From contig PIVM01000005.1 of NCBI GenBank assembly GCA_003353945.1, forward strand, positions 21,351 to 85,350: a stretch of DNA of 64,000 nucleotides, read 5' to 3'. The position numbers were made by a program, and so were the translations under genes. This document shows, piece by piece, positions 1-64,000 of this stretch. The notes below the pieces were generated by a model, which did no database searches, was not told where the DNA came from, and worked only from the letters and a program-made list of their open reading frames with translations. Numbering within the stretch: position 1 is the stretch's first letter; every line of letters begins with the position of its first letter. The DNA is from Gammaproteobacteria bacterium. GTDB lineage: Bacteria; Pseudomonadota; Gammaproteobacteria; Pseudomonadales; PIVM01.

Positions 1-600
1 TACTGCAGCATAATTATCCTTATAAGTGCCTCCCATATCGGCATACGCCAGACTCGCTGAAAGAGTCCCCATCGTGTTAATACGCCAACCGTAACTTGCG
101 CCAATATAAAGTCCACTTTCCTTATAGGTTTGTCTGTATTGACCCGATCGACCAACATGATCATCACTCAGATTACCCGCTACCGGCTCCGGTTCTATTT
201 CAGTTTCTCCCGACATATAACCGTAAAAGATACTAAGGTCCTTCCAGACTTTACCGCCCAAGGTAATACTAAAATCCTCTCGGGTAATATCACTGTCGGC
301 ATCCGTAAAAGGCACATCAGAGCTCGCTGACACCTCACTTAAACCAGTTTCATATTTTAGTGAGCCAAACAAGCGCTCATGAACCACCGTCACAGAAGCG
401 CTCAACACAGGTATATTCGCGCTAAAATCGCCTTTGGCATTTTTTAATGTATCAGAGGGCGGAGCATCGTTCAATTTTTGCTCGAAGTTTAAATTCTTGA
501 TCTGTATCCCGAGCTGCGGAATCAAATTCAAAGCAAGCGTTTGCTGTGCACTAAAAGCCAGCATAGTCGCGGCCGTGGTGATCAATACTCTACGTTTCAT
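1..600 (-). CDS. outer-membrane beta-barrel-like protein; 3' end cut by the window edge
   Basis: Not in the supplied ORF track because it runs off the window. The reverse-strand ATG at 600 gives MKRRVLITTAATMLAFSAQQTLA, a signal peptide. I hand-translated an uninterrupted frame down to nt 1, with beta-strand-like alternating segments (LYIGASYGWRI, FSITLGGKVW). Confidence 0.5.
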   Translation of the reverse strand, partial: MKRRVLITTAATMLAFSAQQTLALNLIPQLGIQIKNLNFEQKLNDAPPSDTLKNAKGDFSANIPVLSASVTVVHERLFGSLKYETGLSEVSASSDVPFTDADSDITREDFSITLGGKVWKDLSIFYGYMSGETEIEPEPVAGNLSDDHVGRSGQYRQTYKESGLYIGASYGWRINTMGTLSASLAYADMGGTYKDNYAAV

Positions 601-639
601 TTATGCCCACTCCGTGTCAATCAGTTATAAATTAACTTC

Positions 640-1182
640 TTAAAATGTTGGACGCAAATAGTAATCCAGGGCCACCGGTATTTCCAGCACTGCATCGTCG
701 AGTTTTTCTGAAACAGGCCCGGAAGAATAGGAAACCTGGTAACGCCCGATTGCTCCAGGTGTTATCTTTAATTCACTGGACACATCCGTGTATTGATTGA
801 CAGCACTAATAAGCACCTGCCCTTCTTTACCCTTTTTCGACGTCAGAATTTTGGGTTGTTTTAAGATATAGACGCCCACATTATTAATCTCTTCAACCGA
901 TACCGAATCAACCACTCTCACCTTATCTGCTTCATCCTTCTCTATCCACTGCAAATAAAGCTTGCCGAGAGGGGCACGAACGGTTCTCTCCAACATAACC
1001 AGTCGCATACGGCCTGACCGCTTCCCCTCCGTCCAGTACCCAAAGGTATGGATATAGGTAACCTCATGTGACACGTTTTCAACCAGTTTCAAAGACTCCA
1101 GATTCTGATCTGCCCATACTGGCGCCAATGAGAGAAAAAAGATGCTTGTAAGCAAACCGGTAGCTAAAAAGTGTTTCATCAT
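640..1182 (-). CDS. secreted hypothetical protein
   Basis: ORF 640..1224. The 1224 start is a GTG. The more plausible start is the ATG at 1182/1179, giving the MMKHFLATGLLTSIFFLSLAPVWADQ signal peptide. No family recognised. Confidence 0.5.
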   Translation of the reverse strand: MMKHFLATGLLTSIFFLSLAPVWADQNLESLKLVENVSHEVTYIHTFGYWTEGKRSGRMRLVMLERTVRAPLGKLYLQWIEKDEADKVRVVDSVSVEEINNVGVYILKQPKILTSKKGKEGQVLISAVNQYTDVSSELKITPGAIGRYQVSYSSGPVSEKLDDAVLEIPVALDYYLRPTF

Positions 1183-1255
1183 CAAGACTCTAATTTTCTG
1201 ATAACAACAAAATGGAAAAACCACATATTTCGGACATTGAACAAAACAACAGCAG

Positions 1256-1267
1256 GTGACATGTCAC
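1256..1267. promoter_or_regulatory. perfect 12-bp palindrome GTGACATGTCAC (candidate operator; fourth copy of the motif family)
   Basis: Read directly at 1256-1267. It is intergenic, about 75 nt upstream of the 1182 start and downstream of the DUF1566 gene. The same 12-mer occurs at 6653-6664. No -24/-12 element was found next to this copy. Confidence 0.4.
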
Positions 1268-1349
1268 TTTAGCTTTATGACCTGACTTTTTGTCACTTCT
1301 CTGCTCTCAATATTCCCATTTGAAACAAGAAGAGGTAGCAATAACAAAA

Positions 1350-1883
1350 TCACTGCACGCTACGTACCAATCGAACACCACCAGTGTTGCTACGATGGTA
1401 ACTACTGGAATAGCCATAACCGAAATAAACGTACCATGCGCTTTTTGGATCACTGGCTTTGGCCGAAGCCGACCAAACATTCAAACCCGGATCAAGAGGA
1501 AAGACCGACGTATTGATCGCAGGTACCACACATTGTTCCTCGACAATAGAATACAGCTCTTTAAGATTGGGCAAACGCCAATCGCTGTAACCGGCAAATT
1601 CACTAATATCAGCCCGTTGCAAAGCCTCAGCCCAAGTAAATAAACCTGCAGACCCGCCGCAGGAACTGTCCCAGAGTTCGCCTGCTTCACCCTCAAGACA
1701 ACGCTTCCACATCAAACCCGTACGCATGTCAGTGGCTGTACCATCTTCTGCCCCTTCCTCTTCATGGATACTAAATTGTGCCGTGGGCGTGCTGGCAGGA
1801 ATCCCTTCCGTCTGGCAAGTCTGCTGTGCCAACACATAACACGGCATCATCATAATGATTGCCACTATACAGTTTTTCCACAT
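1350..1883 (-). CDS. small secreted DUF1566/Lcl C-terminal-type domain protein
   Basis: ORF 1350..1928. The start was chosen at MWKNCIVAIIMMMPCYVLAQQ (ATG 1883) by analogy with its paralogue at 7374; both share the same upstream GGGAGTGG RBS. Motifs TGLMWKRC, SDWRLPNLKEL and a terminal VRLVR are typical of DUF1566. Confidence 0.8.
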   Translation of the reverse strand: MWKNCIVAIIMMMPCYVLAQQTCQTEGIPASTPTAQFSIHEEEGAEDGTATDMRTGLMWKRCLEGEAGELWDSSCGGSAGLFTWAEALQRADISEFAGYSDWRLPNLKELYSIVEEQCVVPAINTSVFPLDPGLNVWSASAKASDPKSAWYVYFGYGYSSSYHRSNTGGVRLVRSVQ

Positions 1884-1973
1884 AATTCCACTCCCGGAGT
1901 AATCCATTTTTGCACAATCACTCACCAATATTTTTTAAACACACTGCAGCACATTACATAACACGCAGTATCA

Positions 1974-4900
1974 TCACTCTTCGCTACGAACCAGCCTCAC
2001 ATGACGCACGTCATCACGTCTGGAATAGTAATTGGCATAACCGTATTTGAACCCGAGTTGCCATGCGTGGTTTGAGCTGTTGGCACTCGCCGAAGCCGTC
2101 CAGTATCCATTCGAAACCGTATTGGGAAAGTACTGCGTATCAATTGCCGGACTGTGAGTATTCAAATTCAGCAGGCTTTTTAATTCCTTCACTGTCGGCA
2201 TACGCCAATCCGCATGACCGCAATAAGTTGCCTCATTCACCCTGTCGGTATAGGCCTGTGTATTACAATAGATTGACGCATCACCGTCATAGCCGTAACA
2301 GATGGCACCATCGTCATCTTGATAACCATTGGCTCCGGCATTGGTAGTAGAATCTGTGTTATACCAATTGTAGAGGTCATCGGCATCGTGCAATCCTTCA
2401 TTGCCTATCGTGGAATCGCTTCCTTTTTTCACTTCCCAGGTCAAGCCGGTCACGTTGTCTTGGACGCAATCCCATTCCTCAGCATCTGCTAGTAATGCCG
2501 CACCTTCTGAATCAATTTTTGTAAAGCTAAAACCGGCATGGCCATCGTCGTCGTCGTAATCGGTAACATCCCGCCCATGAGCGCAATCCTGTTGTTCATC
2601 AGTTTCGCCTATGCAAGTAGCGTTGTTACCGCTTGGGGCATTACCGCCCCAGATAAGCCCTGTATCGTTTAGAGGCTTGATAAGCACTGCCGCATCACAG
2701 GCATCACCTATACCGTTGTTGGCGCCACCGCGGTTGCCAGTGTCTTCTTGTCCAGGGTTATTGGCATCAGGGCAGTTATCACCTTGGGGTGAACGGTTGG
2801 GATCACCGTTGACGGGATCAATGACGTAAACGCCATCGCCATCTGAGTCATTACAGTAATCGGCATTGTTATCCGGATTCGCAATGGTATGACAGCTATC
2901 AACAGTTGGATCATCGTCAGCCGCTGCATTATAGAGACCATCTCCATCAGTGTCGGCGCAGACTGCAGCATCCTGACTGGCATTTGCACGGTTCGGGCAG
3001 TTGTCGCCAACACCGTTGTCATCTGCCAGGTCATAGTGTCCATCACTGTCCGTATCGGCACAGGCGGCCGGGTTGTTGTCCGCACGCTTCACGCCCACAC
3101 ATTTGTCGCCCCCATCAACTTCATTAACGCCATCACCATCGGTATCAACAAAACCGGCATCATCACAGACATCACCAATAGCATCACCGTCTCCATCGGC
3201 CTGCCCTGGATTTACATCTTCTGGACAGTTATCACCTTGGGGTACGCGGTTGGGATCACCATTGATAGGATCAATCACATAAACGCCATCGCCGTCTGGG
3301 TCATGACAGTAATCAGCATTGTTATCCGGATTTGAAATGTTCGGACAGCTATCCACAGTTGGATCATCGTCAGCCGCTGCATTATAGAGACCATCTCCAT
3401 CAGTGTCGGCGCAGACTGCAGCATCCTGACTGGTATTAGCGCGGTTCGGGCAGTTGTCGCCAACACCGTTGTCATCTGCCAGGTCATAGTGTCCATCACT
3501 GTCCGTGTCAGCACACGCAGCCGGGTTGTTGTCCGCACGCTTCACACCCACACAGGTATCCGCCCCATCAGCCTCGTTAACACCGTCGCCATCGGTATCG
3601 ATAATACTGGGCTCATCACAGACATCGCCAATACCATCACCGTCTTCATCGGCCTGCCCTGGATTCGCCATTTCCGGACAATTATCACCTTGGGGCACAC
3701 GAACCGGGTCACCATTGACGGAGTCAATGACGTATACGCCATCCTCATCTGGGTCATTACAGTAATCAGGATTGTTATCCAGATTTGAAATGCTCGGACA
3801 ACTATCGACAGTTGTGTCATTATCGGCGGCGGCATTGTAGAGACCATCACCGTCCGTATCGGCACACGCCGCTAAATTTTGAGACACATTTTGACGTGCT
3901 GGGCAATTGTCATCCAGTTGCGGTAGGCCATCACCGTCCGTATCCGGACCTCGGGGTGTCGGGTCACAGACGTTGCCCTGGCTATCATTATCGTCATTTG
4001 CCTGAGAACTGTTATGTTGCAAGGTACAGTTGTCAATGGTATCCGGTACGCTATCACCATCCTTATCCAGATCACAGGCATCACCGAGATTATCACCATC
4101 CAGATTTGACTGATTTCCATTGGGTGTATTGATGCAATTATCCACCGTATCTTTCACACCATCGTTATCACTGTCATCGCCATTGCCATTGCCATTGCCA
4201 TTGCCATTGACAGCGTCACAGGCATCACCATTACCATCACCGTCCGTATCAGACTGACTTGGATTTATAACGTAAAGACAGTTATCCTCCGTATTATCAG
4301 CTCCATCACCATCCAGGTCTGAATCACAAAGATCGCCCTCTCCATCGTCATCCTGATCTGATTGGTTGGTGCTGTTGACGGAGGGACAGTTATCGGCATT
4401 GTTGGGAATCGAATCACCATCGATATCGGAATCACAGAGATCGCCTTCATTATCACTGTCAAAATCGGACTGATTGGCATTGGCCACATCGGGACAGTTG
4501 TCAGCCGTGTTGTCTAACTCATCACCATCCCGATCATTATCACATGCATCACCCAAATCATCGTTATCCACATTGGCTTGATCCGTATTGGCTACCGTGG
4601 GGCAGTTATCGACAGTATCGAGTATAAAGTCACTGTCTTGATCAAGATTTTTCTGTAACTGCTGCAATTCCTGTTCGATTAAGTCAAGAGCAGACACACT
4701 GTCTGGCATAACATACTGCTGCTTCAGGTCATCCACCAGCTTTTGCATCTGCGCCAACACATGGAGAATGGAAATTGAACTAATATCGCTGCCACTCCCA
4801 TTACCCGTTGACAATCTACCCCCGTTACTGGCAAAACTCTGGGACAACTCAGTCATGGCTTGACCGATATTGGTATACCCTTGCTCCATCAAAACGCCCA

Positions 4901-5612
4901 TAATCGACGCTGAAAGTAATGCCGCTTTTTGCGCAGCAGGCTTCGCTTTACCAAAGGCCTGCTCATCAGTAATATCAACCACATCCAATTCCGTTAAACT
5001 ACCTTCGCCACTAACTTCGCCACCACCTTCGCCAAGGTCGATTTCAAAATAATCAGCGACCAATTGATTGGAGATTTCAACGAGCGAACTGGTAATTTGC
5101 GGTTGGATTTCAGCGAGTTTAGTCGCCATATCGGTGAGGGGGGAGACATTAACGGTGATGGTCTCTTCGTCTGCAGAGGTATTACTGGGGTCTTCCGTAC
5201 TAGGCACATTGGCCAGCGATGACAGCAAAAAGTCATCGCCCACGCCAAATTGCTCACCAAAGTCAACGTGGTTCCCCTCTCTATTCAGGCAGCCGGAGGT
5301 GAGATCACAGACCATGCGAGTTTGCTCATCCGAACGCACATCAATCCTGAGGATGACAGGTTCGCCGCAAACCTGAGCTTGATATTGTCCCTGCTCATCG
5401 GTGACCGTATCGACAGGCTCTGAGGGCGATCGGGTATTCGATTCGACCGTTTGCACCTGGACCTTACCACCAATCAACAAGCCCTTGGCAACCTTACCCT
5501 TTACTTGCCGACAACTTGTTTGCGTATCATTAGTGCCGCCGGATGAACCGCCACCACCGCAGCCAGCAACTAACAAGAAACCAATCAACAAGGATGATGC
5601 GATCTTGTTCAC
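1974..5612 (-). CDS. giant lipoprotein: N-terminal domain, TSP3 calcium-binding repeats, 151-aa repeat modules, C-terminal DUF1566 domain
   Basis: 1212-aa ORF with a GTG start. Lipobox LLVAG-C followed by a GGGGSS linker. About 12 DNC(P)xxxNxxQxDxDxDGxGDxCD motifs. C-terminus carries ADWRMPTVKELKSL ... VRLVRSEE. Confidence 0.85.
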   Translation of the reverse strand: MNKIASSLLIGFLLVAGCGGGGSSGGTNDTQTSCRQVKGKVAKGLLIGGKVQVQTVESNTRSPSEPVDTVTDEQGQYQAQVCGEPVILRIDVRSDEQTRMVCDLTSGCLNREGNHVDFGEQFGVGDDFLLSSLANVPSTEDPSNTSADEETITVNVSPLTDMATKLAEIQPQITSSLVEISNQLVADYFEIDLGEGGGEVSGEGSLTELDVVDITDEQAFGKAKPAAQKAALLSASIMGVLMEQGYTNIGQAMTELSQSFASNGGRLSTGNGSGSDISSISILHVLAQMQKLVDDLKQQYVMPDSVSALDLIEQELQQLQKNLDQDSDFILDTVDNCPTVANTDQANVDNDDLGDACDNDRDGDELDNTADNCPDVANANQSDFDSDNEGDLCDSDIDGDSIPNNADNCPSVNSTNQSDQDDDGEGDLCDSDLDGDGADNTEDNCLYVINPSQSDTDGDGNGDACDAVNGNGNGNGNGDDSDNDGVKDTVDNCINTPNGNQSNLDGDNLGDACDLDKDGDSVPDTIDNCTLQHNSSQANDDNDSQGNVCDPTPRGPDTDGDGLPQLDDNCPARQNVSQNLAACADTDGDGLYNAAADNDTTVDSCPSISNLDNNPDYCNDPDEDGVYVIDSVNGDPVRVPQGDNCPEMANPGQADEDGDGIGDVCDEPSIIDTDGDGVNEADGADTCVGVKRADNNPAACADTDSDGHYDLADDNGVGDNCPNRANTSQDAAVCADTDGDGLYNAAADDDPTVDSCPNISNPDNNADYCHDPDGDGVYVIDPINGDPNRVPQGDNCPEDVNPGQADGDGDAIGDVCDDAGFVDTDGDGVNEVDGGDKCVGVKRADNNPAACADTDSDGHYDLADDNGVGDNCPNRANASQDAAVCADTDGDGLYNAAADDDPTVDSCHTIANPDNNADYCNDSDGDGVYVIDPVNGDPNRSPQGDNCPDANNPGQEDTGNRGGANNGIGDACDAAVLIKPLNDTGLIWGGNAPSGNNATCIGETDEQQDCAHGRDVTDYDDDDGHAGFSFTKIDSEGAALLADAEEWDCVQDNVTGLTWEVKKGSDSTIGNEGLHDADDLYNWYNTDSTTNAGANGYQDDDGAICYGYDGDASIYCNTQAYTDRVNEATYCGHADWRMPTVKELKSLLNLNTHSPAIDTQYFPNTVSNGYWTASASANSSNHAWQLGFKYGYANYYSRRDDVRHVRLVRSEE
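2720..3870 (-). repeat. about 2.5 tandem in-frame copies of a 453-nt (151-aa) coding repeat
   Basis: The anchor acagttggatcatcgtcagccgctgcattatagagaccatc recurs at 2902 and 3355, with a more diverged copy at 3808, giving an exact 453-nt period. Copies 1 and 2 are roughly 90-95% identical by eye. Confidence 0.8.
4179..4208 (-). repeat. (GCCATT)5 hexanucleotide microsatellite encoding (NG)5
   Basis: Five perfect gccatt units were read directly. They encode the GNGNGNGNGNG linker inside the 1212-aa lipoprotein. Confidence 0.9.
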
Positions 5613-5743
5613 GTCTGAATACCCCTATTATATTTCACCTTCTGAACCGCCACCCCCTAAGAATAAGCCCGCGTAAATATGGCTTGGAGTATCAACTTTT
5701 CCATGAAAAAGTCGCTTTTGCGGACGTCAGAAGATGTCCATTA

Positions 5744-5870
5744 ACCCTAATAAGTCAGTTGAACCGTAATTAAAAGTACATTGTTGTCGCAGATAAAAAA
5801 TATTCCTGACATCTTGGAAAAATATCTCGATTTTGTACCTTGGCCCCTCGCTGTTGGTTCAACTGAGTTT
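5744..5870. mobile_element. MITE-like element; second copy of the family seen at 13270..13444
   Basis: Terminal inverted repeats tcagttgaacc (5755-5765) and ggttcaactga (5856-5866). The interior resembles the arms of the 13270 element. The segment is absent from the otherwise alignable leader of the paralogous gene (10792-11190). Confidence 0.4.
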
Positions 5871-6086
5871 CAATGTTTCAGTAAAAACTTTTTTTCTAGA
5901 TTTATTAGGCTATCCGTAACCTGCGTTCAGACTTTTTTGCAAAACCAAGCAAATCGCATCTGGTTATAATTTAACCACCATTGTACCGAAATTGTACCAC
6001 TGCGTAAATTATTTTTACCCGTACATCAGCTTTACCTCTATATAACTCAGACAACTCAGCCGAGTGCAAAAAAGCATATAAGATAT

Positions 6087-6446
6087 TTATATTTGCAGAT
6101 ATCGCACTGTACATAGACCAAATAATCCCAGAGCAAATAAAACGATGGTGCTTTGTTCTGCTGATTTAGTCTTGTCCGTACTAGTGATAGCATCTATGCT
6201 AACGACAATATTATCAATTCCCCACCATTCATCCGACTGCGTTGCAGGATCTCGACTAAAATTACCGAGATAATTTGTAAGACCGGTACCATCATAAATA
6301 TTATCAGAAGATATGGAAGAACAACTCCAAACCGTATCTATCCCATTTTCAAAACCCGTTTCATATTGATTCAGCGGTATTGTCTGAGCGGTGGAGACAG
6401 CTAGCGCTAATGGCAAGCTAAGAAAAAACCCTTTGGCCGTATTCAT
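6087..6446 (-). CDS. small secreted protein with a degenerate PEP-CTERM-like C-terminal sorting signal
   Basis: RBS GGAGAGG and signal peptide MNTAKGFFLSLPLALAVSTAQ. The C-terminus is WGIDNIVVS...TKSAEQSTIVLFALGLFGLCTVRYLQI. This has the PEP-CTERM layout (DN-x-V motif, short polar motif, TM helix, basic residue), but with AEQ in place of PEP. Confidence 0.6.
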   Translation of the reverse strand: MNTAKGFFLSLPLALAVSTAQTIPLNQYETGFENGIDTVWSCSSISSDNIYDGTGLTNYLGNFSRDPATQSDEWWGIDNIVVSIDAITSTDKTKSAEQSTIVLFALGLFGLCTVRYLQI

Positions 6447-6524
6447 TGCGCCTCTCCACTTTTTTTCAGATACACGACTTTACAAGTTGTGGATATCTAC
6501 TCATATCAAACTTGTAGGTAGTAT

Positions 6525-6542
6525 TAGCAATGGAGATGCCAA
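6525..6542 (-). promoter_or_regulatory. sigma-54 (-24/-12) promoter TGGCAT-CTCCA-TTGCTA
   Basis: The reverse complement of tagcaatggagatgccaa has GG and GC correctly spaced. It lies about 80 nt upstream of the ATG at 6446 and about 124 nt downstream of the palindrome centre at 6658. Confidence 0.6.
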
Positions 6543-6638
6543 CTTTGCTGCAGATTCTACAGCCGATAAACCACCATATTGGCAACGAATGGCATGCCAA
6601 TCAGGTCGTATTATGGGATTCTTTATTAAGAGGAGATA

Positions 6639-6665
6639 TGTGACACGCTATCGTGACATGTCACA
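6639..6665. promoter_or_regulatory. candidate enhancer (UAS): TGTGACAC-N6-GTGACATGTCACA
   Basis: An outer inverted repeat, TGTGACA N13 TGTCACA, contains the perfect 12-mer GTGACATGTCAC (6653-6664). It has the same layout and spacing as the site at 11305-11331. Confidence 0.5.
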
Positions 6666-6804
6666 AAAAAAATCAGAGAATTTTATTCGTAGTATTATGA
6701 AAAATGCCCAGTGTCGTGACGCCTCGGATTGTTGAATTGACGTTGTGCAGGCTCATTATGTTCGGCATTCCCATGTAACGCACAAGAACAGTAAGAAAAC
6801 AAAA

Positions 6805-7374
6805 TCATTGAGCGTCACGTACTAACCGCACATGACTGAAGTAGTCGACATCACCACCCTCACCGCTAAATTGCTCGCGGCTGTCAACGAAAGGAGCTCC
6901 ATCTTTGAAACGCACGAGCCATGACCCGTCTGAAACACTGCTACTGGCCGAAGACGACCAAACGCTCAAACCTGGATCATTGGGAAAAACCGTAGAATTT
7001 ATCGCAGGAGAATTACACTGAACTTCAACGATAGAACGAAGCTCCTTAAGATTAGGCAGGCGCCAATCGGTACGCCCTGCAAAGCCGCCACCGACGTTAA
7101 CAGTGTCTGACTGTTGTAATGCTCCGGCCCAGGTAAAGAAGCCTGTAGACTCAGACACGGCACAGGTAGACCCATTCCATAGTTCACCTATGTCAAGCTC
7201 CAGACAACGTTTCCACATTAAACCGGTACGGGTGTCAGTGGCCGTACCGTCTGGATGAATAACAAATTGCCCGGTCGGTGTGCTGGCGGGGATTGCCTCT
7301 ATTTGACAGATTTGCTCGGCAAACACATAACAGGGCATAATCATAATGACAGCCACTAAGCTGTTTTTCCACAT
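6805..7374 (-). CDS. small secreted DUF1566/Lcl C-terminal-type domain protein (paralogue of 1350..1883)
   Basis: Signal peptide MWKNSLVAVIMIMPCYVFAEQ; motifs TGLMWKRC, TDWRLPNLKELRSIVE and a terminal VRLVRDAQ. Confidence 0.8.
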   Translation of the reverse strand: MWKNSLVAVIMIMPCYVFAEQICQIEAIPASTPTGQFVIHPDGTATDTRTGLMWKRCLELDIGELWNGSTCAVSESTGFFTWAGALQQSDTVNVGGGFAGRTDWRLPNLKELRSIVEVQCNSPAINSTVFPNDPGLSVWSSSASSSVSDGSWLVRFKDGAPFVDSREQFSGEGGDVDYFSHVRLVRDAQ

Positions 7375-7443
7375 AGTTCCACTCCCGGTGTATTTTAATA
7401 TTGTTCAATGCAGGGGTATCAAAGCTCCCCAAACAAACCAAAC

Positions 7444-10400
7444 TTACTCTCCGCTACGCACCAACCGCACACCATAAGGGCAGGAGCGGCCATCAGCGCT
7501 GGTGCTGTCACTGTCATAAAAAAAGTCGACTAGCCACGCGTCGTCTGAAAAGCCAGCATACGCCGAAGACGACCAGTATCCGTATCCGTAATCCGGCCAC
7601 CGGTTTCCACAATACTCTTCCGGTAGTGTATATCGTGTATTGGGAAAATACGCCGTATCAATGGCCGAATTGTATGCATTTAAATTAACCAGACCTTCCA
7701 GTTCATTTATCGACGGCACACGCCAGTCAGTAAAGCCGCATAGTTCATATTTATTACTAACCTCGACCAGTTCATTCCAGCTACCTTTACCGTCATAACG
7801 CGTCCCATACCCTGCTGTAAGCAATGCCGTCTTACCACCCCAGAGGTATAATCGACCCGCATCGTGAACTCCCTCGTCATTCGTTTTCACTTCCCACACC
7901 AGACCGGTCACATTATCGCGCACACAGGCCCATGGCTGTGTGCTATAGTCGAGCGACTGGTTTTCCAATGCTTTTCCATCGTCACCCATTTTCGTGTAGC
8001 TAAAACCTGCATGACCATCACTATCATTGTTATGGGTAGCATCTCGCCCATGAGAACAATCCTGCTGGCCAATGGTTTCACCATCACAGCCTTCACTGTT
8101 GCCGGATGGGTAGCTGCCACCGAAGGTGAGACCGGTGTCATTGAGCATCGTCTTTGTTGTGTTAATATCAAGTTTAATGTCTCTGATAGCCACACTGTCA
8201 TTGTTTTCTTGGACAATGCTGAGCACTGCCTGACCATCAATAAGAATGACCAGATCATTGACTGAGAAGGTGAACTTCCATGGTTCAAAGCGGCCATCCT
8301 CTTGCCAACAAAGCGCGCCTTCTTCACATTCTGTAATCAGCACACCATCAAGGTATACACGAACCGGTGCTGAACTATCAAATCCGCTACCACCCCATTC
8401 ACCTGAGATACGGGCACCCGTAATGACTTGATTGACTGGCACAGTAAAATTCAAATTCTGAACCTCACCCCAGTCATAGGGATAATCACCTTCTCCACAT
8501 TTGGGCCAGCAGGGGGGTGTTAGAAAGACATCACTAAGCGCAATTTCTATCAAATCGTCACAAACATCACCGATGCCATTTCCGTTTTTGTCTGCTTGAT
8601 CCTTATTTGGAATGTTCGGACAGTTATCCCCCCCTACTCCATCATCGTTTGCTAGATCATAGTATTCATCACCATCCGTATCGGCACACGCTCCTGGATT
8701 ATTATCTGCTCGTTTGACTTCCGGACAGTTATCATCCATCAACGCAATCCCATCACCATCTGCATCCGGACCTCGAGGCGTTGGATCGCAAGCATTGCCC
8801 AGGCTGTCATTATCGTCATTTGCCTGAGAGCTGTTGTGGTGTGAGGGACAGTTGTCAGTGCTATTCGGCACGTTATCACCGTCCTTATCCGAATCGCATA
8901 CATCACCCAGACCATCACCATCCATGTCTGCTTGATCACCATTGGAAGTATTGAGGCAATTATCAGTAGAATCTTCCACCCCATCACTATCGCTGTCGTT
9001 AAAAGTGTCACAAGCATCACCAATGCCGTCACCGTCCACATCAGACTGGCTGGAATTTGACACGGAAGGGCAGTTATCCCCGGTGTTATTCGCACCGTCA
9101 CCGTCCTTATCCAGATCGCAGACATCACCCAGATCGTCACCGTCCAGATTGACCTGATCACCATTGGGTGTATTGAGGCAATTATCAGTAGAATCTACCA
9201 CCCCATCACTATCGCTGTCGTTAAAAGTGTCACAAGCATCACCAATGTCATCGCCATCCACATCAGACTGACTGGGATTTGACACGGAAAGACAGTTATC
9301 CCCACTGTTATTATTTCCATCACCATCCAGATCCGAATCACAGACATCACCCAGACCGTCACCGTCCAGATCAGCTTGATCACCATTGGGTATATTGAGG
9401 CAATTGTCAGTGGAATCTACCACCCCATCACTATCACTGTCGTTGAACGTGTCACAGGCATCACCAATGCCATCGCCGTCCACATCAGACTGACTGGGAT
9501 TTGAAACGGAAGAGCAGTTATCCCCGGTGTTATCCTTTCCATCACCATCTTTGTCCAGATCGCAGACATCACCCAAATCGTCACCGTCCAGGTTAGCCTG
9601 ATCCTCATTGGGGGTATTGAGGCAATTATCAGTAGAATCTGCCACCCCATCATTATCGCTGTCATTGAACGTGTCACAGGCATCACCGGTCCCATCGCCA
9701 TCCACATCTGCCTGACTGGTATTGGAAATGGAAGGACAGTTATCCCCGGTATTATTCACACCATCACCATCCAGATCCGAATCACAGTTATCGCCTTCGC
9801 CATCGTTATCCTGATCGGCCTGATCGGGATTACTAACAAGTGGGCAGTTGTCAACGCTGCCTAATATCAAGTCGCTATCTTCATCAAGCCTTCCTTGTAT
9901 TTGCATCAACTCTAGTCTGATCATGCCAAGATCAAGCGTGCCGTGCAGTTGCTCCAGATCATCAATTAATACTTGCATTTTCGCAAACACATGCAAGATA
10001 GAAATCGAACCGACACCGCTGCCGCTAATCGGCAAAAAACTACCTCCGTTGCCAGCAAAACTCGTGGACAGTGCAGTCATGCCTGCACCAATATTGGTAA
10101 ACCCCTGGTCCATCAAAACGCCCATCAGTGCCGCCGAAACCAGAGCCGCTTTTTGCGCGATCGGTGTCGCTTTACCAAAGGCTTGCTCATCAGTGATATC
10201 GACCACTTCAAGTTCCGTTAAACTGCCTTCGCCTGTATCGATTTCAAAATACTCTGCAACCAACTGATTGGCCTGCTCTACAACTTCACTGGTAATAACC
10301 GATTGAATTTCAGCCAACTTAGCCGCCATATCGGTAAGTGGAGAGACATTCACGATGATAGGCTCGTCATCGGCAGAAGTATCACTGGCAGGGTCCGCTA

Positions 10401-10791
10401 TCGAAGACAATAAAAAATCATCATCCAAGGCGAATCGCGCGCCAAAATCGACTTGATTTCCCTGTCTGTCCAGACAACCCTTAGTGAGATCACAGACCAT
10501 GCGAGTCTGCTCATCTGCACGCACATCCACCCTGAAAATAACCGGATCACCACAAATCTCAGTTTGGTACTGACCCTGCTCATCGGTAATCGTATCGACG
10601 GGTTCGGCGGATGATTGGGAATTTGATTCGACGGGTTGCACCTGGACCTTGCCACCGATCAGCAAGCCCTTGGCTACTTTGCCGCTGACCTGCCGACATT
10701 GATCTGGTGCCGCACCACCAGAAGAAGAACCACCACCACAACCGGCAATGACTAAAAGACAGATCAGCAAGGACGATGCGAGTTTGTTCAC
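7444..10791 (-). CDS. giant lipoprotein: shared N-terminal domain, TSP3 repeats, unknown beta-rich domain, C-terminal DUF1566 domain
   Basis: 1115-aa ORF with a GTG start in the same context as its paralogue. Lipobox LVIAG-C GGGSS. The N-terminal roughly 330 aa are colinear with the 1212-aa protein. About 12 DNCxxxxNxxQ motifs. C-terminus carries TDWRVPSINELEGL ... VRLVRSGE. Confidence 0.85.
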   Translation of the reverse strand: MNKLASSLLICLLVIAGCGGGSSSGGAAPDQCRQVSGKVAKGLLIGGKVQVQPVESNSQSSAEPVDTITDEQGQYQTEICGDPVIFRVDVRADEQTRMVCDLTKGCLDRQGNQVDFGARFALDDDFLLSSIADPASDTSADDEPIIVNVSPLTDMAAKLAEIQSVITSEVVEQANQLVAEYFEIDTGEGSLTELEVVDITDEQAFGKATPIAQKAALVSAALMGVLMDQGFTNIGAGMTALSTSFAGNGGSFLPISGSGVGSISILHVFAKMQVLIDDLEQLHGTLDLGMIRLELMQIQGRLDEDSDLILGSVDNCPLVSNPDQADQDNDGEGDNCDSDLDGDGVNNTGDNCPSISNTSQADVDGDGTGDACDTFNDSDNDGVADSTDNCLNTPNEDQANLDGDDLGDVCDLDKDGDGKDNTGDNCSSVSNPSQSDVDGDGIGDACDTFNDSDSDGVVDSTDNCLNIPNGDQADLDGDGLGDVCDSDLDGDGNNNSGDNCLSVSNPSQSDVDGDDIGDACDTFNDSDSDGVVDSTDNCLNTPNGDQVNLDGDDLGDVCDLDKDGDGANNTGDNCPSVSNSSQSDVDGDGIGDACDTFNDSDSDGVEDSTDNCLNTSNGDQADMDGDGLGDVCDSDKDGDNVPNSTDNCPSHHNSSQANDDNDSLGNACDPTPRGPDADGDGIALMDDNCPEVKRADNNPGACADTDGDEYYDLANDDGVGGDNCPNIPNKDQADKNGNGIGDVCDDLIEIALSDVFLTPPCWPKCGEGDYPYDWGEVQNLNFTVPVNQVITGARISGEWGGSGFDSSAPVRVYLDGVLITECEEGALCWQEDGRFEPWKFTFSVNDLVILIDGQAVLSIVQENNDSVAIRDIKLDINTTKTMLNDTGLTFGGSYPSGNSEGCDGETIGQQDCSHGRDATHNNDSDGHAGFSYTKMGDDGKALENQSLDYSTQPWACVRDNVTGLVWEVKTNDEGVHDAGRLYLWGGKTALLTAGYGTRYDGKGSWNELVEVSNKYELCGFTDWRVPSINELEGLVNLNAYNSAIDTAYFPNTRYTLPEEYCGNRWPDYGYGYWSSSAYAGFSDDAWLVDFFYDSDSTSADGRSCPYGVRLVRSGE
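8810..9700 (-). repeat. about 4 tandem in-frame copies of a 222-nt (74-aa, two TSP3 units) coding repeat
   Basis: The anchor ttgaggcaatt recurs at 8951, 9173, 9395 and 9617, an exact 222-nt period. The protein repeat DACDTFNDSD(S/N)DGV.DSTDNCLN... occurs four times. Confidence 0.8.
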
Positions 10792-11190
10792 GTTTCAGTA
10801 CCCCTAAATAGTTTCCACTCCCTGGACTGCTGCCCCCTAACGTTGAACCAGCATACTATTATGGTTCGGGGTTTCGACTCATACGGAAAAAGTCGCTTTT
10901 TACAGATACCAGGAGACTTCCTTTAAATGATAATTTTTTTGTTTTAGGTGTTTTTTCAAGGCTGGCTTTAACCTAACTTCAGGCTTTTTGCATACCGCTA
11001 CTTAGCACCATAGGTTATAAAATGACCGCCATAATACCCAAATTGTGTTATTTCATGCAATTGTTTTTTGTAATACCCATACCTAGGGTCTGAAAAGAAA
11101 TAACTTAGCTTCATATACCCCAGACAACTCAGTAAGGTGTAAAAATCAATTTTCAACACTGATTGCTTTTATCCAGCATCGGCAAGCAAA

Positions 11191-11209
11191 TAGCAATACA
11201 TATGCCAAC
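11191..11209 (-). promoter_or_regulatory. sigma-54 (-24/-12) promoter TGGCAT-ATGTA-TTGCTA
   Basis: This is the reverse complement of tagcaatacatatgccaac. It shares the flanks TAGCAAT-N4-ATGCCAACTTT with the 6525 promoter. It lies about 125 nt from the palindrome centre and about 400 nt upstream of the GTG at 10791, implying a long leader. Confidence 0.6.
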
Positions 11210-11304
11210 TTTATTCCACGGCCAAACAGGCAGCTAACATCACTAATCGACACAAACAGCATGTCAATCCGGTAACTTGCGGGCTTTTACGCTTAGAAGA
11301 GCTG

Positions 11305-11331
11305 TGTGACATGTAATCGAGACATGTCACA
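11305..11331. promoter_or_regulatory. candidate enhancer (UAS): TGTGACATGT-N6-GACATGTCACA
   Basis: An outer inverted repeat, TGTGACA N13 TGTCACA, with the same spacing as 6639-6665. It sits in the divergent region between the giant lipoprotein operon and the EBP gene. Confidence 0.5.
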
Positions 11332-11532
11332 ACAATGCCAATACCCCTATTTTGGTTCTACGATCCTTAATCATGGCATTCGAACCATACTCAAATTATT
11401 GAGCTTTTATCGGCAATACAATCTCCTTGACACAGTCGGCCGCCCCCGCACAGCACTGGATATTTAGCAAACATCGTGATTAAATAAACCGATTAACACC
11501 TCTGCAACGGACAGTGCTTTTTCTTACTAACA

Positions 11533-13143
11533 ATGTCAACAGAACAAACCCTAATCACGCAAAGCCCTGCCACCATACAAACGTCCGAGGTGTTGATTCC
11601 AACGGCGACCATAATCTATCACCCCAATCTTGAACGCATCGGAGAAGAAGCACCACTACTTGAATTGAAACAACATCAATCACAAGATATTTCTCGATTA
11701 ACGCCGGATTTCTCACAACCCTCAACAGATAAAAGCTGCAATATTGCGGACCCTTATATTAGTCGCAAACCGCTTACCCTATCCCTTGTCAATGGTGGCC
11801 TGAGAATAGAGAAATCGGCAGAACTTACGGGTAAAGTTTCGGTAAATGATCGCTTACTGATAACCGAGCTGTTTATCGTAGGTGAAGAATGGCGAAACGG
11901 TGTCATTATTTCAATGAACAACCGTGTTGTCCTTTTTTTACACTTTTCTCCACAGCAACGCGATTTATCATTAAATAAACACGGTTTACTGGGTGAAAGT
12001 TCGGCGATTTGCAAGGTAAGACGAACCATTGAGCGTGTTGCAGATTTGCAAGTCCCCGTACTGATCCGAGGAGAAACAGGCACTGGCAAGGAGCTTGTCG
12101 CGCAGGCATTACATAATAGCAGTCCAAGAAAACACCGAAAGTTTGTCAGCGTCAATGTGGGAGCGATACCGGATACGCTGGCTATTTCTGAGATATTTGG
12201 CGCAAAAAAAGGTGCCTTTACTGGCGCTTCAAAAGATCGAGCTGGCTATTTTCAACAAGCCGATAACAGCACGCTGTTTTTAGATGAAATTGGTGACGCC
12301 AACGAACAAGTACAGGTTGCACTGCTGCGCACACTCGAAACGGGTGAAGTAACACCTGTAGGTAGTACGGGATCTATCCATGTGGATGTTCGGCTAGTAG
12401 CCGCTACGGATGCCAATCTTGAAAAAAAGATTTTGGATGAGCGCTTTCGCAGCCCACTATTACAGCGCTTAGCCGGATTTGAAATTCGCATTCCGCCGCT
12501 ACGCTCACGACGCGACGATATAGGACGTCTCTTTATCTATTTCTTGACCATCGAAATAAATAATGTTGGCGATGAAAAACACCTCGCTAACACATCACAT
12601 CATGTTTCATTTTGGGCAAGTGTTTTTGAAAAAGCCTGTTTATACAACTGGCCAGGGAACATCCGTCAGCTAAAAAACATAGCTCAGCAACTTGCCATTT
12701 ACAATCGTGACGCCGAGCAGTTAACCATTCCAGACCATATTCTTGAGTTATTTTCACTGCAGCCCAAGCAGAATGTCTCTGCACCGGAAACAGCTCAAAC
12801 AGCAAACACACCAGATCCACTAACAGAAGATACCCAGCACGAATCCACCCCTGCCTCACCGCGCCGAAAACCGAGCACTGTTACCGAACAGGAACTATTG
12901 GACGCACTCGAAGCACAACGCTGGGACTTAAAAGGAACAGCCGAGCGACTTAATATTTCACGCGCAGCGCTTTATAAAATAATCGACAACAACCCCTCTG
13001 TACGCACTGCGAGCGATTTCAGTCTTGAAGAACTCAACTCTGCCTATCAAAAGAGCGATGGCGATATTGACGTAATGGTCGATAAACTGAAGGTTTCCAA
13101 AGCAGCACTAAAACGCAGGCTCAAGGATCTTAGCCTAAATTAA
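11533..13143 (+). CDS. sigma-54-dependent transcriptional activator (bacterial enhancer-binding protein, VasH-like by context)
   Basis: AAA+ core with Walker A GETGTGKE, the sigma-54 contact loop GAFTGA, and a DEIG Walker B. C-terminal Fis-type HTH TAERLNISRAALYKII, plus a second HTH-like segment VDKLKVSKAALKRRLKDL. Confidence 0.9.
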   Translation: MSTEQTLITQSPATIQTSEVLIPTATIIYHPNLERIGEEAPLLELKQHQSQDISRLTPDFSQPSTDKSCNIADPYISRKPLTLSLVNGGLRIEKSAELTGKVSVNDRLLITELFIVGEEWRNGVIISMNNRVVLFLHFSPQQRDLSLNKHGLLGESSAICKVRRTIERVADLQVPVLIRGETGTGKELVAQALHNSSPRKHRKFVSVNVGAIPDTLAISEIFGAKKGAFTGASKDRAGYFQQADNSTLFLDEIGDANEQVQVALLRTLETGEVTPVGSTGSIHVDVRLVAATDANLEKKILDERFRSPLLQRLAGFEIRIPPLRSRRDDIGRLFIYFLTIEINNVGDEKHLANTSHHVSFWASVFEKACLYNWPGNIRQLKNIAQQLAIYNRDAEQLTIPDHILELFSLQPKQNVSAPETAQTANTPDPLTEDTQHESTPASPRRKPSTVTEQELLDALEAQRWDLKGTAERLNISRAALYKIIDNNPSVRTASDFSLEELNSAYQKSDGDIDVMVDKLKVSKAALKRRLKDLSLN

Positions 13144-13269
13144 TTCGGCAATATGCCTGCACCTCATCCCGACCCCCGTTATTTCAAAAAACAGTTACTT
13201 CAATAAACAGTGCCAGATCGCTGATATCTGCGCCCCTGACCATCGCCTTATTGATTACGATGTCATTAT

Positions 13270-13444
13270 CCTAGAAAACTCAGTTGAATCTACTGTGAGG
13301 GCCTAAGGCACTAAATCTAGAAGTTTTTTCTAAAATTTTAAACTCACCGTATGGGTGATACTGCTTTCGCTTAAAATTTCAGGAAAAAACTCCTATCTTC
13401 AGCACCTTAAACCCTCTCGCTACGATTCAACTGAGTTTTCTAGG
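13270..13444. mobile_element. MITE-like 175-nt imperfect hairpin element
   Basis: 21-nt terminal inverted repeats: cctagaaaactcagttgaatc (13270-13290) and gattcaactgagttttctagg (13424-13444). The arms are complementary over about 75 nt. ATTAT is present on both flanks, a possible target-site duplication. Confidence 0.55.
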
Positions 13445-13454
13445 ATTATCAAAT

Positions 13455-13488
13455 TGTGACATCCCAGACATGACTATGTCGTGTCACT
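13455..13488. promoter_or_regulatory. degenerate member of the TGTGACA/TGTCACA palindrome family upstream of hcp
   Basis: The sequence is TGTGACATcccaGACATgactATGTCgTGTCACt. It forms nested inverted repeats built from the same GACAT/ATGTC half-sites, about 90 nt upstream of the -24/-12 element at 13554. Confidence 0.35.
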
Positions 13489-13553
13489 TTTAATTGTTAC
13501 GGCAAATACAGTGTAAAGTCACCCAATTCCAAGGCATTTTCGCCATTTATTAT

Positions 13554-13569
13554 TGGCACGGTTATTGAT
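13554..13569 (+). promoter_or_regulatory. sigma-54-like promoter TGGCACG-GTTA-TTGAT
   Basis: The -24 element TGGCACG is perfect and the spacing is correct. The -12 element is TTGA rather than TTGC. It lies about 90 nt upstream of the hcp ATG. Confidence 0.5.
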
Positions 13570-13659
13570 ACTACATAGACAAGAGCTAATACAAGAACTT
13601 AGACAAGCAGTAAGCAATACCAACTAACAAACAAACTACACCCACTGGAGGGTACTAAA

Positions 13660-14142
13660 ATGGCTGTTGATATGTTTTTAAAAATCGAAGGTGTGGATGG
13701 TGAAGCAATCGATCATGCGCACGGTGACGAAATTGATTTGCTAGCCTGGAGTTGGGGCATGAGTCAATCAGGCAGTATGCATGTTGGCACTGGCGGCGGT
13801 GCTGGCAAAGTCAGTGTTCAGGATATCTCACTAACAAAATACATTGATAAATCTACACCCAACCTGATCAAAACTTGCTGCACAGGTAAACACTACCCGG
13901 AAGCTAAAATCACCGTTCGCAAAGCGGGTGACAAGCCGGTTGAATATTACATTATTACGATGACCGATGTATTGGTGACTTCCGTATCCACCGGAGGCAG
14001 CGGTGGCGAAGACCGCTTGACTGAAAATGTATCGCTAAATTTTGCCAAGGTTAAAGTGGAATATACACCGCAGGCGAAAGACGGCAGCGCTGGCGCCACT
14101 ATTGAAACTGTTTTTGATATTGAAGCGAATATCTCAGAATAA
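13660..14142 (+). CDS. tssD: type VI secretion tube protein Hcp (TssD)
   Basis: 160 aa. MAVDMFLKIEGVDGEA..HGDEIDLLAWSWGMSQSG....GGGAGKVSVQDISLTKYIDKSTPNL is the canonical Hcp1-family N-terminus. Strong RBS GGAGGG. Confidence 0.92.
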   Translation: MAVDMFLKIEGVDGEAIDHAHGDEIDLLAWSWGMSQSGSMHVGTGGGAGKVSVQDISLTKYIDKSTPNLIKTCCTGKHYPEAKITVRKAGDKPVEYYIITMTDVLVTSVSTGGSGGEDRLTENVSLNFAKVKVEYTPQAKDGSAGATIETVFDIEANISE

Positions 14143-14160
14143 TCAGGTCGTGCTTTTAAT

Positions 14161-14186
14161 GCCGGTCAATATGGCCGGCTTTTTTG
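14161..14186 (+). terminator. rho-independent terminator of hcp
   Basis: 7-bp stem gccggtc/ggccggc, 5-nt loop, then TTTTTT. Confidence 0.65.
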
Positions 14187-14193
14187 CTATTTA

Positions 14194-14210
14194 GGGTCAG
14201 AGTAAAAACT
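14194..14210. repeat. GGGTCAGAGTAAAAACT repeat unit, shared with the palindrome at 23222..23268
   Basis: The 16-mer GGTCAGAGTAAAAACT is identical to both arms of the 23222 palindrome. The following roughly 80 nt (cctttaactggcgaaccctacgatttaggttttct) loosely resemble one arm of the 13270 element. Confidence 0.5.
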
Positions 14211-14361
14211 CACGGAGTTTCGATCCAGCCTTTAACTGGCGAACCCTACGATTTAGGTTTTCTTCGATTTCGTTTTCAAAACACTCACTGCCAAATACAG
14301 AACCCTGATTTAAACTTGTTCGAATATCTTTTACCAACATCTGATCTAGCTGAACCAAAGC

Positions 14362-14399
14362 AAAAAAAAGCCCCATGCAAAAAACATGGGGCTTTTTTT
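14362..14399. terminator. bidirectional rho-independent terminator
   Basis: Stem gccccatg/catggggc (14370-77 / 14385-92), flanked by an A-run on one side and a T-run on the other. It lies between convergent hcp and the 14422..17589 gene. Confidence 0.7.
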
Positions 14400-14421
14400 A
14401 CTTATTTATCCAAAACAACGT

Positions 14422-17400
14422 TTAAGGCAGTGTACCTCCCACTTCCGTTCCGGCATCCAACGATGCGCGACCATCGCTACCGGTACCGAGAATGTTGTAC
14501 TTCACAACACCGGATGCACATCCAGTTTCCGTACAATAGGTATCGTAGTACCCGCCTGATACTTTCTTGCTGGTTATCGATACATGATCGGCAACAACAC
14601 CAACCACATCACCGGTAATCTGGACATGCTGCCAACTGCCACTGTTGGTTGAATCCGTATCGCCCGTACCGGAGATACTAAAGCCACCAAAGATTCGGCC
14701 ATGCGCATAGATATTGCCGACAGAACTTGGATAACCACAGTTGTTGTATTCAAAAGTGGTATCGCCACTCATCTGCACTTCCCAGGTTGCGTTTCCGCCC
14801 AGAGGACAGTTGTAGGTGGTCTTGCCCAAGTCACCAAGACCGCCGGGATCAACGCAGTTTTGGTTGCCGGTACGTACATTGTTGATCTCACAGCGCACTT
14901 CAATTGCCCAGGTCAACCAGGAATCGATCATCAGCGCGTTGTAATCGACATCAGGTATCTCACAGGCGTTGCCGATACCATTCAGGTCATCATCCTCTTG
15001 CCCAGGATTAGCTACCGTAGGACAGTTATCAAAGGCATCCATATGGGTGTCACTGTCGGAGTCATCGCACACATCACCGAAACCATCGCCATCCATATTC
15101 GCCTGATCGGCGTTGCTGATATCGGGGCAGTTATCGGTATCATTGGCGCGGTTATCGCCGTCACGATCCTGATCACAAGCATCACCCAAGCCATCGCCAT
15201 CGATATTGGACTGACTGCCATTGGCATCAAACGGGCAGTTATCGGCGGCATTGACCACGCCGTCATTATCCCAGTCATTGTCACAGGCATTACCGATGCC
15301 ATCCTGATCATCATCCTCCTGACCTGCATTGGCGGTATTCGGGCAGTTATCATTTTCATTCGCCCAACCGTCATTATCACTGTCGTTCATAGAATCACAG
15401 GCATCACCGAAACCGTCGCCATCAGTGTCGGTCTGGTCATTGCTCACATTGGGGCAGTTATCAATACCGTTAGCAAAACCATCGCCATCGATATCGGGAT
15501 CACACAGATCCCCCATACCGTCACCGTCCAGATCCAGCTGCGAACCGTTGGCGGTATCGATGCAGTTGTCATCCGCATTGGCCACACCATCACCATCGTT
15601 ATCGATAATGCTATCGCACGCATCACCGATACCGTCGTTATCAATATCAGTCTGGTTACTGTTCGCCAGATCGATACAATTATCGACGCTGTTGGAAACA
15701 CCATCATTATCATTATCGATAAAGGAGTCACAGGCGTCACCAACACCGTCAGCATCAACGTCGGTCTGGTCGTTGCTCAGGTCAGGACAGTTATCCGTAC
15801 TGTTGTCATACCCGTCGCCATCACGATCCGTATCACAGGCATCACCAACACCATCGCTGTCCATATCAGACTGTGTCGCATTGGCCGTATCAGGACAGTT
15901 GTCATCATCATTTGCACGACCGTCACCGTCGTTATCAATCAATGAATCGCAAGCATCACCAATACCATCCTGATCAACATCGGTTTGAGTTGGATTACTG
16001 ATGGCGGGACAGTTATCTTCATTATCGTTGTATCCATCACCGTCGCTATCCAGCTCACTGTCACAGGCATCGCCATAACCATCGTTATCCGCATCGGCCT
16101 GGTCAGCGTTGGCATCGTTAGAGCAGTTATCGGACCCATTCAGATAACCGTCTCCATCGATATCGTCATCACACACATCACCTAAACCATCGCCATCAAT
16201 ATCTTCCTGGCCAGCATTCGCTGCCTCAGGGCAGTTATCGTCCATATTGGCTCTACCGTCACCATCGTTATCGATCAGCAAGTCGCAGGCGTCACCGATA
16301 CCATCCCCATCAATATCGGTCTGGTTGGTGTTAGCGATATCCGGACAGTTATCCGTATCATTGCCATGGCTGTCACCGTCTTTGTCGTTATCACAGACAT
16401 CACCTAAACCATCATTATCGAGATCGGACTGGTCATTTTCCGTATCGGGACAGTTGTCAGCGGCATCGGCAGTACCGTCACCATCGCGATCAACAAAGCT
16501 GTCACAGGCATCCCCGATTCCGTCGTTATCAAGATCGGTCTGGTCAGCATTCGCTGTGTCTGGACAGTTGTCGGCACTGTTCTCAAGGCCGTCACCGTCG
16601 TTATCATTGATACCGTCACAGGCATCACCGGTTCCGTCACCGTCGATGTCTTGCTGCAACGCATTCGCAACGTTAGGACAGTTATCTTCATTATCCGCCA
16701 CGTTGTCCTGATCAAAATCGATCAGATCATCACAGTCGTCTCCCACACCGTCACGATCAATATCGGTTTGCGCTGGATTTGATAGGTTGACACAGTTGTC
16801 CACACTATCCGCTACGTTATCACCGTCACTATCCACCTTTGGATCACAGGCATCACCAATGCTATCAGCATCAACATCAAGCTGGTCGGTGTTGGCAACA
16901 AGCGGACAGTTGTCAGCGCCGTTGTTGCGGCCGTCACCATCTTTGTCGTTGTCACAGGCATCACCGGTCGCATCATTGTCGAGGTCGGCCTGGCTGTTGG
17001 GAATGCTAAGACAGTTATCCACGTTATCGCCAAAACCGTCTCCGTCAGAATCGGTCAGGTAATCACACACGTCACCGATGCCATCACCATCGGCATCTGC
17101 TTGATTTTCATTGGCAAGTTCCGGACAGTTGTCACTGGCATCCGGATGGGAATCACCATCGGTGTCGTTAGTAGAACAGTTTAATTGGAAGCTTGCTGTG
17201 CGTGTATGAATCAAACCCGTACCATCCCAATCAAAGGCAAGCTTTATGGTTCTGGCTTGCGTCTCACTCTCTTCACCATTGGCGCAAGCCAGGGCAATGG
17301 CGCTGCTGTAGGGTGTACCGCTAGTACAGCTATTATTGCTAATGCTTGGGGTTGGTCCGTTGACTGAGTAGCAAATCACATCGACAGAACTCAATCCACT

Positions 17401-17589
17401 TAAAGTCACACTCCCACTGGCACCCAGATTGGTTCCCGCGATCGGATTGGTAAATATTTGCGTTGCGGATGGTGCAGGAGTCGCCCCACCCCCGTTTGGT
17501 GGAGGCGTACAACCCGCAACAATGCCCAACAAGCCAGGAATTGCGACAGATAACAGACGCTGGCTAAAATTCATTTTGAACTTACCCAT
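14422..17589 (-). CDS. giant lipoprotein: N-terminal Ig-like domain, about 20 TSP3 repeats, unknown C-terminal domain
   Basis: 1055 aa with RBS AGGAG. Lipobox GIVAG-C TPPP. I counted 20 DNC(P)xxxNxxQ motifs by eye. The C-terminal roughly 190 aa (NALMIDSWLTWAIEVRCEINN...) match no family I recognise. Confidence 0.85.
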   Translation of the reverse strand: MGKFKMNFSQRLLSVAIPGLLGIVAGCTPPPNGGGATPAPSATQIFTNPIAGTNLGASGSVTLSGLSSVDVICYSVNGPTPSISNNSCTSGTPYSSAIALACANGEESETQARTIKLAFDWDGTGLIHTRTASFQLNCSTNDTDGDSHPDASDNCPELANENQADADGDGIGDVCDYLTDSDGDGFGDNVDNCLSIPNSQADLDNDATGDACDNDKDGDGRNNGADNCPLVANTDQLDVDADSIGDACDPKVDSDGDNVADSVDNCVNLSNPAQTDIDRDGVGDDCDDLIDFDQDNVADNEDNCPNVANALQQDIDGDGTGDACDGINDNDGDGLENSADNCPDTANADQTDLDNDGIGDACDSFVDRDGDGTADAADNCPDTENDQSDLDNDGLGDVCDNDKDGDSHGNDTDNCPDIANTNQTDIDGDGIGDACDLLIDNDGDGRANMDDNCPEAANAGQEDIDGDGLGDVCDDDIDGDGYLNGSDNCSNDANADQADADNDGYGDACDSELDSDGDGYNDNEDNCPAISNPTQTDVDQDGIGDACDSLIDNDGDGRANDDDNCPDTANATQSDMDSDGVGDACDTDRDGDGYDNSTDNCPDLSNDQTDVDADGVGDACDSFIDNDNDGVSNSVDNCIDLANSNQTDIDNDGIGDACDSIIDNDGDGVANADDNCIDTANGSQLDLDGDGMGDLCDPDIDGDGFANGIDNCPNVSNDQTDTDGDGFGDACDSMNDSDNDGWANENDNCPNTANAGQEDDDQDGIGNACDNDWDNDGVVNAADNCPFDANGSQSNIDGDGLGDACDQDRDGDNRANDTDNCPDISNADQANMDGDGFGDVCDDSDSDTHMDAFDNCPTVANPGQEDDDLNGIGNACEIPDVDYNALMIDSWLTWAIEVRCEINNVRTGNQNCVDPGGLGDLGKTTYNCPLGGNATWEVQMSGDTTFEYNNCGYPSSVGNIYAHGRIFGGFSISGTGDTDSTNSGSWQHVQITGDVVGVVADHVSITSKKVSGGYYDTYCTETGCASGVVKYNILGTGSDGRASLDAGTEVGGTLP

Positions 17590-17825
17590 ATCAATCTCCT
17601 AAAAAGAGAAAACATTTTGATAACTATTTCAGCGGTCACTATAGGTCGGGGTTTAACCCGATAAATTAGTATCATTGCCATTCCCTGTCGGTTAAAACCT
17701 ACAGATAGTGAAAATTGCTTTCTCGTGGTTACGCTGAATAGTCACAATATTATTTTTATTTATAAATTCTTTTTGAACCCTATTCACTCCCACTCAAGGT
17801 GAGCGGGAGTGAAGGAGCTGATGCA

Positions 17826-20800
17826 TTAAGGAACAGGAATCTCTACCAGACCGCCGGACATATCGCCCTGGCTGTAAACGCCCCACTCGATTGCACTGCC
17901 TAGTCCACAGTTACCCCAAGAGGCTGTGACATCATCACCGCCAACCGTGGACCACAAACAGGCATTCTCGCTTTCCGGGCTGATCTCGTATTTATCACCA
18001 CTACCCCCACCAAACTTCATGCGCTGGGCAGCGTTGTTTTCATCACAGGCAGACGTTGCGACCTGAATATCAGTGCCGGTGCGAACCATACAGGTTCCAC
18101 GCGATACGGACTTGAGCAGATAGACCGTGCTATTGCTGGCACCCACCTGGATAAACTCCCAACGATGATTGATGTCGCTAGCAGAGTTACAGCCTTGCAG
18201 ACGTACATCGTTATCGCTCTTGGCATACATACACTCACCACTCTGCTTGTGCTTGATGGCAAACCAAGGTTCCTCCTGGCAAGCATCACCCACACCGTTT
18301 CCATCAGAATCGGTTTGGTCATTTGCGACATCAGGGCAGTTGTCGTACATATCAGCATAACCATCACCGTCGGTATCCGGGCCATCCGGTGTTGGATCAC
18401 AGACATCACCGGTACCATCGGTATCATTATCAGCCTGGTTGGTGTTGGCATTATCCGGGCAGTTATCTGAGGCATTCGCTACCGTGTCACCGTCACGATC
18501 ATCGTCACAGGCATCGCCTTCGCTATCGCCATCAAGGTTAGACTGATCATTGGCCAGGTTTGGACAGTTATCCACATCATTGAGATATCCATCATTATCC
18601 CAATCAGTATCACAGGCATTGCCGGTACCGTCCTGATCATCGTCCTCTTGCCCTGCATTCGCATCGTCTGGACAGTTATCGACGGTATCAACCCAACCGT
18701 CACCATCCCGATCAATTGATGAATCACAGACATCACCGATACCGTCGTTATCTAGATCAGTCTGGTCGTTGGCAACTTCTGGGCAGTTATCGACTCCATT
18801 GTCGTAGCCATCGCCATCAAGGTCCGTATCACAGACATCACCAATGAGATCGATATCAGTATCTTTCTGGTCAACATTGGCCGCTTCCGGACAGTTATCA
18901 TTGCTATTCGCCCAACCATCACCGTCGTTGTCAATCAGCAGGTCACAGGCATCACCAATACCGTCCTGATCAACATCAATCTGATCGAGGTTGGCAACAT
19001 CGACACAGTTATCACTCTCGTTTGGCACGGTATCACCGTCGTTATCGATCAGTGAATCACAGGCATCACCAAGACCATCCTGATCTGCATCGGTCTGATC
19101 ATTGGCAAGGTCTGGGCAATTATCCGCGACATTACCGTAACCATCACCATCCCGATCGGCATCACACGCATCACCGGTACCATCAATATCAAGGTCAGCC
19201 TGAGTGGCATTGGCAACAGACGGACAGTTGTCATTATCGTTCGCCCAACCATCACCGTCGTTATCAACCAGTAAATCACAGGCGTCGCCAATACCGTCCA
19301 GGTCTTCATCAATCTGGTTAGCATTGCTGATGTCGGGGCAGTTATCGATACCGTCAATCACACCGTCGTTATCCGAGTCTGCATCACAGGCATCGCCAAC
19401 ACCGTTGTTATCAGCATCAATCTGGTCAGCGTTGGCTACATTCGGGCAGTTGTCACTGTCATTAAGCTCGCCGTCACCGTCACGGTCATCATCACAGGCA
19501 TCACCGTACTGGTCGCTATCCATATTTTCCTGTCCAGCATTGGGCACGTTCGGACAGTTATCATCCGCGTTGGCTTCGCCGTCACCGTCGTTGTCGACAA
19601 CGGGATCACAGGCGTCACCAATACCGTCCAGATCTTCATCGATCTGGTTGGTGTTGGCTACATCAGGACAGTTATCCGTGTCGTTGTTGACACTGTCACC
19701 GTCGCGATCACTGTCGCAGGCATCGCCAAACTCATCGTTATCAATGTTGGCTTGATCATTGGCAAGGTCAGGACAGTTGTCTTCAGCGTCTGCTGTGCCA
19801 TCCCCATCACGATCAACGAAGAGATCACACGCATCGCCGATGCCGTCATTATCGAGATCAATCTGGTCAAGGTTTGGTATATCAACACAGTTATCGTCTT
19901 CATCGGCAATGCTATCGAGGTCTGTGTCGTTAATGCTATCACAGGCATCACCAATACCATCATTGTCGGTATCCTGTTGAAGCGTATTGGGTACGTTGAC
20001 GCAGTTATCATCAACATCCGCTACGTTATCGCGATCAGAATCAATGAGGTCATCACAGGCATCACCGATATTGTCGTTATCCAGATCGGCCTGATCTGTG
20101 TTGGCAACATCAACACAGTTATCAGAGCCATCAGCCACACCGTCGCCATCACTGTCAGTTAAGTGATCACAGACATCGCCGATACCATCAGCATCAGCAT
20201 CAGCCTGGTCAGTATTGGCTGCGTCGGGGCAGTTATCAGTATCGTTATTGCGACCATCACCGTCTCGGTCACTGTCACAAACATCACCTATGCTGTCATT
20301 ATCGAGATCCAGCTGATCATTGTTCTGAACAAGCAGACAGTTATCCTGATCATCCGCAATAAAATCCCCGTCTGTATCAGTCAAGGGATCACATGCATCA
20401 CCCAATCCATCACCATCCGCATCAGCCTGGTCTTCATTGGCAATCGCAATACAGTTGTCACTAATATCTGACACACCGTCACCATCACCATCGGTTGGCC
20501 CCTGACATGCCGGAGTATCCAAAGTAAAATAGCCTGATGCAGCTTTGCTCTCGCCGGAATCACCTTCCCACGCCAATCTCACTGTCTGCGCACCACACTG
20601 AGCCAGGCTGACTGTGCTGTTTAATACCTCATCCCCGGCACTACACGCCCCCGCCGAGATCGAAGGGTAGCTATCGATCGCATAACACACAGTCTTGCCA
20701 TTAAGGTTGATAATGCCAACGTCTGCTGGCTCACTGGTGAAAACAGTTCCGTTTGCTGTATTGAAGTATTCTACTTGCGTACCTGTTGGTGGAGGCGTAC

Positions 20801-20891
20801 AGCCGGCGGCAAGAATAAGAGCCATTGGGAATGTTGGCCCCGCCCATTGCATCATTCTTTTGGTGATAGTTTTCGTTGTTTTCCTAGACAT
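17826..20891 (-). CDS. giant lipoprotein: N-terminal Ig-like domain, about 20 TSP3 repeats, ricin-B/beta-trefoil-like C-terminal domain
   Basis: 1021 aa with RBS GGAGAA. Lipobox ILAAG-C TPPP. 20 DNC(P)xxxNxxQ motifs, colinear with the 14422 gene. The C-terminal roughly 150 aa carry three Q/H-x-W-like motifs (HRWEF, AQRMKF, IEWGV) and conserved Cys residues. Confidence 0.85.
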   Translation of the reverse strand: MSRKTTKTITKRMMQWAGPTFPMALILAAGCTPPPTGTQVEYFNTANGTVFTSEPADVGIINLNGKTVCYAIDSYPSISAGACSAGDEVLNSTVSLAQCGAQTVRLAWEGDSGESKAASGYFTLDTPACQGPTDGDGDGVSDISDNCIAIANEDQADADGDGLGDACDPLTDTDGDFIADDQDNCLLVQNNDQLDLDNDSIGDVCDSDRDGDGRNNDTDNCPDAANTDQADADADGIGDVCDHLTDSDGDGVADGSDNCVDVANTDQADLDNDNIGDACDDLIDSDRDNVADVDDNCVNVPNTLQQDTDNDGIGDACDSINDTDLDSIADEDDNCVDIPNLDQIDLDNDGIGDACDLFVDRDGDGTADAEDNCPDLANDQANIDNDEFGDACDSDRDGDSVNNDTDNCPDVANTNQIDEDLDGIGDACDPVVDNDGDGEANADDNCPNVPNAGQENMDSDQYGDACDDDRDGDGELNDSDNCPNVANADQIDADNNGVGDACDADSDNDGVIDGIDNCPDISNANQIDEDLDGIGDACDLLVDNDGDGWANDNDNCPSVANATQADLDIDGTGDACDADRDGDGYGNVADNCPDLANDQTDADQDGLGDACDSLIDNDGDTVPNESDNCVDVANLDQIDVDQDGIGDACDLLIDNDGDGWANSNDNCPEAANVDQKDTDIDLIGDVCDTDLDGDGYDNGVDNCPEVANDQTDLDNDGIGDVCDSSIDRDGDGWVDTVDNCPDDANAGQEDDDQDGTGNACDTDWDNDGYLNDVDNCPNLANDQSNLDGDSEGDACDDDRDGDTVANASDNCPDNANTNQADNDTDGTGDVCDPTPDGPDTDGDGYADMYDNCPDVANDQTDSDGNGVGDACQEEPWFAIKHKQSGECMYAKSDNDVRLQGCNSASDINHRWEFIQVGASNSTVYLLKSVSRGTCMVRTGTDIQVATSACDENNAAQRMKFGGGSGDKYEISPESENACLWSTVGGDDVTASWGNCGLGSAIEWGVYSQGDMSGGLVEIPVP

Positions 20892-21464
20892 TCAAGTTTC
20901 TCCACTTATGCCGAGATCTGAATAGCCGCTAGATAGGGAGATACGACCTACTACTTATGAGAAGAGGTACAACCTACAGCAAACTGAACAGGTGCGTTTT
21001 TGTTTTTAGTGCAATTACTCGATCAGCTTTATTAACGAGAAATCCGATCAGGCAAAATGTTTCTTATTCTCTATTTGCCCGTCAAACCCCACGCATATTC
21101 CATAATACCATAAACGAAGACATCTTTGAAATACCCATAGAGAAATTATATGTTATTGTTTTATAAGTATATTTTTCCTGATTTGGCTGGTTTTTATTGG
21201 AACGTAAGGTTAAAAACCTCATCGTGCAGTATCAACTGACACTCCCTTCTTAGCACCCGATCTTTCGGTAATGAATGTCGCAAAACCTCCCTGAGACATC
21301 CAATAAACATATGGGAAAACAGACGTTAGGACAGCGACAGCAGAAGTTGTCAAACCAAACATCCAGCCCAAGCTGGAGTCAAATAGACATCTTCGTTAAG
21401 GGGGACGGATTTTATATGGGGGTTAATTTCCGCTTACTTGAAATACAATAAATACGGGTAAAGC

Positions 21465-21494
21465 CGGGAATCAGATGCGTAAACCTGATTCCCG
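21465..21494 (-). terminator. stem-loop downstream of the lsrF-like gene
   Basis: Perfect 10-bp stem cgggaatcag/ctgattcccg with a 10-nt loop. The trailing sequence on the minus strand is only partly T-rich. Confidence 0.5.
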
Positions 21495-21510
21495 CAAGTG
21501 CAGGAACGAC

Positions 21511-22392
21511 TTACTTGGAATTCTTGATAGTGTTATAAAGATCCAGGGCCTTCTCCGGTGTTTCATTTTCATGCACCACCGCTCGAACTGCCTGTATCAT
21601 CGCCACGGGCGCTTCGGACTGGAAAATATTGCGTCCCATATCCACACCGGCAGCGCCTTGTTGTATGGCATTGTAAGCCATCTTTAAAGCATCCAATTCG
21701 GGAAGCTTTTTCCCTCCCGCTATAACGATGGGCACAGGACAACAGGAAGTAACGGTATCAAAGTCCTTTTCCACGTAGTAGGTTTTGATGTAATGCGCAC
21801 CTAATTCAGCACACATTCTTGTGGCTAAGCGAAAGTATTTGGCATCCCTTGTCATCTCTTTACCCACAGCCGTTACCGCCAGTGTGGGTATTCCGTAACG
21901 GGTGCCTTGATCCACCAGTTTGGTCATATTAATGACTGACTGCTTTTCGTTTTCCCCTCCGATAAACACCTGAACCGCCATAGCACTGACGTTGAGTCTG
22001 ATCGAATCTTCGATACTAACAGCGACCTCTTCGTTGGAGAGTTCTTTTAAAATACTTGGCCCGCCTGAGGCTCTTAATACAATGGAATTATTGGCGCTGG
22101 GTGGAATATTGCTTCTTAAGATGCCACGGGTGAGCATCAGTGTGTCGGCGTAGGGGACAAGTGGCAGGATATTAATATCAATTCTTTCCAGCCCTGTGGT
22201 AGGGCCCTGAAAATAACCGTGATCAAAAGCCAGCATCACTGTTTTGCCGCTTTTGGGATTAAATATCCTCGACAGGCGATTTTGCATTCCCCAATCCAAT
22301 GCATTTGAGCCCTTTAGGAAAAAGGGTTCAGACCGTTGAGGGATGTCAGTGTAGTAATTTCTTGTTTCTTGAACGTCGTCAAGATCGGCCAT
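21511..22392 (-). CDS. lsrF: LsrF-like class I aldolase-fold enzyme (3-hydroxy-5-phosphonooxypentane-2,4-dione thiolase family)
   Basis: 293 aa. MADLDD..., [55 protein letters not shown] and [11 protein letters not shown] match my recollection of E. coli LsrF almost block for block. Confidence 0.75.
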
Positions 22393-22638
22393 ATTTACGC
22401 TCCATTGCGCTCACCTTGATCGTAATCAAGTTGCGCTGCAGTTTGGTTCTCGAAACCGGCCATTATAAACAGATTTAGGGGCTTAAGTGAGTGGCGTTTA
22501 TGTTTTTGGTCATTCCAGCTGCAGATAAATTGTATAAGATGTGAGCGCCCTTTAAGAAATTGCATTATCAATAACCTATGGAGGTACTGGTGCCCAGGAC
22601 GCTCTGCAATGCCATTAACGTAAACACGACGCATTTTT

Positions 22639-22705
22639 GTAGGGTGCGCCCCGCGCACATTCAGAATCCGACATTAAACGCTAATGGTGCGCGTGCCCAC
22701 CGTAC
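22639..22705. repeat. REP-like GC-rich inverted repeat
   Basis: gtagggtgcgccccgcgcac (22639-58) and gtgcgcgtgcccaccgtac (22687-705) are imperfect reverse complements. Each arm is itself hairpin-forming. Confidence 0.4.
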
Positions 22706-22774
22706 TTTCTTTGGTAGCAATTTTACGAATCGTCAAGCTGCAATGCGCAAGCTTATTGCACCTTACTGCTGACT

Positions 22775-23158
22775 TTATGCCTGCTCTTTGATTTCAAAGA
22801 GATTCTGGTCAAAATCTTCTATAAAGACAATAACACTGTCACCTCTTGCAACTTTGCGTATCGGCAGTTGCATAGCAGCGCATTTTTCGAGAAATTGATC
22901 CCGCCCCTGCACTTCTAAGCAGGTATGACTCATTCGGGGCTGGTTAAACTCCTTTTCGTCGCTTAAAAAAATCTCAATACTCAATTCGCCATTGCTATAG
23001 ACCAACATCGGATAATCGTTGTTACGCTGGAATATTTCCTGTGCAAGATCAGCCATTAAAAGCCTGCTTTTCACTTTTTCCAACTGGAGCAAGTCTCTGT
23101 AAAAGCGGTCACAGTTTTCTTCACTCTGACAAACAATACCAACATGATTCATCTTCAT
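22775..23158 (-). CDS. VOC (glyoxalase/bleomycin-resistance/dioxygenase) family protein
   Basis: 127 aa. MNHVGIVC...FYRDLL...SHTCLEV...FIEDFDQNLFEI matches the paired beta-alpha-beta-beta-beta signature of VOC proteins. Confidence 0.65.
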   Translation of the reverse strand: MKMNHVGIVCQSEENCDRFYRDLLQLEKVKSRLLMADLAQEIFQRNNDYPMLVYSNGELSIEIFLSDEKEFNQPRMSHTCLEVQGRDQFLEKCAAMQLPIRKVARGDSVIVFIEDFDQNLFEIKEQA

Positions 23159-23221
23159 TGCAGATTCCGGATTAACAATTTGGGTTTGGGAATTGTTGCT
23201 GGAGTATAAACCAGGATTGGA

Positions 23222-23268
23222 GGTCAGAGTAAAAACTTGCGAACTGTTCGCAAGTTTTTACTCTGACC
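23222..23268. repeat. perfect 47-nt palindrome (23-nt arms)
   Basis: ggtcagagtaaaaacttgcgaac t gttcgcaagtttttactctgacc, read directly. Confidence 0.85.
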
Positions 23269-23558
23269 CCAGTGGTGTAACTCGTTCCCGATACTAGCTG
23301 TTTTTGTAGTAGATACTTGTAGCATTGAACTGGGGTTCTGATTAACTGCAAAAAATCAGCTGTAAAGCTTCTCAGTTAGACGACGCCCTTTCTCTTCGAT
23401 TATTATTAATCAACATACAAAAAATGAATATTAAGATCGCCGCTTAGCGGGGAAAAAATGTCATCGCCTGGTTGCTAAATTTGATTTCGCGGTAATTTTA
23501 TGACTATTCCAATAGCGACACTATACTGTTCCCATGGACCTATGGGGCTTAAGGACCG

Positions 23559-23705
23559 TGGAAAAAATAAATTTTCCAATCTAGCTTGTTTATTGCTCCC
23601 TCTTCTTCGTTGCTCCAATAGTTGCGCATGTCCAATATGCGCCTATTGAAGCGCCTCGAAGAGCAATCAATCTCCTACGCCATATTGGAAAATTTATTCT
23701 TTCCA
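23559..23705. mobile_element. MITE-like 147-nt imperfect hairpin element (a different family from 13270)
   Basis: Terminal inverted repeats tggaaaaaataaattttccaat and attggaaaatttattctttcca. The arms are complementary across most of their length. The flanks aaggacc and aaggccc are similar. Confidence 0.45.
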
Positions 23706-23720
23706 AGGCCCTAACTGTCA

Positions 23721-24996
23721 TTGCCTGGCATGAAACTATTTACTTTTTGCAATAGATTATCCAAATGCTCGCTCATCACACTCGTTTGTTTGATGTCACT
23801 TAGTATGAACAGCGCCGCAGATCCTCTCGTGGTGTCCAAAGAACAGGCCGCCATTATTTCCAAATCCTTTCAATTCTTCGTTGAAAAGGAAACGCTCAGC
23901 GTCACTCAGCTGCTCGCACTTTCTCCCTCACAATGGCAAGCTGTTCAGGGCAATCCAAATTTTGGTGTGACCGCCACAAGCCATTGGTTTTCAGTCGAAC
24001 TGACACCACGCAATGACTTCGATGGTATTATCGAGATCGATCGCTCCCCACCTTAATGTCGTCGATGTATTCATCATTTCGAACAACACGGTGTTAAGGT
24101 CTTATAAACTGGGTGACACAAGAAAATTCAATGCACGTCCAATCCAGCATCACAATATTTTGATACCGATTCACTTGCGCACTGCTAACACGATTCGGCT
24201 ACTCCTGCGCATTCAAACCCATGGTAGTCCACTGCAATTTCAAGCTACATTGTGGGAAAACGATGCTTTTAGAGTTCAAGATCAACTGAAATTGCTTTGG
24301 CACGGACTCTATATCGGTGCGATATTCGCCATTTCTCTGTATAACCTATTTATCTTTATTTCTGTTCGGGAAAAATCCTACGCTTTCCATGTCCTACGTG
24401 CTTTATTTCAGGCATTAAATTTTTTAATCTGTTGGGCAATGCCGTCAAATTTACCCAGCAGGGCAGCATCACTCTGCGGGTAGATGCGCAAGAACAAGAT
24501 AGCGAGCAGATACAGCTTATCATTGAGATCGAGGACACAGGTGTTGGTATCAGTGAAGAGGATCGCGACAAAGTGTTTAGCAGTTTCGAGCAAACGCGTA
24601 GCGGCGTAAAATCAGGGGAAGGCACCGGTTTAGGTCTGGCCATCAGTCGTGAATATGCGCATATGATGGGGGGCGACATCACTTTCACTAGTCAGCCTGA
24701 CAAGGGTAGTATTTTTCGACTGGAAATACGCTGCGAACCGGGTCAAATAGAGATAATTACCTCGCCACAGACTTTGCTAAATCCTGTAGGCTTGCAACCC
24801 AATCAACCCAGCTACCGCACAGGGCAAAGATCTGCCAATTATCGCCGTTTCAGCCAGTGCCTTTGAGGAAGACCGAGAAAGAATTCTCGCCGAAGGTGCC
24901 AGCGATTTTATTCGCAAGCCATTAAGAGATCATGAGCTACTGAACAAGATTGGGCAATACCTGAGTGTATCCTATGTTTATAAGGAAATGAAATGA
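23721..24996 (+). pseudogene. decayed 7TMR-DISM hybrid sensor histidine kinase
   Basis: The remnant is spread over three frames: signal peptide plus 7TMR-DISMED2-like domain (23721..24056 and 24013..), the first TM helices, then a jump straight to the HATPase N-box (LLGNAVKFTQQG...GTGLGLAISR). HisKA is missing. Only the tail of a receiver remains (LPIIAVSASAFEEDRERILAEGASDFIRKP), in yet another frame. I see at least one frameshift near 24040 and two internal deletions. Confidence 0.75.
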
Positions 24997-25214
24997 CGCA
25001 ATCTGTAGTAATCCACGACATCGCTCCCAGCGTTTTGTTAATCGGGTCTGCAACAAAAAGTGCTGTAGATGCCCTTACAGTGCGCCCTCACTTTCAACGC
25101 GAAATCCTTGTGAGAAATGCGGACTTGAATTTATATTATCGTCAGATATCGCTTTCCCGTTCATCTTTCAATGTGCCTTTTTCAAAGGCATTAAAAATAT
25201 CTATTTCGGTGCGC

Positions 25215-27464
25215 CTAATGCAATCGCCTGCCTTGCTCATTATCGACTGCTTGAAACATATGCTGACTGGCTACTGTATGCTGTTCACCAACCGCGCGAT
25301 GAATTAAAGTGGGCACATCCAGGATAATCGCCACCTCACCACTACCCAGAATCGTAGAGCCTCGAATCGCACTGAGATACTTAAACAGTTTACCCAGCGG
25401 TTTTATTACAGTTTGTAACTCGCCGAAAAGGCGATCCACGACCAAACCTGCTTTCTGCGTACCCACCTGCACCACCACAATCTGCTCGCGATCATGCGTC
25501 GATGTCTCTTGCGACAACACGTCACGCAAACGTAAAAATGGCAGAACTTCGCCGCGCAAATTAATATACTGTTCACCGCAGGACTCTTGAGTATCAGCTT
25601 CAGATAGTTCTATACATTCCTGCACCATATCCAGCGGTATTACATAGGATGAACCACCCACTCCCACCAAAAAACCGTCAATTATAGCCAGGCTCAACGG
25701 CAGACGGATACGCACGGTCGTACCCTCATTCTGCTCACTGTCAATATCAACGGTACCACTCAGTGCCTCGATATTGCGACGCACCACGTCCATACCCACA
25801 CCGCGACCAGAAAGATCAGTGACTTCATTGGCAGTAGAGAATCCGGGTTCAAGTATCAGACGAAAAATATCTTTTCTATCCATCTCTTGACCAGTATCAA
25901 TTATGCCTTTTTCACGAGCTTTCGCTAACAGCTTATCCGGATCAAGCCCTGCACCATCATCGGCCACTTCAATGACAATACCACCGGAATCATGAAACGC
26001 ATTGAGGTATACTACACCCTCTGCCGACTTACCCTTTTCTTCACGCTGTTCTGGCATTTCCAAGCCGTGATCCACGGCATTTCGCACCAAATGCATTAGA
26101 GGGTCACCGATATTTTCAATCACCGTTTTGTCCAGTTCTGTTTCACTGCCATAGATTTCAAGCCGTACCCTTTTCCCCAGACCTTTACTCACATCGCGAA
26201 CCACACGATTAAACCGGTTAAAGCTTTCGCCAATGGGCACCATACGTAACTGCAAGGCATGATCACGAATTTCTTCCACCAAATGCGACATATTAGCGAC
26301 CGTTTCCAGTAATGCTTCATCAGCAATACGTCGGGCTTGAATTTGGTTCCCGGCTCCTGCAATCACCAATTCACCCACAAGATTGATCAACTTATCAAGG
26401 CGGGCTGCGTCCACCCGAACCGACTTTGCTGTACTGCGCACGCCTCGCACCTGAGCTTGTTTTTCCAGAGCAGCATCAATCACTTCTGGATGAACCGTTT
26501 GCTGTTTAAGCAACACCTCACCTAAGCGGCTAATATCTTCGGGCACATCCTGATCACGCAACTGGCCTTGACAGTGCAGAGCCATCTGCAATTCCTTTTC
26601 TGTCAAAGCGCCACAGTGTCTCAAAATATCACCTAACATTTGCCTCTCCTCAGGCAAACCATCGATCAGATCGGCGTACTCGGAGACTTTCGCCTTTGGC
26701 GGCAATATGTATAGCGTGCATTCTTCTATTGCAAATTCAAAAGCGGCCTCAATTTCCGCTTTACTGGCATCGCTAGACAATGCAATCTCAAAACCTAGAT
26801 AATTACTTTCTGGATCCATGTCCTCAAGTAAAGGCATGCCGTCAAAAACCGTCGCAATATCAGTGATCTGCCCCAACTTTCCAAGATAACTAAGAAAAGG
26901 TGCCGGATCGAGACCGAAACGAAACACATTCTCTGAAAACCGAATTGAAATATGCCACTGATCTGTCACTACTCGTTGCTCATTTTCACGCTCTACCTTA
27001 CCGGATACGACCGCCGGTGTAGAGGTATGTGTGGCAGTATGTGCAGACGTTTCTCCTGTTTCCGTTTCTTCGCCAACAGACTGGAACCCGGCTAAGCGCT
27101 GAAATATCGCATCACCCCGTGCACTCAGTTCATCGGAAATACTTTCTCCATCATCTTGAGTAGCTGCGTCAATTAAGGAACCGATATGATCCCCTGCTTG
27201 GAGTAACGCCTCGGTCAAATCTTCACAAATCTGAATATCACCCTCGCGCAATCTATCGAGCACATTCTCTACCACATGGGTAAAACCAACAACATGGGTA
27301 TAACCAAAAATACCTGAAGAACCCTTAATTGTATGTGCGGTTCGAAACAGCGCATTCAGGACTTCCGGATCACTGTCTTCATTTAACTGCAATAGAATAT
27401 CCTCCATCTCTTGCAGCAATTCACGACTCTCTTCCAAAAACGTATCTAAAGGATTTTCACTCAT
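25215..27464 (-). CDS. cheA: chemotaxis histidine kinase CheA
   Basis: 749 aa. HPt motif FRTAHTIKGSSG, dimerisation and HATPase blocks (DPLMHLVRNAVDHG, DDGAGLD, GRGVGMDVV), and a C-terminal CheW-like domain. Confidence 0.92.
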   Translation of the reverse strand: MSENPLDTFLEESRELLQEMEDILLQLNEDSDPEVLNALFRTAHTIKGSSGIFGYTHVVGFTHVVENVLDRLREGDIQICEDLTEALLQAGDHIGSLIDAATQDDGESISDELSARGDAIFQRLAGFQSVGEETETGETSAHTATHTSTPAVVSGKVERENEQRVVTDQWHISIRFSENVFRFGLDPAPFLSYLGKLGQITDIATVFDGMPLLEDMDPESNYLGFEIALSSDASKAEIEAAFEFAIEECTLYILPPKAKVSEYADLIDGLPEERQMLGDILRHCGALTEKELQMALHCQGQLRDQDVPEDISRLGEVLLKQQTVHPEVIDAALEKQAQVRGVRSTAKSVRVDAARLDKLINLVGELVIAGAGNQIQARRIADEALLETVANMSHLVEEIRDHALQLRMVPIGESFNRFNRVVRDVSKGLGKRVRLEIYGSETELDKTVIENIGDPLMHLVRNAVDHGLEMPEQREEKGKSAEGVVYLNAFHDSGGIVIEVADDGAGLDPDKLLAKAREKGIIDTGQEMDRKDIFRLILEPGFSTANEVTDLSGRGVGMDVVRRNIEALSGTVDIDSEQNEGTTVRIRLPLSLAIIDGFLVGVGGSSYVIPLDMVQECIELSEADTQESCGEQYINLRGEVLPFLRLRDVLSQETSTHDREQIVVVQVGTQKAGLVVDRLFGELQTVIKPLGKLFKYLSAIRGSTILGSGEVAIILDVPTLIHRAVGEQHTVASQHMFQAVDNEQGRRLH

Positions 27465-27519
27465 GTCCTATCTCCGTACTGTCAGTGTGCTCCCTGGGAG
27501 TCTGTCCGAGAATAGAATC

Positions 27520-27837
27520 CTAGCTGTCTGACGGCATCAATATCTGGTCACCAAAAAAATGCTCAAGACCAAACAACTGAATAATATCCACTACGGATGC
27601 ACTGTGATTGACATAGCGCACCGGCTTATCTATTTCTTTCGCTGACTGTTTCAGTGCCAGAAGTAATTGCAAACCGGCGCTGTCAATCTCATCAACATGT
27701 GATAGATCTATCTCTAGCTCAGTGCAATCATCATAAGCATCCAAAAGACTATCACGCATTTTTCTAGCCTGGTAGATCGTCATCTTATCGTTGATTTGAC
27801 AAAACCCTTGCTCACCATCCTTCTTGACATCCATCAT
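27520..27837 (-). CDS. STAS-domain protein (anti-sigma-factor-antagonist fold) inside the che operon
   Basis: 105 aa. LEIDLSHVDEIDSAGLQLLLAL is the STAS signature. Its start overlaps the upstream cheW stop by 4 nt. Confidence 0.7.
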   Translation of the reverse strand: MMDVKKDGEQGFCQINDKMTIYQARKMRDSLLDAYDDCTELEIDLSHVDEIDSAGLQLLLALKQSAKEIDKPVRYVNHSASVVDIIQLFGLEHFFGDQILMPSDS

Positions 27838-28436
27838 GTTTGTTCTCCTTCTGCTATCAAAGCATCATCTTCTGAATCACTCGTTGCACTTGATTCAGAA
27901 GACTCTCTCAACTCAACAAACTCATCTAGCAAGGGCAGATCGTGTAGTGACAACATATTTTCGATATTCAACAAAATAATGAAATTCTCGCCGATTTTTC
28001 CCATACCATGGATATAATCGGTATTGATAGCGCCATCAAATGAGGGGGCTGGGCGAATATCCTGCTGATCAATGTCAATCACCTGATGCACAGCATCAAT
28101 CAACAACCCCACTTCCACTTCCTCTTCTACGCCCGATGTCAGCTCCACAATCACTATGCAGGTTCGTTGCACAACCTCGGTCTGGGCCATATCAAGGCGG
28201 AGTGCCAAATCAATCACCGGCACCACATGACCCCGCAGATTTAAGGCTCCGCAAATAAATGCTGGCATTCTAGGAATCGGAGTCAACTCACAGTATTCAA
28301 TAATTTCTTTTACTTTAAGAATATTGATACCAAACTGTTCATTGCCGGCCGCCAGTGAGAGATAACGATCCTGATTATCATTTACCTCCACTGTTTCTTT
28401 ACTCTGCATATTGAGCGTTATCAGTTGTCTAGCCAT
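27834..28436 (-). CDS. cheW: chemotaxis coupling protein CheW
   Basis: ORF 27834..28460. The preferred start is the ATG at 28436, preceded by GAGGAG. CheW-like core: FGINILKVKEII...IPRMPAFICGALNLRGHVVPVIDL. Confidence 0.85.
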   Translation of the reverse strand: MARQLITLNMQSKETVEVNDNQDRYLSLAAGNEQFGINILKVKEIIEYCELTPIPRMPAFICGALNLRGHVVPVIDLALRLDMAQTEVVQRTCIVIVELTSGVEEEVEVGLLIDAVHQVIDIDQQDIRPAPSFDGAINTDYIHGMGKIGENFIILLNIENMLSLHDLPLLDEFVELRESSESSATSDSEDDALIAEGEQT

Positions 28437-29016
28437 GTGCACTCTCCTCATGCTGAACACCGCCTTCCGAGGCTTTCATATACTCAGACAGCTCATCAAC
28501 CGCTCCGACTCGTTCAATATCCAGTAAAATCACAAAAGCATCGTTTCGCTTACCCATGCCGGCGATAAAATCACTGCGAATATCCACGCCAAAGGTTGGT
28601 GGTTGCTCAATGGCTGAATCGGGAATTTCTGCAACCGCATCGACTGCATCAACATACAACCCACACTCCATTGTCTCACCATCAGCTTCGACTTCCACCA
28701 GAATAAAACAACTGCGATTTCCGGGCGGACGTGCTGGTTTATCAAGCCGTACGGCCAGATCAATAACGGGCAGGACACTGCCCCGAAGATTAAAGACGCC
28801 GCGGATAAACACCGGCGCAAGGGGCACCTGAGTCAGCGCCCCATACTCGATGATCTCCTTGATATGGTCCAGATCTATACCGTATAGCGTGTCATTGACC
28901 AGAAAAGTAAGATACTTCGATTGCCCAGCCTTTTCTTTGTGCATCACTGGCATCAATTCGTCTTTTTTAACCATTAATTCACTTTGATTACTCGTCGCCA
29001 TTGCGCTCTTCTCCAC
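28429..29016 (-). CDS. cheW: chemotaxis coupling protein CheW (second copy)
   Basis: 195 aa. YLTFLVNDTLYGIDLDHIKEII...VPLAPVFIRGVFNLRGSVLPVIDL. Confidence 0.85.
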   Translation of the reverse strand: MEKSAMATSNQSELMVKKDELMPVMHKEKAGQSKYLTFLVNDTLYGIDLDHIKEIIEYGALTQVPLAPVFIRGVFNLRGSVLPVIDLAVRLDKPARPPGNRSCFILVEVEADGETMECGLYVDAVDAVAEIPDSAIEQPPTFGVDIRSDFIAGMGKRNDAFVILLDIERVGAVDELSEYMKASEGGVQHEESAHG

Positions 29017-30702
29017 TTAACCAAACCGGACAAAGTCACTACGTTCTTCTTTCGTGTCTACCAATTGCTCTTGCGGTTCTGATGCCTCTTTCCTTTGTAA
29101 TGTCTGTTTCCTCAACTCAGATGATTTCATCCCCTTACCAAGTTTGAAAAAGCCGACAATTTCACGAAGTGACTCAGCCTGGCCACTCATTTCTTCAGCG
29201 GTGGCCGCCAGCTCCTCGGAAGACGCACTGCTACTTTGCACTGATTGACTTTGCTGTTCCGCAGCAGAATTCACCTGCTGTATGCCACTTGCCTGCTCTT
29301 CTGACGCAGCAGCAATTTCCTGCACTAGTTCGGCAGTATTCTCAATCTTTGGTACAACCTCAATGATCAACTCACCAGCCATTTCGGCAGTCTTAACGCT
29401 ATCACGGGCTAAGCCACTAATCTCTTGTGCTGAATCCTGACTGCGCTCGGCCAGTTTACGCACTTCATCGGCCACAACTGCAAAACCTCTGCCATGTTCA
29501 CCCGCACGAGCCGCCTCAATCGCTGCATTGAGCGCCAGGAGATTTGTTTTATACGCTATATCATTAATCAAACCGATCTTTTCGGCAATCTGCTGCATAG
29601 CATTCACTGTATTCTTTACCGCTTTACCACCCTCGCTCGCCTGCTGCGCAGCTTGCAGGGCCATTGCATCGGTGGTTTTAGCATTTTCGGCATTCTGATT
29701 TACCGAGGCACTCATCTGCTCCAGTGAGGCACTGGTTTCTTCGACAGTAGATGCCATCTCGCTGGAACCCTCACTTAAGGTTTGTGCTGTGGCGCTAACC
29801 TGATTGGCGGCCGTCGCGACACTTTCGACAGTTTCTCTGACTTCTAGCATCACACCTTGAATTTTCTCCAGAAAACCATTTAAAGAACCTGCTACAAGAC
29901 CGATTTCATTATGACCAAAATCCGGCAATCGGTAGGTCAGATCACCATCTCCAGAACGCAATTCTTCTGCGGCCTTATGCATGACTCGCAAGGGATTTGT
30001 GATGCTTTGAATCAAGAAAAAGCTGACAACACAGCCCACAACAATTGATGCAATAATAATAATTGTCAGAGCAACCACTAGCGTCGCTTCCTCATGCTCT
30101 ACCCTGATCAACGACTCTTTCGTAAACTTCTCAACTTCTTCCAGCGTGCCAACAATACCCTGTTCCAATTCATGGGCTTGTTCTTCCAACGATTCGGTCA
30201 GATGCTCAGCTTCTTCAAATCGGCCTTGTGTTAACAGAATAAACACTTCATGTGACTTAGCCTGATATTTATCATGCAATGTGCCGATATATTCAAGTTC
30301 CTTGATGAGCTTTCCGTATTCTTCTTTCTCAGCTGCGCTATGAGCTTTAGCTATCCCATCTTCCAGATATTTTATGGCATTTTTTTCTTTTTCATCAACC
30401 ATCTTTCCGTTTTTATCAAATTCTTCAATGGACGTTTTCAGGCCATCGGCCGCGTGTTCGTCCACATCCAACATCAAAGCGAAACGAAAAGCTCTTTCGA
30501 AATTAAGCTCTTGCTCAAACGTATGCTCGGTGATCTCAGTGATCTCCTCAATCAGCGGCATATCAATCTCGGCAATCGCCGTTACCTCTTCACCAACCGT
30601 CGCAATTTTGCTAGTGGCGTAGACACCAATACCGACTAGCATCACCATCAGAAAAGCCGATAACAGCATAATTTTTAATGATACTTTCAGGTTTTTTAAC
30701 AT
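29017..30702 (-). CDS. methyl-accepting chemotaxis protein (helical periplasmic domain, HAMP, MA domain)
   Basis: 561 aa with two TM segments. Highly conserved MCP hairpin: [40 protein letters not shown]. Confidence 0.9.
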
Positions 30703-30721
30703 GAAAACTGCCTCAAATAAT

Positions 30722-30850
30722 TCACAATAACGATGCCTTGTGTTTTTCCGTACTCTTAGTCACCGCTGCCTGTGCGGGTAACGTCAATAACATTGACACA
30801 CACGCCAACAAAGCGGTTAATAATCCCAAGCCATCCAACTTCGTTTTCAT
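30722..30850 (-). CDS. possible 42-aa small membrane or secreted peptide
   Basis: ATG at 30850 with RBS AGAGGA 7 nt upstream. The product is [42 protein letters not shown]. The ORF ends 19 nt before the MCP start. It is short and has no homology support. Confidence 0.3.
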
Positions 30851-31214
30851 TGTCAGATCCTCTGTTACATTTCCTACTGGGACTATGCAACTATTCATAA
30901 AATATATCATTGCCGCTAAAATCGTTATCCTTTATCTTAGTAAGCGAATAGTCTTCACGAAATACCGGTTTGCGATAAAAGGATCAACCTTAATGAATTC
31001 ATGTTGACATTTTTTTAACATTTCACAAAAGCACATTAACAATGCCGCTTACGCGTTTTGTTTGTTTATATATTGCCCGTTTTCTCAATTTATCTGATCC
31101 TGTATATTCTTGTTCGATCATTCTATATTTCAATCTGTTTGATAATCCAATCAATTTTAAAACGAATATAAATAGTAAAATGACTGGCACTTTCAAATCA
31201 CTCCCTTTATCTTC

Positions 31215-32336
31215 TCACCCTGCGCTACGGGCCTTTCTAGACAGCTGCCGTTCATTTTTTATTATCGCTATAGGCAGCTGTTCAAGAGGCAAGGACTGAT
31301 CAACCGCCCCTTTTTTGACAGCTTCCTTCGGCATGCCATAAACAACGCTGGTTTTTTCGTCCTGGGCAATGGTATAAGCGCCCGTTTGATGCATCTCCAG
31401 CAAGCCATTTGCCCCATCATCACCCATTCCCGTCATGATGATGCCCATCGCATTAACGCCCGCTGCTTTTGCAACAGAGCGAAACAATACATCCACTGAC
31501 GGACGATGCCGACAAACCAAAGGCCCATCCTTGACCTGACAAATATATTGCGCTCCACTACGCCGCACCATGAGGTGTTTACCTCCCGGTGCTATGAAGG
31601 CATATCCCGGTCGTATTCGATCACCATCGGCCGCTTCTTTCACCTCTATTTCACACAGGCCATTTAAACGCTGGGCAAACGCCGCTGTAAATTTTTCCGG
31701 CATATGCTGCACGATTACGATGCCACAACAAACTCGGGGCAATTGCTTCAAAATTTGTTCCAGTGCCTGCGTCCCACCCGTTGAGGTACCCATCGCGACA
31801 AACCGTTCTGTTGTCTCTTTCATGGCACGCTGAGGTGTAAAATTCATCATCACATCGGCTGACAACTTTGAGCCGACTTTTCTTTCCGCTTGCTCTACTT
31901 GCGGTCGCATCCGTTTGATATTGAACTTTGCCTTCGCAGCCCCCTTGACTGCATCTAGCAGTTCACTGGCCTCGCCCCTTAATGCTTCTTTGCCGCCTAC
32001 CCGAGGCTTGGCGATTATATCCACGGCCCCTGCCGCTAGCGCCTCCATCGTGGTTTCTGCCCCTTTGTGGGTGAGCGTCGAACACATCACCACCGGTGTG
32101 GGGTGTTCGTCCATAATTTTTCTCAGAAAGGTAATGCCGTCCATGCGCGGCATTTCAACATCAAGAATAATGACGTCTGGCCAGCTTTTCTCCATGCGTT
32201 TGAGCGCAAAGAGGGGATCTGCAACAGCCGCCATTAATTCCAGTGCTCGATCAGATTCAACAATTTTCGATAACACCTGACGGACCACTGCCGAATCATC
32301 GACTACCAATACTTTTATTGTCATCAGCTTATCCAT
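31215..32336 (-). CDS. cheB: chemotaxis response regulator protein-glutamate methylesterase CheB
   Basis: N-terminal REC (KVLVVDDS...[14 protein letters not shown]) and a C-terminal methylesterase domain (GTSTGG, HMP, GMGDDG). Confidence 0.92.
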
Positions 32337-32842
32337 ACCTGTTTTTCAACGTTCTCATCCTGATGCGTATGCTTCGATTGCCATACTGTCCCATCTGCAA
32401 GATTTAAAGTCAGCTTACGATACACATTACCACCAACATCGCGGTGGCTGACATTAAATCCTTCTGCCTGCAACAACGCATTGACTTGTTGCACATTGCG
32501 CATACCGATTGAAATATTGCTCTCCTCTGGGTAACGCTCCAACGCATGCCCGCCACCAAACACACCAACGCGTAATTGTTTCGGTTTAAGCCGGTACTTT
32601 CTTAAATACTCCAAAAAATGTGAGATCGCACCAGTCACATAGCGTGGATGCATCTCATTGGATTTCAAGTCACTATTTGGCAAAACAATGTGGCACATCC
32701 CTCCTGAATGGAAACATTCTGACCACAGCGTCACTGCCACACAAGAGCCCAACAACGTTGAAACCTTCACTGGCGTGTCTCCGAAATACAGTTCACCCGG
32801 CATTAAATAAACCTTGGGCAATGTGAATTCCTTGCTATCCAT
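32324..32842 (-). CDS. cheD: chemoreceptor glutamine deamidase CheD
   Basis: ORF 32324..32902. The start was chosen at MDSKEF (32842), just after the cheR stop. Motifs [10 protein letters not shown] and GMCHIVLP. Confidence 0.85.
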
Positions 32843-32846
32843 ATCA

Positions 32847-33692
32847 TTACTCACGTCGATATATCGAAGGTTGTACCGGTGTAAACCGCTCATTGATGCC
32901 ATGCAGGCTCTCTGAGTGGCCTACAAAAAAATAACCGCCAGGTTTCAACGTCTGAAACATTCTTTCTACTAATCGTCGCTTTGTCAGGACATCAAAATAA
33001 ATCATTACATTGCGCAGAAAAATTAAATCAAACTTACCAATGCCACTCCAGGCACCATTGAGGTTCATGGTTTTAAACTGCACTCTTCTACGAAGAGTTT
33101 CATCTATGGTCAGCATACCGTCATAATCACCAACACCCTTAAGACAGTATCGCTGCAAATACTCATTCGGAATCTTTTCCGCACTGTCCAAAGGGTAGTG
33201 CGCTCGTTGAGCATGTTCCACAACCTGACTATTTACATCAGTACCCAAAATCGTCCACTTATGTGGCGGACGCAGATTATCAGCTAGCAACATAGCCAAA
33301 CTGTATGCCTCCTCACCAGAAGAAGACGCAGCGCTCCAGACACTCAATGCGGCACTTCGCTCAATTTTCGTAATCACCGTGTTTCGCAAAAAATCGAAGT
33401 GCTTTTCTTCTCGAAAAAAATATGTTTCGTTGGTGGTTAATAGATCCACCAATATCTGCATCTCTTGTGAATTTTGCTTGTCTGTCGCGATGTCGAAATA
33501 CTTTTTGAAACTCGTTAATCCGTAGTGACGCAAACGTCGTAACAATCGCCCCCGCACCAAATCCTTCTTCGCTGGCGAAAGAAAAACACCAATTCTCTCG
33601 TGCATTAGCTCCGAAAAAAGACGAAACTCCCGATCACTAATCTCTGCCACTTGCACCGCTTCATAGTCCATTATCTTACATCGCTCAATCAT
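32847..33692 (-). CDS. cheR: chemotaxis protein methyltransferase CheR
   Basis: 281 aa. TTNETYFFRE, SVWSAASSSGEEAYSLAMLL and IFLRNVMIYFD. Confidence 0.9.
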   Translation of the reverse strand: MIERCKIMDYEAVQVAEISDREFRLFSELMHERIGVFLSPAKKDLVRGRLLRRLRHYGLTSFKKYFDIATDKQNSQEMQILVDLLTTNETYFFREEKHFDFLRNTVITKIERSAALSVWSAASSSGEEAYSLAMLLADNLRPPHKWTILGTDVNSQVVEHAQRAHYPLDSAEKIPNEYLQRYCLKGVGDYDGMLTIDETLRRRVQFKTMNLNGAWSGIGKFDLIFLRNVMIYFDVLTKRRLVERMFQTLKPGGYFFVGHSESLHGINERFTPVQPSIYRRE

Positions 33693-33839
33693 CTAAAGAA
33701 AAAGTTTCGCTTCCGTACTTACACGCAATGCTCTTTCTCAATTACCGATATCATATTGGTATTTTCTGATCCCACTGCGGGCACAGTATTATGTCAAATA
33801 ACATTGTGCCGCCTAAAGAGCTTCAGTTAAAACAAAACG

Positions 33840-35021
33840 TTAAAAAAAGGTTATTTCATCCTCTTTTTCTCCAGCACATGCTCCTCCAATATGATTGGCT
33901 CGCTGTTCGTCGGTCGTGTAATCATTTTCCATCTCCGCTAAAAATGAATCGATATCCATACTATTGCCCACTTGCTCCGTGTTATCTGAATGAACCACCT
34001 CACTAAAACCAGACAAGGAATCTTTTACATGACACAGAATCTGAGAGACTCTATCCTGAAACTGTAATGAAACCAGAATGTCTTCAATCTCCCGGCCTAT
34101 TCCAGCATTTTCATCGCGCAGTATATCAGCTGATTGTGCCAACTCATCAACAATACAACGCAACTCTTTAAGCACTTCTTTTGTTGTACTGTCAACGTCG
34201 TGTTCCAGCTCAGCATCACGAATCTTTACTTGTTCAGTACGACTTAACAATGCCTGCATAGTACGATTGAGCTGTTCTACGCCTTCTGCAATACGTTCTC
34301 CCGTTTTTGCGGAATCATCTGATAAACTTCGAACTTCATCAGCAACTACGGCAAATCCTCGACCGGCCTCACCAGCTCGAGCTGCTTCTATGGCCGCATT
34401 CAATGCAAGAAGATTTGTCTGGGAAGCTATCGCTCCTACTGACTGCACCATCGATTGCATATTTTCTGTATGTGCAACCATGTCCGTTACATTCTTTTCA
34501 ATTTCGTCCCGATAGGCCAATGCCTTTCGCACATCATCATTCAAGTGCTCAAGTTGCTTCTGACTGCTGCGAAAGACGCCAATCAATCCTTCCTCACCTA
34601 CACTGTGAGATGAGCTGGCAGACGCCTCTCTAGACGCATCAAGTCTAGTAATCAGTGTAGAAAATCGACTTGCCAGTGTTGTAATCCCGTCAGCGGTTTG
34701 ATCACGTGCGGTTTCAATCTGGCGTGCCACAATCGGGATTATACGAACTACAGCGTCCTCGACAGCCCTTATTTGTTCGTTTTTTTGCGTCTCATGTTTT
34801 TCCTGTTCAAGCAGAAAATCTGCTTCCTTTTTTTGCAATAACTGTTGCACTTTGTGCTCAAAAAAAATACCAGCAGACAACGTCATAACAAAAAACAATA
34901 TAATTGCCAGAACAACCTGTCCCGTCATTCCACCTAGATAGGCAAAAAAAACGGCTCCAAGAAAACAAATGATCAGCGACAATCGGAAAACAAAACCATT
35001 TAACAACGCTGCCAAATTCAT
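33840..35021 (-). CDS. methyl-accepting chemotaxis protein (short; two N-terminal TM helices, no periplasmic sensor domain)
   Basis: 393 aa. [37 protein letters not shown]. Confidence 0.85.
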
Positions 35022-35057
35022 GTGTTATCCTCCAAATTCAAGCTCATTCGCCAGCAT

Positions 35058-35426
35058 TTAAGCTGTTGCTAACTTTTCCACCGCCGCCAGCATCTGCTGC
35101 GGTTTAAATGGCTTTACTACCCATGCTCGTGCACCGGCTGCCTTCCCTTTTTCCTTCATGGTCTCCTGAGATTCAGTCGTCAGCATGATGATGGGCGTAA
35201 ATTTGTAGTTTGCCAGCTTCTTCACTTCCTGAACCAGAGTAATGCCATCCATATTAGGCATATTGACATCACTGACAATCAGATGAATTTTTCGGCCATC
35301 CAGCTTTGAAAGAGCATCATTGCCATCACAGGCTTCAATTACTACATAACCGGCGCCAGTAAGTGCTATATTCACAACCTGGCGTATTGACGCCGAGTCA
35401 TCAACAATCAATATTGTTTTGCTCAA
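35058..35426 (-). CDS. cheY: chemotaxis response regulator CheY
   Basis: 122-aa stand-alone REC: ILIVDDS...LIVSDVNMPNMDG...ITLVQ..K. Confidence 0.9.
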   Translation of the reverse strand: MSKTILIVDDSASIRQVVNIALTGAGYVVIEACDGNDALSKLDGRKIHLIVSDVNMPNMDGITLVQEVKKLANYKFTPIIMLTTESQETMKEKGKAAGARAWVVKPFKPQQMLAAVEKLATA

Positions 35427-35473
35427 GTTAAAACCCTCCTAAAAACACACAACAAGTCGAACTCATCACTATC

Positions 35474-35896
35474 TCACCGCACTGCGTCCCGATCACACCT
35501 CATTAAATGCAGTAAATATCTGAGTTTATCCTTTGCACTACCGTCGCCTTGAGGATTGTCGGACAATCCACGCACAAGATCATTCAGTAGATATCGGCAA
35601 GAAAAAAGCCTTAGAACAACGTCACTGTTAAGCGGCACAACCTCACTCTGAATCCGCTCTAAATAGCATCCCAGCTCCTGAAGCAAAGAAACAATATCTT
35701 CAAGCTCTAGCTGACGAGCCGGCGCGAGTATCTTTTCCATCAGATTTATAATGTGAGCTATCGCATTATAATCTCGCCCATTTTCGTCCACACCAATAAT
35801 TGCCTCATCCATTTTTTGCAAGGTGTGTTCAGACAACTCAACAAAAGAGGCAATATCCAACGATGGTTGGCATTCACTGTGTGACGATGTGTCCAT
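35474..35896 (-). CDS. hypothetical helical protein; first gene of the che operon
   Basis: 140 aa with RBS GGTGGAG. Predicted helical. No HPt (HxxKG) or CheZ motif recognised. Confidence 0.5.
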   Translation of the reverse strand: MDTSSHSECQPSLDIASFVELSEHTLQKMDEAIIGVDENGRDYNAIAHIINLMEKILAPARQLELEDIVSLLQELGCYLERIQSEVVPLNSDVVLRLFSCRYLLNDLVRGLSDNPQGDGSAKDKLRYLLHLMRCDRDAVR

Positions 35897-36033
35897 TGAC
35901 TATTACTCCACCAGCCTGTTACTAATTAAACAGACAGGAAATATCTTCCAACGAGATCAAGTATGGTCAACGATGAGAGGATTGCATGCGGGAATCACTC
36001 GCTCATTCATGTAGGATAAAGCACCGTGATAGA

Positions 36034-36051
36034 TGTAGGAATTTTCCTACA
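36034..36051. promoter_or_regulatory. perfect 18-bp palindrome TGTAGGAA-TT-TTCCTACA (7-2-7 layout)
   Basis: Read directly. It lies about 140 nt upstream of the che operon start and about 70 nt downstream of the NarL-type regulator gene. An extra ATGTAGGA direct repeat sits at 36009-36016. Confidence 0.35.
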
Positions 36052-36121
36052 AGAGCCCCGGGCTTCAGAAATAGTATCCGAGCTGTTTTACGATTAAAGT
36101 AACCATATAAAATACACTCTA

Positions 36122-36766
36122 TTATTCAATCAATTGGTTACGAATAGCATAGAGTGTTAGTTCTGCATTGTTTCTCATATTCATTTTTTCAAGCAAGCGC
36201 GTACGATAGGTGGCTACGGTTTTCACACTAAGACACAATTCCTGAGCAATTTCCGTTAATGGCACACCAAGAGCTAACTGAATAAAGACATGATATTCCC
36301 GATCTGAAAGTTTCTCGTGCTGAGGTTGCTCCTCATCTATACCTTTATGGTTAGAAAGGTTATCGGCCAAAAGGCCGGCAACAACGGAGCTGATAAATTT
36401 CTTTCCGCTTACTGCGGCTCTAACAGCATCTACTAATTTCTCTGGCGCACTCTGCTTATTTAGGTAACCGGCAGCACCAGCACGTATTAATCGAACCGCA
36501 TACTGCTCTTCAGGATAGCTACTTAAAATAAGAACCGGCTGTTTAGGTTTTTTCTGCTTGATTTGGGCAAGAACATCGATACCCCGCCTACCCGGCATCG
36601 CAATATCGAGTAGCACCACATCCCAGGAACTGCACTGAATTTTCTGGATCGCTTCAGCTCCATTTTCCGCTTCGCCAAAAAAATACTCATCGCCTGCCTC
36701 CTCCAGCACCTGCATCATTCCGCGACGGACAATGGCATGATCATCAACAATCAACACCCTGTACAT
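36122..36766 (-). CDS. NarL/FixJ-family response regulator (REC + LuxR-type HTH)
   Basis: 214 aa. VLIVDDH...VVLLDIAMPG... and a C-terminal LSDREYHVFIQLALGVPLTEIAQELCLSVKTVATYRTRLLEKM. Confidence 0.9.
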   Translation of the reverse strand: MYRVLIVDDHAIVRRGMMQVLEEAGDEYFFGEAENGAEAIQKIQCSSWDVVLLDIAMPGRRGIDVLAQIKQKKPKQPVLILSSYPEEQYAVRLIRAGAAGYLNKQSAPEKLVDAVRAAVSGKKFISSVVAGLLADNLSNHKGIDEEQPQHEKLSDREYHVFIQLALGVPLTEIAQELCLSVKTVATYRTRLLEKMNMRNNAELTLYAIRNQLIE

Positions 36767-36768
36767 GT

Positions 36769-38304
36769 CTATTCTCCTTGCGTCAACACAATTGGCACAC
36801 GCAACACTACGCGTGTGCCCTCACCAGGCTCTGACTCCAGATGCAGTTTGCCTCCTAAAAACAATGCTCGCTCGCCCATACCCCGAATGCCGTAAGAACC
36901 GGGTGCAAAAGCCGAAGCTTTACGTACTTCTGCCCGACGCTCAGCAAAACCTTCAATATAATCTGAGTTTTGCTGAACCGGCTCTGCTGCGGGCAATCCC
37001 ACACCATCATCAGCGATTTGCAGTAAAAGCGTATTACCTTGCTGCAATACAATAACCTCAATTCGTGTAGCACTGGCATGACGTGCAATATTCGTTAGCG
37101 CCTCCTGACAAATGCGAAATACAGCAATAGCACGATCATTTTCCATAGTAATCTCATCGAGGTTAGTCGATACCTGGCAGGGAATGTCACATCGCTGTGA
37201 AAATTCCTTTGCCTGCCATTCAAGTGCCGCCAGCAAACCCAAATCATTTAGCACACTTGGCCGCAATTCCGTCACAATTCGGCTACAGGCTTCGGCAGCC
37301 GTTGCCACCAGACCTGACATGTCAGAGATTTTCTTCTTCATTTCCTCTTGGCTGTCCGACAATTTATGTTCTAACCAGTGAATATCCACATTAAGTGCTG
37401 TCAACGTAGCTCCCAGCTCATCATGAACCTCCTGAGCAATATAGGCTTTTTCTTCCTCTCGCACTTTTTGTATATGCAGGCCCAACTCTCGCAATTGTTT
37501 TTTGGATTGAAGCAAGGCCAGTTCCGTCCTTTTTCGCTCCGTAATATCGACATGGGTACCGATGATACGACTGGCTACGCCTTCCTCAGCATAAACAAAA
37601 CCTCTGGATAGTACGCTGGCATATTCTCCATTAGACATGCGCATACGATACTCCATTTCATATCGGTCAACTGGCTTTTTTATCCATCTCCCGACTTTTT
37701 TGAACACCTGTTCCTTATCAGCCGGGTGCAGCAATTGCTCAAAGGTCTTCATTGTCGCTGGCAGTTCCTGCTCACCATAACCCAGCATTTTCATCCAGCG
37801 TGGCGAATAGTACACGACTGCGCTTCCCAGACTCCAATCCCAAAGACCATCATTGGCACCGCGCATGGCTAATTTGAAACGCTCCTCACTTTTCTTTAAG
37901 GCCTTTTCAGCCCGCTTGCGCGCACACCTGCTTTCAGCCTCGTGCAATTCGCGTCGAATGGCTGGCGCGAGACGAGATAAATTATTCTTACTGACAAAAT
38001 CCTGAGCACCGTTTTTCAACAGGCTAACCGCCTCCTCTTCACCGATTGCGCCGGATACTGCGATAAAAGGCAGATTACTGTCATAATGCCGAACCTTTCT
38101 AAGCACTTCTTCAACTGTCAACAGGGGAAGATGGCAATCGGATAAAACCAGATCCCACTCAGAGGCTTTCAGGGCATTGACTACCTCATCATGCTGACCA
38201 ACAACCTTGGCAGCAATATCAAGACCTTCGTTTTTCAAAAACAACAACACCAACTCGGCATCACGTGGGGAGTCTTCGACATAAAGAACTCTGAGTTTAT
38301 TCAT
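36769..38304 (-). CDS. receiver-first sensor kinase: REC-PAS-HisKA_3-HATPase (NarX/LiaS class)
   Basis: 511 aa. N-terminal REC (VLYVEDSPRD...DLVLSDCHLP), a PAS domain (DGLWDWSL...), the HisKA_3 H-box IAQEVHDELGATLTAL, and HATPase (ALTNIARHA, DDGVG). Confidence 0.85.
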   Translation of the reverse strand: MNKLRVLYVEDSPRDAELVLLFLKNEGLDIAAKVVGQHDEVVNALKASEWDLVLSDCHLPLLTVEEVLRKVRHYDSNLPFIAVSGAIGEEEAVSLLKNGAQDFVSKNNLSRLAPAIRRELHEAESRCARKRAEKALKKSEERFKLAMRGANDGLWDWSLGSAVVYYSPRWMKMLGYGEQELPATMKTFEQLLHPADKEQVFKKVGRWIKKPVDRYEMEYRMRMSNGEYASVLSRGFVYAEEGVASRIIGTHVDITERKRTELALLQSKKQLRELGLHIQKVREEEKAYIAQEVHDELGATLTALNVDIHWLEHKLSDSQEEMKKKISDMSGLVATAAEACSRIVTELRPSVLNDLGLLAALEWQAKEFSQRCDIPCQVSTNLDEITMENDRAIAVFRICQEALTNIARHASATRIEVIVLQQGNTLLLQIADDGVGLPAAEPVQQNSDYIEGFAERRAEVRKASAFAPGSYGIRGMGERALFLGGKLHLESEPGEGTRVVLRVPIVLTQGE

Positions 38305-39449
38305 TACAGCTTCTCGTCATGCGTCAATAGATTAGCTGACAGAGTGAAATAGAATGTGGCGCCTTTTTCCACAGCAGACTCTGCCCATATCTTACCCCCA
38401 TGGCGATGAACAATACGCTGTACGGTTGCCAAGCCAATACCGGAACCGCTGAATTGCTCCAGCGAATGCAAGCGCTGAAAAGGTATAAACAGTTTTTCCT
38501 TATCTCGCATATCGAAACCCACGCCGTTATCAGCCACATAGAAACAACACTGCGATGCCACATCACACTCCCCTATACGAATCTCAGCTGTAGATACACC
38601 ACTGGTATATTTCCAAGCGTTATTCAGGAGGTTAGTGAGCAGATTTTTCAACAGTCGGGGGTCACCCACACAGCGCATGTCAGGCTGAATACAGATATTA
38701 ATATTTCTTTCCGGCTCTTTCCTTCTAAGTGTCAATCCAATCGATTCCGCCACGGATGACAAATCCACGTTATGACTGAGCAATTCACCACTGGTGGAGC
38801 GCGATAGCGTCAGCAACCCCGCAATCATGGCTTGCATTTCCTCACTGCCTTCTTTCAAATATGACAGATACCGTCTTGCCTGCTCATCAAACTGATCACC
38901 ATACTGATCCACCAGCTCTTTACTGAAGCCTGCCAAGGCACGTAGAGGCGCGCTGAGATCATGAGACACGGCAGAGGTAAATGACTCTAGCTCTTTGTTC
39001 AAATCGGCCAAAGCTTTGTTCTTCTTTTTTAGCTGCACACGCGCCTGATGGAGGCTTAGCTGACTCTGCACCCGAGCCAACACTTCGGCAATCTGAAAAG
39101 GCTTGGTTACATAATCTGCGCCGCCTGCAGCAAAGGCCCGGACCTTTTCTTCTGCGTCATCCACCGCACTGATAAAAACAATAGGGATATCAGCTGTATC
39201 TGGACTCGACTTTAGCTGTTCGCAGACTGCATATCCATCCATCCCAGGCATTTTAACATCAAGCAGTATCAACTCAGGTGAAAATACTGCAACCGCCTTC
39301 AGCGCAGTTTCTCCACTAATCGCCGGACGTGGCTTGTACCCTTCAACTTGCAGAATTTCACACAATACTCGGAGGGTATCCGGGTTATCGTCAACAATCA
39401 GTATTCTTGCTAAACAACGCTCTTTCTGATTGCTTTCAGTCATACTCAT
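38304..39449 (-). CDS. receiver-first histidine kinase: REC-HisKA-HATPase
   Basis: 381 aa. REC (ILIVDDNPD...LILLDVKMPGMDG), H-box FTSAVSHDLSAPLR, and HATPase (NLLNNAWKY, DNGVGFD, GSGIGLA). Its TAATG stop/start overlaps the next gene. Confidence 0.85.
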   Translation of the reverse strand: MSMTESNQKERCLARILIVDDNPDTLRVLCEILQVEGYKPRPAISGETALKAVAVFSPELILLDVKMPGMDGYAVCEQLKSSPDTADIPIVFISAVDDAEEKVRAFAAGGADYVTKPFQIAEVLARVQSQLSLHQARVQLKKKNKALADLNKELESFTSAVSHDLSAPLRALAGFSKELVDQYGDQFDEQARRYLSYLKEGSEEMQAMIAGLLTLSRSTSGELLSHNVDLSSVAESIGLTLRRKEPERNINICIQPDMRCVGDPRLLKNLLTNLLNNAWKYTSGVSTAEIRIGECDVASQCCFYVADNGVGFDMRDKEKLFIPFQRLHSLEQFSGSGIGLATVQRIVHRHGGKIWAESAVEKGATFYFTLSANLLTHDEKL

Positions 39450-39748
39450 TTCCCTTTTCCCTTAACTTGGCACTGTTTTTATTTTTCCCGGTCTTTTATC
39501 GCCATTTCATATCACGACGAAATTCGTTATAGCGATATCTCGCCAGACAAATTATACATGTTCTGTCATGAGATAAAGAAACAATTCAAAATAATATCCA
39601 ACTATTGCAAGCTCCTAATACCATTTATGCACAGTACCTCGCCAACGATAATTCCAACAGATTCTAAATCAACCGCCCGCGTAAAAAACGCAGGATGAAC
39701 TAAACTGAAAATGATATAGAAACACTTTCCAGTAAACACTCAGATATT

Positions 39749-42676
39749 ATGACTAACACCGTTTTTGCATCCATCATGGTTGTCGATGACAAGCTTGAAA
39801 ATCTTCGGCTGATGGTACAAATTTTGGATGATGGAGGCTATCAGGTAATGCCCTGCCGCTCTGGTGAAGAGGCTTTGAGGTCGCTAGCCTCAAGGCCCTT
39901 CGACCTGCTGCTTCTCGACATCAATATGCCCGGCGGCATGAACGGTTACGAAGTGGCGAATCAAGTCCACTCCCTAACCGCCTATCGTAATTTGCCAATT
40001 ATTTTTATTAGCGCCTATCATGATATAGATGTGAAAACAAAAGCGTTTTCACACGGCGGTGTGGACTACATTTCAAAACCATTTCATCAAGACGAACTAT
40101 TGGCCCGCATTTCCGTTCACCTCAGGATAAAACGACTACAAGAAAAACTAAGCAAGAACAATGAACATCTTGAAGCAACCTGCTGCGAGTTGAGCACAGC
40201 CAATCAACGACTGAACAAACACTGGAAAATAGTGCACGAGCAGTTAAGCGAAATCGCTACGTTCATCAAGCGAACCAATCAAATAGATCAAGGTGCATTT
40301 TATTCCCCTTTATCGATTCATTTTGATACAGGAATGCCAGACATTGACAGAGAGCTTGGTGATCTGGTTGATGGCATTAATCAGACATGCCTTGAGATGG
40401 TGTCAGATTTTACAAAACGTGAAACCGCTGAACGCGAATTACACTCTCAGCACAAACGAACACTGCTGCTGATGACTATCGCGGCAGCAAGCAATGCGGC
40501 AAGCAATCCTATGCAAGCAATGAAAATTGCGCTAGAAGAAATCTGCATTTTTCTTCAATGGCCTGTCGGTCATATCTATCTCGTCGATACTAAGCCAACA
40601 CTTCAGCTTACATCATCAAAAATTTGGTATTCCAATGCTCAGAATAACTTCACTAATTTTCAACGAGCCACTGAGAAAACGGTCTTGAGATACGGAGAAG
40701 GATTGCCAGGACAGGTTTTGGAACAGGCCAAACCAGTGTGGATCACTGATATCAATAACAATGATATTCGACGCAACAATAATGGAAAACAAGAATTAAA
40801 CATCAAAAGCGCTTTTGCCTTTCCTGTGATTTTGGAAGGTGACATATTGGCAGTTTTCGAAATCTTTTCACTGCAATCACAACCTCCAGAAAAGGATCTA
40901 CTCCAATTAATGTCAGAGATCGGCAAGCAGTTGGGGTTTGCTATTGCGAGGAAAAAAGCAGAAACACGATCTACAGAACTATTGTCTGAAGTTCAACAGC
41001 TCAATGCAGATCTTGAACAACGTGTTAATAAACGGACACATCAGTTGGAGCAAGCCAATCAACAGCTCCATGAACTCGCCCAGGCTAAGAGTCAGTTTCT
41101 CTCAACCATGAGTCATGAAATCAGAACACCCATGAACGGTGTACTTGGCATGGTTGAGCTGATTGAAGGCACCAACTTAACCGATATTCAACGCCATTAC
41201 ATTGAGGCTATTCGCAGTTCAGGCGACACCCTGCTAACCGTGCTTAACGATATTCTGGACTTTTCAAAAATAGAAGCCGGAAAACTGGATTTGGAACGAA
41301 TAGATTTCAATCTCGAAAAACTGATTGACGATTGCGCCGCGATTTACTCCATCAAATCCATGACATCACAGGTTGATTTGCTAGCGGATGTTAGACCCGG
41401 CACTCCTCTCATAATCAATGGAGACCCAACTCGTATTCGGCAAATTGTGGTTAATCTGCTCAGCAATGCCTTCAAATTTACTTCTCAGGGAAAAGTCCGG
41501 GTAACTGTCTTAACTATCAACCCGCACAATAAACCACGATTGAAATTCGAGGTCAGCGATACCGGTATCGGCATTGAAAAACAGCAACAGTCTGAAATAT
41601 TCTCCGCATTTTCGCAGGCTGAAAAATCCACCAGCCGCCGCTTTGGTGGCTCAGGATTAGGACTGTCGATTTGCAAATTGCTGTGCGAACTGATGAATGG
41701 TGACATCGACCTGCACAGCGAACCAAATCGAGGCTCTACGTTCTGGTTCACACTGCCCATCTTGCCTTTGCAGACACAAATGCAGGTTCCGGTTCACTCC
41801 GACAAGCTTCAAAACAAGAACCTATTGATTGTCGATTCAGATCCGGAATATTGTGCAATGATCACAGCGCATACCAATAGTTGGGGTATGCAAACTCAAA
41901 GTCTGTTGGACATACAGAAATTGATAGATAATTATGATAAGACAATTGAGAACACGAATGCCGTATTACTTACGGCGGAGCTAAGCGAAGAGCAGTCACT
42001 GAAATTATCAGAACATATCTCAATATCCAATGATTCAAGGCCGGCTTTCATCTGGGTTACTCGGGGGCATGCCTATCTCAATAGCCCTCTCCTCGCACCC
42101 CATCGAATTGACGCGTTTCTGGAAAAACCCTTTGGCATTATTCAGCTTCACAACCAATTGACAGCCACTTTTTCAGGCATCAGCCGTAAATTTAAAACCG
42201 CTCCACCAAACGATCTGCCGCACCTGGAATATTTGCACGTCCTGGTTGCAGAGGATAATGCCGTTAACCAACTGGTCATCAAGGGCATGTTAAACAAATT
42301 TGGCATTTCTCCAGTACTGGCAAAAAACGGTTTAGATGCACTAGCACTGTTCGAGAAATCTGCGACAGAAAAAGAAAATAAATTTGATCTGATTCTGATG
42401 GATTGTGAAATGCCGGAAATGGATGGTTTTGAAGCTACTAAGCAGATTCGTTTAGTTGAACAAAAACAGTCAGGTCATTCTAACGTAGCAATTATCGCGC
42501 TAAGCGCCCACGCCATGACTGAACACAAAGAGCATGCCAAACAGAGCGGCATGAATGACTACCTGACAAAACCTGTCAGCCTTCATACGCTCAGGCACAT
42601 CATAAAAAAACATGATTCTCGGCAGTTACAAACTGACGCTGCTCTGCATCATGGACTAATCCCCTCCACTTACTGA
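39749..42676 (+). CDS. large hybrid sensor kinase: REC, coiled coil, GAF, HisKA, HATPase, degenerate receiver, REC
   Basis: 975 aa. N-terminal REC (IMVVDDK...LLLLDINMPG), a GAF-like segment, H-box FLSTMSHEIRTPMNG, HATPase (NLLSNAFKFT, DTGIGI, GGSGLGLSI), and a C-terminal REC (VLVAEDNAVNQ...LILMDCEMPEMDG). Confidence 0.85.
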   Translation: MTNTVFASIMVVDDKLENLRLMVQILDDGGYQVMPCRSGEEALRSLASRPFDLLLLDINMPGGMNGYEVANQVHSLTAYRNLPIIFISAYHDIDVKTKAFSHGGVDYISKPFHQDELLARISVHLRIKRLQEKLSKNNEHLEATCCELSTANQRLNKHWKIVHEQLSEIATFIKRTNQIDQGAFYSPLSIHFDTGMPDIDRELGDLVDGINQTCLEMVSDFTKRETAERELHSQHKRTLLLMTIAAASNAASNPMQAMKIALEEICIFLQWPVGHIYLVDTKPTLQLTSSKIWYSNAQNNFTNFQRATEKTVLRYGEGLPGQVLEQAKPVWITDINNNDIRRNNNGKQELNIKSAFAFPVILEGDILAVFEIFSLQSQPPEKDLLQLMSEIGKQLGFAIARKKAETRSTELLSEVQQLNADLEQRVNKRTHQLEQANQQLHELAQAKSQFLSTMSHEIRTPMNGVLGMVELIEGTNLTDIQRHYIEAIRSSGDTLLTVLNDILDFSKIEAGKLDLERIDFNLEKLIDDCAAIYSIKSMTSQVDLLADVRPGTPLIINGDPTRIRQIVVNLLSNAFKFTSQGKVRVTVLTINPHNKPRLKFEVSDTGIGIEKQQQSEIFSAFSQAEKSTSRRFGGSGLGLSICKLLCELMNGDIDLHSEPNRGSTFWFTLPILPLQTQMQVPVHSDKLQNKNLLIVDSDPEYCAMITAHTNSWGMQTQSLLDIQKLIDNYDKTIENTNAVLLTAELSEEQSLKLSEHISISNDSRPAFIWVTRGHAYLNSPLLAPHRIDAFLEKPFGIIQLHNQLTATFSGISRKFKTAPPNDLPHLEYLHVLVAEDNAVNQLVIKGMLNKFGISPVLAKNGLDALALFEKSATEKENKFDLILMDCEMPEMDGFEATKQIRLVEQKQSGHSNVAIIALSAHAMTEHKEHAKQSGMNDYLTKPVSLHTLRHIIKKHDSRQLQTDAALHHGLIPSTY

Positions 42677-42682
42677 CTCATC

Positions 42683-42720
42683 CTCTTCATCAAGCATTGC
42701 AAAACGTCTTGATGAGAGAG
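42683..42720. terminator. stem-loop between convergent genes
   Basis: 8-9 bp stem tcatcaag/cttgatga with a 13-nt loop. No clear U-tract. Confidence 0.35.
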
Positions 42721-42742
42721 GAGATTAACAAGCGCGAAACAA

Positions 42743-44776
42743 CTAATCGGCCTCCTGCACTTTGTACTGGCTGGCTAATTCCTTTTGCACATGATCAGGA
42801 ACAGGATCGAAATGACTGAACGCCAAGGTAAAGCTGCCCTCGCCGCCGGTAATGGAGTTTAATCGTGATAGAAAATCACTAATCTCCGCCAATGGTAGTT
42901 TAGCGGAAATCTGTATTCGTCCTCGACTCAGGGCTGCCGTATCATTGATCATGCCACGATGCCCACTGAGGTCGCCGGTCATATCGCCCATGGCTTCACT
43001 CGGCCCAATAATAGAAATACTGACTATGGGTTCCAGAACAATAGGCCGGGCACTGGAAATTGCATCTAAAAATGCCTTCTTTCCAGCAGCAACAAATGCG
43101 ATTTCCTTTGAGTCCACCGCGTGATATTTGCCATCATAGACAGTCACTTTCACATCCTGCATTGGGAATCCGGAGATAGCACCCTCCTGCAAAACCTGCT
43201 TTACACCTTTCTCCACGGCAGGAATAAACTGATAGGGAATCGCACCACCAACAACCTTATCAACAAACTCGAATCCCTGCCCTCTTTGCAACGGCTCGAC
43301 TTCCAGATACACCTCGCCAAACTGACCGGCTCCGCCGGATTGCTTTTTATGACGATGATGCCCTTTAGCCGACTTCGTGATGGTTTCTCGATAATCAATC
43401 GCCGGAACTGAGGTTTCAACCTGCAAGCTGAACTGGCTATCCATTTTTTCCAGAACAGTGCGCAAATGAACTTCCCCTACACCTTGCAGCACGGTCTCAT
43501 TCAGGTTAACACGATGCTCTAGCACCAAACTGGGATCTTCTGCCAGAATTTTCTTGAGTGTATCACCCAATTTTTGTTCATCGCCCCGCTTGGCAGGTCT
43601 TACTGCCAAGCCATACATGGGTGGTACAAATTCCAGCGACTTCAGATGAAAATTATCTTCATCATGCGAGTCATGCAGAACGTCATCGAACGAAATATCA
43701 TCAACCTTGGCAACCGCACACAGATCGCCCGGCCGTGCTTTATCAATCGAAACTCTCTCTGCTCCTTGCAACTGAAACAAATGATGGACCTTAAACGGTT
43801 TACGCCCGTCGCCGATATAGAGCTGACTTTCCGGAGTAATAGTTCCCTGATGCACCCTCATCACAGCCAATCTGCCCATAAAGGGATCAACAACGATTTT
43901 GAAGGCATGGGCAACGACGTGTTGGTCGGCATCATGTGTTAATTCGACTTCTTCTTCATGATTATAAAACAGTGGCGGATTACCTTCCTCCGGTGCAGGC
44001 ATGAGTTCCGTCATCACTTTCAATAGCAAATCAATACCCGCGCCGGTGCGACCTGATACAAAACAGATAGGAATTAAATGCTGCTCACGCAGAGCTTGTT
44101 CAAAGGGATTGTGTAGCTGTTCCGGGCTAAGCTCCTCTCCTTGTTCCAGATACAATTCCATTAACTCTTCATCGACTTCAACGACTTGGTCCACCAAGGC
44201 ATCATGAGACTCCCTGACAGATAAAAACGCGGTTTCAGTATCGTAGGCAGGTTTAAAAAAGCAATCGATAACTTCTTCACTGTCCTTGCAGGGCAAATTC
44301 AACGGTAAACATTCCGAACCAAATCGTTCCTGAATCTGCATCAGAAGTTCTTCGGCGCTGCCCTGATCTGAATCGATTTTATTGATGACGATCAAACGAC
44401 ATTTGTTGCGATGCTCAACAACCTCCATCAGGCGTTCCATCACCATTTCCACACCATCGTGCAAATCAACCACAAACGCCCCGGTTTCCACCGCAGGCAA
44501 TATGCTGATGGCACGACCGATAAAATCGGCGTATCCCGGCGTGTCGATAAGATTTACATGGACGTTACTGTGAGTAAAATGCGTCAGGCTGGTTTCGACT
44601 GAGTGCCCTAATGTTTTGGACTGTGGATCATGGTCACTTACCATGGTACCTCTTTCAAGTTCTCCCATGGTTTTGATACTACCGCCTGCAAACAACAGAC
44701 GTTCGATCAGCGTGGTTTTACCCGCGCCAGCGTGACCGAGAATGGCGATATTTCGGACATTAGCTGCATTGCCCAT
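42743..44776 (-). CDS. elongation factor G-family GTPase (EF-G paralogue)
   Basis: 677 aa. G1 AILGHAGAGKTT, G3 DTPGYADF, G4 NKID, and EF-G domain IV/V blocks. It is not in a str-operon context (no rpsL, rpsG or tuf nearby). Confidence 0.8.
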   Translation of the reverse strand: MGNAANVRNIAILGHAGAGKTTLIERLLFAGGSIKTMGELERGTMVSDHDPQSKTLGHSVETSLTHFTHSNVHVNLIDTPGYADFIGRAISILPAVETGAFVVDLHDGVEMVMERLMEVVEHRNKCRLIVINKIDSDQGSAEELLMQIQERFGSECLPLNLPCKDSEEVIDCFFKPAYDTETAFLSVRESHDALVDQVVEVDEELMELYLEQGEELSPEQLHNPFEQALREQHLIPICFVSGRTGAGIDLLLKVMTELMPAPEEGNPPLFYNHEEEVELTHDADQHVVAHAFKIVVDPFMGRLAVMRVHQGTITPESQLYIGDGRKPFKVHHLFQLQGAERVSIDKARPGDLCAVAKVDDISFDDVLHDSHDEDNFHLKSLEFVPPMYGLAVRPAKRGDEQKLGDTLKKILAEDPSLVLEHRVNLNETVLQGVGEVHLRTVLEKMDSQFSLQVETSVPAIDYRETITKSAKGHHRHKKQSGGAGQFGEVYLEVEPLQRGQGFEFVDKVVGGAIPYQFIPAVEKGVKQVLQEGAISGFPMQDVKVTVYDGKYHAVDSKEIAFVAAGKKAFLDAISSARPIVLEPIVSISIIGPSEAMGDMTGDLSGHRGMINDTAALSRGRIQISAKLPLAEISDFLSRLNSITGGEGSFTLAFSHFDPVPDHVQKELASQYKVQEAD

Positions 44777-45071
44777 ATTGAGACTCCCTTAGTTAAGCGT
44801 TTTAACAAGAATCAATGATCGGAACAGCAACTTCTAGCCAGACAAGCCAACGTCATGCGCATCAATTGGCATGCTTTCGGAAGTAATCCAGTGCTTGATA
44901 GTACTGAGGTCCAGCACAAAATCAAGTTTCAATGGTCGATAGTTGAGAGTTGAAACTAAATCGAAACAGCTATGCAGACATATCAACCAGTTACTCAATG
45001 GAAACCCTACCATTTCACCGCTTTGGGATCGCCAACAAAAGCGGGGCAGAATCAGACCAAGGTCAATGAAA

Positions 45072-46448
45072 TCAACAATCTGCTGCTGAAATTTTCTGCC
45101 GCATCCCCTTCAACCTATCAGCCAGCAAAAACGCCAGCTCAAGGCTCTGAGAGGCATTGAGGCGAGGATCACAGGCCGTTTCATAACAATGCGCAAGCGT
45201 CTCCTCCGTGACATCATAGGAGCCGCCCACGCATTCGGTCACATGCTTGCCTGTCATTTCCAGATGGATACCTCCCGCATACGTTCCCTCTGCCTGGTGT
45301 GCGGTGAAAAAGGTTTCCACCTCCTCCAGTATTTTATCGAAACGTCGCGTTTTATAACCATTGGTCGTAGAAAAGGTATTTCCGTGCATAGGATCACAGG
45401 ACCATACCACTGCATAACCCGATGATTGAACAGCTCTGACCAGCCGGGGCAATTTCTCCTGCGCCTTGTCTGCCCCCATACGTGATATCAATGTTATTTT
45501 TCCGCTTTCATTGTCGGGATTAAGGATTTCCAACAATTGCAGCAACTCATCTACGGCCAGGGTTGGTCCACACTTAATGCCAATCGGATTGCTGACACCA
45601 CGCAAAAACTCCACATGAGCACCGCTCAACTGTCTCGTTCTATCACCCAGCCATAACATATGGGCAGAACAATCCACCCACTGCTGACTAATAGTGTCAA
45701 ATCGCGTGAGAGACTGCTCATAAGGCAGTAACAACGCTTCATGAGAGACATAAAACTCTGTTTCTGACAATTGCGGAATGGATTCTGCGTTAAGCCCACA
45801 GGCAGACATAAACTTCAGGGTTTCCGTCAATTCCGCAGCCATTTCACCGTACCGCTCACTTTGCGGTGTTCGCTCGACAAAGCCCAAATTCCATTCCTGC
45901 ACTTTATGCAAATCCGCATATCCCCCCTGAGATAAGGCACGCAGATAATTCAAGGTGGCGGATGCCTGACCATAGGCTTTCAAAATTCGCTCAGGATCTG
46001 GGTTGCGGGCTGCCTGCGAAAACTCCAGGCTGTTGATGATATCGCCGCGATAACTCGGTAGTTCCAGATCACCACGCGTTTCAGTGGCGGACGATCTGGG
46101 CTTGGCATACTGACCGGCCATACGCCCGACCTTGATCACTGGACATGCCGCACCGTAGGTCAGCACAATCGCCATTTGCAGCAGCAAACGAAACGTGTCC
46201 TGAATTTTATCGGCATTAAACTCATCGAAGCTTTCGGCGCAGTCACCACCCTGCAACAAAAAGGCTTTGCCCTCTGCCACATCACTCAAGTGTGCTTTGA
46301 GCTTGTTAGTTTCACTGGCGAAAACCAACGGGGGGTATTCTTCCAGCTGTGTTTCAACCTCGCTCAATGCCTTTTGATCGGTGTAATGAGGGAGCTGAGA
46401 AAGGGTTTTTGTTCGCCAACTGTCTGCTGACCAGGAGCTTTTATTCAT
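45072..46448 (-). CDS. class II 3-deoxy-7-phosphoheptulonate (DAHP) synthase
   Basis: ORF 45072..46643. The start was chosen at MNKSSWSADSW (46448), giving about 458 aa, typical of class II. Motifs KAFLLQGGDCAESF, GRMAGQYAKPRS and DPMHGN. Confidence 0.88.
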   Translation of the reverse strand: MNKSSWSADSWRTKTLSQLPHYTDQKALSEVETQLEEYPPLVFASETNKLKAHLSDVAEGKAFLLQGGDCAESFDEFNADKIQDTFRLLLQMAIVLTYGAACPVIKVGRMAGQYAKPRSSATETRGDLELPSYRGDIINSLEFSQAARNPDPERILKAYGQASATLNYLRALSQGGYADLHKVQEWNLGFVERTPQSERYGEMAAELTETLKFMSACGLNAESIPQLSETEFYVSHEALLLPYEQSLTRFDTISQQWVDCSAHMLWLGDRTRQLSGAHVEFLRGVSNPIGIKCGPTLAVDELLQLLEILNPDNESGKITLISRMGADKAQEKLPRLVRAVQSSGYAVVWSCDPMHGNTFSTTNGYKTRRFDKILEEVETFFTAHQAEGTYAGGIHLEMTGKHVTECVGGSYDVTEETLAHCYETACDPRLNASQSLELAFLLADRLKGMRQKISAADC

Positions 46449-46580
46449 AGTCGATGGTTTATCCTTTTTTGTAAAATCGGACAATGGCTGACAAATAGTC
46501 TCACAGGGACGTCTAGAATTATAGAGCAAGGCCGCGCAGTGTGTTTTCCTTTCTGAGCGGCCACGATCAAATCGGCACGT

Positions 46581-46611
46581 AAAATAAAAAAGGGCGCCTT
46601 CGATGGCGCCC
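46581..46611 (-). terminator. rho-independent terminator of the hybrid-cluster protein gene
   Basis: On the minus strand: GGGCGCC-atcgaa-GGCGCCC followed by TTTTTTATTTT. Confidence 0.7.
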
Positions 46612-46647
46612 ATTCCAAATGTAACTACAATTCTCGTCGTCACCTGT

Positions 46648-46686
46648 TGTTACTTTCAGGTGTTACTTTCAGGTGTTACTTTCAGC
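46648..46686. repeat. 3 x 13-nt tandem repeat (tgttactttcagg)
   Basis: Units at 46648, 46661 and 46674; the last base of the third unit differs. The repeat lies between the hcp stop codon and its terminator. Confidence 0.85.
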
Positions 46687-46720
46687 TTTAACGAGTTCAA
46701 CCTGAACTTACAGTTTTTTG

Positions 46721-48358
46721 CTAATTACCCACCATCATTTGGCGGATATCATCTTTGGCATTATCAATACCTTTAATATCAAAATTCTCCACCAGATAAT
46801 TCGCAACGTTTTCTGAAAGAAAGACTGGCAAGGTAGGCCCAAGGCGAATGCCTTTCACACCCAGATGTAACAAGGCTAGCAATACCGCCACCGCCTTTTG
46901 CTCATACCAACCAATATCAAAAGAAATGGGTAGATCGTTGATATCTTCCAGCTCAAAGACCTCCTTCAACTTGAGAGCAATAACGGCCAGAGAATAGCAA
47001 TCGTTACACTGTCCAGCATCTAGCACACGAGGAATGCCACCGATATCACCTAAATCCAACTTGTTATAGCGGTATTTGGCGCAGCCTGCCGTTAGAATTA
47101 CCGCATCCTCAGGCAGGTTCTTGGCGACATCAGTAAAATACTCGCGCGACTTATCACGTCCATCACATCCACCCATGACCACAAAGCGCTTGATGGCACC
47201 GGATTTAACCGCAGCAACCACTTTATCCGCCAGCGCCAATACCTGATTGTGAGCAAAACCACCCACAATAGTACCTGTTTCGATTTCACTCGGTGACTGA
47301 CAGGTTTTGGCACACGCTATGATCGCTGAAAAATCCTTGGCTTCTCCAGCTTCCGACTCTTCCACATGAAGTAAACCGGGGAAATTCACATTTCCAGTCG
47401 TAAAAACTTTATTCTTGTACTCCGACTTTCCTTTCGGCGGCACCAGGCAGTTGGTCGTCATCAGAACGGGGCCATTGAATGCCTCAAATTCTTCTTTCTG
47501 CTGCCACCATGCGTTGCCGTAGTTGCCAACCAAATGCGGATATTTTTTAAAGGCTGGGTAATAATGGGCTGGCAGCATTTCGCCATGCGTGTAAACATCA
47601 ACGCCTGCACCCTGCGTCTGTTGCAACAGTTGCTCCAAATCCTTCAAATCATGTCCCGAAACTAAAATACCCGGATTATTGCTCACGCCCAGTTTTACTT
47701 CGGAAATTTCCGGATGTCCGTATGTTTCAGTATTGGCTTTATCCAATAAAGCCATGCCCGTAACAGCGACCTCACCAACATGCAGAACCTGTCCTATCCA
47801 TTCTTCAAGCTCCAGCTCTTTGGTGGTGACTGCCAATAATGCGATGATACGCCGATTCAGCTCATCATCTTCGTAACCCAGCACTGCAGCATGATCAGCA
47901 TAGGCTGCAATACCCTTCACTCCGTAAATCAGCGTTTCTTTCAAGGAGCGAATATCTTCATTCTCTGTGGCTACAACGCCAATTTGTTGTGCTTTGGCGA
48001 TATAGCCCTCAAAGTCATCGGCAGACCAGTTAGCTGCATCATGACTCAGTCCATCAAGGTTAAAACGCTGCTTCAACTCATCTCGGATCGTCAAACCCTG
48101 CTCAATCAAGGCGATTATTTTGTCATCATCAAAGCTGACATTGGTAACTGTCGAAAACAGTGATTTCATTACAAAGCGCGTGGTTTCTTTGTCCAATTCT
48201 CCTGCCTGTTCCACACAGAGCGCAATGCCCTTGGCAACATACAGCAATACATCTTGCAGATTGGCCATATCAGCCGTCTTGCCACAGATACCTTTGACGC
48301 TACATCCCGCATCGGATGATGTATCCGTTTCCTGGCATTGATAGCAGAACATATTCAT
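46721..48358 (-). CDS. hcp: hybrid-cluster protein (hydroxylamine reductase / NO-stress protein)
   Basis: The ORF track start at 48364 is a GTG inside the RBS. The ATG at 48358 follows AAGGAGG. N-terminal [11 protein letters not shown] Cys motif, about 545 aa. Confidence 0.92.
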
Positions 48359-48570
48359 ACACACCTCCTTTATTGATTATTGTAAATCACGTTGTTTTTA
48401 GGTTATGTCTCACACCGGACCCAATCATACATATAATATGCATGTATAAAAACCAACAAACTGTCCTTTTATTACTTTTTTTGATGCAAACAGGATTTTG
48501 AAGCAGTAAATATTAATTCTTAGTCATATCTCCTTGCGTTTCTGTGATGATGGTTTACGTCGTTTTCTGC

Positions 48571-48584
48571 TTGATTTCCATCAA
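48571..48584. promoter_or_regulatory. perfect FNR/CRP-family box TTGAT-TTCC-ATCAA
   Basis: Read directly in the divergent region between hcp and the 48697 flavoprotein gene. It is centred about 120 nt upstream of the 48697 ATG and about 220 nt upstream of the hcp ATG. Confidence 0.55.
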
Positions 48585-48696
48585 GTGTCAGGAGTCTTTC
48601 GTTTGCTTCAAACTAACGCCTTCTCCTAGACTGCCTAACCTGTATTATGGTCTGACAACCCTACCGTTTAACTATTAAAACCCGAGGACTATCCGC

Positions 48697-51600
48697 ATGC
48701 CTTCAAAAACAGACCCCAGCGGCAACTATGACGCCATCGTAATCGGCGCCGGCCCCTGCGGATCAGCAGCAGCCTACTATCTGGCAAATGGCATGGACGG
48801 TTTCTCTGGAAAAAAAGTCGCCCTGCTGGACAAGGCCAGTTTTCCACGCGACAAATTTTGTGGCGACGCTTGGTGCTCACCGGCGCTGGATATTCTGGAG
48901 GATATGAGCGTTTTGCAAAAACTGGAAAGCGAAGGTCTCGTACAAGACTGTACCAGTGGCGGATTTGTCTCACCATCAGGCGAAAGCTTTGTCAGCACCG
49001 GCGAAGGCGAACCATTACCTGACGCACGTTGTTACGCCATTAAACGGATCATTTGTGATGAACGCATTGCCCGACGCGCCGCTGAAGTAGGTGCCGATCT
49101 TTTTGAACAGGCAGAATTCAAAACTGCCACTTTGGAAGACGATGGATTGTGGACGGTACATTGCCAGGATGGCCGTGTTTTCCGTGGCGCCATGCTCATT
49201 GCCGCCGATGGTGCCACCAGCGCCGTGGCTCGCTCTCTGGGCGTTGTCAACACCCCACCGGAGGGCGTAGCCAGTCGCCAATACGTCAAAGGCGGTACCC
49301 ACAATTTTAAATCGGGGGGCGTACTGCTTTACCCCAGCTATGTCATTCCCGGCTACGTGGCAATCTTTCGTCACTATAACGACGATATTGATATTGGTTG
49401 TTACGTAGTACCCGGTGGCGCCATTGAACCTGAAGCTCTTGGACAAGTCTGCAAAAAAGAATTACTTGAAGATCCGTTTATGCAACGTGTACTCGGTCCC
49501 AATCCAGAGTTTCTGGAAAGACCACGCGTTGCCTCACTGAGAACAGGCGGTGTTGAACAAAGTACGGCAAAACAGTTTATGGCCGTTGGCGATGCAGCGG
49601 GACAAACCGACCCGCTAACCGGTGAAGGTATTCACACTGGCATGATCGGCGGCAAGCTGGCCGCACAACGAATTCATGAAATGGCATCTAACAAGGATTT
49701 TTCAGCCGAAGCGTGCGCGGTTTATCACAAGCGCTGGATGGATGCTTTTGGCAAGGACTTCCCCGCCTCAGCCGGAGGCGCAAAACTGACGTACAAATAT
49801 CCCTTGATGCTTGATGCCGCCAATATTGTTGCACAAAAAAAAGGAGATGCGTTTATGGCTGACTTTGGCGCGGCCATGACGGGCGTTAAATCCAAAACCA
49901 CGTTCTTGCGACCCGGTATGGCCATACCTCTGGGTGTTGAAGTGACACGCCAGTTTTTGAAACAGGCTTTCAATCCAGACTATCCATCCATCAGTGCAGC
50001 GTATGCAGCAAGAGCCAGGGAAAAATCAAGTCGACCCACTGCCTTTGCCAACGCCTGTCTGATCGACTCCAGCATTGAAGCAGGTGAATCAGCACAAACG
50101 GCAGCATTGAATAATGCCTTCCATGACATGTTTCAATATGCGGGTAGCAATCCCAACGCTCAACGCATTATGGTAATGTACGGCTCCGAATACGGTTTTG
50201 CAAAAGAAGTGGCAGAGCTATGCTGTAAAGCCCTCGCCAATATAGCAGACATTGCACTTTCGCCACGTTTTTCACCACGTTTTTCACCACGCTGCATCAA
50301 TGCCGAAGATTTCGAACTGATTGACTGGCGAGAAACTCACAGTTGCCTGCTGATTTGTTCAACTGCGGGCGATGGCGTCCCTCCGCTTGCTGCCAAAGCT
50401 CTTTTTGCACAACTCGAAAACGAGGGGCCTGATCTCTCATATGTACATCACGCCACGTTGGCACTGGGCGATAGCGCCTACCCTAACTTTTGTCGTGCCG
50501 GTCATACACTGGACAAACTGTTCACGAACTGTGGTAGTCAATCAATGCTGCCCGTGACAGAAGTCAACAAGGAAGACATGAACACTATTGAGACGTGGAT
50601 TAACGACACCATCACGACACTCTCTTCTGAAGATTATCAAGCGGTATTACTTGCAGAAACCAGTCCTGCAGAAACCAACAGTGACGAACTATTAACTCGC
50701 GCTGAAACGTATTTCAGCACACGTGCAACTGCTCCCCCGCAAGCCAGTGAAAAACAACCCTTTATTGCAACGGTAGTTGGCAAAAAAACGCTCTCTAATA
50801 CTGAACAGGATGGCGTGGAAACCGTTCATATCGACATCGATGTTTCTAGCGATCAGAGCGGAAACGTATCTGAATTGTCCTGGCAACCCGGCGATGCGCT
50901 TGGCGTCTTAGCAAGCAATGCACCCGATGAAGTCGATGCTGTACTGGCCTGCTTGTCGCAAAAAGACAATGTCGATATAACATTGCCCGCAGACAACGCC
51001 ACGTATTGTCTTAAAACCGCCTTGAGCGATAAGCTGGATATTAAAAAACTCAAACCCAGTCTTCTGGAAATTCTGCTACAACACTGCTCGGATGAGGGCG
51101 AACACAAGCGCCTGGAAGCATTGCGCAACAACACAAGTGACTACCTCGCTAATTACGAATTACAGGATGTACTAGCCGAATTTCCTGCCAGCGCAAAACA
51201 ACTTAAATCCCAAGCCCTGGTGAACAGCCTTAACCGAATTAAACCGCGCTATTATTCCGTTGCATCGTCACAGCTTACAAATAAAAACACATTATCACTA
51301 TGCGTTGCCGTGGTCCGTTATCAACTGGATGGACGTGATCGCACAGGTCTGGCCAGTACCTTTTTGGCAGACCGAATTACCGACGGTGATTCCATCCGAG
51401 TTTTTGTGCAAAACAATCCGCAATTTCGCTTACCGCCCAGCAATAAAAAGTCCGCGTGCGTGATGATCGGAGCCGGTACCGGCGTTGCACCCTACCGGGC
51501 TTTTATGCAAGAACTGAATTACCGCGCAGAACAACAGAACTGTTCGCTGTTACAACAATCAACGGACCGACAACATTTATTGTTTTTTGGCTGCCGCCAT

Positions 51601-51930
51601 GAGAATGCTGATTTTCTTTATGCAGACACATGGAAACAATGGGCGCAAAGCCAAGGTCTCGGACTTTTTACCGCTTTTTCACGGGACCAGACAGAAAAAA
51701 TCTATGTGCAGCATCGATTGCGGGAACAAGCGGAACTGTTATGGCAACGCATGGAATCAGGCGATTACTTTTATATTTGTGGCGATGCAAGCGCCATGGC
51801 CCATGACGTTGAACAGGCGTTGTTACAAATCATTATCCAGCAGGGCCAACGCTCAGATTCCGAGGCCACAGGCTACCTTGAGCAAATGATGAAAACAGGG
51901 CGTTTGCAAAAAGATGTCTGGGCAGTGTAA
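48697..51930 (+). CDS. three-module flavoprotein fusion: geranylgeranyl-reductase-like FAD oxidoreductase + flavodoxin-like FMN domain + FAD/NADPH ferredoxin-reductase domain (CysJ/CPR-like)
   Basis: 1077 aa. The N-terminus has YDAIVIGAGPCGSAAAYYLA, IAADGATSAVARSLG and VGDAAGQTDPLTGEGI. The middle has IMVMYGSEYGFAKEVA...ICSTAGDGVPP...LGDSAYPNFC. The C-terminus has RYYSVASS, MIGAGTGVAPYRAF, FFGCRH, YVQHRL, FYICGDA and a terminal DVWAV. Confidence 0.8.
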   Translation: MPSKTDPSGNYDAIVIGAGPCGSAAAYYLANGMDGFSGKKVALLDKASFPRDKFCGDAWCSPALDILEDMSVLQKLESEGLVQDCTSGGFVSPSGESFVSTGEGEPLPDARCYAIKRIICDERIARRAAEVGADLFEQAEFKTATLEDDGLWTVHCQDGRVFRGAMLIAADGATSAVARSLGVVNTPPEGVASRQYVKGGTHNFKSGGVLLYPSYVIPGYVAIFRHYNDDIDIGCYVVPGGAIEPEALGQVCKKELLEDPFMQRVLGPNPEFLERPRVASLRTGGVEQSTAKQFMAVGDAAGQTDPLTGEGIHTGMIGGKLAAQRIHEMASNKDFSAEACAVYHKRWMDAFGKDFPASAGGAKLTYKYPLMLDAANIVAQKKGDAFMADFGAAMTGVKSKTTFLRPGMAIPLGVEVTRQFLKQAFNPDYPSISAAYAARAREKSSRPTAFANACLIDSSIEAGESAQTAALNNAFHDMFQYAGSNPNAQRIMVMYGSEYGFAKEVAELCCKALANIADIALSPRFSPRFSPRCINAEDFELIDWRETHSCLLICSTAGDGVPPLAAKALFAQLENEGPDLSYVHHATLALGDSAYPNFCRAGHTLDKLFTNCGSQSMLPVTEVNKEDMNTIETWINDTITTLSSEDYQAVLLAETSPAETNSDELLTRAETYFSTRATAPPQASEKQPFIATVVGKKTLSNTEQDGVETVHIDIDVSSDQSGNVSELSWQPGDALGVLASNAPDEVDAVLACLSQKDNVDITLPADNATYCLKTALSDKLDIKKLKPSLLEILLQHCSDEGEHKRLEALRNNTSDYLANYELQDVLAEFPASAKQLKSQALVNSLNRIKPRYYSVASSQLTNKNTLSLCVAVVRYQLDGRDRTGLASTFLADRITDGDSIRVFVQNNPQFRLPPSNKKSACVMIGAGTGVAPYRAFMQELNYRAEQQNCSLLQQSTDRQHLLFFGCRHENADFLYADTWKQWAQSQGLGLFTAFSRDQTEKIYVQHRLREQAELLWQRMESGDYFYICGDASAMAHDVEQALLQIIIQQGQRSDSEATGYLEQMMKTGRLQKDVWAV
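50259..50292 (+). repeat. about 2.8 copies of a 12-nt in-frame repeat encoding SPRFSPRFSPR
   Basis: ttcgccacgttt ttcaccacgttt ttcaccacgc, read directly inside the flavodoxin-like module. Confidence 0.8.
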
Positions 51931-52146
51931 AACCAGGTGCTCCTGTCTCGAAGAGTTAGCTCTCAGACACTAACAACAAAACGACCATTAAGTCATTTCC
52001 GTTCTTAATGTAGCGACTTTTATAATAAAACATCGATATGCCTGAGAAACATAACACAATTGAAAATTCTTATAGCGATAAGTGGGCAAAATAACAATTT
52101 TTCTTCTACGTTAATAAGGTGATAATAAATTGTTTAGGATGTATCG

Positions 52147-53766
52147 ATGCATTGGATTAAGAACCTGTCTGTCAAATTTAAGATTCTCATCATCCCTTTG
52201 GCAGCCATCATTGGCTTTATGTTGTTTTTTATTATTAATTACAACGCCAACACCGCCAATTCTGAGCGCCTGAAAACCGTTCGTGATGTTTCGTTTCCAG
52301 GTCTGGAGTTAGCCAATGCCAATATCGTGCTGACAAACCAGATTGATGAGCTGTTCACCGCATCCATCTCTACCGGCGAGATGGATATGTTAAATAAGGC
52401 TGAAACCTTAAAAGACACAATCAATACACAGCTTGACAAGCTTCTAGACCTAACGCCTGATCGTTCAAGTGAAATCAAGGAAACCAAAGAGTCATTTCGC
52501 CGGTATTACAAGCTTTCCCATACGCTCTCCAGCGGCATGATCAGTGGATCTGTAGATTTTTCAACTGTGCAGGATCAGGTAAAAACTAAAAACGACTTAC
52601 AAAAAAGTGCACTGGACAATTTTCAACAATATCGCAACACAAGCTTAGAACTGTTCCAGAACACTATCGAAGATGCTAACAACACGGCTCAAAGTGTTAT
52701 CACATCCGGGTTAATTATTGGCGGCATCACTATTCTGATATTACTCTCTGTCTCTTTCAGTATCATTTTTATGATCACCAACAACTTAAATCAAATCACC
52801 CACTCGCTAAAGGATATCGCCAAAGGTGAAGGCGATCTTACCCAGCGAATCGAGCAAACATCCAAAGACGAAACAGGAGAGTTGGTTTTCTGGTTTAATG
52901 ATTTTGTCAATAAACTGCAATCAACCATTGGTGAAGTATTATCGTTAATCACTCCGCTCTCAGATATTTCCAAGCAGCTAAACAGTGTGGCATCGGAGAA
53001 TTCTCAGGCGACTCAGGAACAATGTGAGATTGCTGAGAAAGTTAATTATTCGGTTGATGAAATGATCGCAGCAGTTAATGAAGTTGCGCATCATGCCGCT
53101 ACTGCAGCAAGTTCTGCTTCTGATGCTGATTCGGAATCCAAACAAGGTCAGCAGATTGTTGGTGACACAGTCAACGCCATCAGCGAACTTGCAACGGAAA
53201 TCACCCAGGCTGCAGAGGTAATCACCCAACTCGAAACCGACACCGAGAATGTAGGAAAAATCCTGGATGTTATTCGTGGCATTGCAGAACAAACCAACTT
53301 ACTGGCATTGAATGCCGCGATCGAAGCGGCTCGCGCAGGCGAGCAAGGCCGTGGTTTTGCAGTGGTGGCCGACGAAGTTCGCACCCTGGCATCACGCACC
53401 CAGCAATCCACCCAGGAAATCCAGGCTGTAATAGAGCAACTGCAAACAGCCTCACGCTCTGCCGTGGAAGCGATGGAGGCCAGTAAAACACAGGCCAACA
53501 ACGGTGTTGAACAAACCGAGAAAACCGGCTCCACGCTGCAGTCTATTGCGGAAAAAGTCACCTCTATTAGCGATATGAATCAACAAATTGCCGCTGCCAC
53601 CGAAGAGCAAAGTAATACCTCAAGCAATATCAAGGATAATTTCCAAAGGATACGGGAAAACTCCGACATTTCTTCTTCAGCAACCAACAAAGTCACGGAG
53701 CTGACGAAAAATCTTGATGAAATATCCAAGCAATTAGCGTCGGTTGGCACGCAGTTTAAGGTGTAA
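52147..53766 (+). CDS. methyl-accepting chemotaxis protein (helical sensor domain, HAMP, MA domain)
   Basis: 539 aa. [40 protein letters not shown]. Confidence 0.9.
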
Positions 53767-54123
53767 TTGGCCACTATAATATTTGCCACAAATACTAACA
53801 CTGATCAAATTGGCACTTACATAAACTCCCTTTCCCGTTTCCGGGTAAGGAAAAGGAAAAGGGAAATGATCCAGCTTGCCACTTCATCCCAACCTTCCTG
53901 GTATGCCATAAAACCCTGGGGAGATAAAATTCCAGGTGCATACATACGCCTGAATAATGCATTAACCACCAAAACATTGCTTTTTCTTAAAAGGGGACCG
54001 CCTATGAAACACAATAAAGTAGTCTTTCCAATCCCGTAAAAAAACAAATTCGTGATGGCAGGCATTGTTGTCGGCCATGCTAATAGCTTGATATTACCAT
54101 TATCCTAGAAGGAGAAAAAGGTT

Positions 54124-55575
54124 ATGAAAAAGAGCATAATCTACGCTGCGCTATTGCCAATAGTGCTTTCTATTCCTCTACATACTCAAGCAGCCAGCAA
54201 CGTTGATGAACGATTGCAACAGCTAGAAAGTGCCTTAGAGGAAAAATCAAAACAAATCGAAAAACTGGAAAAGCAGGCAAAACGCAGCAAAAAAATCGCC
54301 AAAAAAACCAACAGCAAAATCGATGACTATTTTAATAAAATTAAATTCAATGGTTTTTTTACTTCCGGCTTTGCCACCCATAATGTTAAAGATAAAACTT
54401 ATCAGGGCATTACCGAAGAGGTGACCTGGCAACCGGACACACGCCTGGGTCTACAAATGACTGCAAATATTTCAGAGCGCACCAGCGTTACAATGCAGCT
54501 GGTCGGCAAAGCCAGGGATGACCGGCCTTTTCGTACCAATATGGAATGGGCCTTTGTATCCTACAAAGCCACCGACAGTCTAACCCTGCGGGCTGGTCGA
54601 CTGCGCACTCCGTTTTATATGCTATCTGAATTTTTTGATGTGGGCTTTTCCTACCCCTGGGTTCGGCCACCTACCGAAGTTTACAATATCGATACCCTAA
54701 AGGGCTTTGAGGGTATGGATCTGATCTGGAACTACAGTGTTGGCGAATGGAGCGGCCTGCTGCAGGTAGATATCGGCAGTGGTGTGAGTGAAACTGATCC
54801 GATGGAATTTGATCTTATTAAAGCCTATGGCATAAACAATACACTGAATTACGGTAATTGGAGCGGAAGACTCAGTTATCGTGGGGCCAAGGTTCGTTTT
54901 TACAGTGAGGATCGCCCAGCTGATGACGATGCTGATGGTGATATATCAAATAGCGAGCTGGTCCACAACCATAATCCGGTAAAAGAAGCGCCCGTAGGCG
55001 ACAATCTGGACTTGCAACCCTTGGCAGCTGCCGGATTAGTTCTCAGCGATGCTACTGAGATGCCCGCGTTTTATTATAGCTTGGGTGGCCAATACGACGA
55101 CGGATCGCTTTTTGTTTTGCTAGAAGCCGTCAGATTAGATTGGGACTTTGAAGACTTTACTGTGAAATTGCCGCCCGCCTTTGCCGGTTTGCTGGGGACA
55201 TCTGAATTTGTTCTTCCTCCATCATCCAGTTATGACGCCTATTATATCACCACAGGTTATCGCATCGGTAAATGGACGCCTTACCTAATGGCTGCCGAAA
55301 TAGAACATTTTTCCGATGCATCCGATAAGGACCGCCTCGTATTTGATCAAATCATTGCTGTCGCAAGTGCTCAGCCCCCCCCCTCCAAGGCACAAGATTT
55401 TAGAAAAAGCACTTCTTATACCCTGGGTTTAAACTACAACCTGACCCCCAATATCAAACTCAAAGGCGCCGTGCAGCATTTTGCCGACTTAAGTGGTACC
55501 GTGGGTAACTTTGGTGAACACTCCGGTATGGAAGAGAAAAATGTCTACACATTCCTTGTTGACGTTCTATTTTAA
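54124..55575 (+). CDS. putative outer-membrane porin with an N-terminal coiled coil
   Basis: 483 aa. Signal peptide ending HTQA-AS, a coiled coil (LQQLESALEEKSKQIEKLEKQAK), an aromatic-rich beta-strand pattern, and a C-terminal ...YTFLVDVLF. Confidence 0.6.
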   Translation: MKKSIIYAALLPIVLSIPLHTQAASNVDERLQQLESALEEKSKQIEKLEKQAKRSKKIAKKTNSKIDDYFNKIKFNGFFTSGFATHNVKDKTYQGITEEVTWQPDTRLGLQMTANISERTSVTMQLVGKARDDRPFRTNMEWAFVSYKATDSLTLRAGRLRTPFYMLSEFFDVGFSYPWVRPPTEVYNIDTLKGFEGMDLIWNYSVGEWSGLLQVDIGSGVSETDPMEFDLIKAYGINNTLNYGNWSGRLSYRGAKVRFYSEDRPADDDADGDISNSELVHNHNPVKEAPVGDNLDLQPLAAAGLVLSDATEMPAFYYSLGGQYDDGSLFVLLEAVRLDWDFEDFTVKLPPAFAGLLGTSEFVLPPSSSYDAYYITTGYRIGKWTPYLMAAEIEHFSDASDKDRLVFDQIIAVASAQPPPSKAQDFRKSTSYTLGLNYNLTPNIKLKGAVQHFADLSGTVGNFGEHSGMEEKNVYTFLVDVLF

Positions 55576-55590
55576 GGGAGGGCATATAAA

Positions 55591-56028
55591 ATGAAAATAT
55601 TACAAAGCAAACTTGTCACTATCTCAATTTTTCTATTTACCGCCCTATTCACTGCCCAAGCGTCTCTTGCTGACGTCGTACTGGTTGCCAACCCTGGCGC
55701 TCCCGACAAAAGCCTAACTGCCCAACAGGCTTCGGATATTTTTCTTGGTAAACAGAAAAATTTTCCCAGCGGTGGTAGCGTGGTGCCAATAGATCAGGAG
55801 AAGGGTGAAGCACCGCGTGACGAGTTTTATTCAAAGGTCGTAAAAAAGGATGCCTCCCAGCTCAATGCCTATTGGTCCCGCCTGGTTTTCACTGGCAAAG
55901 GCCAGCCACCCAAGGCAGTACTGGATGACGACGAAGTAATCGAACTGGTTTCCAGCAACCCCAATATTATTGGATATATTGATGCAGGTTCGGTAACGGA
56001 TGCTGTCATTGTTATTTTGAAACCCTGA
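55591..56028 (+). CDS. small periplasmic PBP-like (PstS-type fold fragment) protein
   Basis: 145 aa. Signal peptide ending ASLA. DIFLGKQKNFPSGG..VPID...EFYSKVVKK...YWSRLVFTGKGQPPKAV..DDEV...V..NPNIIGYID. Confidence 0.55.
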   Translation: MKILQSKLVTISIFLFTALFTAQASLADVVLVANPGAPDKSLTAQQASDIFLGKQKNFPSGGSVVPIDQEKGEAPRDEFYSKVVKKDASQLNAYWSRLVFTGKGQPPKAVLDDDEVIELVSSNPNIIGYIDAGSVTDAVIVILKP

Positions 56029-56057
56029 ACGTGTTTATACACCTGCCTTTCAACCAT

Positions 56058-56082
56058 CGTTCCCGCGCTACGCGCGGGAACG
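56058..56082. terminator. GC-rich hairpin between convergent genes
   Basis: Perfect 11-bp stem cgttcccgcgc/gcgcgggaacg with a 3-nt loop. No U-tract, so it could equally be a REP-type element. Confidence 0.45.
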
Positions 56083-56173
56083 AGCAATAGCACTGGTCAC
56101 ATTTACCTTCTCACTGTCATCAATTGGCTCGCTAAGCAGATAACTGCTTGGCGACTTTCCCTAAGCTGGATGT

Positions 56174-56980
56174 CTACCCAAACGCCCTCGGCATCGGCAG
56201 ATTCAAACTCACCAAACCGCCACTGACCGCAACTACCTCACCCGTGACATAACTGGAGGCGGGGGCTGCTAAATACAGTGCGCAAGCAGCAACATCCTCA
56301 ACTTCACCCAAACGTCCCATGGGCGTCAGATTGACCATGGTTTCTTCCACTTCAGGCGTTAAAATAAAATTCAAGGCATCGGTTTTGGTGGAACCCACGG
56401 CAATGGCATTCGCTCGAATCCTGGGCGCAAACTCCTGGGCTAATTCTTGTGTCAATAAGGACAAAGCGCCTTTTGCGGTGCCATAGGCGGCAAACTGCGA
56501 TGCTGGAGAGTGTCCGGCCACAGATGAAATATTGACAATAACCCCCGGCTGTTCATTCTTTGCAAGCAATGGCGCAGCAATACGCGATAGCGTAAAGGCG
56601 CTACTCACATTAAACCGAAAACTCTCTTCAAATTGTGCTGTCGTGGTATCCAGTGCTGGCATGGGCGGATAACCACCGGCATTGTTAACAACAATATCCA
56701 GGCGACTAAAGTGTTGAATCGCCGTATCCACTAAGCGTTGCAACTGCTCTTCGACCATCACATCAGTGGGTACCGCCACGGCGCGCCGACCCATCGCTTC
56801 GATCTCCCGCACCACCTTGTCCATATCACTTTGCGTTCGTGCACCGATAACCACATCAGCACCCGCTTCAGCATAGGCTTTTGCAATGGCTGCCCCAATA
56901 CCTCGGCCACCACCGGTTATCACTGCCACCCTGCCGTCCAATCTAAATGCGTCTAAAATGCTCATAGTCTTTGCGCTCAA
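56174..56980 (-). CDS. short-chain dehydrogenase/reductase (SDR) family oxidoreductase
   Basis: 268 aa. TGGGRGIGAAIA, NNAG, and the S...YGTAK catalytic motif. Confidence 0.88.
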   Translation of the reverse strand: MSAKTMSILDAFRLDGRVAVITGGGRGIGAAIAKAYAEAGADVVIGARTQSDMDKVVREIEAMGRRAVAVPTDVMVEEQLQRLVDTAIQHFSRLDIVVNNAGGYPPMPALDTTTAQFEESFRFNVSSAFTLSRIAAPLLAKNEQPGVIVNISSVAGHSPASQFAAYGTAKGALSLLTQELAQEFAPRIRANAIAVGSTKTDALNFILTPEVEETMVNLTPMGRLGEVEDVAACALYLAAPASSYVTGEVVAVSGGLVSLNLPMPRAFG

Positions 56981-57209
56981 TTATTTATTATCTAATAAAA
57001 ACATAGTGTTACAAATATTCTTCAAGAATGACACTTGAATTTGAGGTGCCGAACACATCAAAAATCTCAACTGAGAATACCTGCTTTTCACTGACGAAGC
57101 AGCTTATAAAATATCACTCTGGCAGTAAAGTAACTCTGAACTATGCAATCATCGAAGATGAGATGGAAGCCGAAATAAATAAATGACAGCATTCCCAGGA
57201 CGCTGACGT

Positions 57210-60101
57210 TCATGTTCCAAGCTTTTCAAAATCCAAGGTAGTGCCACGCGGCGCGTGGTGGGGTCCACCATAGAGCCAGCGGTAATGCAGTTGCCCATAG
57301 GTGGCCATATGCAGCGATTTCCAGACCGAGGGCACGGGCTCCTGATTACTCTTCCAATCCTTGAACTGAAAGTTTTCCCAGGCATGATAAATAATCACCT
57401 GACCCGGTTTCACCGAAGGGGAAACCTTAGCAAGTAGCGTCGTTTCCCCTTCATCGTTGAAACAGCGAATACGATCACCATCCTCAACCCCGCGTCGCTG
57501 AGCGTCATCCGCACTGACCCAAGCGGATGGTTCGCCTCGCTGAAGCTGCAATAGGGATGGCAAATCGCGATGTGAAGAATGAATTGACCAGCGGTTATGT
57601 CCGCCGGTTAATCGCAAGGGATAATTACCGCCCGCCTTGGGCATGGGCTTGTGCGTGGGAAGATGTTCGTCAGCGTCAATAAACCAGTCGTGATCCAGAT
57701 AGAACTGCTGGCGTCCGGTGAGTGTAGGCCAGGCCATTTTCTTTTCTGTAAACCACTGTTGCGAGTAAACTGTTTCACCCGGCTCGTAGTCAGAACATAT
57801 ACTGGTGTGAATGCGAAAAGGTCCTACGTCTTCAATATGAACAGCCCCTTGGGCCACCGCATCTTCCCATTCGATATTGCCAATCTCCGGTGAGAGTCTT
57901 GTCGCCTCCTGGTAGTAGAGAAGATCATCCTTGGGATCCCACTTTCCATTTGCCGACCATTTATTGAAAACAGTTTTTAGATCCTTCGGTTTTCCCTTGG
58001 CGTCATCAATCACCGGCATGTTTTTGGCAATCGATTTTTCCTGTACCCGTTTGCAGAGCAAGCCAAAAATCTCCCATTCGCTCTTGGCCTCCCCGATCGG
58101 ATCAACCACTTTTTCACCCAGCACATAGTAGGGAACATAGCTCTGCGCATATTTGATGCCGCGCCGCTCATAATAGTGTGCCGCAGGTAAGAGGATGTCA
58201 GAATAACAACAGGTGGCCGACATCTTTACGTTACAACCCACAATAAGCTCCATCATAGGAAACAGATTGTCTCGCGCCAATTGGGGTTTGGGCCAACGCC
58301 GCAACGGATTCACGCGTGTATGAACGTACATACGCGGCTTTTTCCCTGTTTTCGGATCAGGATACATCGGGGTATTACCCGACTCGATACTGTGTTTCAC
58401 CGCCTCCTTCATGGATATGCCTGGTTTGGGGTCGTGGTAGTGTGGCTTGTTGACGACTTCATCCAAACCAGCCCATTGATAGAGAAAAAGCAAACCTGGC
58501 ACATTCATGTACATGTATTTTTCCTCGTATTCGAGAAAATATTTCATGTACTCGCGAACGGTCGGTTGATAAACGGCCATCAACGCTTTTTGCCACCAAG
58601 TTGGCTTGACGGCAGAGAGGGATGCCTCCATACCACTCATCATGTACCAGGCACCGATATGAAGTCCGGCACCGCGCTTGCCGACATTGCCGGTAAGCGC
58701 CAACAACAGGATCATGCCACGCTGGTAGAGATCAGAATGGTGATGCTTCATGATACCCCAGGAGCCAAAGATGCTGACAGTTTTGGCTTTGCCTGCGTCT
58801 AATGCCAGCTTACGAATAGTCTCGGCGCCAACGCCCACGATCGCAGAGGCTTTTTCGGGCGTATAATCGCGCAGACGCGCCTTCAAGCTCTCCAGCATGG
58901 GTCGTACTGCTACATCGCGGCCATCAAGCAGTTTTATTTGATAACTGCCGTTGAGGGACGGATCGATACCTTTCATTTCCAGCGTGGTGCGATCGCCCAG
59001 CCCCTCACTACCGGGTGCGATGTTCAGTTTGTTTTTCGCGTTGTCCCAGACATAAAAGATATTGTCTTTGCCGTTCTTTTTCAAATCGGATTCGCGAAGA
59101 AAGTGCTGGTTATCACTACGCACCAACAGTGGAAGATCGGTCTGCTCCTTCACGTAATCCTGCTTCATTAAACCTTCGTCGATGATCACTTTGCACATCG
59201 ACAGGGCCAAGGCAGCATCGGAGCCGATATTGACATTAAGCCACTGGTCACAGTGCATGGTCGATGGATTATAGTCCGGCGCGATCGACACCACTTTTGA
59301 ACCGTTATAACGCGCTTCCCACATAAAGTGCGCATCGGGGATACGTGTGTAAGATGGATTACCGATCCAGAGCAGGATCAATTCCGAATTAAAATAATCA
59401 TCGGAGGTACTATCGACATTGAACAAACCCCAGGTCATGATCACACCGAGCGGCATATCACCGGCGCAGGCCCAACCATCGATCTGGGTTGAACCCAAAT
59501 GATCAAAGGCTAACAGTTCCATCGACTCGGAGCCATAACCTTGATTGGACGTACCGGAATCGTAGATCACACACTCTGGACCCGACTCCTCGCTAATCTC
59601 GACAATCTTGTCAGCCATCTCTTCGAAGGCTTCGTCCCAGCTAATGCGTTTCCACTTGCCTTCACCACGCTCACCTACTCGCCTCAGCGGGTATTTCAAA
59701 CGAGAAGGTGCATACATGGCCTGACTGATACAGTTTCCTTTCTGGCAACCACGCGGATTGAAATCAGGGTAACTATCGTTGGACGCTTCCATTATCGCGT
59801 TCTGCTCCTCTCTGAACACGATGCCATCCTTGACGAAAACGTTAAACGGACAGGCAGACACACAATTCAATACACTGTGTGCACCCTTAACAACGCTATC
59901 CCACTGCCATTTTTCTCGATAGACATCCTGCCAGTTGCCATAGAGTTTGGCACTAAAACGACCTTGTATGGATTGTCTGCCGATTAACGTTTGTTTTGCT
60001 GAGTCAGAGCAGCTAAGCGTGACCATCGATAAGGTAAGTACACTTGCACCTTCAAGAAACCTGCGTCGCGTTAACTTCAACTTTACCGTTTCCGTCTTCA
60101 T
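57210..60101 (-). CDS. Tat-exported molybdopterin oxidoreductase, NarG/EbdA-like (type II DMSO-reductase family) alpha subunit
   Basis: 963 aa. Twin-arginine signal LTRRRFLEG. YREKWQWDSVVKGAHSVLNCVSACPFNVFVKDG parallels the NarG FS0 His/Cys motif. DGWACAGDMPLG...TWG parallels the NarG segment carrying the Asp Mo ligand. Confidence 0.8.
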   Translation of the reverse strand: MKTETVKLKLTRRRFLEGASVLTLSMVTLSCSDSAKQTLIGRQSIQGRFSAKLYGNWQDVYREKWQWDSVVKGAHSVLNCVSACPFNVFVKDGIVFREEQNAIMEASNDSYPDFNPRGCQKGNCISQAMYAPSRLKYPLRRVGERGEGKWKRISWDEAFEEMADKIVEISEESGPECVIYDSGTSNQGYGSESMELLAFDHLGSTQIDGWACAGDMPLGVIMTWGLFNVDSTSDDYFNSELILLWIGNPSYTRIPDAHFMWEARYNGSKVVSIAPDYNPSTMHCDQWLNVNIGSDAALALSMCKVIIDEGLMKQDYVKEQTDLPLLVRSDNQHFLRESDLKKNGKDNIFYVWDNAKNKLNIAPGSEGLGDRTTLEMKGIDPSLNGSYQIKLLDGRDVAVRPMLESLKARLRDYTPEKASAIVGVGAETIRKLALDAGKAKTVSIFGSWGIMKHHHSDLYQRGMILLLALTGNVGKRGAGLHIGAWYMMSGMEASLSAVKPTWWQKALMAVYQPTVREYMKYFLEYEEKYMYMNVPGLLFLYQWAGLDEVVNKPHYHDPKPGISMKEAVKHSIESGNTPMYPDPKTGKKPRMYVHTRVNPLRRWPKPQLARDNLFPMMELIVGCNVKMSATCCYSDILLPAAHYYERRGIKYAQSYVPYYVLGEKVVDPIGEAKSEWEIFGLLCKRVQEKSIAKNMPVIDDAKGKPKDLKTVFNKWSANGKWDPKDDLLYYQEATRLSPEIGNIEWEDAVAQGAVHIEDVGPFRIHTSICSDYEPGETVYSQQWFTEKKMAWPTLTGRQQFYLDHDWFIDADEHLPTHKPMPKAGGNYPLRLTGGHNRWSIHSSHRDLPSLLQLQRGEPSAWVSADDAQRRGVEDGDRIRCFNDEGETTLLAKVSPSVKPGQVIIYHAWENFQFKDWKSNQEPVPSVWKSLHMATYGQLHYRWLYGGPHHAPRGTTLDFEKLGT

Positions 60102-60275
60102 CCGCTTATTCCTATCGTCATGGAGTTACTATTACCTTAAGTTTCGTATGATTGTCTAACAATATAGAGGTGATGGGAATTTACAATTAGTTAATCCAAC
60201 AAGAACGTATCCGATTACCCATGCTTCCCTATCGTCGGTACAATACCAGATAACTAATACCAAGAAGTCATACCC

Positions 60276-61013
60276 ATGCACACGTCCAAAGAATGCCAGA
60301 TTTGTCATCAAGCACTCACCATGCATGAAAGTTATGCCGGTAATGTGTGCTCAAATTGGCGGTGCAAAGACGAAGCACTACAGCAAGAACTTGTGAGCTT
60401 TCGCAAAAAAGCTTGCACCGACCTTGGCTGTGATCATCCAAGTCAGTACCACATCATTGTTATACCGGAAAAATCCATCCGGCAAACCGAGCAGGTTACA
60501 GAAACTCAACTGGCAGATTTCGTTGCGCACTTGAAAAGCTTGTTGGGCATTAAAGTCCTGGAATACAGCCCCTCAGTCCTTTCTATCTCACACACGCAAG
60601 AAGCAGCCTCAACAATCCCGACTTCAACGTTGACAAAAATTTGTGCTGCCTGCGAAGGCTATTGCTGCCATCATGGCGGCAGTCGACATGCCTTTATTCA
60701 ACAAGCGACCATTAACCGCATCACCGACGAGCACAGTATCGAACCAGGACCTGAAATCATCGCGCTTTTTCTCAGTCACCTGTCGGCAACGCACTATGTA
60801 AATTCATGCGTCTACCATTCGCGCCAAGGCTGCTCCCTACCTCCAGAATTTCGTGCCAATATCTGCAACCAATACGAGTGCAAGGGACTCCAGCAGGCTA
60901 GCGAGAAACTGGCAGGAAATGATTCGCAACGTTTTTTCGCTGTCTCAAGGCGAGACAATCAGATTGTGAAGGCAAACTTCATCGATCAAGACAAAACACG
61001 GCATTATCCGTAG
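60276..61013 (+). CDS. Cys-rich protein with a YkgJ-type CxxCxxCC (UPF0153) motif
   Basis: 245 aa. N-terminal CQIC...CSNWRC zinc-ribbon-like pair, then CAACEGYCC and later SCVYH..QGCSLPPEFRANICNQYEC. Confidence 0.55.
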   Translation: MHTSKECQICHQALTMHESYAGNVCSNWRCKDEALQQELVSFRKKACTDLGCDHPSQYHIIVIPEKSIRQTEQVTETQLADFVAHLKSLLGIKVLEYSPSVLSISHTQEAASTIPTSTLTKICAACEGYCCHHGGSRHAFIQQATINRITDEHSIEPGPEIIALFLSHLSATHYVNSCVYHSRQGCSLPPEFRANICNQYECKGLQQASEKLAGNDSQRFFAVSRRDNQIVKANFIDQDKTRHYP

Positions 61014-61033
61014 CCACTTTTTCTGACACATAC

Positions 61034-61066
61034 AAAAAAGCCAGCATCGAAAGAAGCTGGCTTTTT
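61034..61066 (+). terminator. rho-independent (bidirectional-looking) terminator
   Basis: aaaaaagccagc-loop-gctggcttttt. Confidence 0.7.
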
Positions 61067-61077
61067 GCACTAAGCGT

Positions 61078-61255
61078 AATGATCAAAACTCATAACGGAC
61101 CTTTGCATAAAACATGCGACCGCGCGGGTCATGCACCTTGGTATCAAAGCCCATATCGGTGAAAACCTTCGGCGGATCCTCATCAGTCGCATTAAGCAAA
61201 CCAAGCATCGTATTAAGCGCGTTGTCATTAGGCAGTTCGAAACGATATTCACCTG
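61078..61255 (-). pseudogene. C-terminal remnant of a TonB-dependent receptor
   Basis: The reverse-strand translation is TGEYRFELPNDNALNTMLGLLNATDEDPPKVFTDMGFDTKVHDPRGRMFYAKVRYEF*. This is the characteristic terminal beta-strand ending in Phe. No upstream part of the gene is present. Confidence 0.5.
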
Positions 61256-61561
61256 TATTGAAGACGCTATTGCTGACAGCGAACAGTTTGCAGCATCAAA
61301 AACAGAAATCGATCAGTTTATCCAGCTTCACTTTGGCAAATATGCCGGTAGTTTAAACAATCTCAAAGTGGTCAAAAAATACCGTAGCAAGAAGTTTAAA
61401 TTGCGCCTGCCCGTGAAACAGGCTGCCTTTCTCAATGATATTCAACAAGTTCTACCACAACTGAAACTCAAATCCGAATAATTCCATTGCCGGTAAAAAA
61501 ACAGTGTTTTTGCTTGAATGCAAATAGGGTCTACGCATTACGTAGACCGATATATTTCGCG

Positions 61562-63925
61562 TTAGGCGAGCTTCAAGACCTGCAAATTGTGTGAGACAGA
61601 AGCTAATCCCTCAACACTGGCCACGACAACACTCTTGTCAGGAAATCGAATTCCAAATTTTTGTTGGTTATGAAAATTCGTTTGATGTGTCGTCAACAAA
61701 TAGGCTTTGTCATCCTGTAACCCAACAAGCGCCGGTACCCGCTTTGCGTCATCAGACAAGGCTTTCACTTCCACGGCAACCGCCTTAGCCACCAGCTTTT
61801 GCGCGACCAAGCTTAATTTTCCGCTCTGAATGCGTTCGATACGACTGATGCGAACCAACAAGACTTCTTCTTGCTCCTGATTTGATCTGACTAACAACAT
61901 CAATATTCCTACATCCAGTGCAATGCTTGACTTTTTTTCATCCGTTTGTAAATAAATTGATTCCTCATCTTCCATGGCGGACCACCACTGACTACCACTG
62001 GCCTTGGGTTTTTTTATCACTGGCGCTTTTTCTGAATCCTGCTCTTCCCTGCTTTCCTTGTCTTTATTTTGCGAATTGTAAAGATAAGCAAAATAGGCAA
62101 CGCAATCTTTAAAATCAGAATAAGCTAATAATTTAACCGGATCATACAATGAAAGGGATTGTGGTTTACTTTGCGACAACAGCAGACATACCGACCAATT
62201 CAACACACTCATTAAATTCAGCGCCTGCAAAGCATCAACGGAGCCCAGGACCGGACAGCTATGCCGTTTACCCTCTCCAAGAATTGCCAAGCATTGTGTG
62301 TAGTCACGAATGATTCGGTTAAATATAACATTGGGTTGAATCAGCAGGGATGGACACCCACTCACCGCTGCAGTGGCTGCACTTTTCGGCATATCCAGCA
62401 CAGGTGCTTCACTATGATCTTGAGACAATACCCACAGCATTTCATCAGCATCCCCTACAGATTTCCTTTCCGTTATTCTCAGTAATCCAAGATGTTTTAC
62501 AAAATATTGTTTTAACAACTTGTGTTGAATCCCAGAAATCGAGTTCAATTGAAATGACAGCATCACTTGATAAACCAAATACAGATCTTTGATACTGGCA
62601 AGCCCCTCCCAAGACTGACTTGTATATTCTTCCTCTATCAACTGCGGTTCATAACAGCAGAGCACATGGAACAGTTTGTTAACAGCTTTCACAGACACGG
62701 TGGGAATTGGTTGATGCAATGCGCAAAGCAATAACTGTTCAAGACACAGCAAATCTATCAGCCTGCAAACAATTCTATTCGCCGTTCCACGCTGAGGGCC
62801 ATAGATTAAATTGGAGGATTCATACAACTCAGTGTATAGCTGTTTATAGCCCGTAATCGCATGTTTGATTGCATGCACACCGTGTTCGGCCAGCTCCAGT
62901 CGTTTTGTGTCTTCATGTACAGAAGGTCTTTTTTCAAACTGGCTAATCAATTGTTGAATTTTTTCAAATAACGGCGGCGTATAGGCATCCAATAAACTTA
63001 GCTTATGGGACTTGGATAAATTGCATCTGGCAATATTGCACAGATCCTCATCCGCCTTTTTCAGGATGGTAGTTAGCGACTTACCCTTGGACGAGAAAAG
63101 CAGGCGAATGGATCGCGTACTGGCAATCGATTCAATATCCTTTTTAGACTTTAAAGAGGCAAAGCTGAATTCCAGCGCCAGCTCCCGCTCAGGCAGAGTG
63201 CGGCCCAGATATTCATCAACATGTGCCTTGTTTTTACTAAACAGCGCCTTGGCCTTGAATGCCGCTTTTTTATAGGCCGACTCATCCAGAGGCACTGGCT
63301 GTTCCTGTACCGGCGGCTCAGGTTCTACAGAAAACTCAAAGGCCTCATAAACTTCACTCACCGGTAATAATTCAGTACGACAGGGCTGCTCATCCATAGC
63401 CTCTCCAAGGAGCTCCAATCGACTGACTGATGCCTCCTGTTCATTGCACACTGATTTTTCTGCCGGTGTAATTACATCGAAAAAGTCAGACACCTGTATT
63501 TCATAGGGTGTTCTTTGGATTTCTTGTGTTTGTTTGGCCAGTTTTGCCGTGCGTACAATGTCTTCCTGCCCCCCAACACCGTCATCACTGCCCTGAGACT
63601 CTTTGCGCGCCGCCGTTGCATCGAGTGCCTGATCCATTTCTTTGTCGCTGGAAAAAATGGCTTCCTGATTTACTTCTGCTCCATCTCCAGCCTCCGGTGA
63701 TTCTTCCACTGGTGGTGGTGATTTATCGAAAATACTTTCTAGTTCCTCAGGCGTATACAAGGCTTCATCGGCCACATATTCTACTTCTTTTTCCTCCTGC
63801 TCCCTGATGGCCTCAATCGATTGCGAATCCTCAATATCATTAAGTTCATCGCTTAACTCGAATACATCTTCTTTAGATTCAGAGTTTCGTTTCTTTCTGA
63901 TCATATCGCCACTCGTTGCATGCAT
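61562..63925 (-). CDS. large hypothetical protein with a highly acidic N-terminal region
   Basis: 787-aa uninterrupted ORF. The first roughly 230 aa are E/D/Q-rich and low in complexity. The central part is helical and Cys/Leu-rich. The C-terminal roughly 120 aa are beta-rich, with only a weak resemblance to a PilZ-type barrel. No confident family. Confidence 0.55.
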   Translation of the reverse strand: MHATSGDMIRKKRNSESKEDVFELSDELNDIEDSQSIEAIREQEEKEVEYVADEALYTPEELESIFDKSPPPVEESPEAGDGAEVNQEAIFSSDKEMDQALDATAARKESQGSDDGVGGQEDIVRTAKLAKQTQEIQRTPYEIQVSDFFDVITPAEKSVCNEQEASVSRLELLGEAMDEQPCRTELLPVSEVYEAFEFSVEPEPPVQEQPVPLDESAYKKAAFKAKALFSKNKAHVDEYLGRTLPERELALEFSFASLKSKKDIESIASTRSIRLLFSSKGKSLTTILKKADEDLCNIARCNLSKSHKLSLLDAYTPPLFEKIQQLISQFEKRPSVHEDTKRLELAEHGVHAIKHAITGYKQLYTELYESSNLIYGPQRGTANRIVCRLIDLLCLEQLLLCALHQPIPTVSVKAVNKLFHVLCCYEPQLIEEEYTSQSWEGLASIKDLYLVYQVMLSFQLNSISGIQHKLLKQYFVKHLGLLRITERKSVGDADEMLWVLSQDHSEAPVLDMPKSAATAAVSGCPSLLIQPNVIFNRIIRDYTQCLAILGEGKRHSCPVLGSVDALQALNLMSVLNWSVCLLLSQSKPQSLSLYDPVKLLAYSDFKDCVAYFAYLYNSQNKDKESREEQDSEKAPVIKKPKASGSQWWSAMEDEESIYLQTDEKKSSIALDVGILMLLVRSNQEQEEVLLVRISRIERIQSGKLSLVAQKLVAKAVAVEVKALSDDAKRVPALVGLQDDKAYLLTTHQTNFHNQQKFGIRFPDKSVVVASVEGLASVSHNLQVLKLA

Positions 63926-64000
63926 TTCATTGCAAATAATGTAACTATAGCCGTTGAATGGCTATTGTGTGGTATCAGACTGAAAACTATAAGATTTAAC

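What the first reader, a model, noticed from the sequence alone, without database searches (positions are those of the whole stretch)
1256..14142. Candidate sigma-54 regulon: one activator, a recurring TGTGACA..TGTCACA operator and three -24/-12 promoters link an orphan Hcp to giant-lipoprotein operons
The evidence:
- The palindrome GTGACATGTCAC occurs perfectly at 1256 and 6653. It occurs as TGTGACATGT-N6-GACATGTCACA at 11305 and in degenerate nested form at 13455.
- All four copies are intergenic and all fall within the first 13.5 kb. I saw none in the intergenic DNA of the remaining 50 kb. A given 12-mer is expected about 0.01 times in 64 kb.
- The sites at 6639-6665 and 11305-11331 share one architecture: a half-site plus a full palindrome, with the outer TGTGACA N13 TGTCACA.
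- Each of those two sites sits about 125 nt upstream of a well-formed sigma-54 promoter (TGGCAT-N5-TTGCTA at 6525 and at 11191).
- The roughly 100 nt between operator and promoter are not conserved between the two loci. That argues for selection on the sites rather than simple recent duplication.
- The third site lies about 90 nt upstream of a TGGCACG-N4-TTGA element in front of hcp.
- The only sigma-54 activator in the window (11533..13143) sits in the middle of these sites.

Together this predicts co-regulation of a T6SS tube protein with surface TSP3/DUF1566 lipoprotein operons. I have not seen that pairing described.
Basis: partly seen in the sequence, partly recalled or inferred. Interest (0 to 1): 0.78.

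Follow-up and report, generated by a model that had tools for sequence, protein, structure and literature searches.

The report
Type VI activator regulon with adhesin operons
A sigma-54 activator next to the type VI secretion tube gene hcp appears to bind a conserved palindrome (GTGACATGTCAC) found in front of hcp in many related bacteria, and in this genome the same switch also sits in front of two operons for very large calcium-binding surface lipoproteins.

Summary
GTGACATGTCAC is perfect at 1256 and 6653. TGTGACA-N13-TGTCACA occurs at 6639 and 11305. Each of those two composite sites lies exactly 111 nt upstream of a minus-strand TGGCAT-N5-TTGCTA promoter. All counts are far above chance.

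Comparative data back the regulon reading. In about 15 loci whose activator is 50-69% identical to this one, hcp, vgrG and PAAR genes are preceded by the same palindrome and a -24/-12 promoter. hcp always carries the same odd -12 element (TTGAT), and spacings are helically phased. These activators usually sit at the edge of type VI secretion clusters. The protein has an FHA-like N-terminal fold, an AAA+ core with GAFTGA, and two tandem helix-turn-helix motifs.

So it works like VasH or Sfa2, which activate hcp and vgrG through sigma-54. That is a known kind of circuit with a different sensor domain.

The link to the two TSP3/Lcl_C lipoprotein operons rests on this genome only. The operons are old paralogues in which enhancer and promoter are conserved above the neutral level. 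No relative shows the link.

Giant lipoproteins co-expressed with type VI secretion have a precedent (TasL in Vibrio fischeri). The site at 1256 has no promoter and remains unexplained.

The parts
11533..13143 (+). Sigma-54 enhancer-binding protein of 536 aa. It has an FHA-like N-terminal domain (about residues 21-140), an AAA+ core with GAFTGA at residue 227, and two tandem HTH motifs at the C-terminus (about 454-486 and 512-532).
   Evidence: Pfam Sigma54_activat 1.2e-59 and HTH_8. GAFTGA and the C-terminal motifs. AlphaFold model with pLDDT 83. The N-terminal model matches FHA domains in its best-ranked 43 PDB hits. Orthologues sit in type VI secretion clusters.
13455..13487 (+). hcp enhancer. 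It has a distal half-site TGTGACAT and a proximal degenerate palindrome ATGTCGTGTCAC, 66 nt upstream of the -24 element.
   Evidence: Sequence. It is positionally equivalent to the (G/A)TGACATGTCAC site, which lies 67 nt upstream of the hcp promoter in several orthologous loci and 56, 57, 66 or 76 nt in others.
13554..13569 (+). hcp sigma-54 promoter TGGCACGGTTATTGAT, with a -12 of TTGA instead of TTGC.
   Evidence: The same TGGCACG-N4-TTGAT element precedes hcp in L002, L006 (three times), L007, L009, L010, L011, L052, L066 and L085.
13660..14142 (+). hcp, the type VI secretion tube protein (160 aa), followed by a terminator at 14161-14179.
   Evidence: Pfam T6SS_HCP 7e-44. TIGR03344 scores above its cut-off. 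It is 80-90% identical to the hcp next to orthologous activators. Terminator.
11305..11331 (-). Enhancer of lipoprotein operon B: TGTGACATGTAATCGAGACATGTCACA. It lies in the divergent region between the activator gene and giant gene B.
   Evidence: It is 23/27 identical to enhancer A.
11192..11207 (-). Sigma-54 promoter of operon B, TGGCATATGTATTGCT, 111 nt downstream of the palindrome.
6805..10791 (-). Operon B. It holds a giant lipoprotein (7444-10791; 1115 aa; lipobox VIAGC; TSP3 repeats plus Lcl_C) and a small Lcl_C protein (6805-7374). A leader of about 390 nt precedes the first gene.
   Evidence: Pfam. Lipobox read from the translation. Paralogous to operon A.
6639..6665 (-). Enhancer of lipoprotein operon A: TGTGACACGCTATCGTGACATGTCACA (perfect palindrome plus half-site).
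6526..6541 (-). Sigma-54 promoter of operon A, TGGCATCTCCATTGCT, 111 nt downstream of the palindrome.
1350..6446 (-). Operon A. It holds orf119 (6087-6446; signal peptide), a conserved leader (5613-6086), a giant lipoprotein (1974-5612; 1212 aa; TSP3 plus Lcl_C) and a small Lcl_C protein (1350-1928).
   Evidence: Pfam. Leader homology with locus B.
1256..1296 (-). Orphan site: the perfect palindrome (1256-1267) plus a GTGACA half-site 23 nt upstream on the minus strand (1296..1291). No -24/-12 element is associated with it.
   Evidence: No promoter was found.

Best explanation
The protein at 11533-13143 is a type VI secretion-associated sigma-54 enhancer-binding protein.

Proposed mechanism (inferred throughout):
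1. It binds GTGACATGTCAC-type palindromes, usually accompanied by an extra GTGACA half-site.
2. It assembles there and contacts sigma-54 RNA polymerase bound at -24/-12 promoters lying 56-150 nt downstream on the same face of the helix.
3. It opens those promoters by ATP hydrolysis.

In relatives its targets are the secreted tube and spike genes hcp, vgrG and PAAR. In this genome the same enhancer and promoter design also drives two paralogous operons. Each encodes a giant TSP3/Lcl_C surface lipoprotein and a small Lcl_C protein. Tube protein and putative calcium-dependent adhesins would therefore be switched on together.

The FHA-like N-terminal domain probably couples activity to a Ser/Thr kinase and phosphatase pair. 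Such a pair is encoded next to the activator in relatives.

Shown: the sequence features, their conservation and their spacing. Inferred: binding, activation and the input signal.
For: 1. Motif and promoters are real and non-random in the window.
2. Phylogenetic footprint. In loci with 63-69% identical activators (L002, L006, L007, L009, L010, L011, L052, L066), hcp is preceded by (G/A)TGACATGTCAC and then TGGCACG-N4-TTGAT. In L006 a PAAR gene has GTGACGTGTCAC plus TGGCACATAACTTGTT. vgrG genes in the same metagenomes have the palindrome plus TGGCAT/C-N5-TTGCT. A clade only 50% identical (L084, L085) keeps the same site and the same hcp promoter.
3. The activator is encoded at the edge of, or inside, type VI clusters in L002, L004, L007 and L084, and directly beside hcp-vgrG-PAAR genes in L085.
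4. The first HTH (LNISRAALYK) is identical in both type VI clades. It differs in the Myxococcus clade, whose locus lacks the palindrome.
5. Site-to-promoter gaps are 56, 57, 58, 59, 66, 67, 68, 76, 89, 106, 111 and 150 nt. They are phased at 10.5 bp (Rayleigh R = 0.69).
6. The pattern scan of metagenomes gave 71 loci, 55 distinct after removing duplicates. 62% of the distinct loci carry TTGCT, TTGCA or TTGAT at -12, which the pattern did not require, against about 19% by chance.
7. Between the two lipoprotein loci the enhancer is 23/27 identical and all 11 specified promoter bases are identical. The spacing is exactly 111 nt in both. The spacer is 57% identical and third codon positions are 54% identical.
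8. The protein has the AAA+ core and GAFTGA.
Against: - There are no transcription or binding data.
- The lipoprotein link is seen in one genome only. No homologue of these lipoproteins occurs in any fetched relative, and a distant homologue (L083) has no such promoter.
- The two lipoprotein loci are paralogues, so they count as one evolutionary event.
- The same perfect palindrome also precedes sigma-54 promoters next to an unrelated activator family with a different HTH. The motif is therefore not exclusive to this protein.
- The window's own hcp site is degenerate (3 mismatches).
- The perfect site at 1256 has no promoter.
- The window holds no type VI core genes, no rpoN, and no kinase or phosphatase.
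Confidence: 0.65

Rival explanations
1. The palindrome and sigma-54 promoters in front of the lipoprotein operons are functional. However, they are served by another enhancer-binding protein of similar DNA specificity encoded elsewhere in the genome. In that case hcp and the lipoproteins are not co-regulated.
For: An unrelated activator family (34% identity, different HTH) sits next to the same perfect palindrome in sediment metagenomes. The lipoprotein promoters (TTGCTA, gap 111) differ in type from the hcp promoter (TTGAT, gap 66).
Against: Enhancer B lies in the divergent region directly upstream of the activator gene. No other activator is in the 64 kb. vgrG promoters of relatives are of the same TGGCAT-N5-TTGCT type as the lipoprotein promoters and use the same site.
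Confidence: 0.15
2. The sites at the lipoprotein loci are inherited leftovers of a duplication or rearrangement of type VI regulatory DNA. They no longer drive transcription. The giant genes are expressed from promoters in their conserved leaders.
For: The perfect site at 1256 has no promoter, which shows that orphan sites exist here. The leaders share a conserved box that could hold a sigma-70 promoter. In locus B the first ORF starts about 390 nt after the predicted start.
Against: Enhancer and promoter are conserved well above the neutral level, and the 111-nt spacing is exact, between paralogues whose proteins are only 51-58% identical. Both promoters match the consensus at all specified positions.
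Confidence: 0.12
3. The palindrome is the operator of a conventional dimeric regulator (repressor or CRP-like factor). Its nearness to -24/-12 promoters is incidental.
For: TGTGA...TCACA resembles the CRP half-sites. The site at 1256 lies 74 nt before a start codon without a sigma-54 promoter.
Against: The half-site spacing is N4, not the N6 of CRP. In 55 distinct metagenome loci the site is followed by good -24/-12 promoters at phased distances. Within related loci it occurs intergenically only upstream of hcp, vgrG or PAAR promoters.
Confidence: 0.05

Closest known systems
VasH (Vibrio cholerae, V. fischeri, Aeromonas), the type VI secretion enhancer-binding protein acting with RpoN
   Same: Both are sigma-54 activators encoded with type VI genes. 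VasH switches on the hcp (and vgrG) operons, including orphan or auxiliary clusters, rather than the structural cluster (PMC3439928; review PMC10482370). Here hcp, vgrG and PAAR carry the enhancer and -24/-12 promoter in relatives.
   Different: Orthology was not tested because no VasH sequence was at hand. This family has an FHA-like N-terminal fold and two tandem HTH motifs. A precise enhancer motif can be read from the comparative data. In this window the activator-hcp pair is detached from any type VI core cluster.
Sfa2 (Pseudomonas aeruginosa H2 type VI system)
   Same: Sfa2 is an RpoN-dependent activator encoded in the main cluster that also controls orphan vgrG and hcp clusters (PMC8855297).
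   Different: Sfa2 has an N-terminal GAF domain. Only one ChIP site was found, about 2 kb from the promoter, and no motif was defined (PMC8855297). Here the fold is FHA-like and the sites lie 56-150 nt upstream.
FHA-domain enhancer-binding proteins of Myxococcus xanthus (Jelsbak, Givskov and Kaiser 2005, PMC549468; reference seen in PMC6971385)
   Same: Full-length homologues at 44-47% identity occur in Myxococcus, Archangium, Pyxidicoccus and Corallococcus. The N-terminal fold is FHA-like. A Ser/Thr kinase is encoded nearby (L086; relatives L002, L007, L010, L011, L085).
   Different: Pfam's FHA model does not match. The myxobacterial locus examined has no type VI genes and no palindrome, and its first HTH differs.
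TasL, the type VI secretion associated lipoprotein of Vibrio fischeri
   Same: TasL is a very large predicted outer-membrane lipoprotein, co-expressed with type VI proteins and needed for cell-cell contact before killing (PMC9040878). Calcium promotes that aggregation and killing (title of PMC9769598). Here giant lipoproteins with calcium-binding TSP3 repeats share the hcp switch.
   Different: The domains differ. TasL is over 380 kDa with fibronectin type III-like repeats. These proteins are about 120 kDa with TSP3 repeats and an Lcl_C domain. Homology was not tested. TasL lies inside the type VI island, whereas these genes flank only the activator and hcp. Direct sigma-54 wiring is not reported for tasL in the papers read.

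Membership tests
Bacterial enhancer-binding protein (sigma-54 activator) | AAA+ sigma-54 interaction domain with Walker A and the GAFTGA loop | tested here: met
   PF00158 1.2e-59 over residues 153-318. GAFTGA at 227. The invariant G180/G183/G185/K186/E187 are present.
Bacterial enhancer-binding protein (sigma-54 activator) | C-terminal Fis-type helix-turn-helix | tested here: met
   HTH_8 at 454-482, 22.5 bits against a cut-off of 22. A second HTH-like motif lies at about 512-532.
Bacterial enhancer-binding protein (sigma-54 activator) | Activates transcription from -24/-12 promoters by binding upstream sites | not testable with these tools
   Only the co-occurrence of sites, promoters and the gene is shown.
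Sigma-54 promoter | GG at -24 and GC at -12, ten bases apart (TGGCAC-N5-TTGCW) | tested here: met
   Met for 6541..6526 and 11207..11192. The hcp promoter at 13554 has GG-N10-GA, so it fails the strict rule. The same TTGAT is nevertheless conserved in front of hcp in more than 10 related loci.
VasH/Sfa2-type type VI secretion activators | Encoded within or beside a type VI secretion cluster | tested here: inconclusive
   Met in relatives. L002, L004 and L007 have TssM and TagF. L084 has hcp-hcp-vgrG-PAAR-activator-Fha-TssJKLM. In the window only hcp is adjacent, and no core genes occur in 64 kb.
VasH/Sfa2-type type VI secretion activators | Sequence orthology or the same sensory domain (GAF in Sfa2) | tested here: not met
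   The N-terminal domain has an FHA-like fold, not GAF. Sfa2's domain is described in PMC8855297. Direct comparison with VasH was not possible.
FHA-domain enhancer-binding proteins | N-terminal FHA domain | tested here: inconclusive
   Foldseek: the best-ranked 43 PDB hits are all FHA domains, with E from 3e-4 to 6e-2 and target TM-scores mostly 0.55-0.72. Pfam FHA does not match even at E <= 10. Conserved R35, S77-R78 and N87-G88 resemble FHA loop residues, but phosphothreonine binding is untested.
TasL-like type VI associated lipoproteins | Large lipoprotein encoded in a type VI locus and needed for contact-dependent killing | not tested
   Lipoboxes LVAGC and VIAGC were read from the sequence. 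No TasL sequence was available for comparison. Function is not testable here.
CRP/FNR-type operator (TGTGA-N6-TCACA) | Six-base spacer between the half-sites | tested here: not met
   Here TGTGA-CATG-TCACA has a four-base spacer.

The most novel reading that the evidence does not exclude
This is a distinct, widespread family of type VI secretion activators. It has an FHA-like sensor, an AAA+ core and a double HTH.

The family would read the threonine-phosphorylation pathway (PpkA/PppA-type kinase and phosphatase encoded next door). It would convert that signal into transcription of the expendable tube and spike parts through a defined enhancer, GTGACATGTCAC.

In this organism the circuit has recruited two operons of calcium-binding giant surface lipoproteins. 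Adhesion to a target and loading of the weapon would then be one transcriptional decision.
Probability: 0.3. Interest if true: 0.65.

Novelty: new variant of a known kind. Interest (0 to 1): 0.52.

Why it matters
Sigma-54 activators are known to control hcp and vgrG genes. However, the VasH and Sfa2 papers read here (PMC3439928, PMC8855297) define no activator-binding motif. The comparative data here give three testable things:
- a 12-bp enhancer;
- a characteristic hcp promoter (-12 TTGAT);
- phased spacing, for a whole marine and sediment clade of type VI activators with an unusual FHA-like sensor.

If the lipoprotein operons are real targets, this would be a direct transcriptional link between a contact-dependent weapon and candidate calcium-dependent adhesins. 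That would parallel TasL in Vibrio fischeri, where the wiring is not known. The motif can also be used to predict type VI regulons in uncultured bacteria.

Tried and rejected
- Genome collection scan with the activator found only an unrelated Gemmataceae activator. The source genome and close relatives are not in that set.
- Exact look-up of the window's activator in the contig index failed, so the rest of the 109-kb source contig could not be read.
- Rfam, including sub-threshold hits, found nothing in the leaders or intergenic regions. It picked up only terminator-like noise near 14363-14462 and one sub-threshold miRNA-family hit at 13312-13401.
- No IHF consensus (<=1 mismatch) lies in the three enhancer-promoter spacers.
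- A -24/-12 element for the site at 1256 was sought on both strands and not found.
- orf119 and the 180-aa protein downstream of site 1 are not homologous.
- The N-terminal domain of the giant lipoprotein had no hits by word-index search. The exhaustive search gave only the paralogue and about 500 distant relatives (<=39% identity) without Pfam domains. One of their loci (L083) has no palindrome or sigma-54 promoter.
- CRP-like and NifA-like (TGT-N10-ACA) readings were rejected on spacing.
- A mobile-repeat reading was rejected. Only the 12-27 nt sites are shared, and the flanks are not.
It was rewritten with a D between the gaps.
- The sigma-54-like match before a TpsA gene in L009 lies inside coding sequence, with no full palindrome upstream. 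It was not counted.


Full report
**1. Checking the observation**

The palindrome GTGACATGTCAC is perfect at 1256-1267 and 6653-6664. A one-mismatch copy lies at 11319-11330. At up to one mismatch there are 3 matches against 0.18 expected, and none of 100 dinucleotide shuffles reached 3.

The composite TGTGACA-N13-TGTCACA occurs at 6639-6665 and 11305-11331, which is 2 against 0.02 expected.

A scan for TGGCAC-N5-TTGCW found only two intergenic one-mismatch hits in 64 kb. Both are on the minus strand: TGGCATCTCCATTGCT at 6541..6526 and TGGCATATGTATTGCT at 11207..11192.

In both loci the palindrome ends exactly 111 nt before TGGCA.

In front of hcp the element is TGGCACGGTTATTGAT (13554-13569). 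Its -12 is GA instead of GC. A distal GTGACAT (13456) and a degenerate ATGTCGTGTCAC (13476-13487) lie 66 nt upstream of it.

The gene calls are right:
- Two giant lipoproteins with TSP3 repeats and an Lcl_C domain (1974-5612 and 7444-10791).
- Two small Lcl_C proteins (1350-1928 and 6805-7374).
- A sigma-54 activator (11533-13143).
- Hcp (13660-14142).

The rest of the window encodes two more TSP3 proteins, a chemotaxis cluster, two-component proteins and metabolic genes. It holds no other activator and no type VI core gene. The other TGTCACA hits lie inside TSP3 coding repeats.

**2. What the activator is**

Close orthologues (63-69% identity, full length) exist only in marine and sediment metagenomes. 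Their contexts are as follows:
- In L002, L007 and L004 the gene sits at the end of a type VI secretion cluster. L002 and L007 show TssM and TagF-PP2C. L004 also shows Fha, TssJ, TssK and TssL.
- In L002, L007, L010 and L011 it is followed directly by hcp.
- In L006 it lies with a PAAR gene and two called hcp genes, plus a third hcp-type promoter at the locus end.
- In L009 it is divergent from hcp.
- In a clade at about 50% identity it is embedded in hcp-hcp-vgrG-PAAR-activator gene runs. In L084 that run continues into Fha-TssJ-TssK-TssL-TssM-TagF.

The protein has the AAA+ core with GAFTGA at residue 227.

An AlphaFold model (pLDDT 83) shows an all-beta N-terminal domain. Modelled alone, that domain matches FHA domains in its best-ranked 43 PDB hits. 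Pfam's FHA model does not match.

The C-terminus carries two HTH-like motifs in tandem: LNISRAALYKII and KVSKAALKRRLKDL.

Full-length homologues at 44-47% identity are myxobacterial. Myxococcus is where FHA-type enhancer-binding proteins were first described (Jelsbak et al. 2005, reference seen in PMC6971385).

In several relatives a Ser/Thr kinase and a PP2C phosphatase are encoded next to the activator. L085 has a kinase about 2.7 kb downstream.

**3. The palindrome is the conserved enhancer of this family**

In every related locus that carries hcp, hcp is preceded by (G/A)TGACATGTCAC, often followed by TTT. A gap of 56, 57, 66, 67 or 76 nt follows, then TGGCACG-N4-TTGAT. This is the same unusual -12 as in the window.

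Further cases:
- In L006 a PAAR gene has GTGACGTGTCACTTTTAG and, 150 nt on, TGGCACATAACTTGTT.
- In the 50% clade, hcp has TGTGACATGTCACTTTCC and TGGCACGTATGTTGATAT with a gap of 102 nt, twice.
- Within the related loci, copies with up to one mismatch occur only at these promoters.

I also scanned the metagenome collection for the perfect palindrome followed 56-116 nt later by TGGCAY-N5-TTG. This returned 71 loci. After removing duplicates, 62% of the distinct hits carry TTGCT, TTGCA or TTGAT at -12. The pattern did not require this, and chance would give about 19%. Most hits are therefore real promoters.

The downstream genes of those hits include:
- hcp (L016, L033, L052, L066, L077, and a second Hcp type in L029 and L037);
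- vgrG (L018, L028, L035, L069, L076, L078; Pfam check).

L028 lies on the same contig as the type VI cluster and activator of L005.

The gaps of the type VI promoters, including the window's 66 and 111 nt, are phased at 10.5 bp (Rayleigh R = 0.69). The values are not all independent.

The enhancers usually combine the full palindrome with an extra GTGACA(T) half-site 19-31 nt away.

The first HTH is identical in the two clades that share the palindrome. It differs in the Myxococcus stipitatus homologue, whose locus lacks both the palindrome and type VI genes.

**4. The lipoprotein operons**

Both giant proteins have lipoboxes: LVAGC and VIAGC.

The two operons are paralogues. The giant proteins are 51% identical and the small Lcl_C proteins 58%. 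The regulatory regions align colinearly. Measured identities:

| Region | Identity between loci A and B |
|---|---|
| Enhancer | 23/27 |
| Specified promoter bases | 11/11 |
| Spacer | 55/96 (57%) |
| Third codon positions, N-terminal domain | 54% |

The spacing is exactly 111 nt in both loci. The sites are therefore conserved above the local neutral level.

The promoters are of the TGGCAT-N5-TTGCT type also seen at vgrG in relatives.

In locus A the promoter first drives orf119 (6087-6446), and then a 474-nt leader precedes the giant gene. In locus B the leader is about 390 nt. The leaders are homologous.

No homologue of these lipoproteins, orf119 or the 180-aa protein occurs in any fetched locus. 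The N-terminal domain of the giant proteins has only distant relatives, and one such locus shows no comparable control region.

**5. What does not fit**

The perfect site at 1256 has the typical architecture on the minus strand: GTGACA-N23-GTGACATGTCAC. It lies only 73 nt before the ATG (1182) of a signal-peptide protein. No -24/-12 element is within reach on either strand. It may be a decayed promoter region or may have another use. It cannot be assigned.

The same perfect palindrome also precedes sigma-54 promoters next to an unrelated activator family in sediment metagenomes. The motif is therefore not exclusive to this protein.

**6. Comparison with what is known**

Three published systems frame the finding:
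- VasH with RpoN activates the hcp operons, but not the main cluster, in V. cholerae (PMC3439928).
- VasH and Sfa2 are encoded in the main cluster and control orphan clusters (PMC10482370, PMC8855297). Sfa2 has a GAF sensor, and only one distant ChIP site is known (PMC8855297).
- TasL is a lipoprotein of over 380 kDa in the V. fischeri type VI island. It is co-expressed with the system and needed for cell-cell contact (PMC9040878). Calcium promotes that behaviour (title of PMC9769598, seen).

The circuit here therefore works like VasH or Sfa2, but it has an FHA-like sensor and a readable enhancer. The lipoprotein link has a functional precedent but no sequence or wiring precedent that I could find.

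**7. Verdict**

The regulon reading is well supported for hcp by independent comparative evidence. It is plausible but single-genome for the lipoprotein operons. The finding is a new variant of a known kind, of moderate interest.

Noticed in passing
window 5613-6086 and 10792-11140 (minus strand): The long untranslated leaders before the two giant lipoprotein genes are homologous. They share a conserved box, TTTTTRCAC-N5-CTGAGTTGTCTGRGKTATAT, which could be a second (sigma-70) promoter or an RNA element. There is no Rfam match.
   Followed up: partly
window 6087-6446 (minus strand): orf119, the first gene after promoter A, has a signal peptide and a C-terminal hydrophobic tail ending in basic residues (...STIVLFALGLFGLCTVRYLQI). 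This looks like a sorting signal. It matches no Pfam or NCBIfam family and is absent from locus B.
   Followed up: partly
L012, L014, L026, L036, L046, L047, L053, L058, L068, L070, L074: In sediment metagenomes the same perfect palindrome lies 99-102 nt before TGGCAT/C-N5-TTGCT-type promoters. These drive small (73-100 aa) Lys-rich proteins with an LCPF...(D/E)CY motif. A different sigma-54 activator (about 34% identity, ordinary single HTH) is encoded next door.
   Followed up: partly
L034 491-586 and L044 (minus strand): dnaK is preceded by the perfect palindrome and a consensus -24/-12 promoter (TGGCACCCCCATTGCT, gap 69). This suggests sigma-54 control of a chaperone gene in some uncultured lineage.
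   Followed up: no
L019 10745-10842: A 273-aa protein with a PEP-CTERM-type tail (VVPEP..., hydrophobic stretch, KKKNC) follows the palindrome and TGGCATAAATATTGCT (gap 72).
   Followed up: no
window 12890-13140 (activator residues about 454-532): The activator family carries two HTH-like motifs in tandem at its C-terminus. Most sigma-54 activators have one. Both motifs are highly conserved across the 32 aligned homologues.
   Followed up: partly
window 9006, 9228, 9450, 9672: TGTCACA recurs every 222 nt inside giant gene B. This reflects near-identical TSP3 module repeats at the DNA level and explains the coding-region half-site hits.
   Followed up: partly
window 22393-24483: The ORF at 24013-24483 is only a fragment of a 7TMR-DISM receptor (end of the extracellular domain plus the first helices). 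No ORF of 150 aa or more lies in the 1.6 kb before it. It may be a disrupted gene.
   Followed up: no
window 14363-14399: A strong bidirectional terminator hairpin (15-16 pairs with T-runs on both sides) lies between hcp and the convergent TSP3 gene. hcp also has its own terminator at 14161-14179.
   Followed up: no
L009 9338-9353 (minus strand): A consensus-like TGGCATTCATTTTGCT lies 96 nt before a 1833-aa TpsA (two-partner secretion) gene next to the activator-hcp pair. It sits inside the end of the tpsB coding sequence, and no full palindrome lies upstream.
   Followed up: partly

Follow-up and report, generated by a model that had tools for sequence, protein, structure and literature searches.

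Four predicted lipoproteins with thrombospondin type-3 repeat arrays and differing C-terminal domains at a single gammaproteobacterial locus

The four genes and their repeat arrays

The stretch of DNA analysed here (64 kb from a gammaproteobacterium; hereafter the window) encodes four large proteins on its minus strand, A (1974–5612; 1212 aa), B (7444–10791; 1115 aa), C (14422–17589; 1055 aa) and D (17826–20891; 1021 aa), each of which starts with a lipobox and matches the thrombospondin type-3 (TSP3) model of Pfam. The N-termini read LLVAGC followed by GGG in A, LVIAGC by GGG in B, GIVAGC by TPP in C and ILAAGC by TPP in D, which places Gly (A and B) or Thr (C and D) at position +2, and all four agree with the Lol rule for outer-membrane lipoproteins (lipobox [LVI][ASTVI][GAS]C and no Asp at +2; VAGC-G, IAGC-G, VAGC-T and AAGC-T respectively). 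A first-pass annotation, made from the sequence alone, had these lengths, lipoboxes and +2 residues right, and the concentration at one locus that it described is also seen, A to D lying within a 19.5-kb span of which they code for 13.2 kb (the earlier estimate was approximately 13.5 of 21 kb). Its description of the four as paralogous applies within pairs but not to a single family: A and B share 71% identity in their N-terminal module and C and D 60% identity across 892 aa, and the proteins are best read as two paralogue pairs, A/B and C/D.

All four are rich in Asp (16–23% of residues), with net charges of −171 to −236 (−199 for A). In the protein collection A (P0126, exact sequence) and B (P0127) each formed a singleton cluster, as did the proteins neighbouring them. 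Two genome-contig scans, using the A/B N-terminal module and the enhancer-binding protein described below as queries, returned no syntenic relative of the locus. Of the approximately 30 window ORFs scanned, none was recognised as a Slam-like gene or another gene dedicated to lipoprotein export, and Rfam searches of the window and of the long leaders preceding A and B were negative for RNA families.

Behind its lipobox, protein A carries an N-terminal module (aa 19–330) and six canonical TSP3 units; a 151-aa super-repeat mixing variant and canonical TSP3 units is then present in three copies (aa ~566–985), and an Lcl_C (DUF1566) head (aa 1049–1209) forms the C-terminus. In protein B the N-terminal module leads into 11 TSP3 units, among them 4.1 copies of a double unit of 222 nt; an orphan domain of ~140 aa (aa ~745–890) and an Lcl_C head (aa 956–1112) come next. 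In C, a Cys-containing N-terminal domain of ~110 aa precedes 20 canonical units and an orphan, Cys-containing C-terminal domain of 177 aa, while in D an N-terminal domain with weak similarity to its counterpart in C is followed by 20 canonical units and a probable ricin-type beta-trefoil head (aa ~873–1021).

The TSP_3 model (PF02412; gathering cut-off 25 bits) scored 116 bits in A, 246 in B, 507 in C and 490 in D, over 6, 10, 20 and 20 match stretches respectively. The motif DNC..N..Q occurs 11 times in both A and B and 20 times in both C and D; earlier counts by eye of about 12, 12, 20 and 20 were thus right for the latter pair and slightly high for the former. Summed over the four proteins there are 65 DNC units, with a second Cys 19–20 residues further on in 59 of them, close to the 60 or so repeats first reported, and the derived consensus is D-G-D-G-x-x-[ND]-x-x-D-N-C-x4-N-x2-Q-x-D-x-D-x-D-G-x-G-D-x-C-D. 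The acidic positions are almost invariant: within the second calcium-loop motif, the number of canonical two-Cys units with Asp ranges from 48 to 58 of the 59, depending on the position. Three units aligned residue by residue with human COMP, with the cysteines in register (E 2e-48), and C matched COMP (3fby) at E 2.4e-43, in keeping with the full consensus and paired cysteines of the first-pass annotation. A chance origin of the repeats is ruled out by E-values that reach 1e-156. The arrays are probably of the calcium-binding TSP3 type, Ca2+ binding being suggested by homology.

Such arrays are far from rare, and the label 'eukaryote-style' with its implied rarity was an overstatement: at least 6,901 proteins matched C at E ≤ 1e-10. 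The best 120 of these contain canonical Cys-paired units (median 14, range 8–25) alongside many different accessory domains, with a lipobox in approximately 10%. Among the matches listed were OmpA + TSP_3 architectures (P0006 and P0108); none of those listed has the non-repeat domains of A to D, and the top identity, 51%, was located in the repeats. Bacterial TSP3 repeats have previously been described in TraB, MtsC, OmpA-type proteins and Saccharophagus enzymes, and, judged by these matches, long Cys-paired arrays with varied accessory domains are abundant in public data, A to D joining a known but poorly studied class. The wide bacterial distribution of the repeat led us to reject horizontal transfer from animals. 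We also rejected an identity with MtsC or an Omp28-selenoprotein, as the repeats alone supply those scores: A and B fell under the 350-bit cut-off of the MtsC equivalog model (NCBIfam NF047638), C and D passed it only by summing repeat matches over 7–9 stretches, and none of the four ends in a MYXO-CTERM tag.

N-terminal module, C-terminal heads and small secreted proteins

The N-terminal module common to A and B spans ~300 residues (~290 aa in its relatives) and is made up of a Gly-rich linker, a beta-sandwich bearing the motifs TDxxGxY and MxCDxxxxC, and a helical bundle. The structure predicted for the module of A was confident, combining a transthyretin-like sandwich with the helical bundle. 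A word-seeded homologue search missed its relatives altogether (zero returned), whereas exhaustive HMMER searching recovered 283 module matches at E ≤ 1e-3, namely A, B and 281 relatives. The match was always N-terminal, a lipobox was present in 132 of the 159 sequences checked (module matches and a few cluster mates), and the passenger regions behind it differ among relatives (Ig, cadherin or none), a combination that fits an anchor-proximal base. The module defines an uncharacterised protein family, most members of which bear a lipobox; Marinobacterium jannaschii WP_156948414 and Catenovulum maritimum WP_048691497 are typical examples.

Unlike A and B, typical members are 700–1000 aa in length and have neither TSP3 nor Lcl_C; no protein other than A and B was seen to combine the module with TSP3 and Lcl_C. 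In both genomes examined, a gene for a conserved partner of ~370 aa follows the family member; this partner was not found in the 64-kb window, and no sigma-54 promoter was detected at these members' loci. A metagenome scan with the module of A gave no match. CarboxypepD_reg and CHB_HEX_C, both proposed in the first-pass annotation for the N-terminal domains, found no significant Pfam match in A to D: the A/B region matched neither, and C gave CHB_HEX_C_1 at a non-significant E of 3.1. One relative within the module family matches CarboxypepD_reg at 3.7e-6.

At the C-termini, Pfam supported the heads initially assigned. Lcl_C/DUF1566 (cut-off 34.9) was matched by A at 102 bits and by B at 83 bits and was absent from C and D; the head of A had no direct sequence match to any solved structure. 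The C-terminus of D, searched in isolation, matched RicinB_lectin_2 at 30.5 bits (cut-off 25.6) and Ricin_B_lectin at 27.5 bits, just under the cut-off of 29; of the three-fold QxW-type internal repeats expected of such a trefoil, only degenerate motifs (HRW, QRM and IEW) are visible. The 177-aa domain of C had no Pfam match, homologue or PDB sequence match, a metagenome scan found no locus encoding it, and its single-sequence AlphaFold model (pLDDT 33) was discarded. The ~140-aa insert preceding Lcl_C in B likewise had no match. Apart from TSP_3, Lcl_C and the ricin-like domain, Pfam detected nothing in A to D; TSP_C, EGF repeats and a coiled-coil oligomerisation domain are absent.

Each of A and B is followed by a gene for a small DUF1566 protein, the two products being 58% identical. 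The one downstream of A (1350–1883, minus strand; Lcl_C 113 bits) is separated from the stop codon of A by 45 nt; the mechanical ORF extends to 1928, but the likely start is the ATG at MWKNC, and the product carries the Sec-type signal peptide MWKNCIVAIIMMMPCYVLA followed by QQ. Its counterpart downstream of B (6805–7374, minus strand; Lcl_C 104 bits) lies 69 nt from the stop codon of B and also has a visible signal peptide. A further ORF of 119 aa (6087–6446, minus strand), between the predicted promoter and gene A, encodes a protein with a signal peptide; at its C-terminus, a hydrophobic helix with Arg behind it resembles a PEP-CTERM tail in which the PEP motif is missing. It matched neither Pfam nor NCBIfam and has no counterpart in the homologous leader of B.

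Predicted sigma-54 promoters around an enhancer-binding-protein gene

The pattern TGGCAY-N5-TTGMW, searched across the 64-kb window, gave only three matches, correctly oriented before the A operon, the B operon and hcp, and all three flank a single gene encoding a sigma-54 enhancer-binding protein (11533–13143, plus strand; Sigma54_activat 201 bits, HTH_8). In this protein, ~140 N-terminal residues without a domain assignment precede the AAA+ core and a Fis-type HTH, and the cut-off of no specific NCBIfam equivalog was reached. The −24/−12 element of the A operon (TGGCATCTCCATTGCT; 6526–6541, minus strand) sits in a flank, AAAGTTGGCAT-N5-ATTGCTA, of which an identical copy occurs upstream of B, where the corresponding element is TGGCATATGTATTGCT (11192–11207, minus strand). 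The third element (TGGCACGGTTATTGAT; 13554–13569, plus strand) is located ~90 bp before the start codon of hcp (13660–14142, plus strand), which encodes an orphan type VI secretion system (T6SS) tube protein Hcp/TssD (T6SS_HCP 150 bits; NCBIfam TssD over the cut-off at 64.5 bits) and is the only T6SS gene found in the window.

A palindrome, GTGACA...TGTCAC, accompanies each predicted promoter 70–125 bp upstream and is confined to this locus. The candidate enhancer sites of A (6640–6664; ~105–125 bp upstream of the −24 element) and B (11306–11330; at the same distance from its promoter) have a 13-nt spacer, and that of hcp (13456–13487) a 20-nt spacer. With −24 GG and −12 GC elements, their spacing, an upstream site and a nearby enhancer-binding protein all present, the three are probable sigma-54 promoters. 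Neither C nor the region upstream of D (20892–21510) has such a match, and a bidirectional terminator-like hairpin (14363–14399) lies between the convergent hcp and gene C; the partial sigma-54 control anticipated for these proteins is supported by the motifs and would concern A and B, together with hcp.

Possible roles and comparison with known systems

Our preferred reading, to which we assign a probability of roughly 0.55, is that A to D are lipid-anchored TSP3 arrays, sorted to the outer membrane and presenting C-terminal binding heads away from it, with A and B in sigma-54-controlled operons. All four would undergo Sec/Lsp processing and lipidation and probably reach the outer membrane, where a long, extremely acidic, disulfide-stapled array, calcium-binding and perhaps rod-like, would join a lipid-anchored base domain to the head, C-type-lectin-like DUF1566 in A and B or a ricin-type trefoil in D. 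A small secreted DUF1566 protein would belong to each of the two operons, and the enhancer-binding protein encoded between them would activate the sigma-54 promoters of both and also drive the orphan hcp. The most likely role would be calcium-dependent display of glycan- or surface-binding heads distant from the membrane, A to D acting as adhesins or as matrix- or particle-binding proteins. Counting against stalk-like presentation, the type-3 'wire' in solved animal structures is not known to extend as a straight rod; it wraps around the lectin-like domain at the C-terminus.

Surface display is also challenged by the best-studied bacterial TSP3 repeats (OmpA-type proteins and TraB), which lie on the periplasmic side and link to a peptidoglycan-binding domain. 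A to D might similarly face the periplasm, their repeats serving as calcium-dependent envelope spacers or tethers and their heads binding peptidoglycan or another envelope glycan. The TSP3 of TraB connects its barrel to an OmpA-like domain, OmpA + TSP_3 architectures occur among the listed matches to C, lipoproteins sorted by Lol remain by default on the outer membrane's inner leaflet, and no export partner gene was found nearby. However, arrays of 20 repeats (~740 residues) seem far longer than a periplasmic linker would need, as far as length can be inferred; domains of the ricin and DUF1566 types usually serve as binding modules outside the cell; and Pfam found no peptidoglycan-binding domain (OmpA, LysM or SPOR) in any of the four. 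We regard this location as rather unlikely.

The high Asp content and net charge could alternatively mark A to D as mainly polyanionic calcium sinks or matrix scaffolds (buffering, polymer cross-linking or mineral nucleation), with heads that merely dock to matrix; by analogy with thrombospondin type-3 motifs, each protein may bind tens of Ca2+. A strictly conserved, folded, disulfide-stapled unit and distinct heads argue for more than bulk charge. We consider such a function improbable. Least probable of all, A and B could be T6SS accessory components such as contact-promoting adhesins, co-expressed with Hcp through the common enhancer-binding protein, given that A, B and hcp adjoin its gene and have the same promoter type and palindrome and that the hcp operons of Vibrio cholerae depend on sigma-54 and VasH, but this co-regulation is predicted from motifs that C and D lack, the window holds no further T6SS gene and proteins with Sec/Lsp signals are not T6SS substrates. 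It would be equally speculative to suppose that the enhancer-binding protein couples hcp to the A/B operons and that free DUF1566 protein and tethered head form a hetero-oligomeric, Lcl-like trimer, giving a calcium-dependent contact adhesin deployed alongside T6SS.

Repeat type, disulfides and modular bacterial use were already documented, leaving current understanding unchanged; new here are the A/B N-terminal module family, the small DUF1566 partners and the sigma-54/palindrome layout around the enhancer-binding-protein gene. Environmental genomes abound in bacterial TSP3 arrays, few of which have been studied functionally. The locus constitutes a compact natural experiment (one repeat scaffold, three or four heads, two base types and a testable regulatory switch), suited to asking whether such arrays work as calcium-dependent spacers in bacteria and which ligands DUF1566 and ricin-type heads bind.

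The Cys-paired, Asp-rich unit of A to D is that of other bacterial TSP3 proteins (PF02412; Myxococcus MtsC, TraB, OmpA-type proteins and Saccharophagus Lam16A), with a difference in anchoring, for which other members use MYXO-CTERM tags, T9SS C-terminal domains or OmpA domains. Animal thrombospondins and COMP follow the same logic, a calcium 'wire' and then a lectin-like globular domain; A to D differ in being predicted bacterial lipoproteins with heads of other folds (DUF1566 and, probably, ricin-type). The closest parallel to the heads of A and B is Legionella pneumophila Lcl, a surface adhesin that binds sulphated glycosaminoglycans and in which the same DUF1566/Lcl_C domain, a C-type-lectin-like glycosaminoglycan-binding trimer, ends a long repetitive stalk (PMC11162425). 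Ligand specificity of DUF1566 varies even between Legionella species (PMC11162425). The Lcl head trimerises via its collagen helix, and A and B contain no trimerisation element, which counts against the proposed role. In place of the trimeric, collagen-like GXY stalk of Lcl, A and B have TSP3 arrays, and in place of the amphipathic N-terminal helix by which T2SS-secreted Lcl is re-attached to the cell they have lipoboxes and a predicted lipid anchor.

Four lipoproteins and their thrombospondin type-3 arrays

The genes of the four lipoproteins, A to D, all lie on the minus strand and account for 13.2 kb of a 19.5-kb span, encoding proteins of 1212 (A, 1974-5612), 1115 (B, 7444-10791), 1055 (C, 14422-17589) and 1021 amino acids (D, 17826-20891). 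The N-terminus of each is a signal peptide that ends in a lipobox (LLVAGC, LVIAGC, GIVAGC and ILAAGC respectively), with Gly at +2 in A and B and Thr in C and D. Thrombospondin type-3 (TSP3) repeats were recognized in each by the Pfam TSP_3 model (116, 246, 507 and 490 bits over 6, 10, 20 and 20 stretches in A, B, C and D respectively), and a motif count gave 11, 11, 20 and 20 DNC..N..Q units. The first-pass annotation had thus described these proteins accurately. A second Cys follows 19-20 residues on in 59 of the 65 DNC units pooled from the four proteins, and the acidic positions are nearly invariant across their TSP3 units.

A and B are paralogous over their full length (N-terminal modules 71% identical) and C and D share 60% identity across 892 residues, the two pairs having only the repeats in common. 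Domains of A-D are absent from the other ORFs of the window, except for two small DUF1566 proteins encoded beside A and B. Protein A contains a 151-amino-acid super-repeat in three copies (2658-3917; residues ~566-985; 453-nt period, 86% identity), partly built of variant units with a 13-residue Cys spacing that Pfam TSP_3 does not call and in which the second Cys precedes the DxDxDG loop (DNCP..N.SQ...AxC-ADTDGDG). This super-repeat, with its variant TSP3-like units, is present as a single copy in B, which also carries a 222-nt double unit in 4.1 copies.

The C-terminal heads of A (102 bits) and B (83 bits) match Lcl_C/DUF1566 in Pfam, preceded in B by an extra orphan domain of ~140 amino acids. 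The head of D is a predicted ricin-type beta-trefoil (RicinB_lectin_2, 30.5 bits; cut-off 25.6), also matched by the related CDtoxinA model. The last 177 residues of C had no match in Pfam, among homologues, PDB sequences or metagenome loci, and their single-sequence structure model was unusable (pLDDT 33).

Relatives of the repeats and of the A/B N-terminal module

The repeats had been called 'eukaryote-style', and the likeness to the animal protein COMP is real: among solved structures C matched animal proteins only (COMP at 2.4e-43, then thrombospondin-2 and thrombospondin-1), and a three-unit TSP3 fragment aligns residue-for-residue to human COMP, with its Cys in register. The implied rarity, however, did not hold up, as at least 6,901 proteins match C at E<=1e-10 among the 8,000 candidates listed, drawn from some archaeal as well as many bacterial lineages and carrying dozens of different accessory Pfam domains. 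In the best 120 of these at least 6,901 matches, canonical Cys-paired units number 14 at the median and 25 at most; a lipobox-like N-terminus is present in 12 of the 120. NCBIfam models are already based on such TSP3 proteins (e.g. MtsC and an Omp28-related selenoprotein); TSP3 repeats have been described in TraB, OmpA-type proteins and Saccharophagus enzymes, with a disulfide-dependent calcium-binding structure reported for those of OmpA-type proteins. Proteins A-D are real, but the class they fall into, that of bacterial TSP3-repeat proteins, is already known and very large. Specific to the locus are the domain combination, the duplicated two-gene cassette of a stalked and a free DUF1566 protein, and a predicted regulation in common with hcp. 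Searches of genome and metagenome collections gave no syntenic relative, and A, B and neighbouring proteins are singletons in the protein collection.

The A/B N-terminal module has no Pfam match. An exhaustive profile search of ~15 billion proteins detected 283 relatives at E<=1e-3, none beyond A and B better than 1e-23, hence no close orthologue in that collection. The module is always N-terminal in these relatives, which are mostly 700-1000 amino acids in length, and a lipobox was present in 132 of 159 module-bearing sequences checked (search hits plus a few cluster mates). Any TSP_3 was found in only five of 58 relatives scanned, A and B included, and Lcl_C in none of the 58 besides A and B.

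An AlphaFold model of the module built with a 60-sequence alignment was confident (pLDDT 89, pTM 0.88), predicting a beta-sandwich (residues 16-116) and, after it, a helical bundle. Its top structural match was the non-heme N-terminal domain of PgcA (E 1e-4), a Geobacter lipoprotein cytochrome located extracellularly, followed by transthyretin-like sandwiches; in the model, this resemblance offers a lead only. The first-pass guess of a CarboxypepD_reg domain failed at sequence level but gains partial structural support from the transthyretin-like sandwiches. Named members of the family occur in Marinobacterium jannaschii and Catenovulum maritimum, where the next gene after the family member is conserved and encodes a ~370-amino-acid protein (3901-4992 of locus L002 and 11364-12536 of locus L004 respectively; E 5e-27 to each other) with a signal peptide and a faint DUF5723 match. 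This protein may function as a partner to the module family; its gene was not found in the window.

Operon structure, promoter motifs and neighbouring genes

Small signal-peptide proteins of ~180 amino acids, 58% identical to each other, are encoded 3' of A (45-nt gap) and B (69-nt gap) and are essentially free DUF1566 domains. B is separated from C by a gene for a sigma-54 enhancer-binding protein (11533-13143) and an orphan hcp (region 13456-14142); no other T6SS genes are present in the window. Scanning both strands of the 64 kb with a relaxed sigma-54 consensus (TGGCAY-N5-TTGMW) gave three matches against 0.78 expected, all intergenic and correctly oriented, 5' of the A operon, B and hcp. 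The A and B promoters have AAAGTTGGCAT-N5-ATTGCTA in common, with palindromes 104-123 bp upstream; hcp is preceded by a sigma-54-type promoter of its own and by a GTGACA...TGTCAC palindrome of the same type. All five occurrences of GTGACA-N(0-26)-TGTCAC in the window fall inside this locus, and four of them, including those at 6640-6664, 11306-11330 and 13456-13487, are upstream of the three promoters. The fifth, GTGACATGTCAC at 1256-1267, has the A operon's small DUF1566 gene on one side and an unassigned 194-amino-acid ORF (640-1224, minus strand) on the other, with no sigma-54 promoter match nearby. C and D are without either type of motif. The partial sigma-54 control proposed at first pass is therefore supported at motif level and extends to hcp, which would form a single regulon with the A and B operons.

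The long leaders of A and B matched no Rfam family. That of A contains a signal-peptide ORF of 119 amino acids (6087-6446, minus strand), missing from the homologous B leader and without family match, whose tail ('...EWWGIDNIVVS...AEQSTIVLFALGLFGLCTVRYLQI') is PEP-CTERM-like but lacks the PEP motif.

Directly upstream of D, an LsrF-type 3-hydroxy-5-phosphonooxypentane-2,4-dione thiolase (AI-2 processing; 21511-22392, minus strand; 511 bits) is encoded, with no other lsr genes identified nearby. A chemotaxis cluster (25215-35021; CheA, CheB and two MCP-type genes) is followed by several hybrid histidine kinases and response regulators (36122-42676). Further along (46721-51930), a hybrid-cluster protein (hydroxylamine reductase) gene adjoins, and is divergent from, a 1077-amino-acid ORF encoding an unusual fusion of a geranylgeranyl-reductase-like flavoprotein with a CysJ-like flavodoxin/FNR reductase. 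A 787-amino-acid ORF with an acidic N-terminal region (61562-63925, minus strand) has no Pfam or NCBIfam match.

Proposed architecture and comparison with known systems

The best-supported reading is that A-D are lipid-anchored proteins whose TSP3 array spaces a membrane-proximal base from a lectin-like head. The base would be a lipid-anchored domain next to the membrane, the spacer a calcium-loaded, disulfide-stapled TSP3 array, and the head a lectin-like binding domain at its far end; we infer the lipidation, location, calcium binding, rigidity and ligands of all four proteins. As the main rival, A-D might, by analogy, be periplasmic tethers, a role that the TSP3 linkers of TraB and OmpA-type proteins serve, although arrays this long and head domains of these kinds argue against it. 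Asp makes up 16-23% of residues across A-D, with net charges of -171 to -236, and a function as polyanionic calcium or matrix proteins is possible, if less likely. The regulation shared with hcp suggests a role accessory to T6SS, which is likewise possible but less likely.

Lipid-anchored, stalked proteins of the kind favoured here have two analogues. Animal thrombospondins combine a type-3 wire with a lectin-like globe. Legionella Lcl, which binds glycosaminoglycans (PMC11162425), combines a stalk with a DUF1566 head that is C-type-lectin-like and trimeric.
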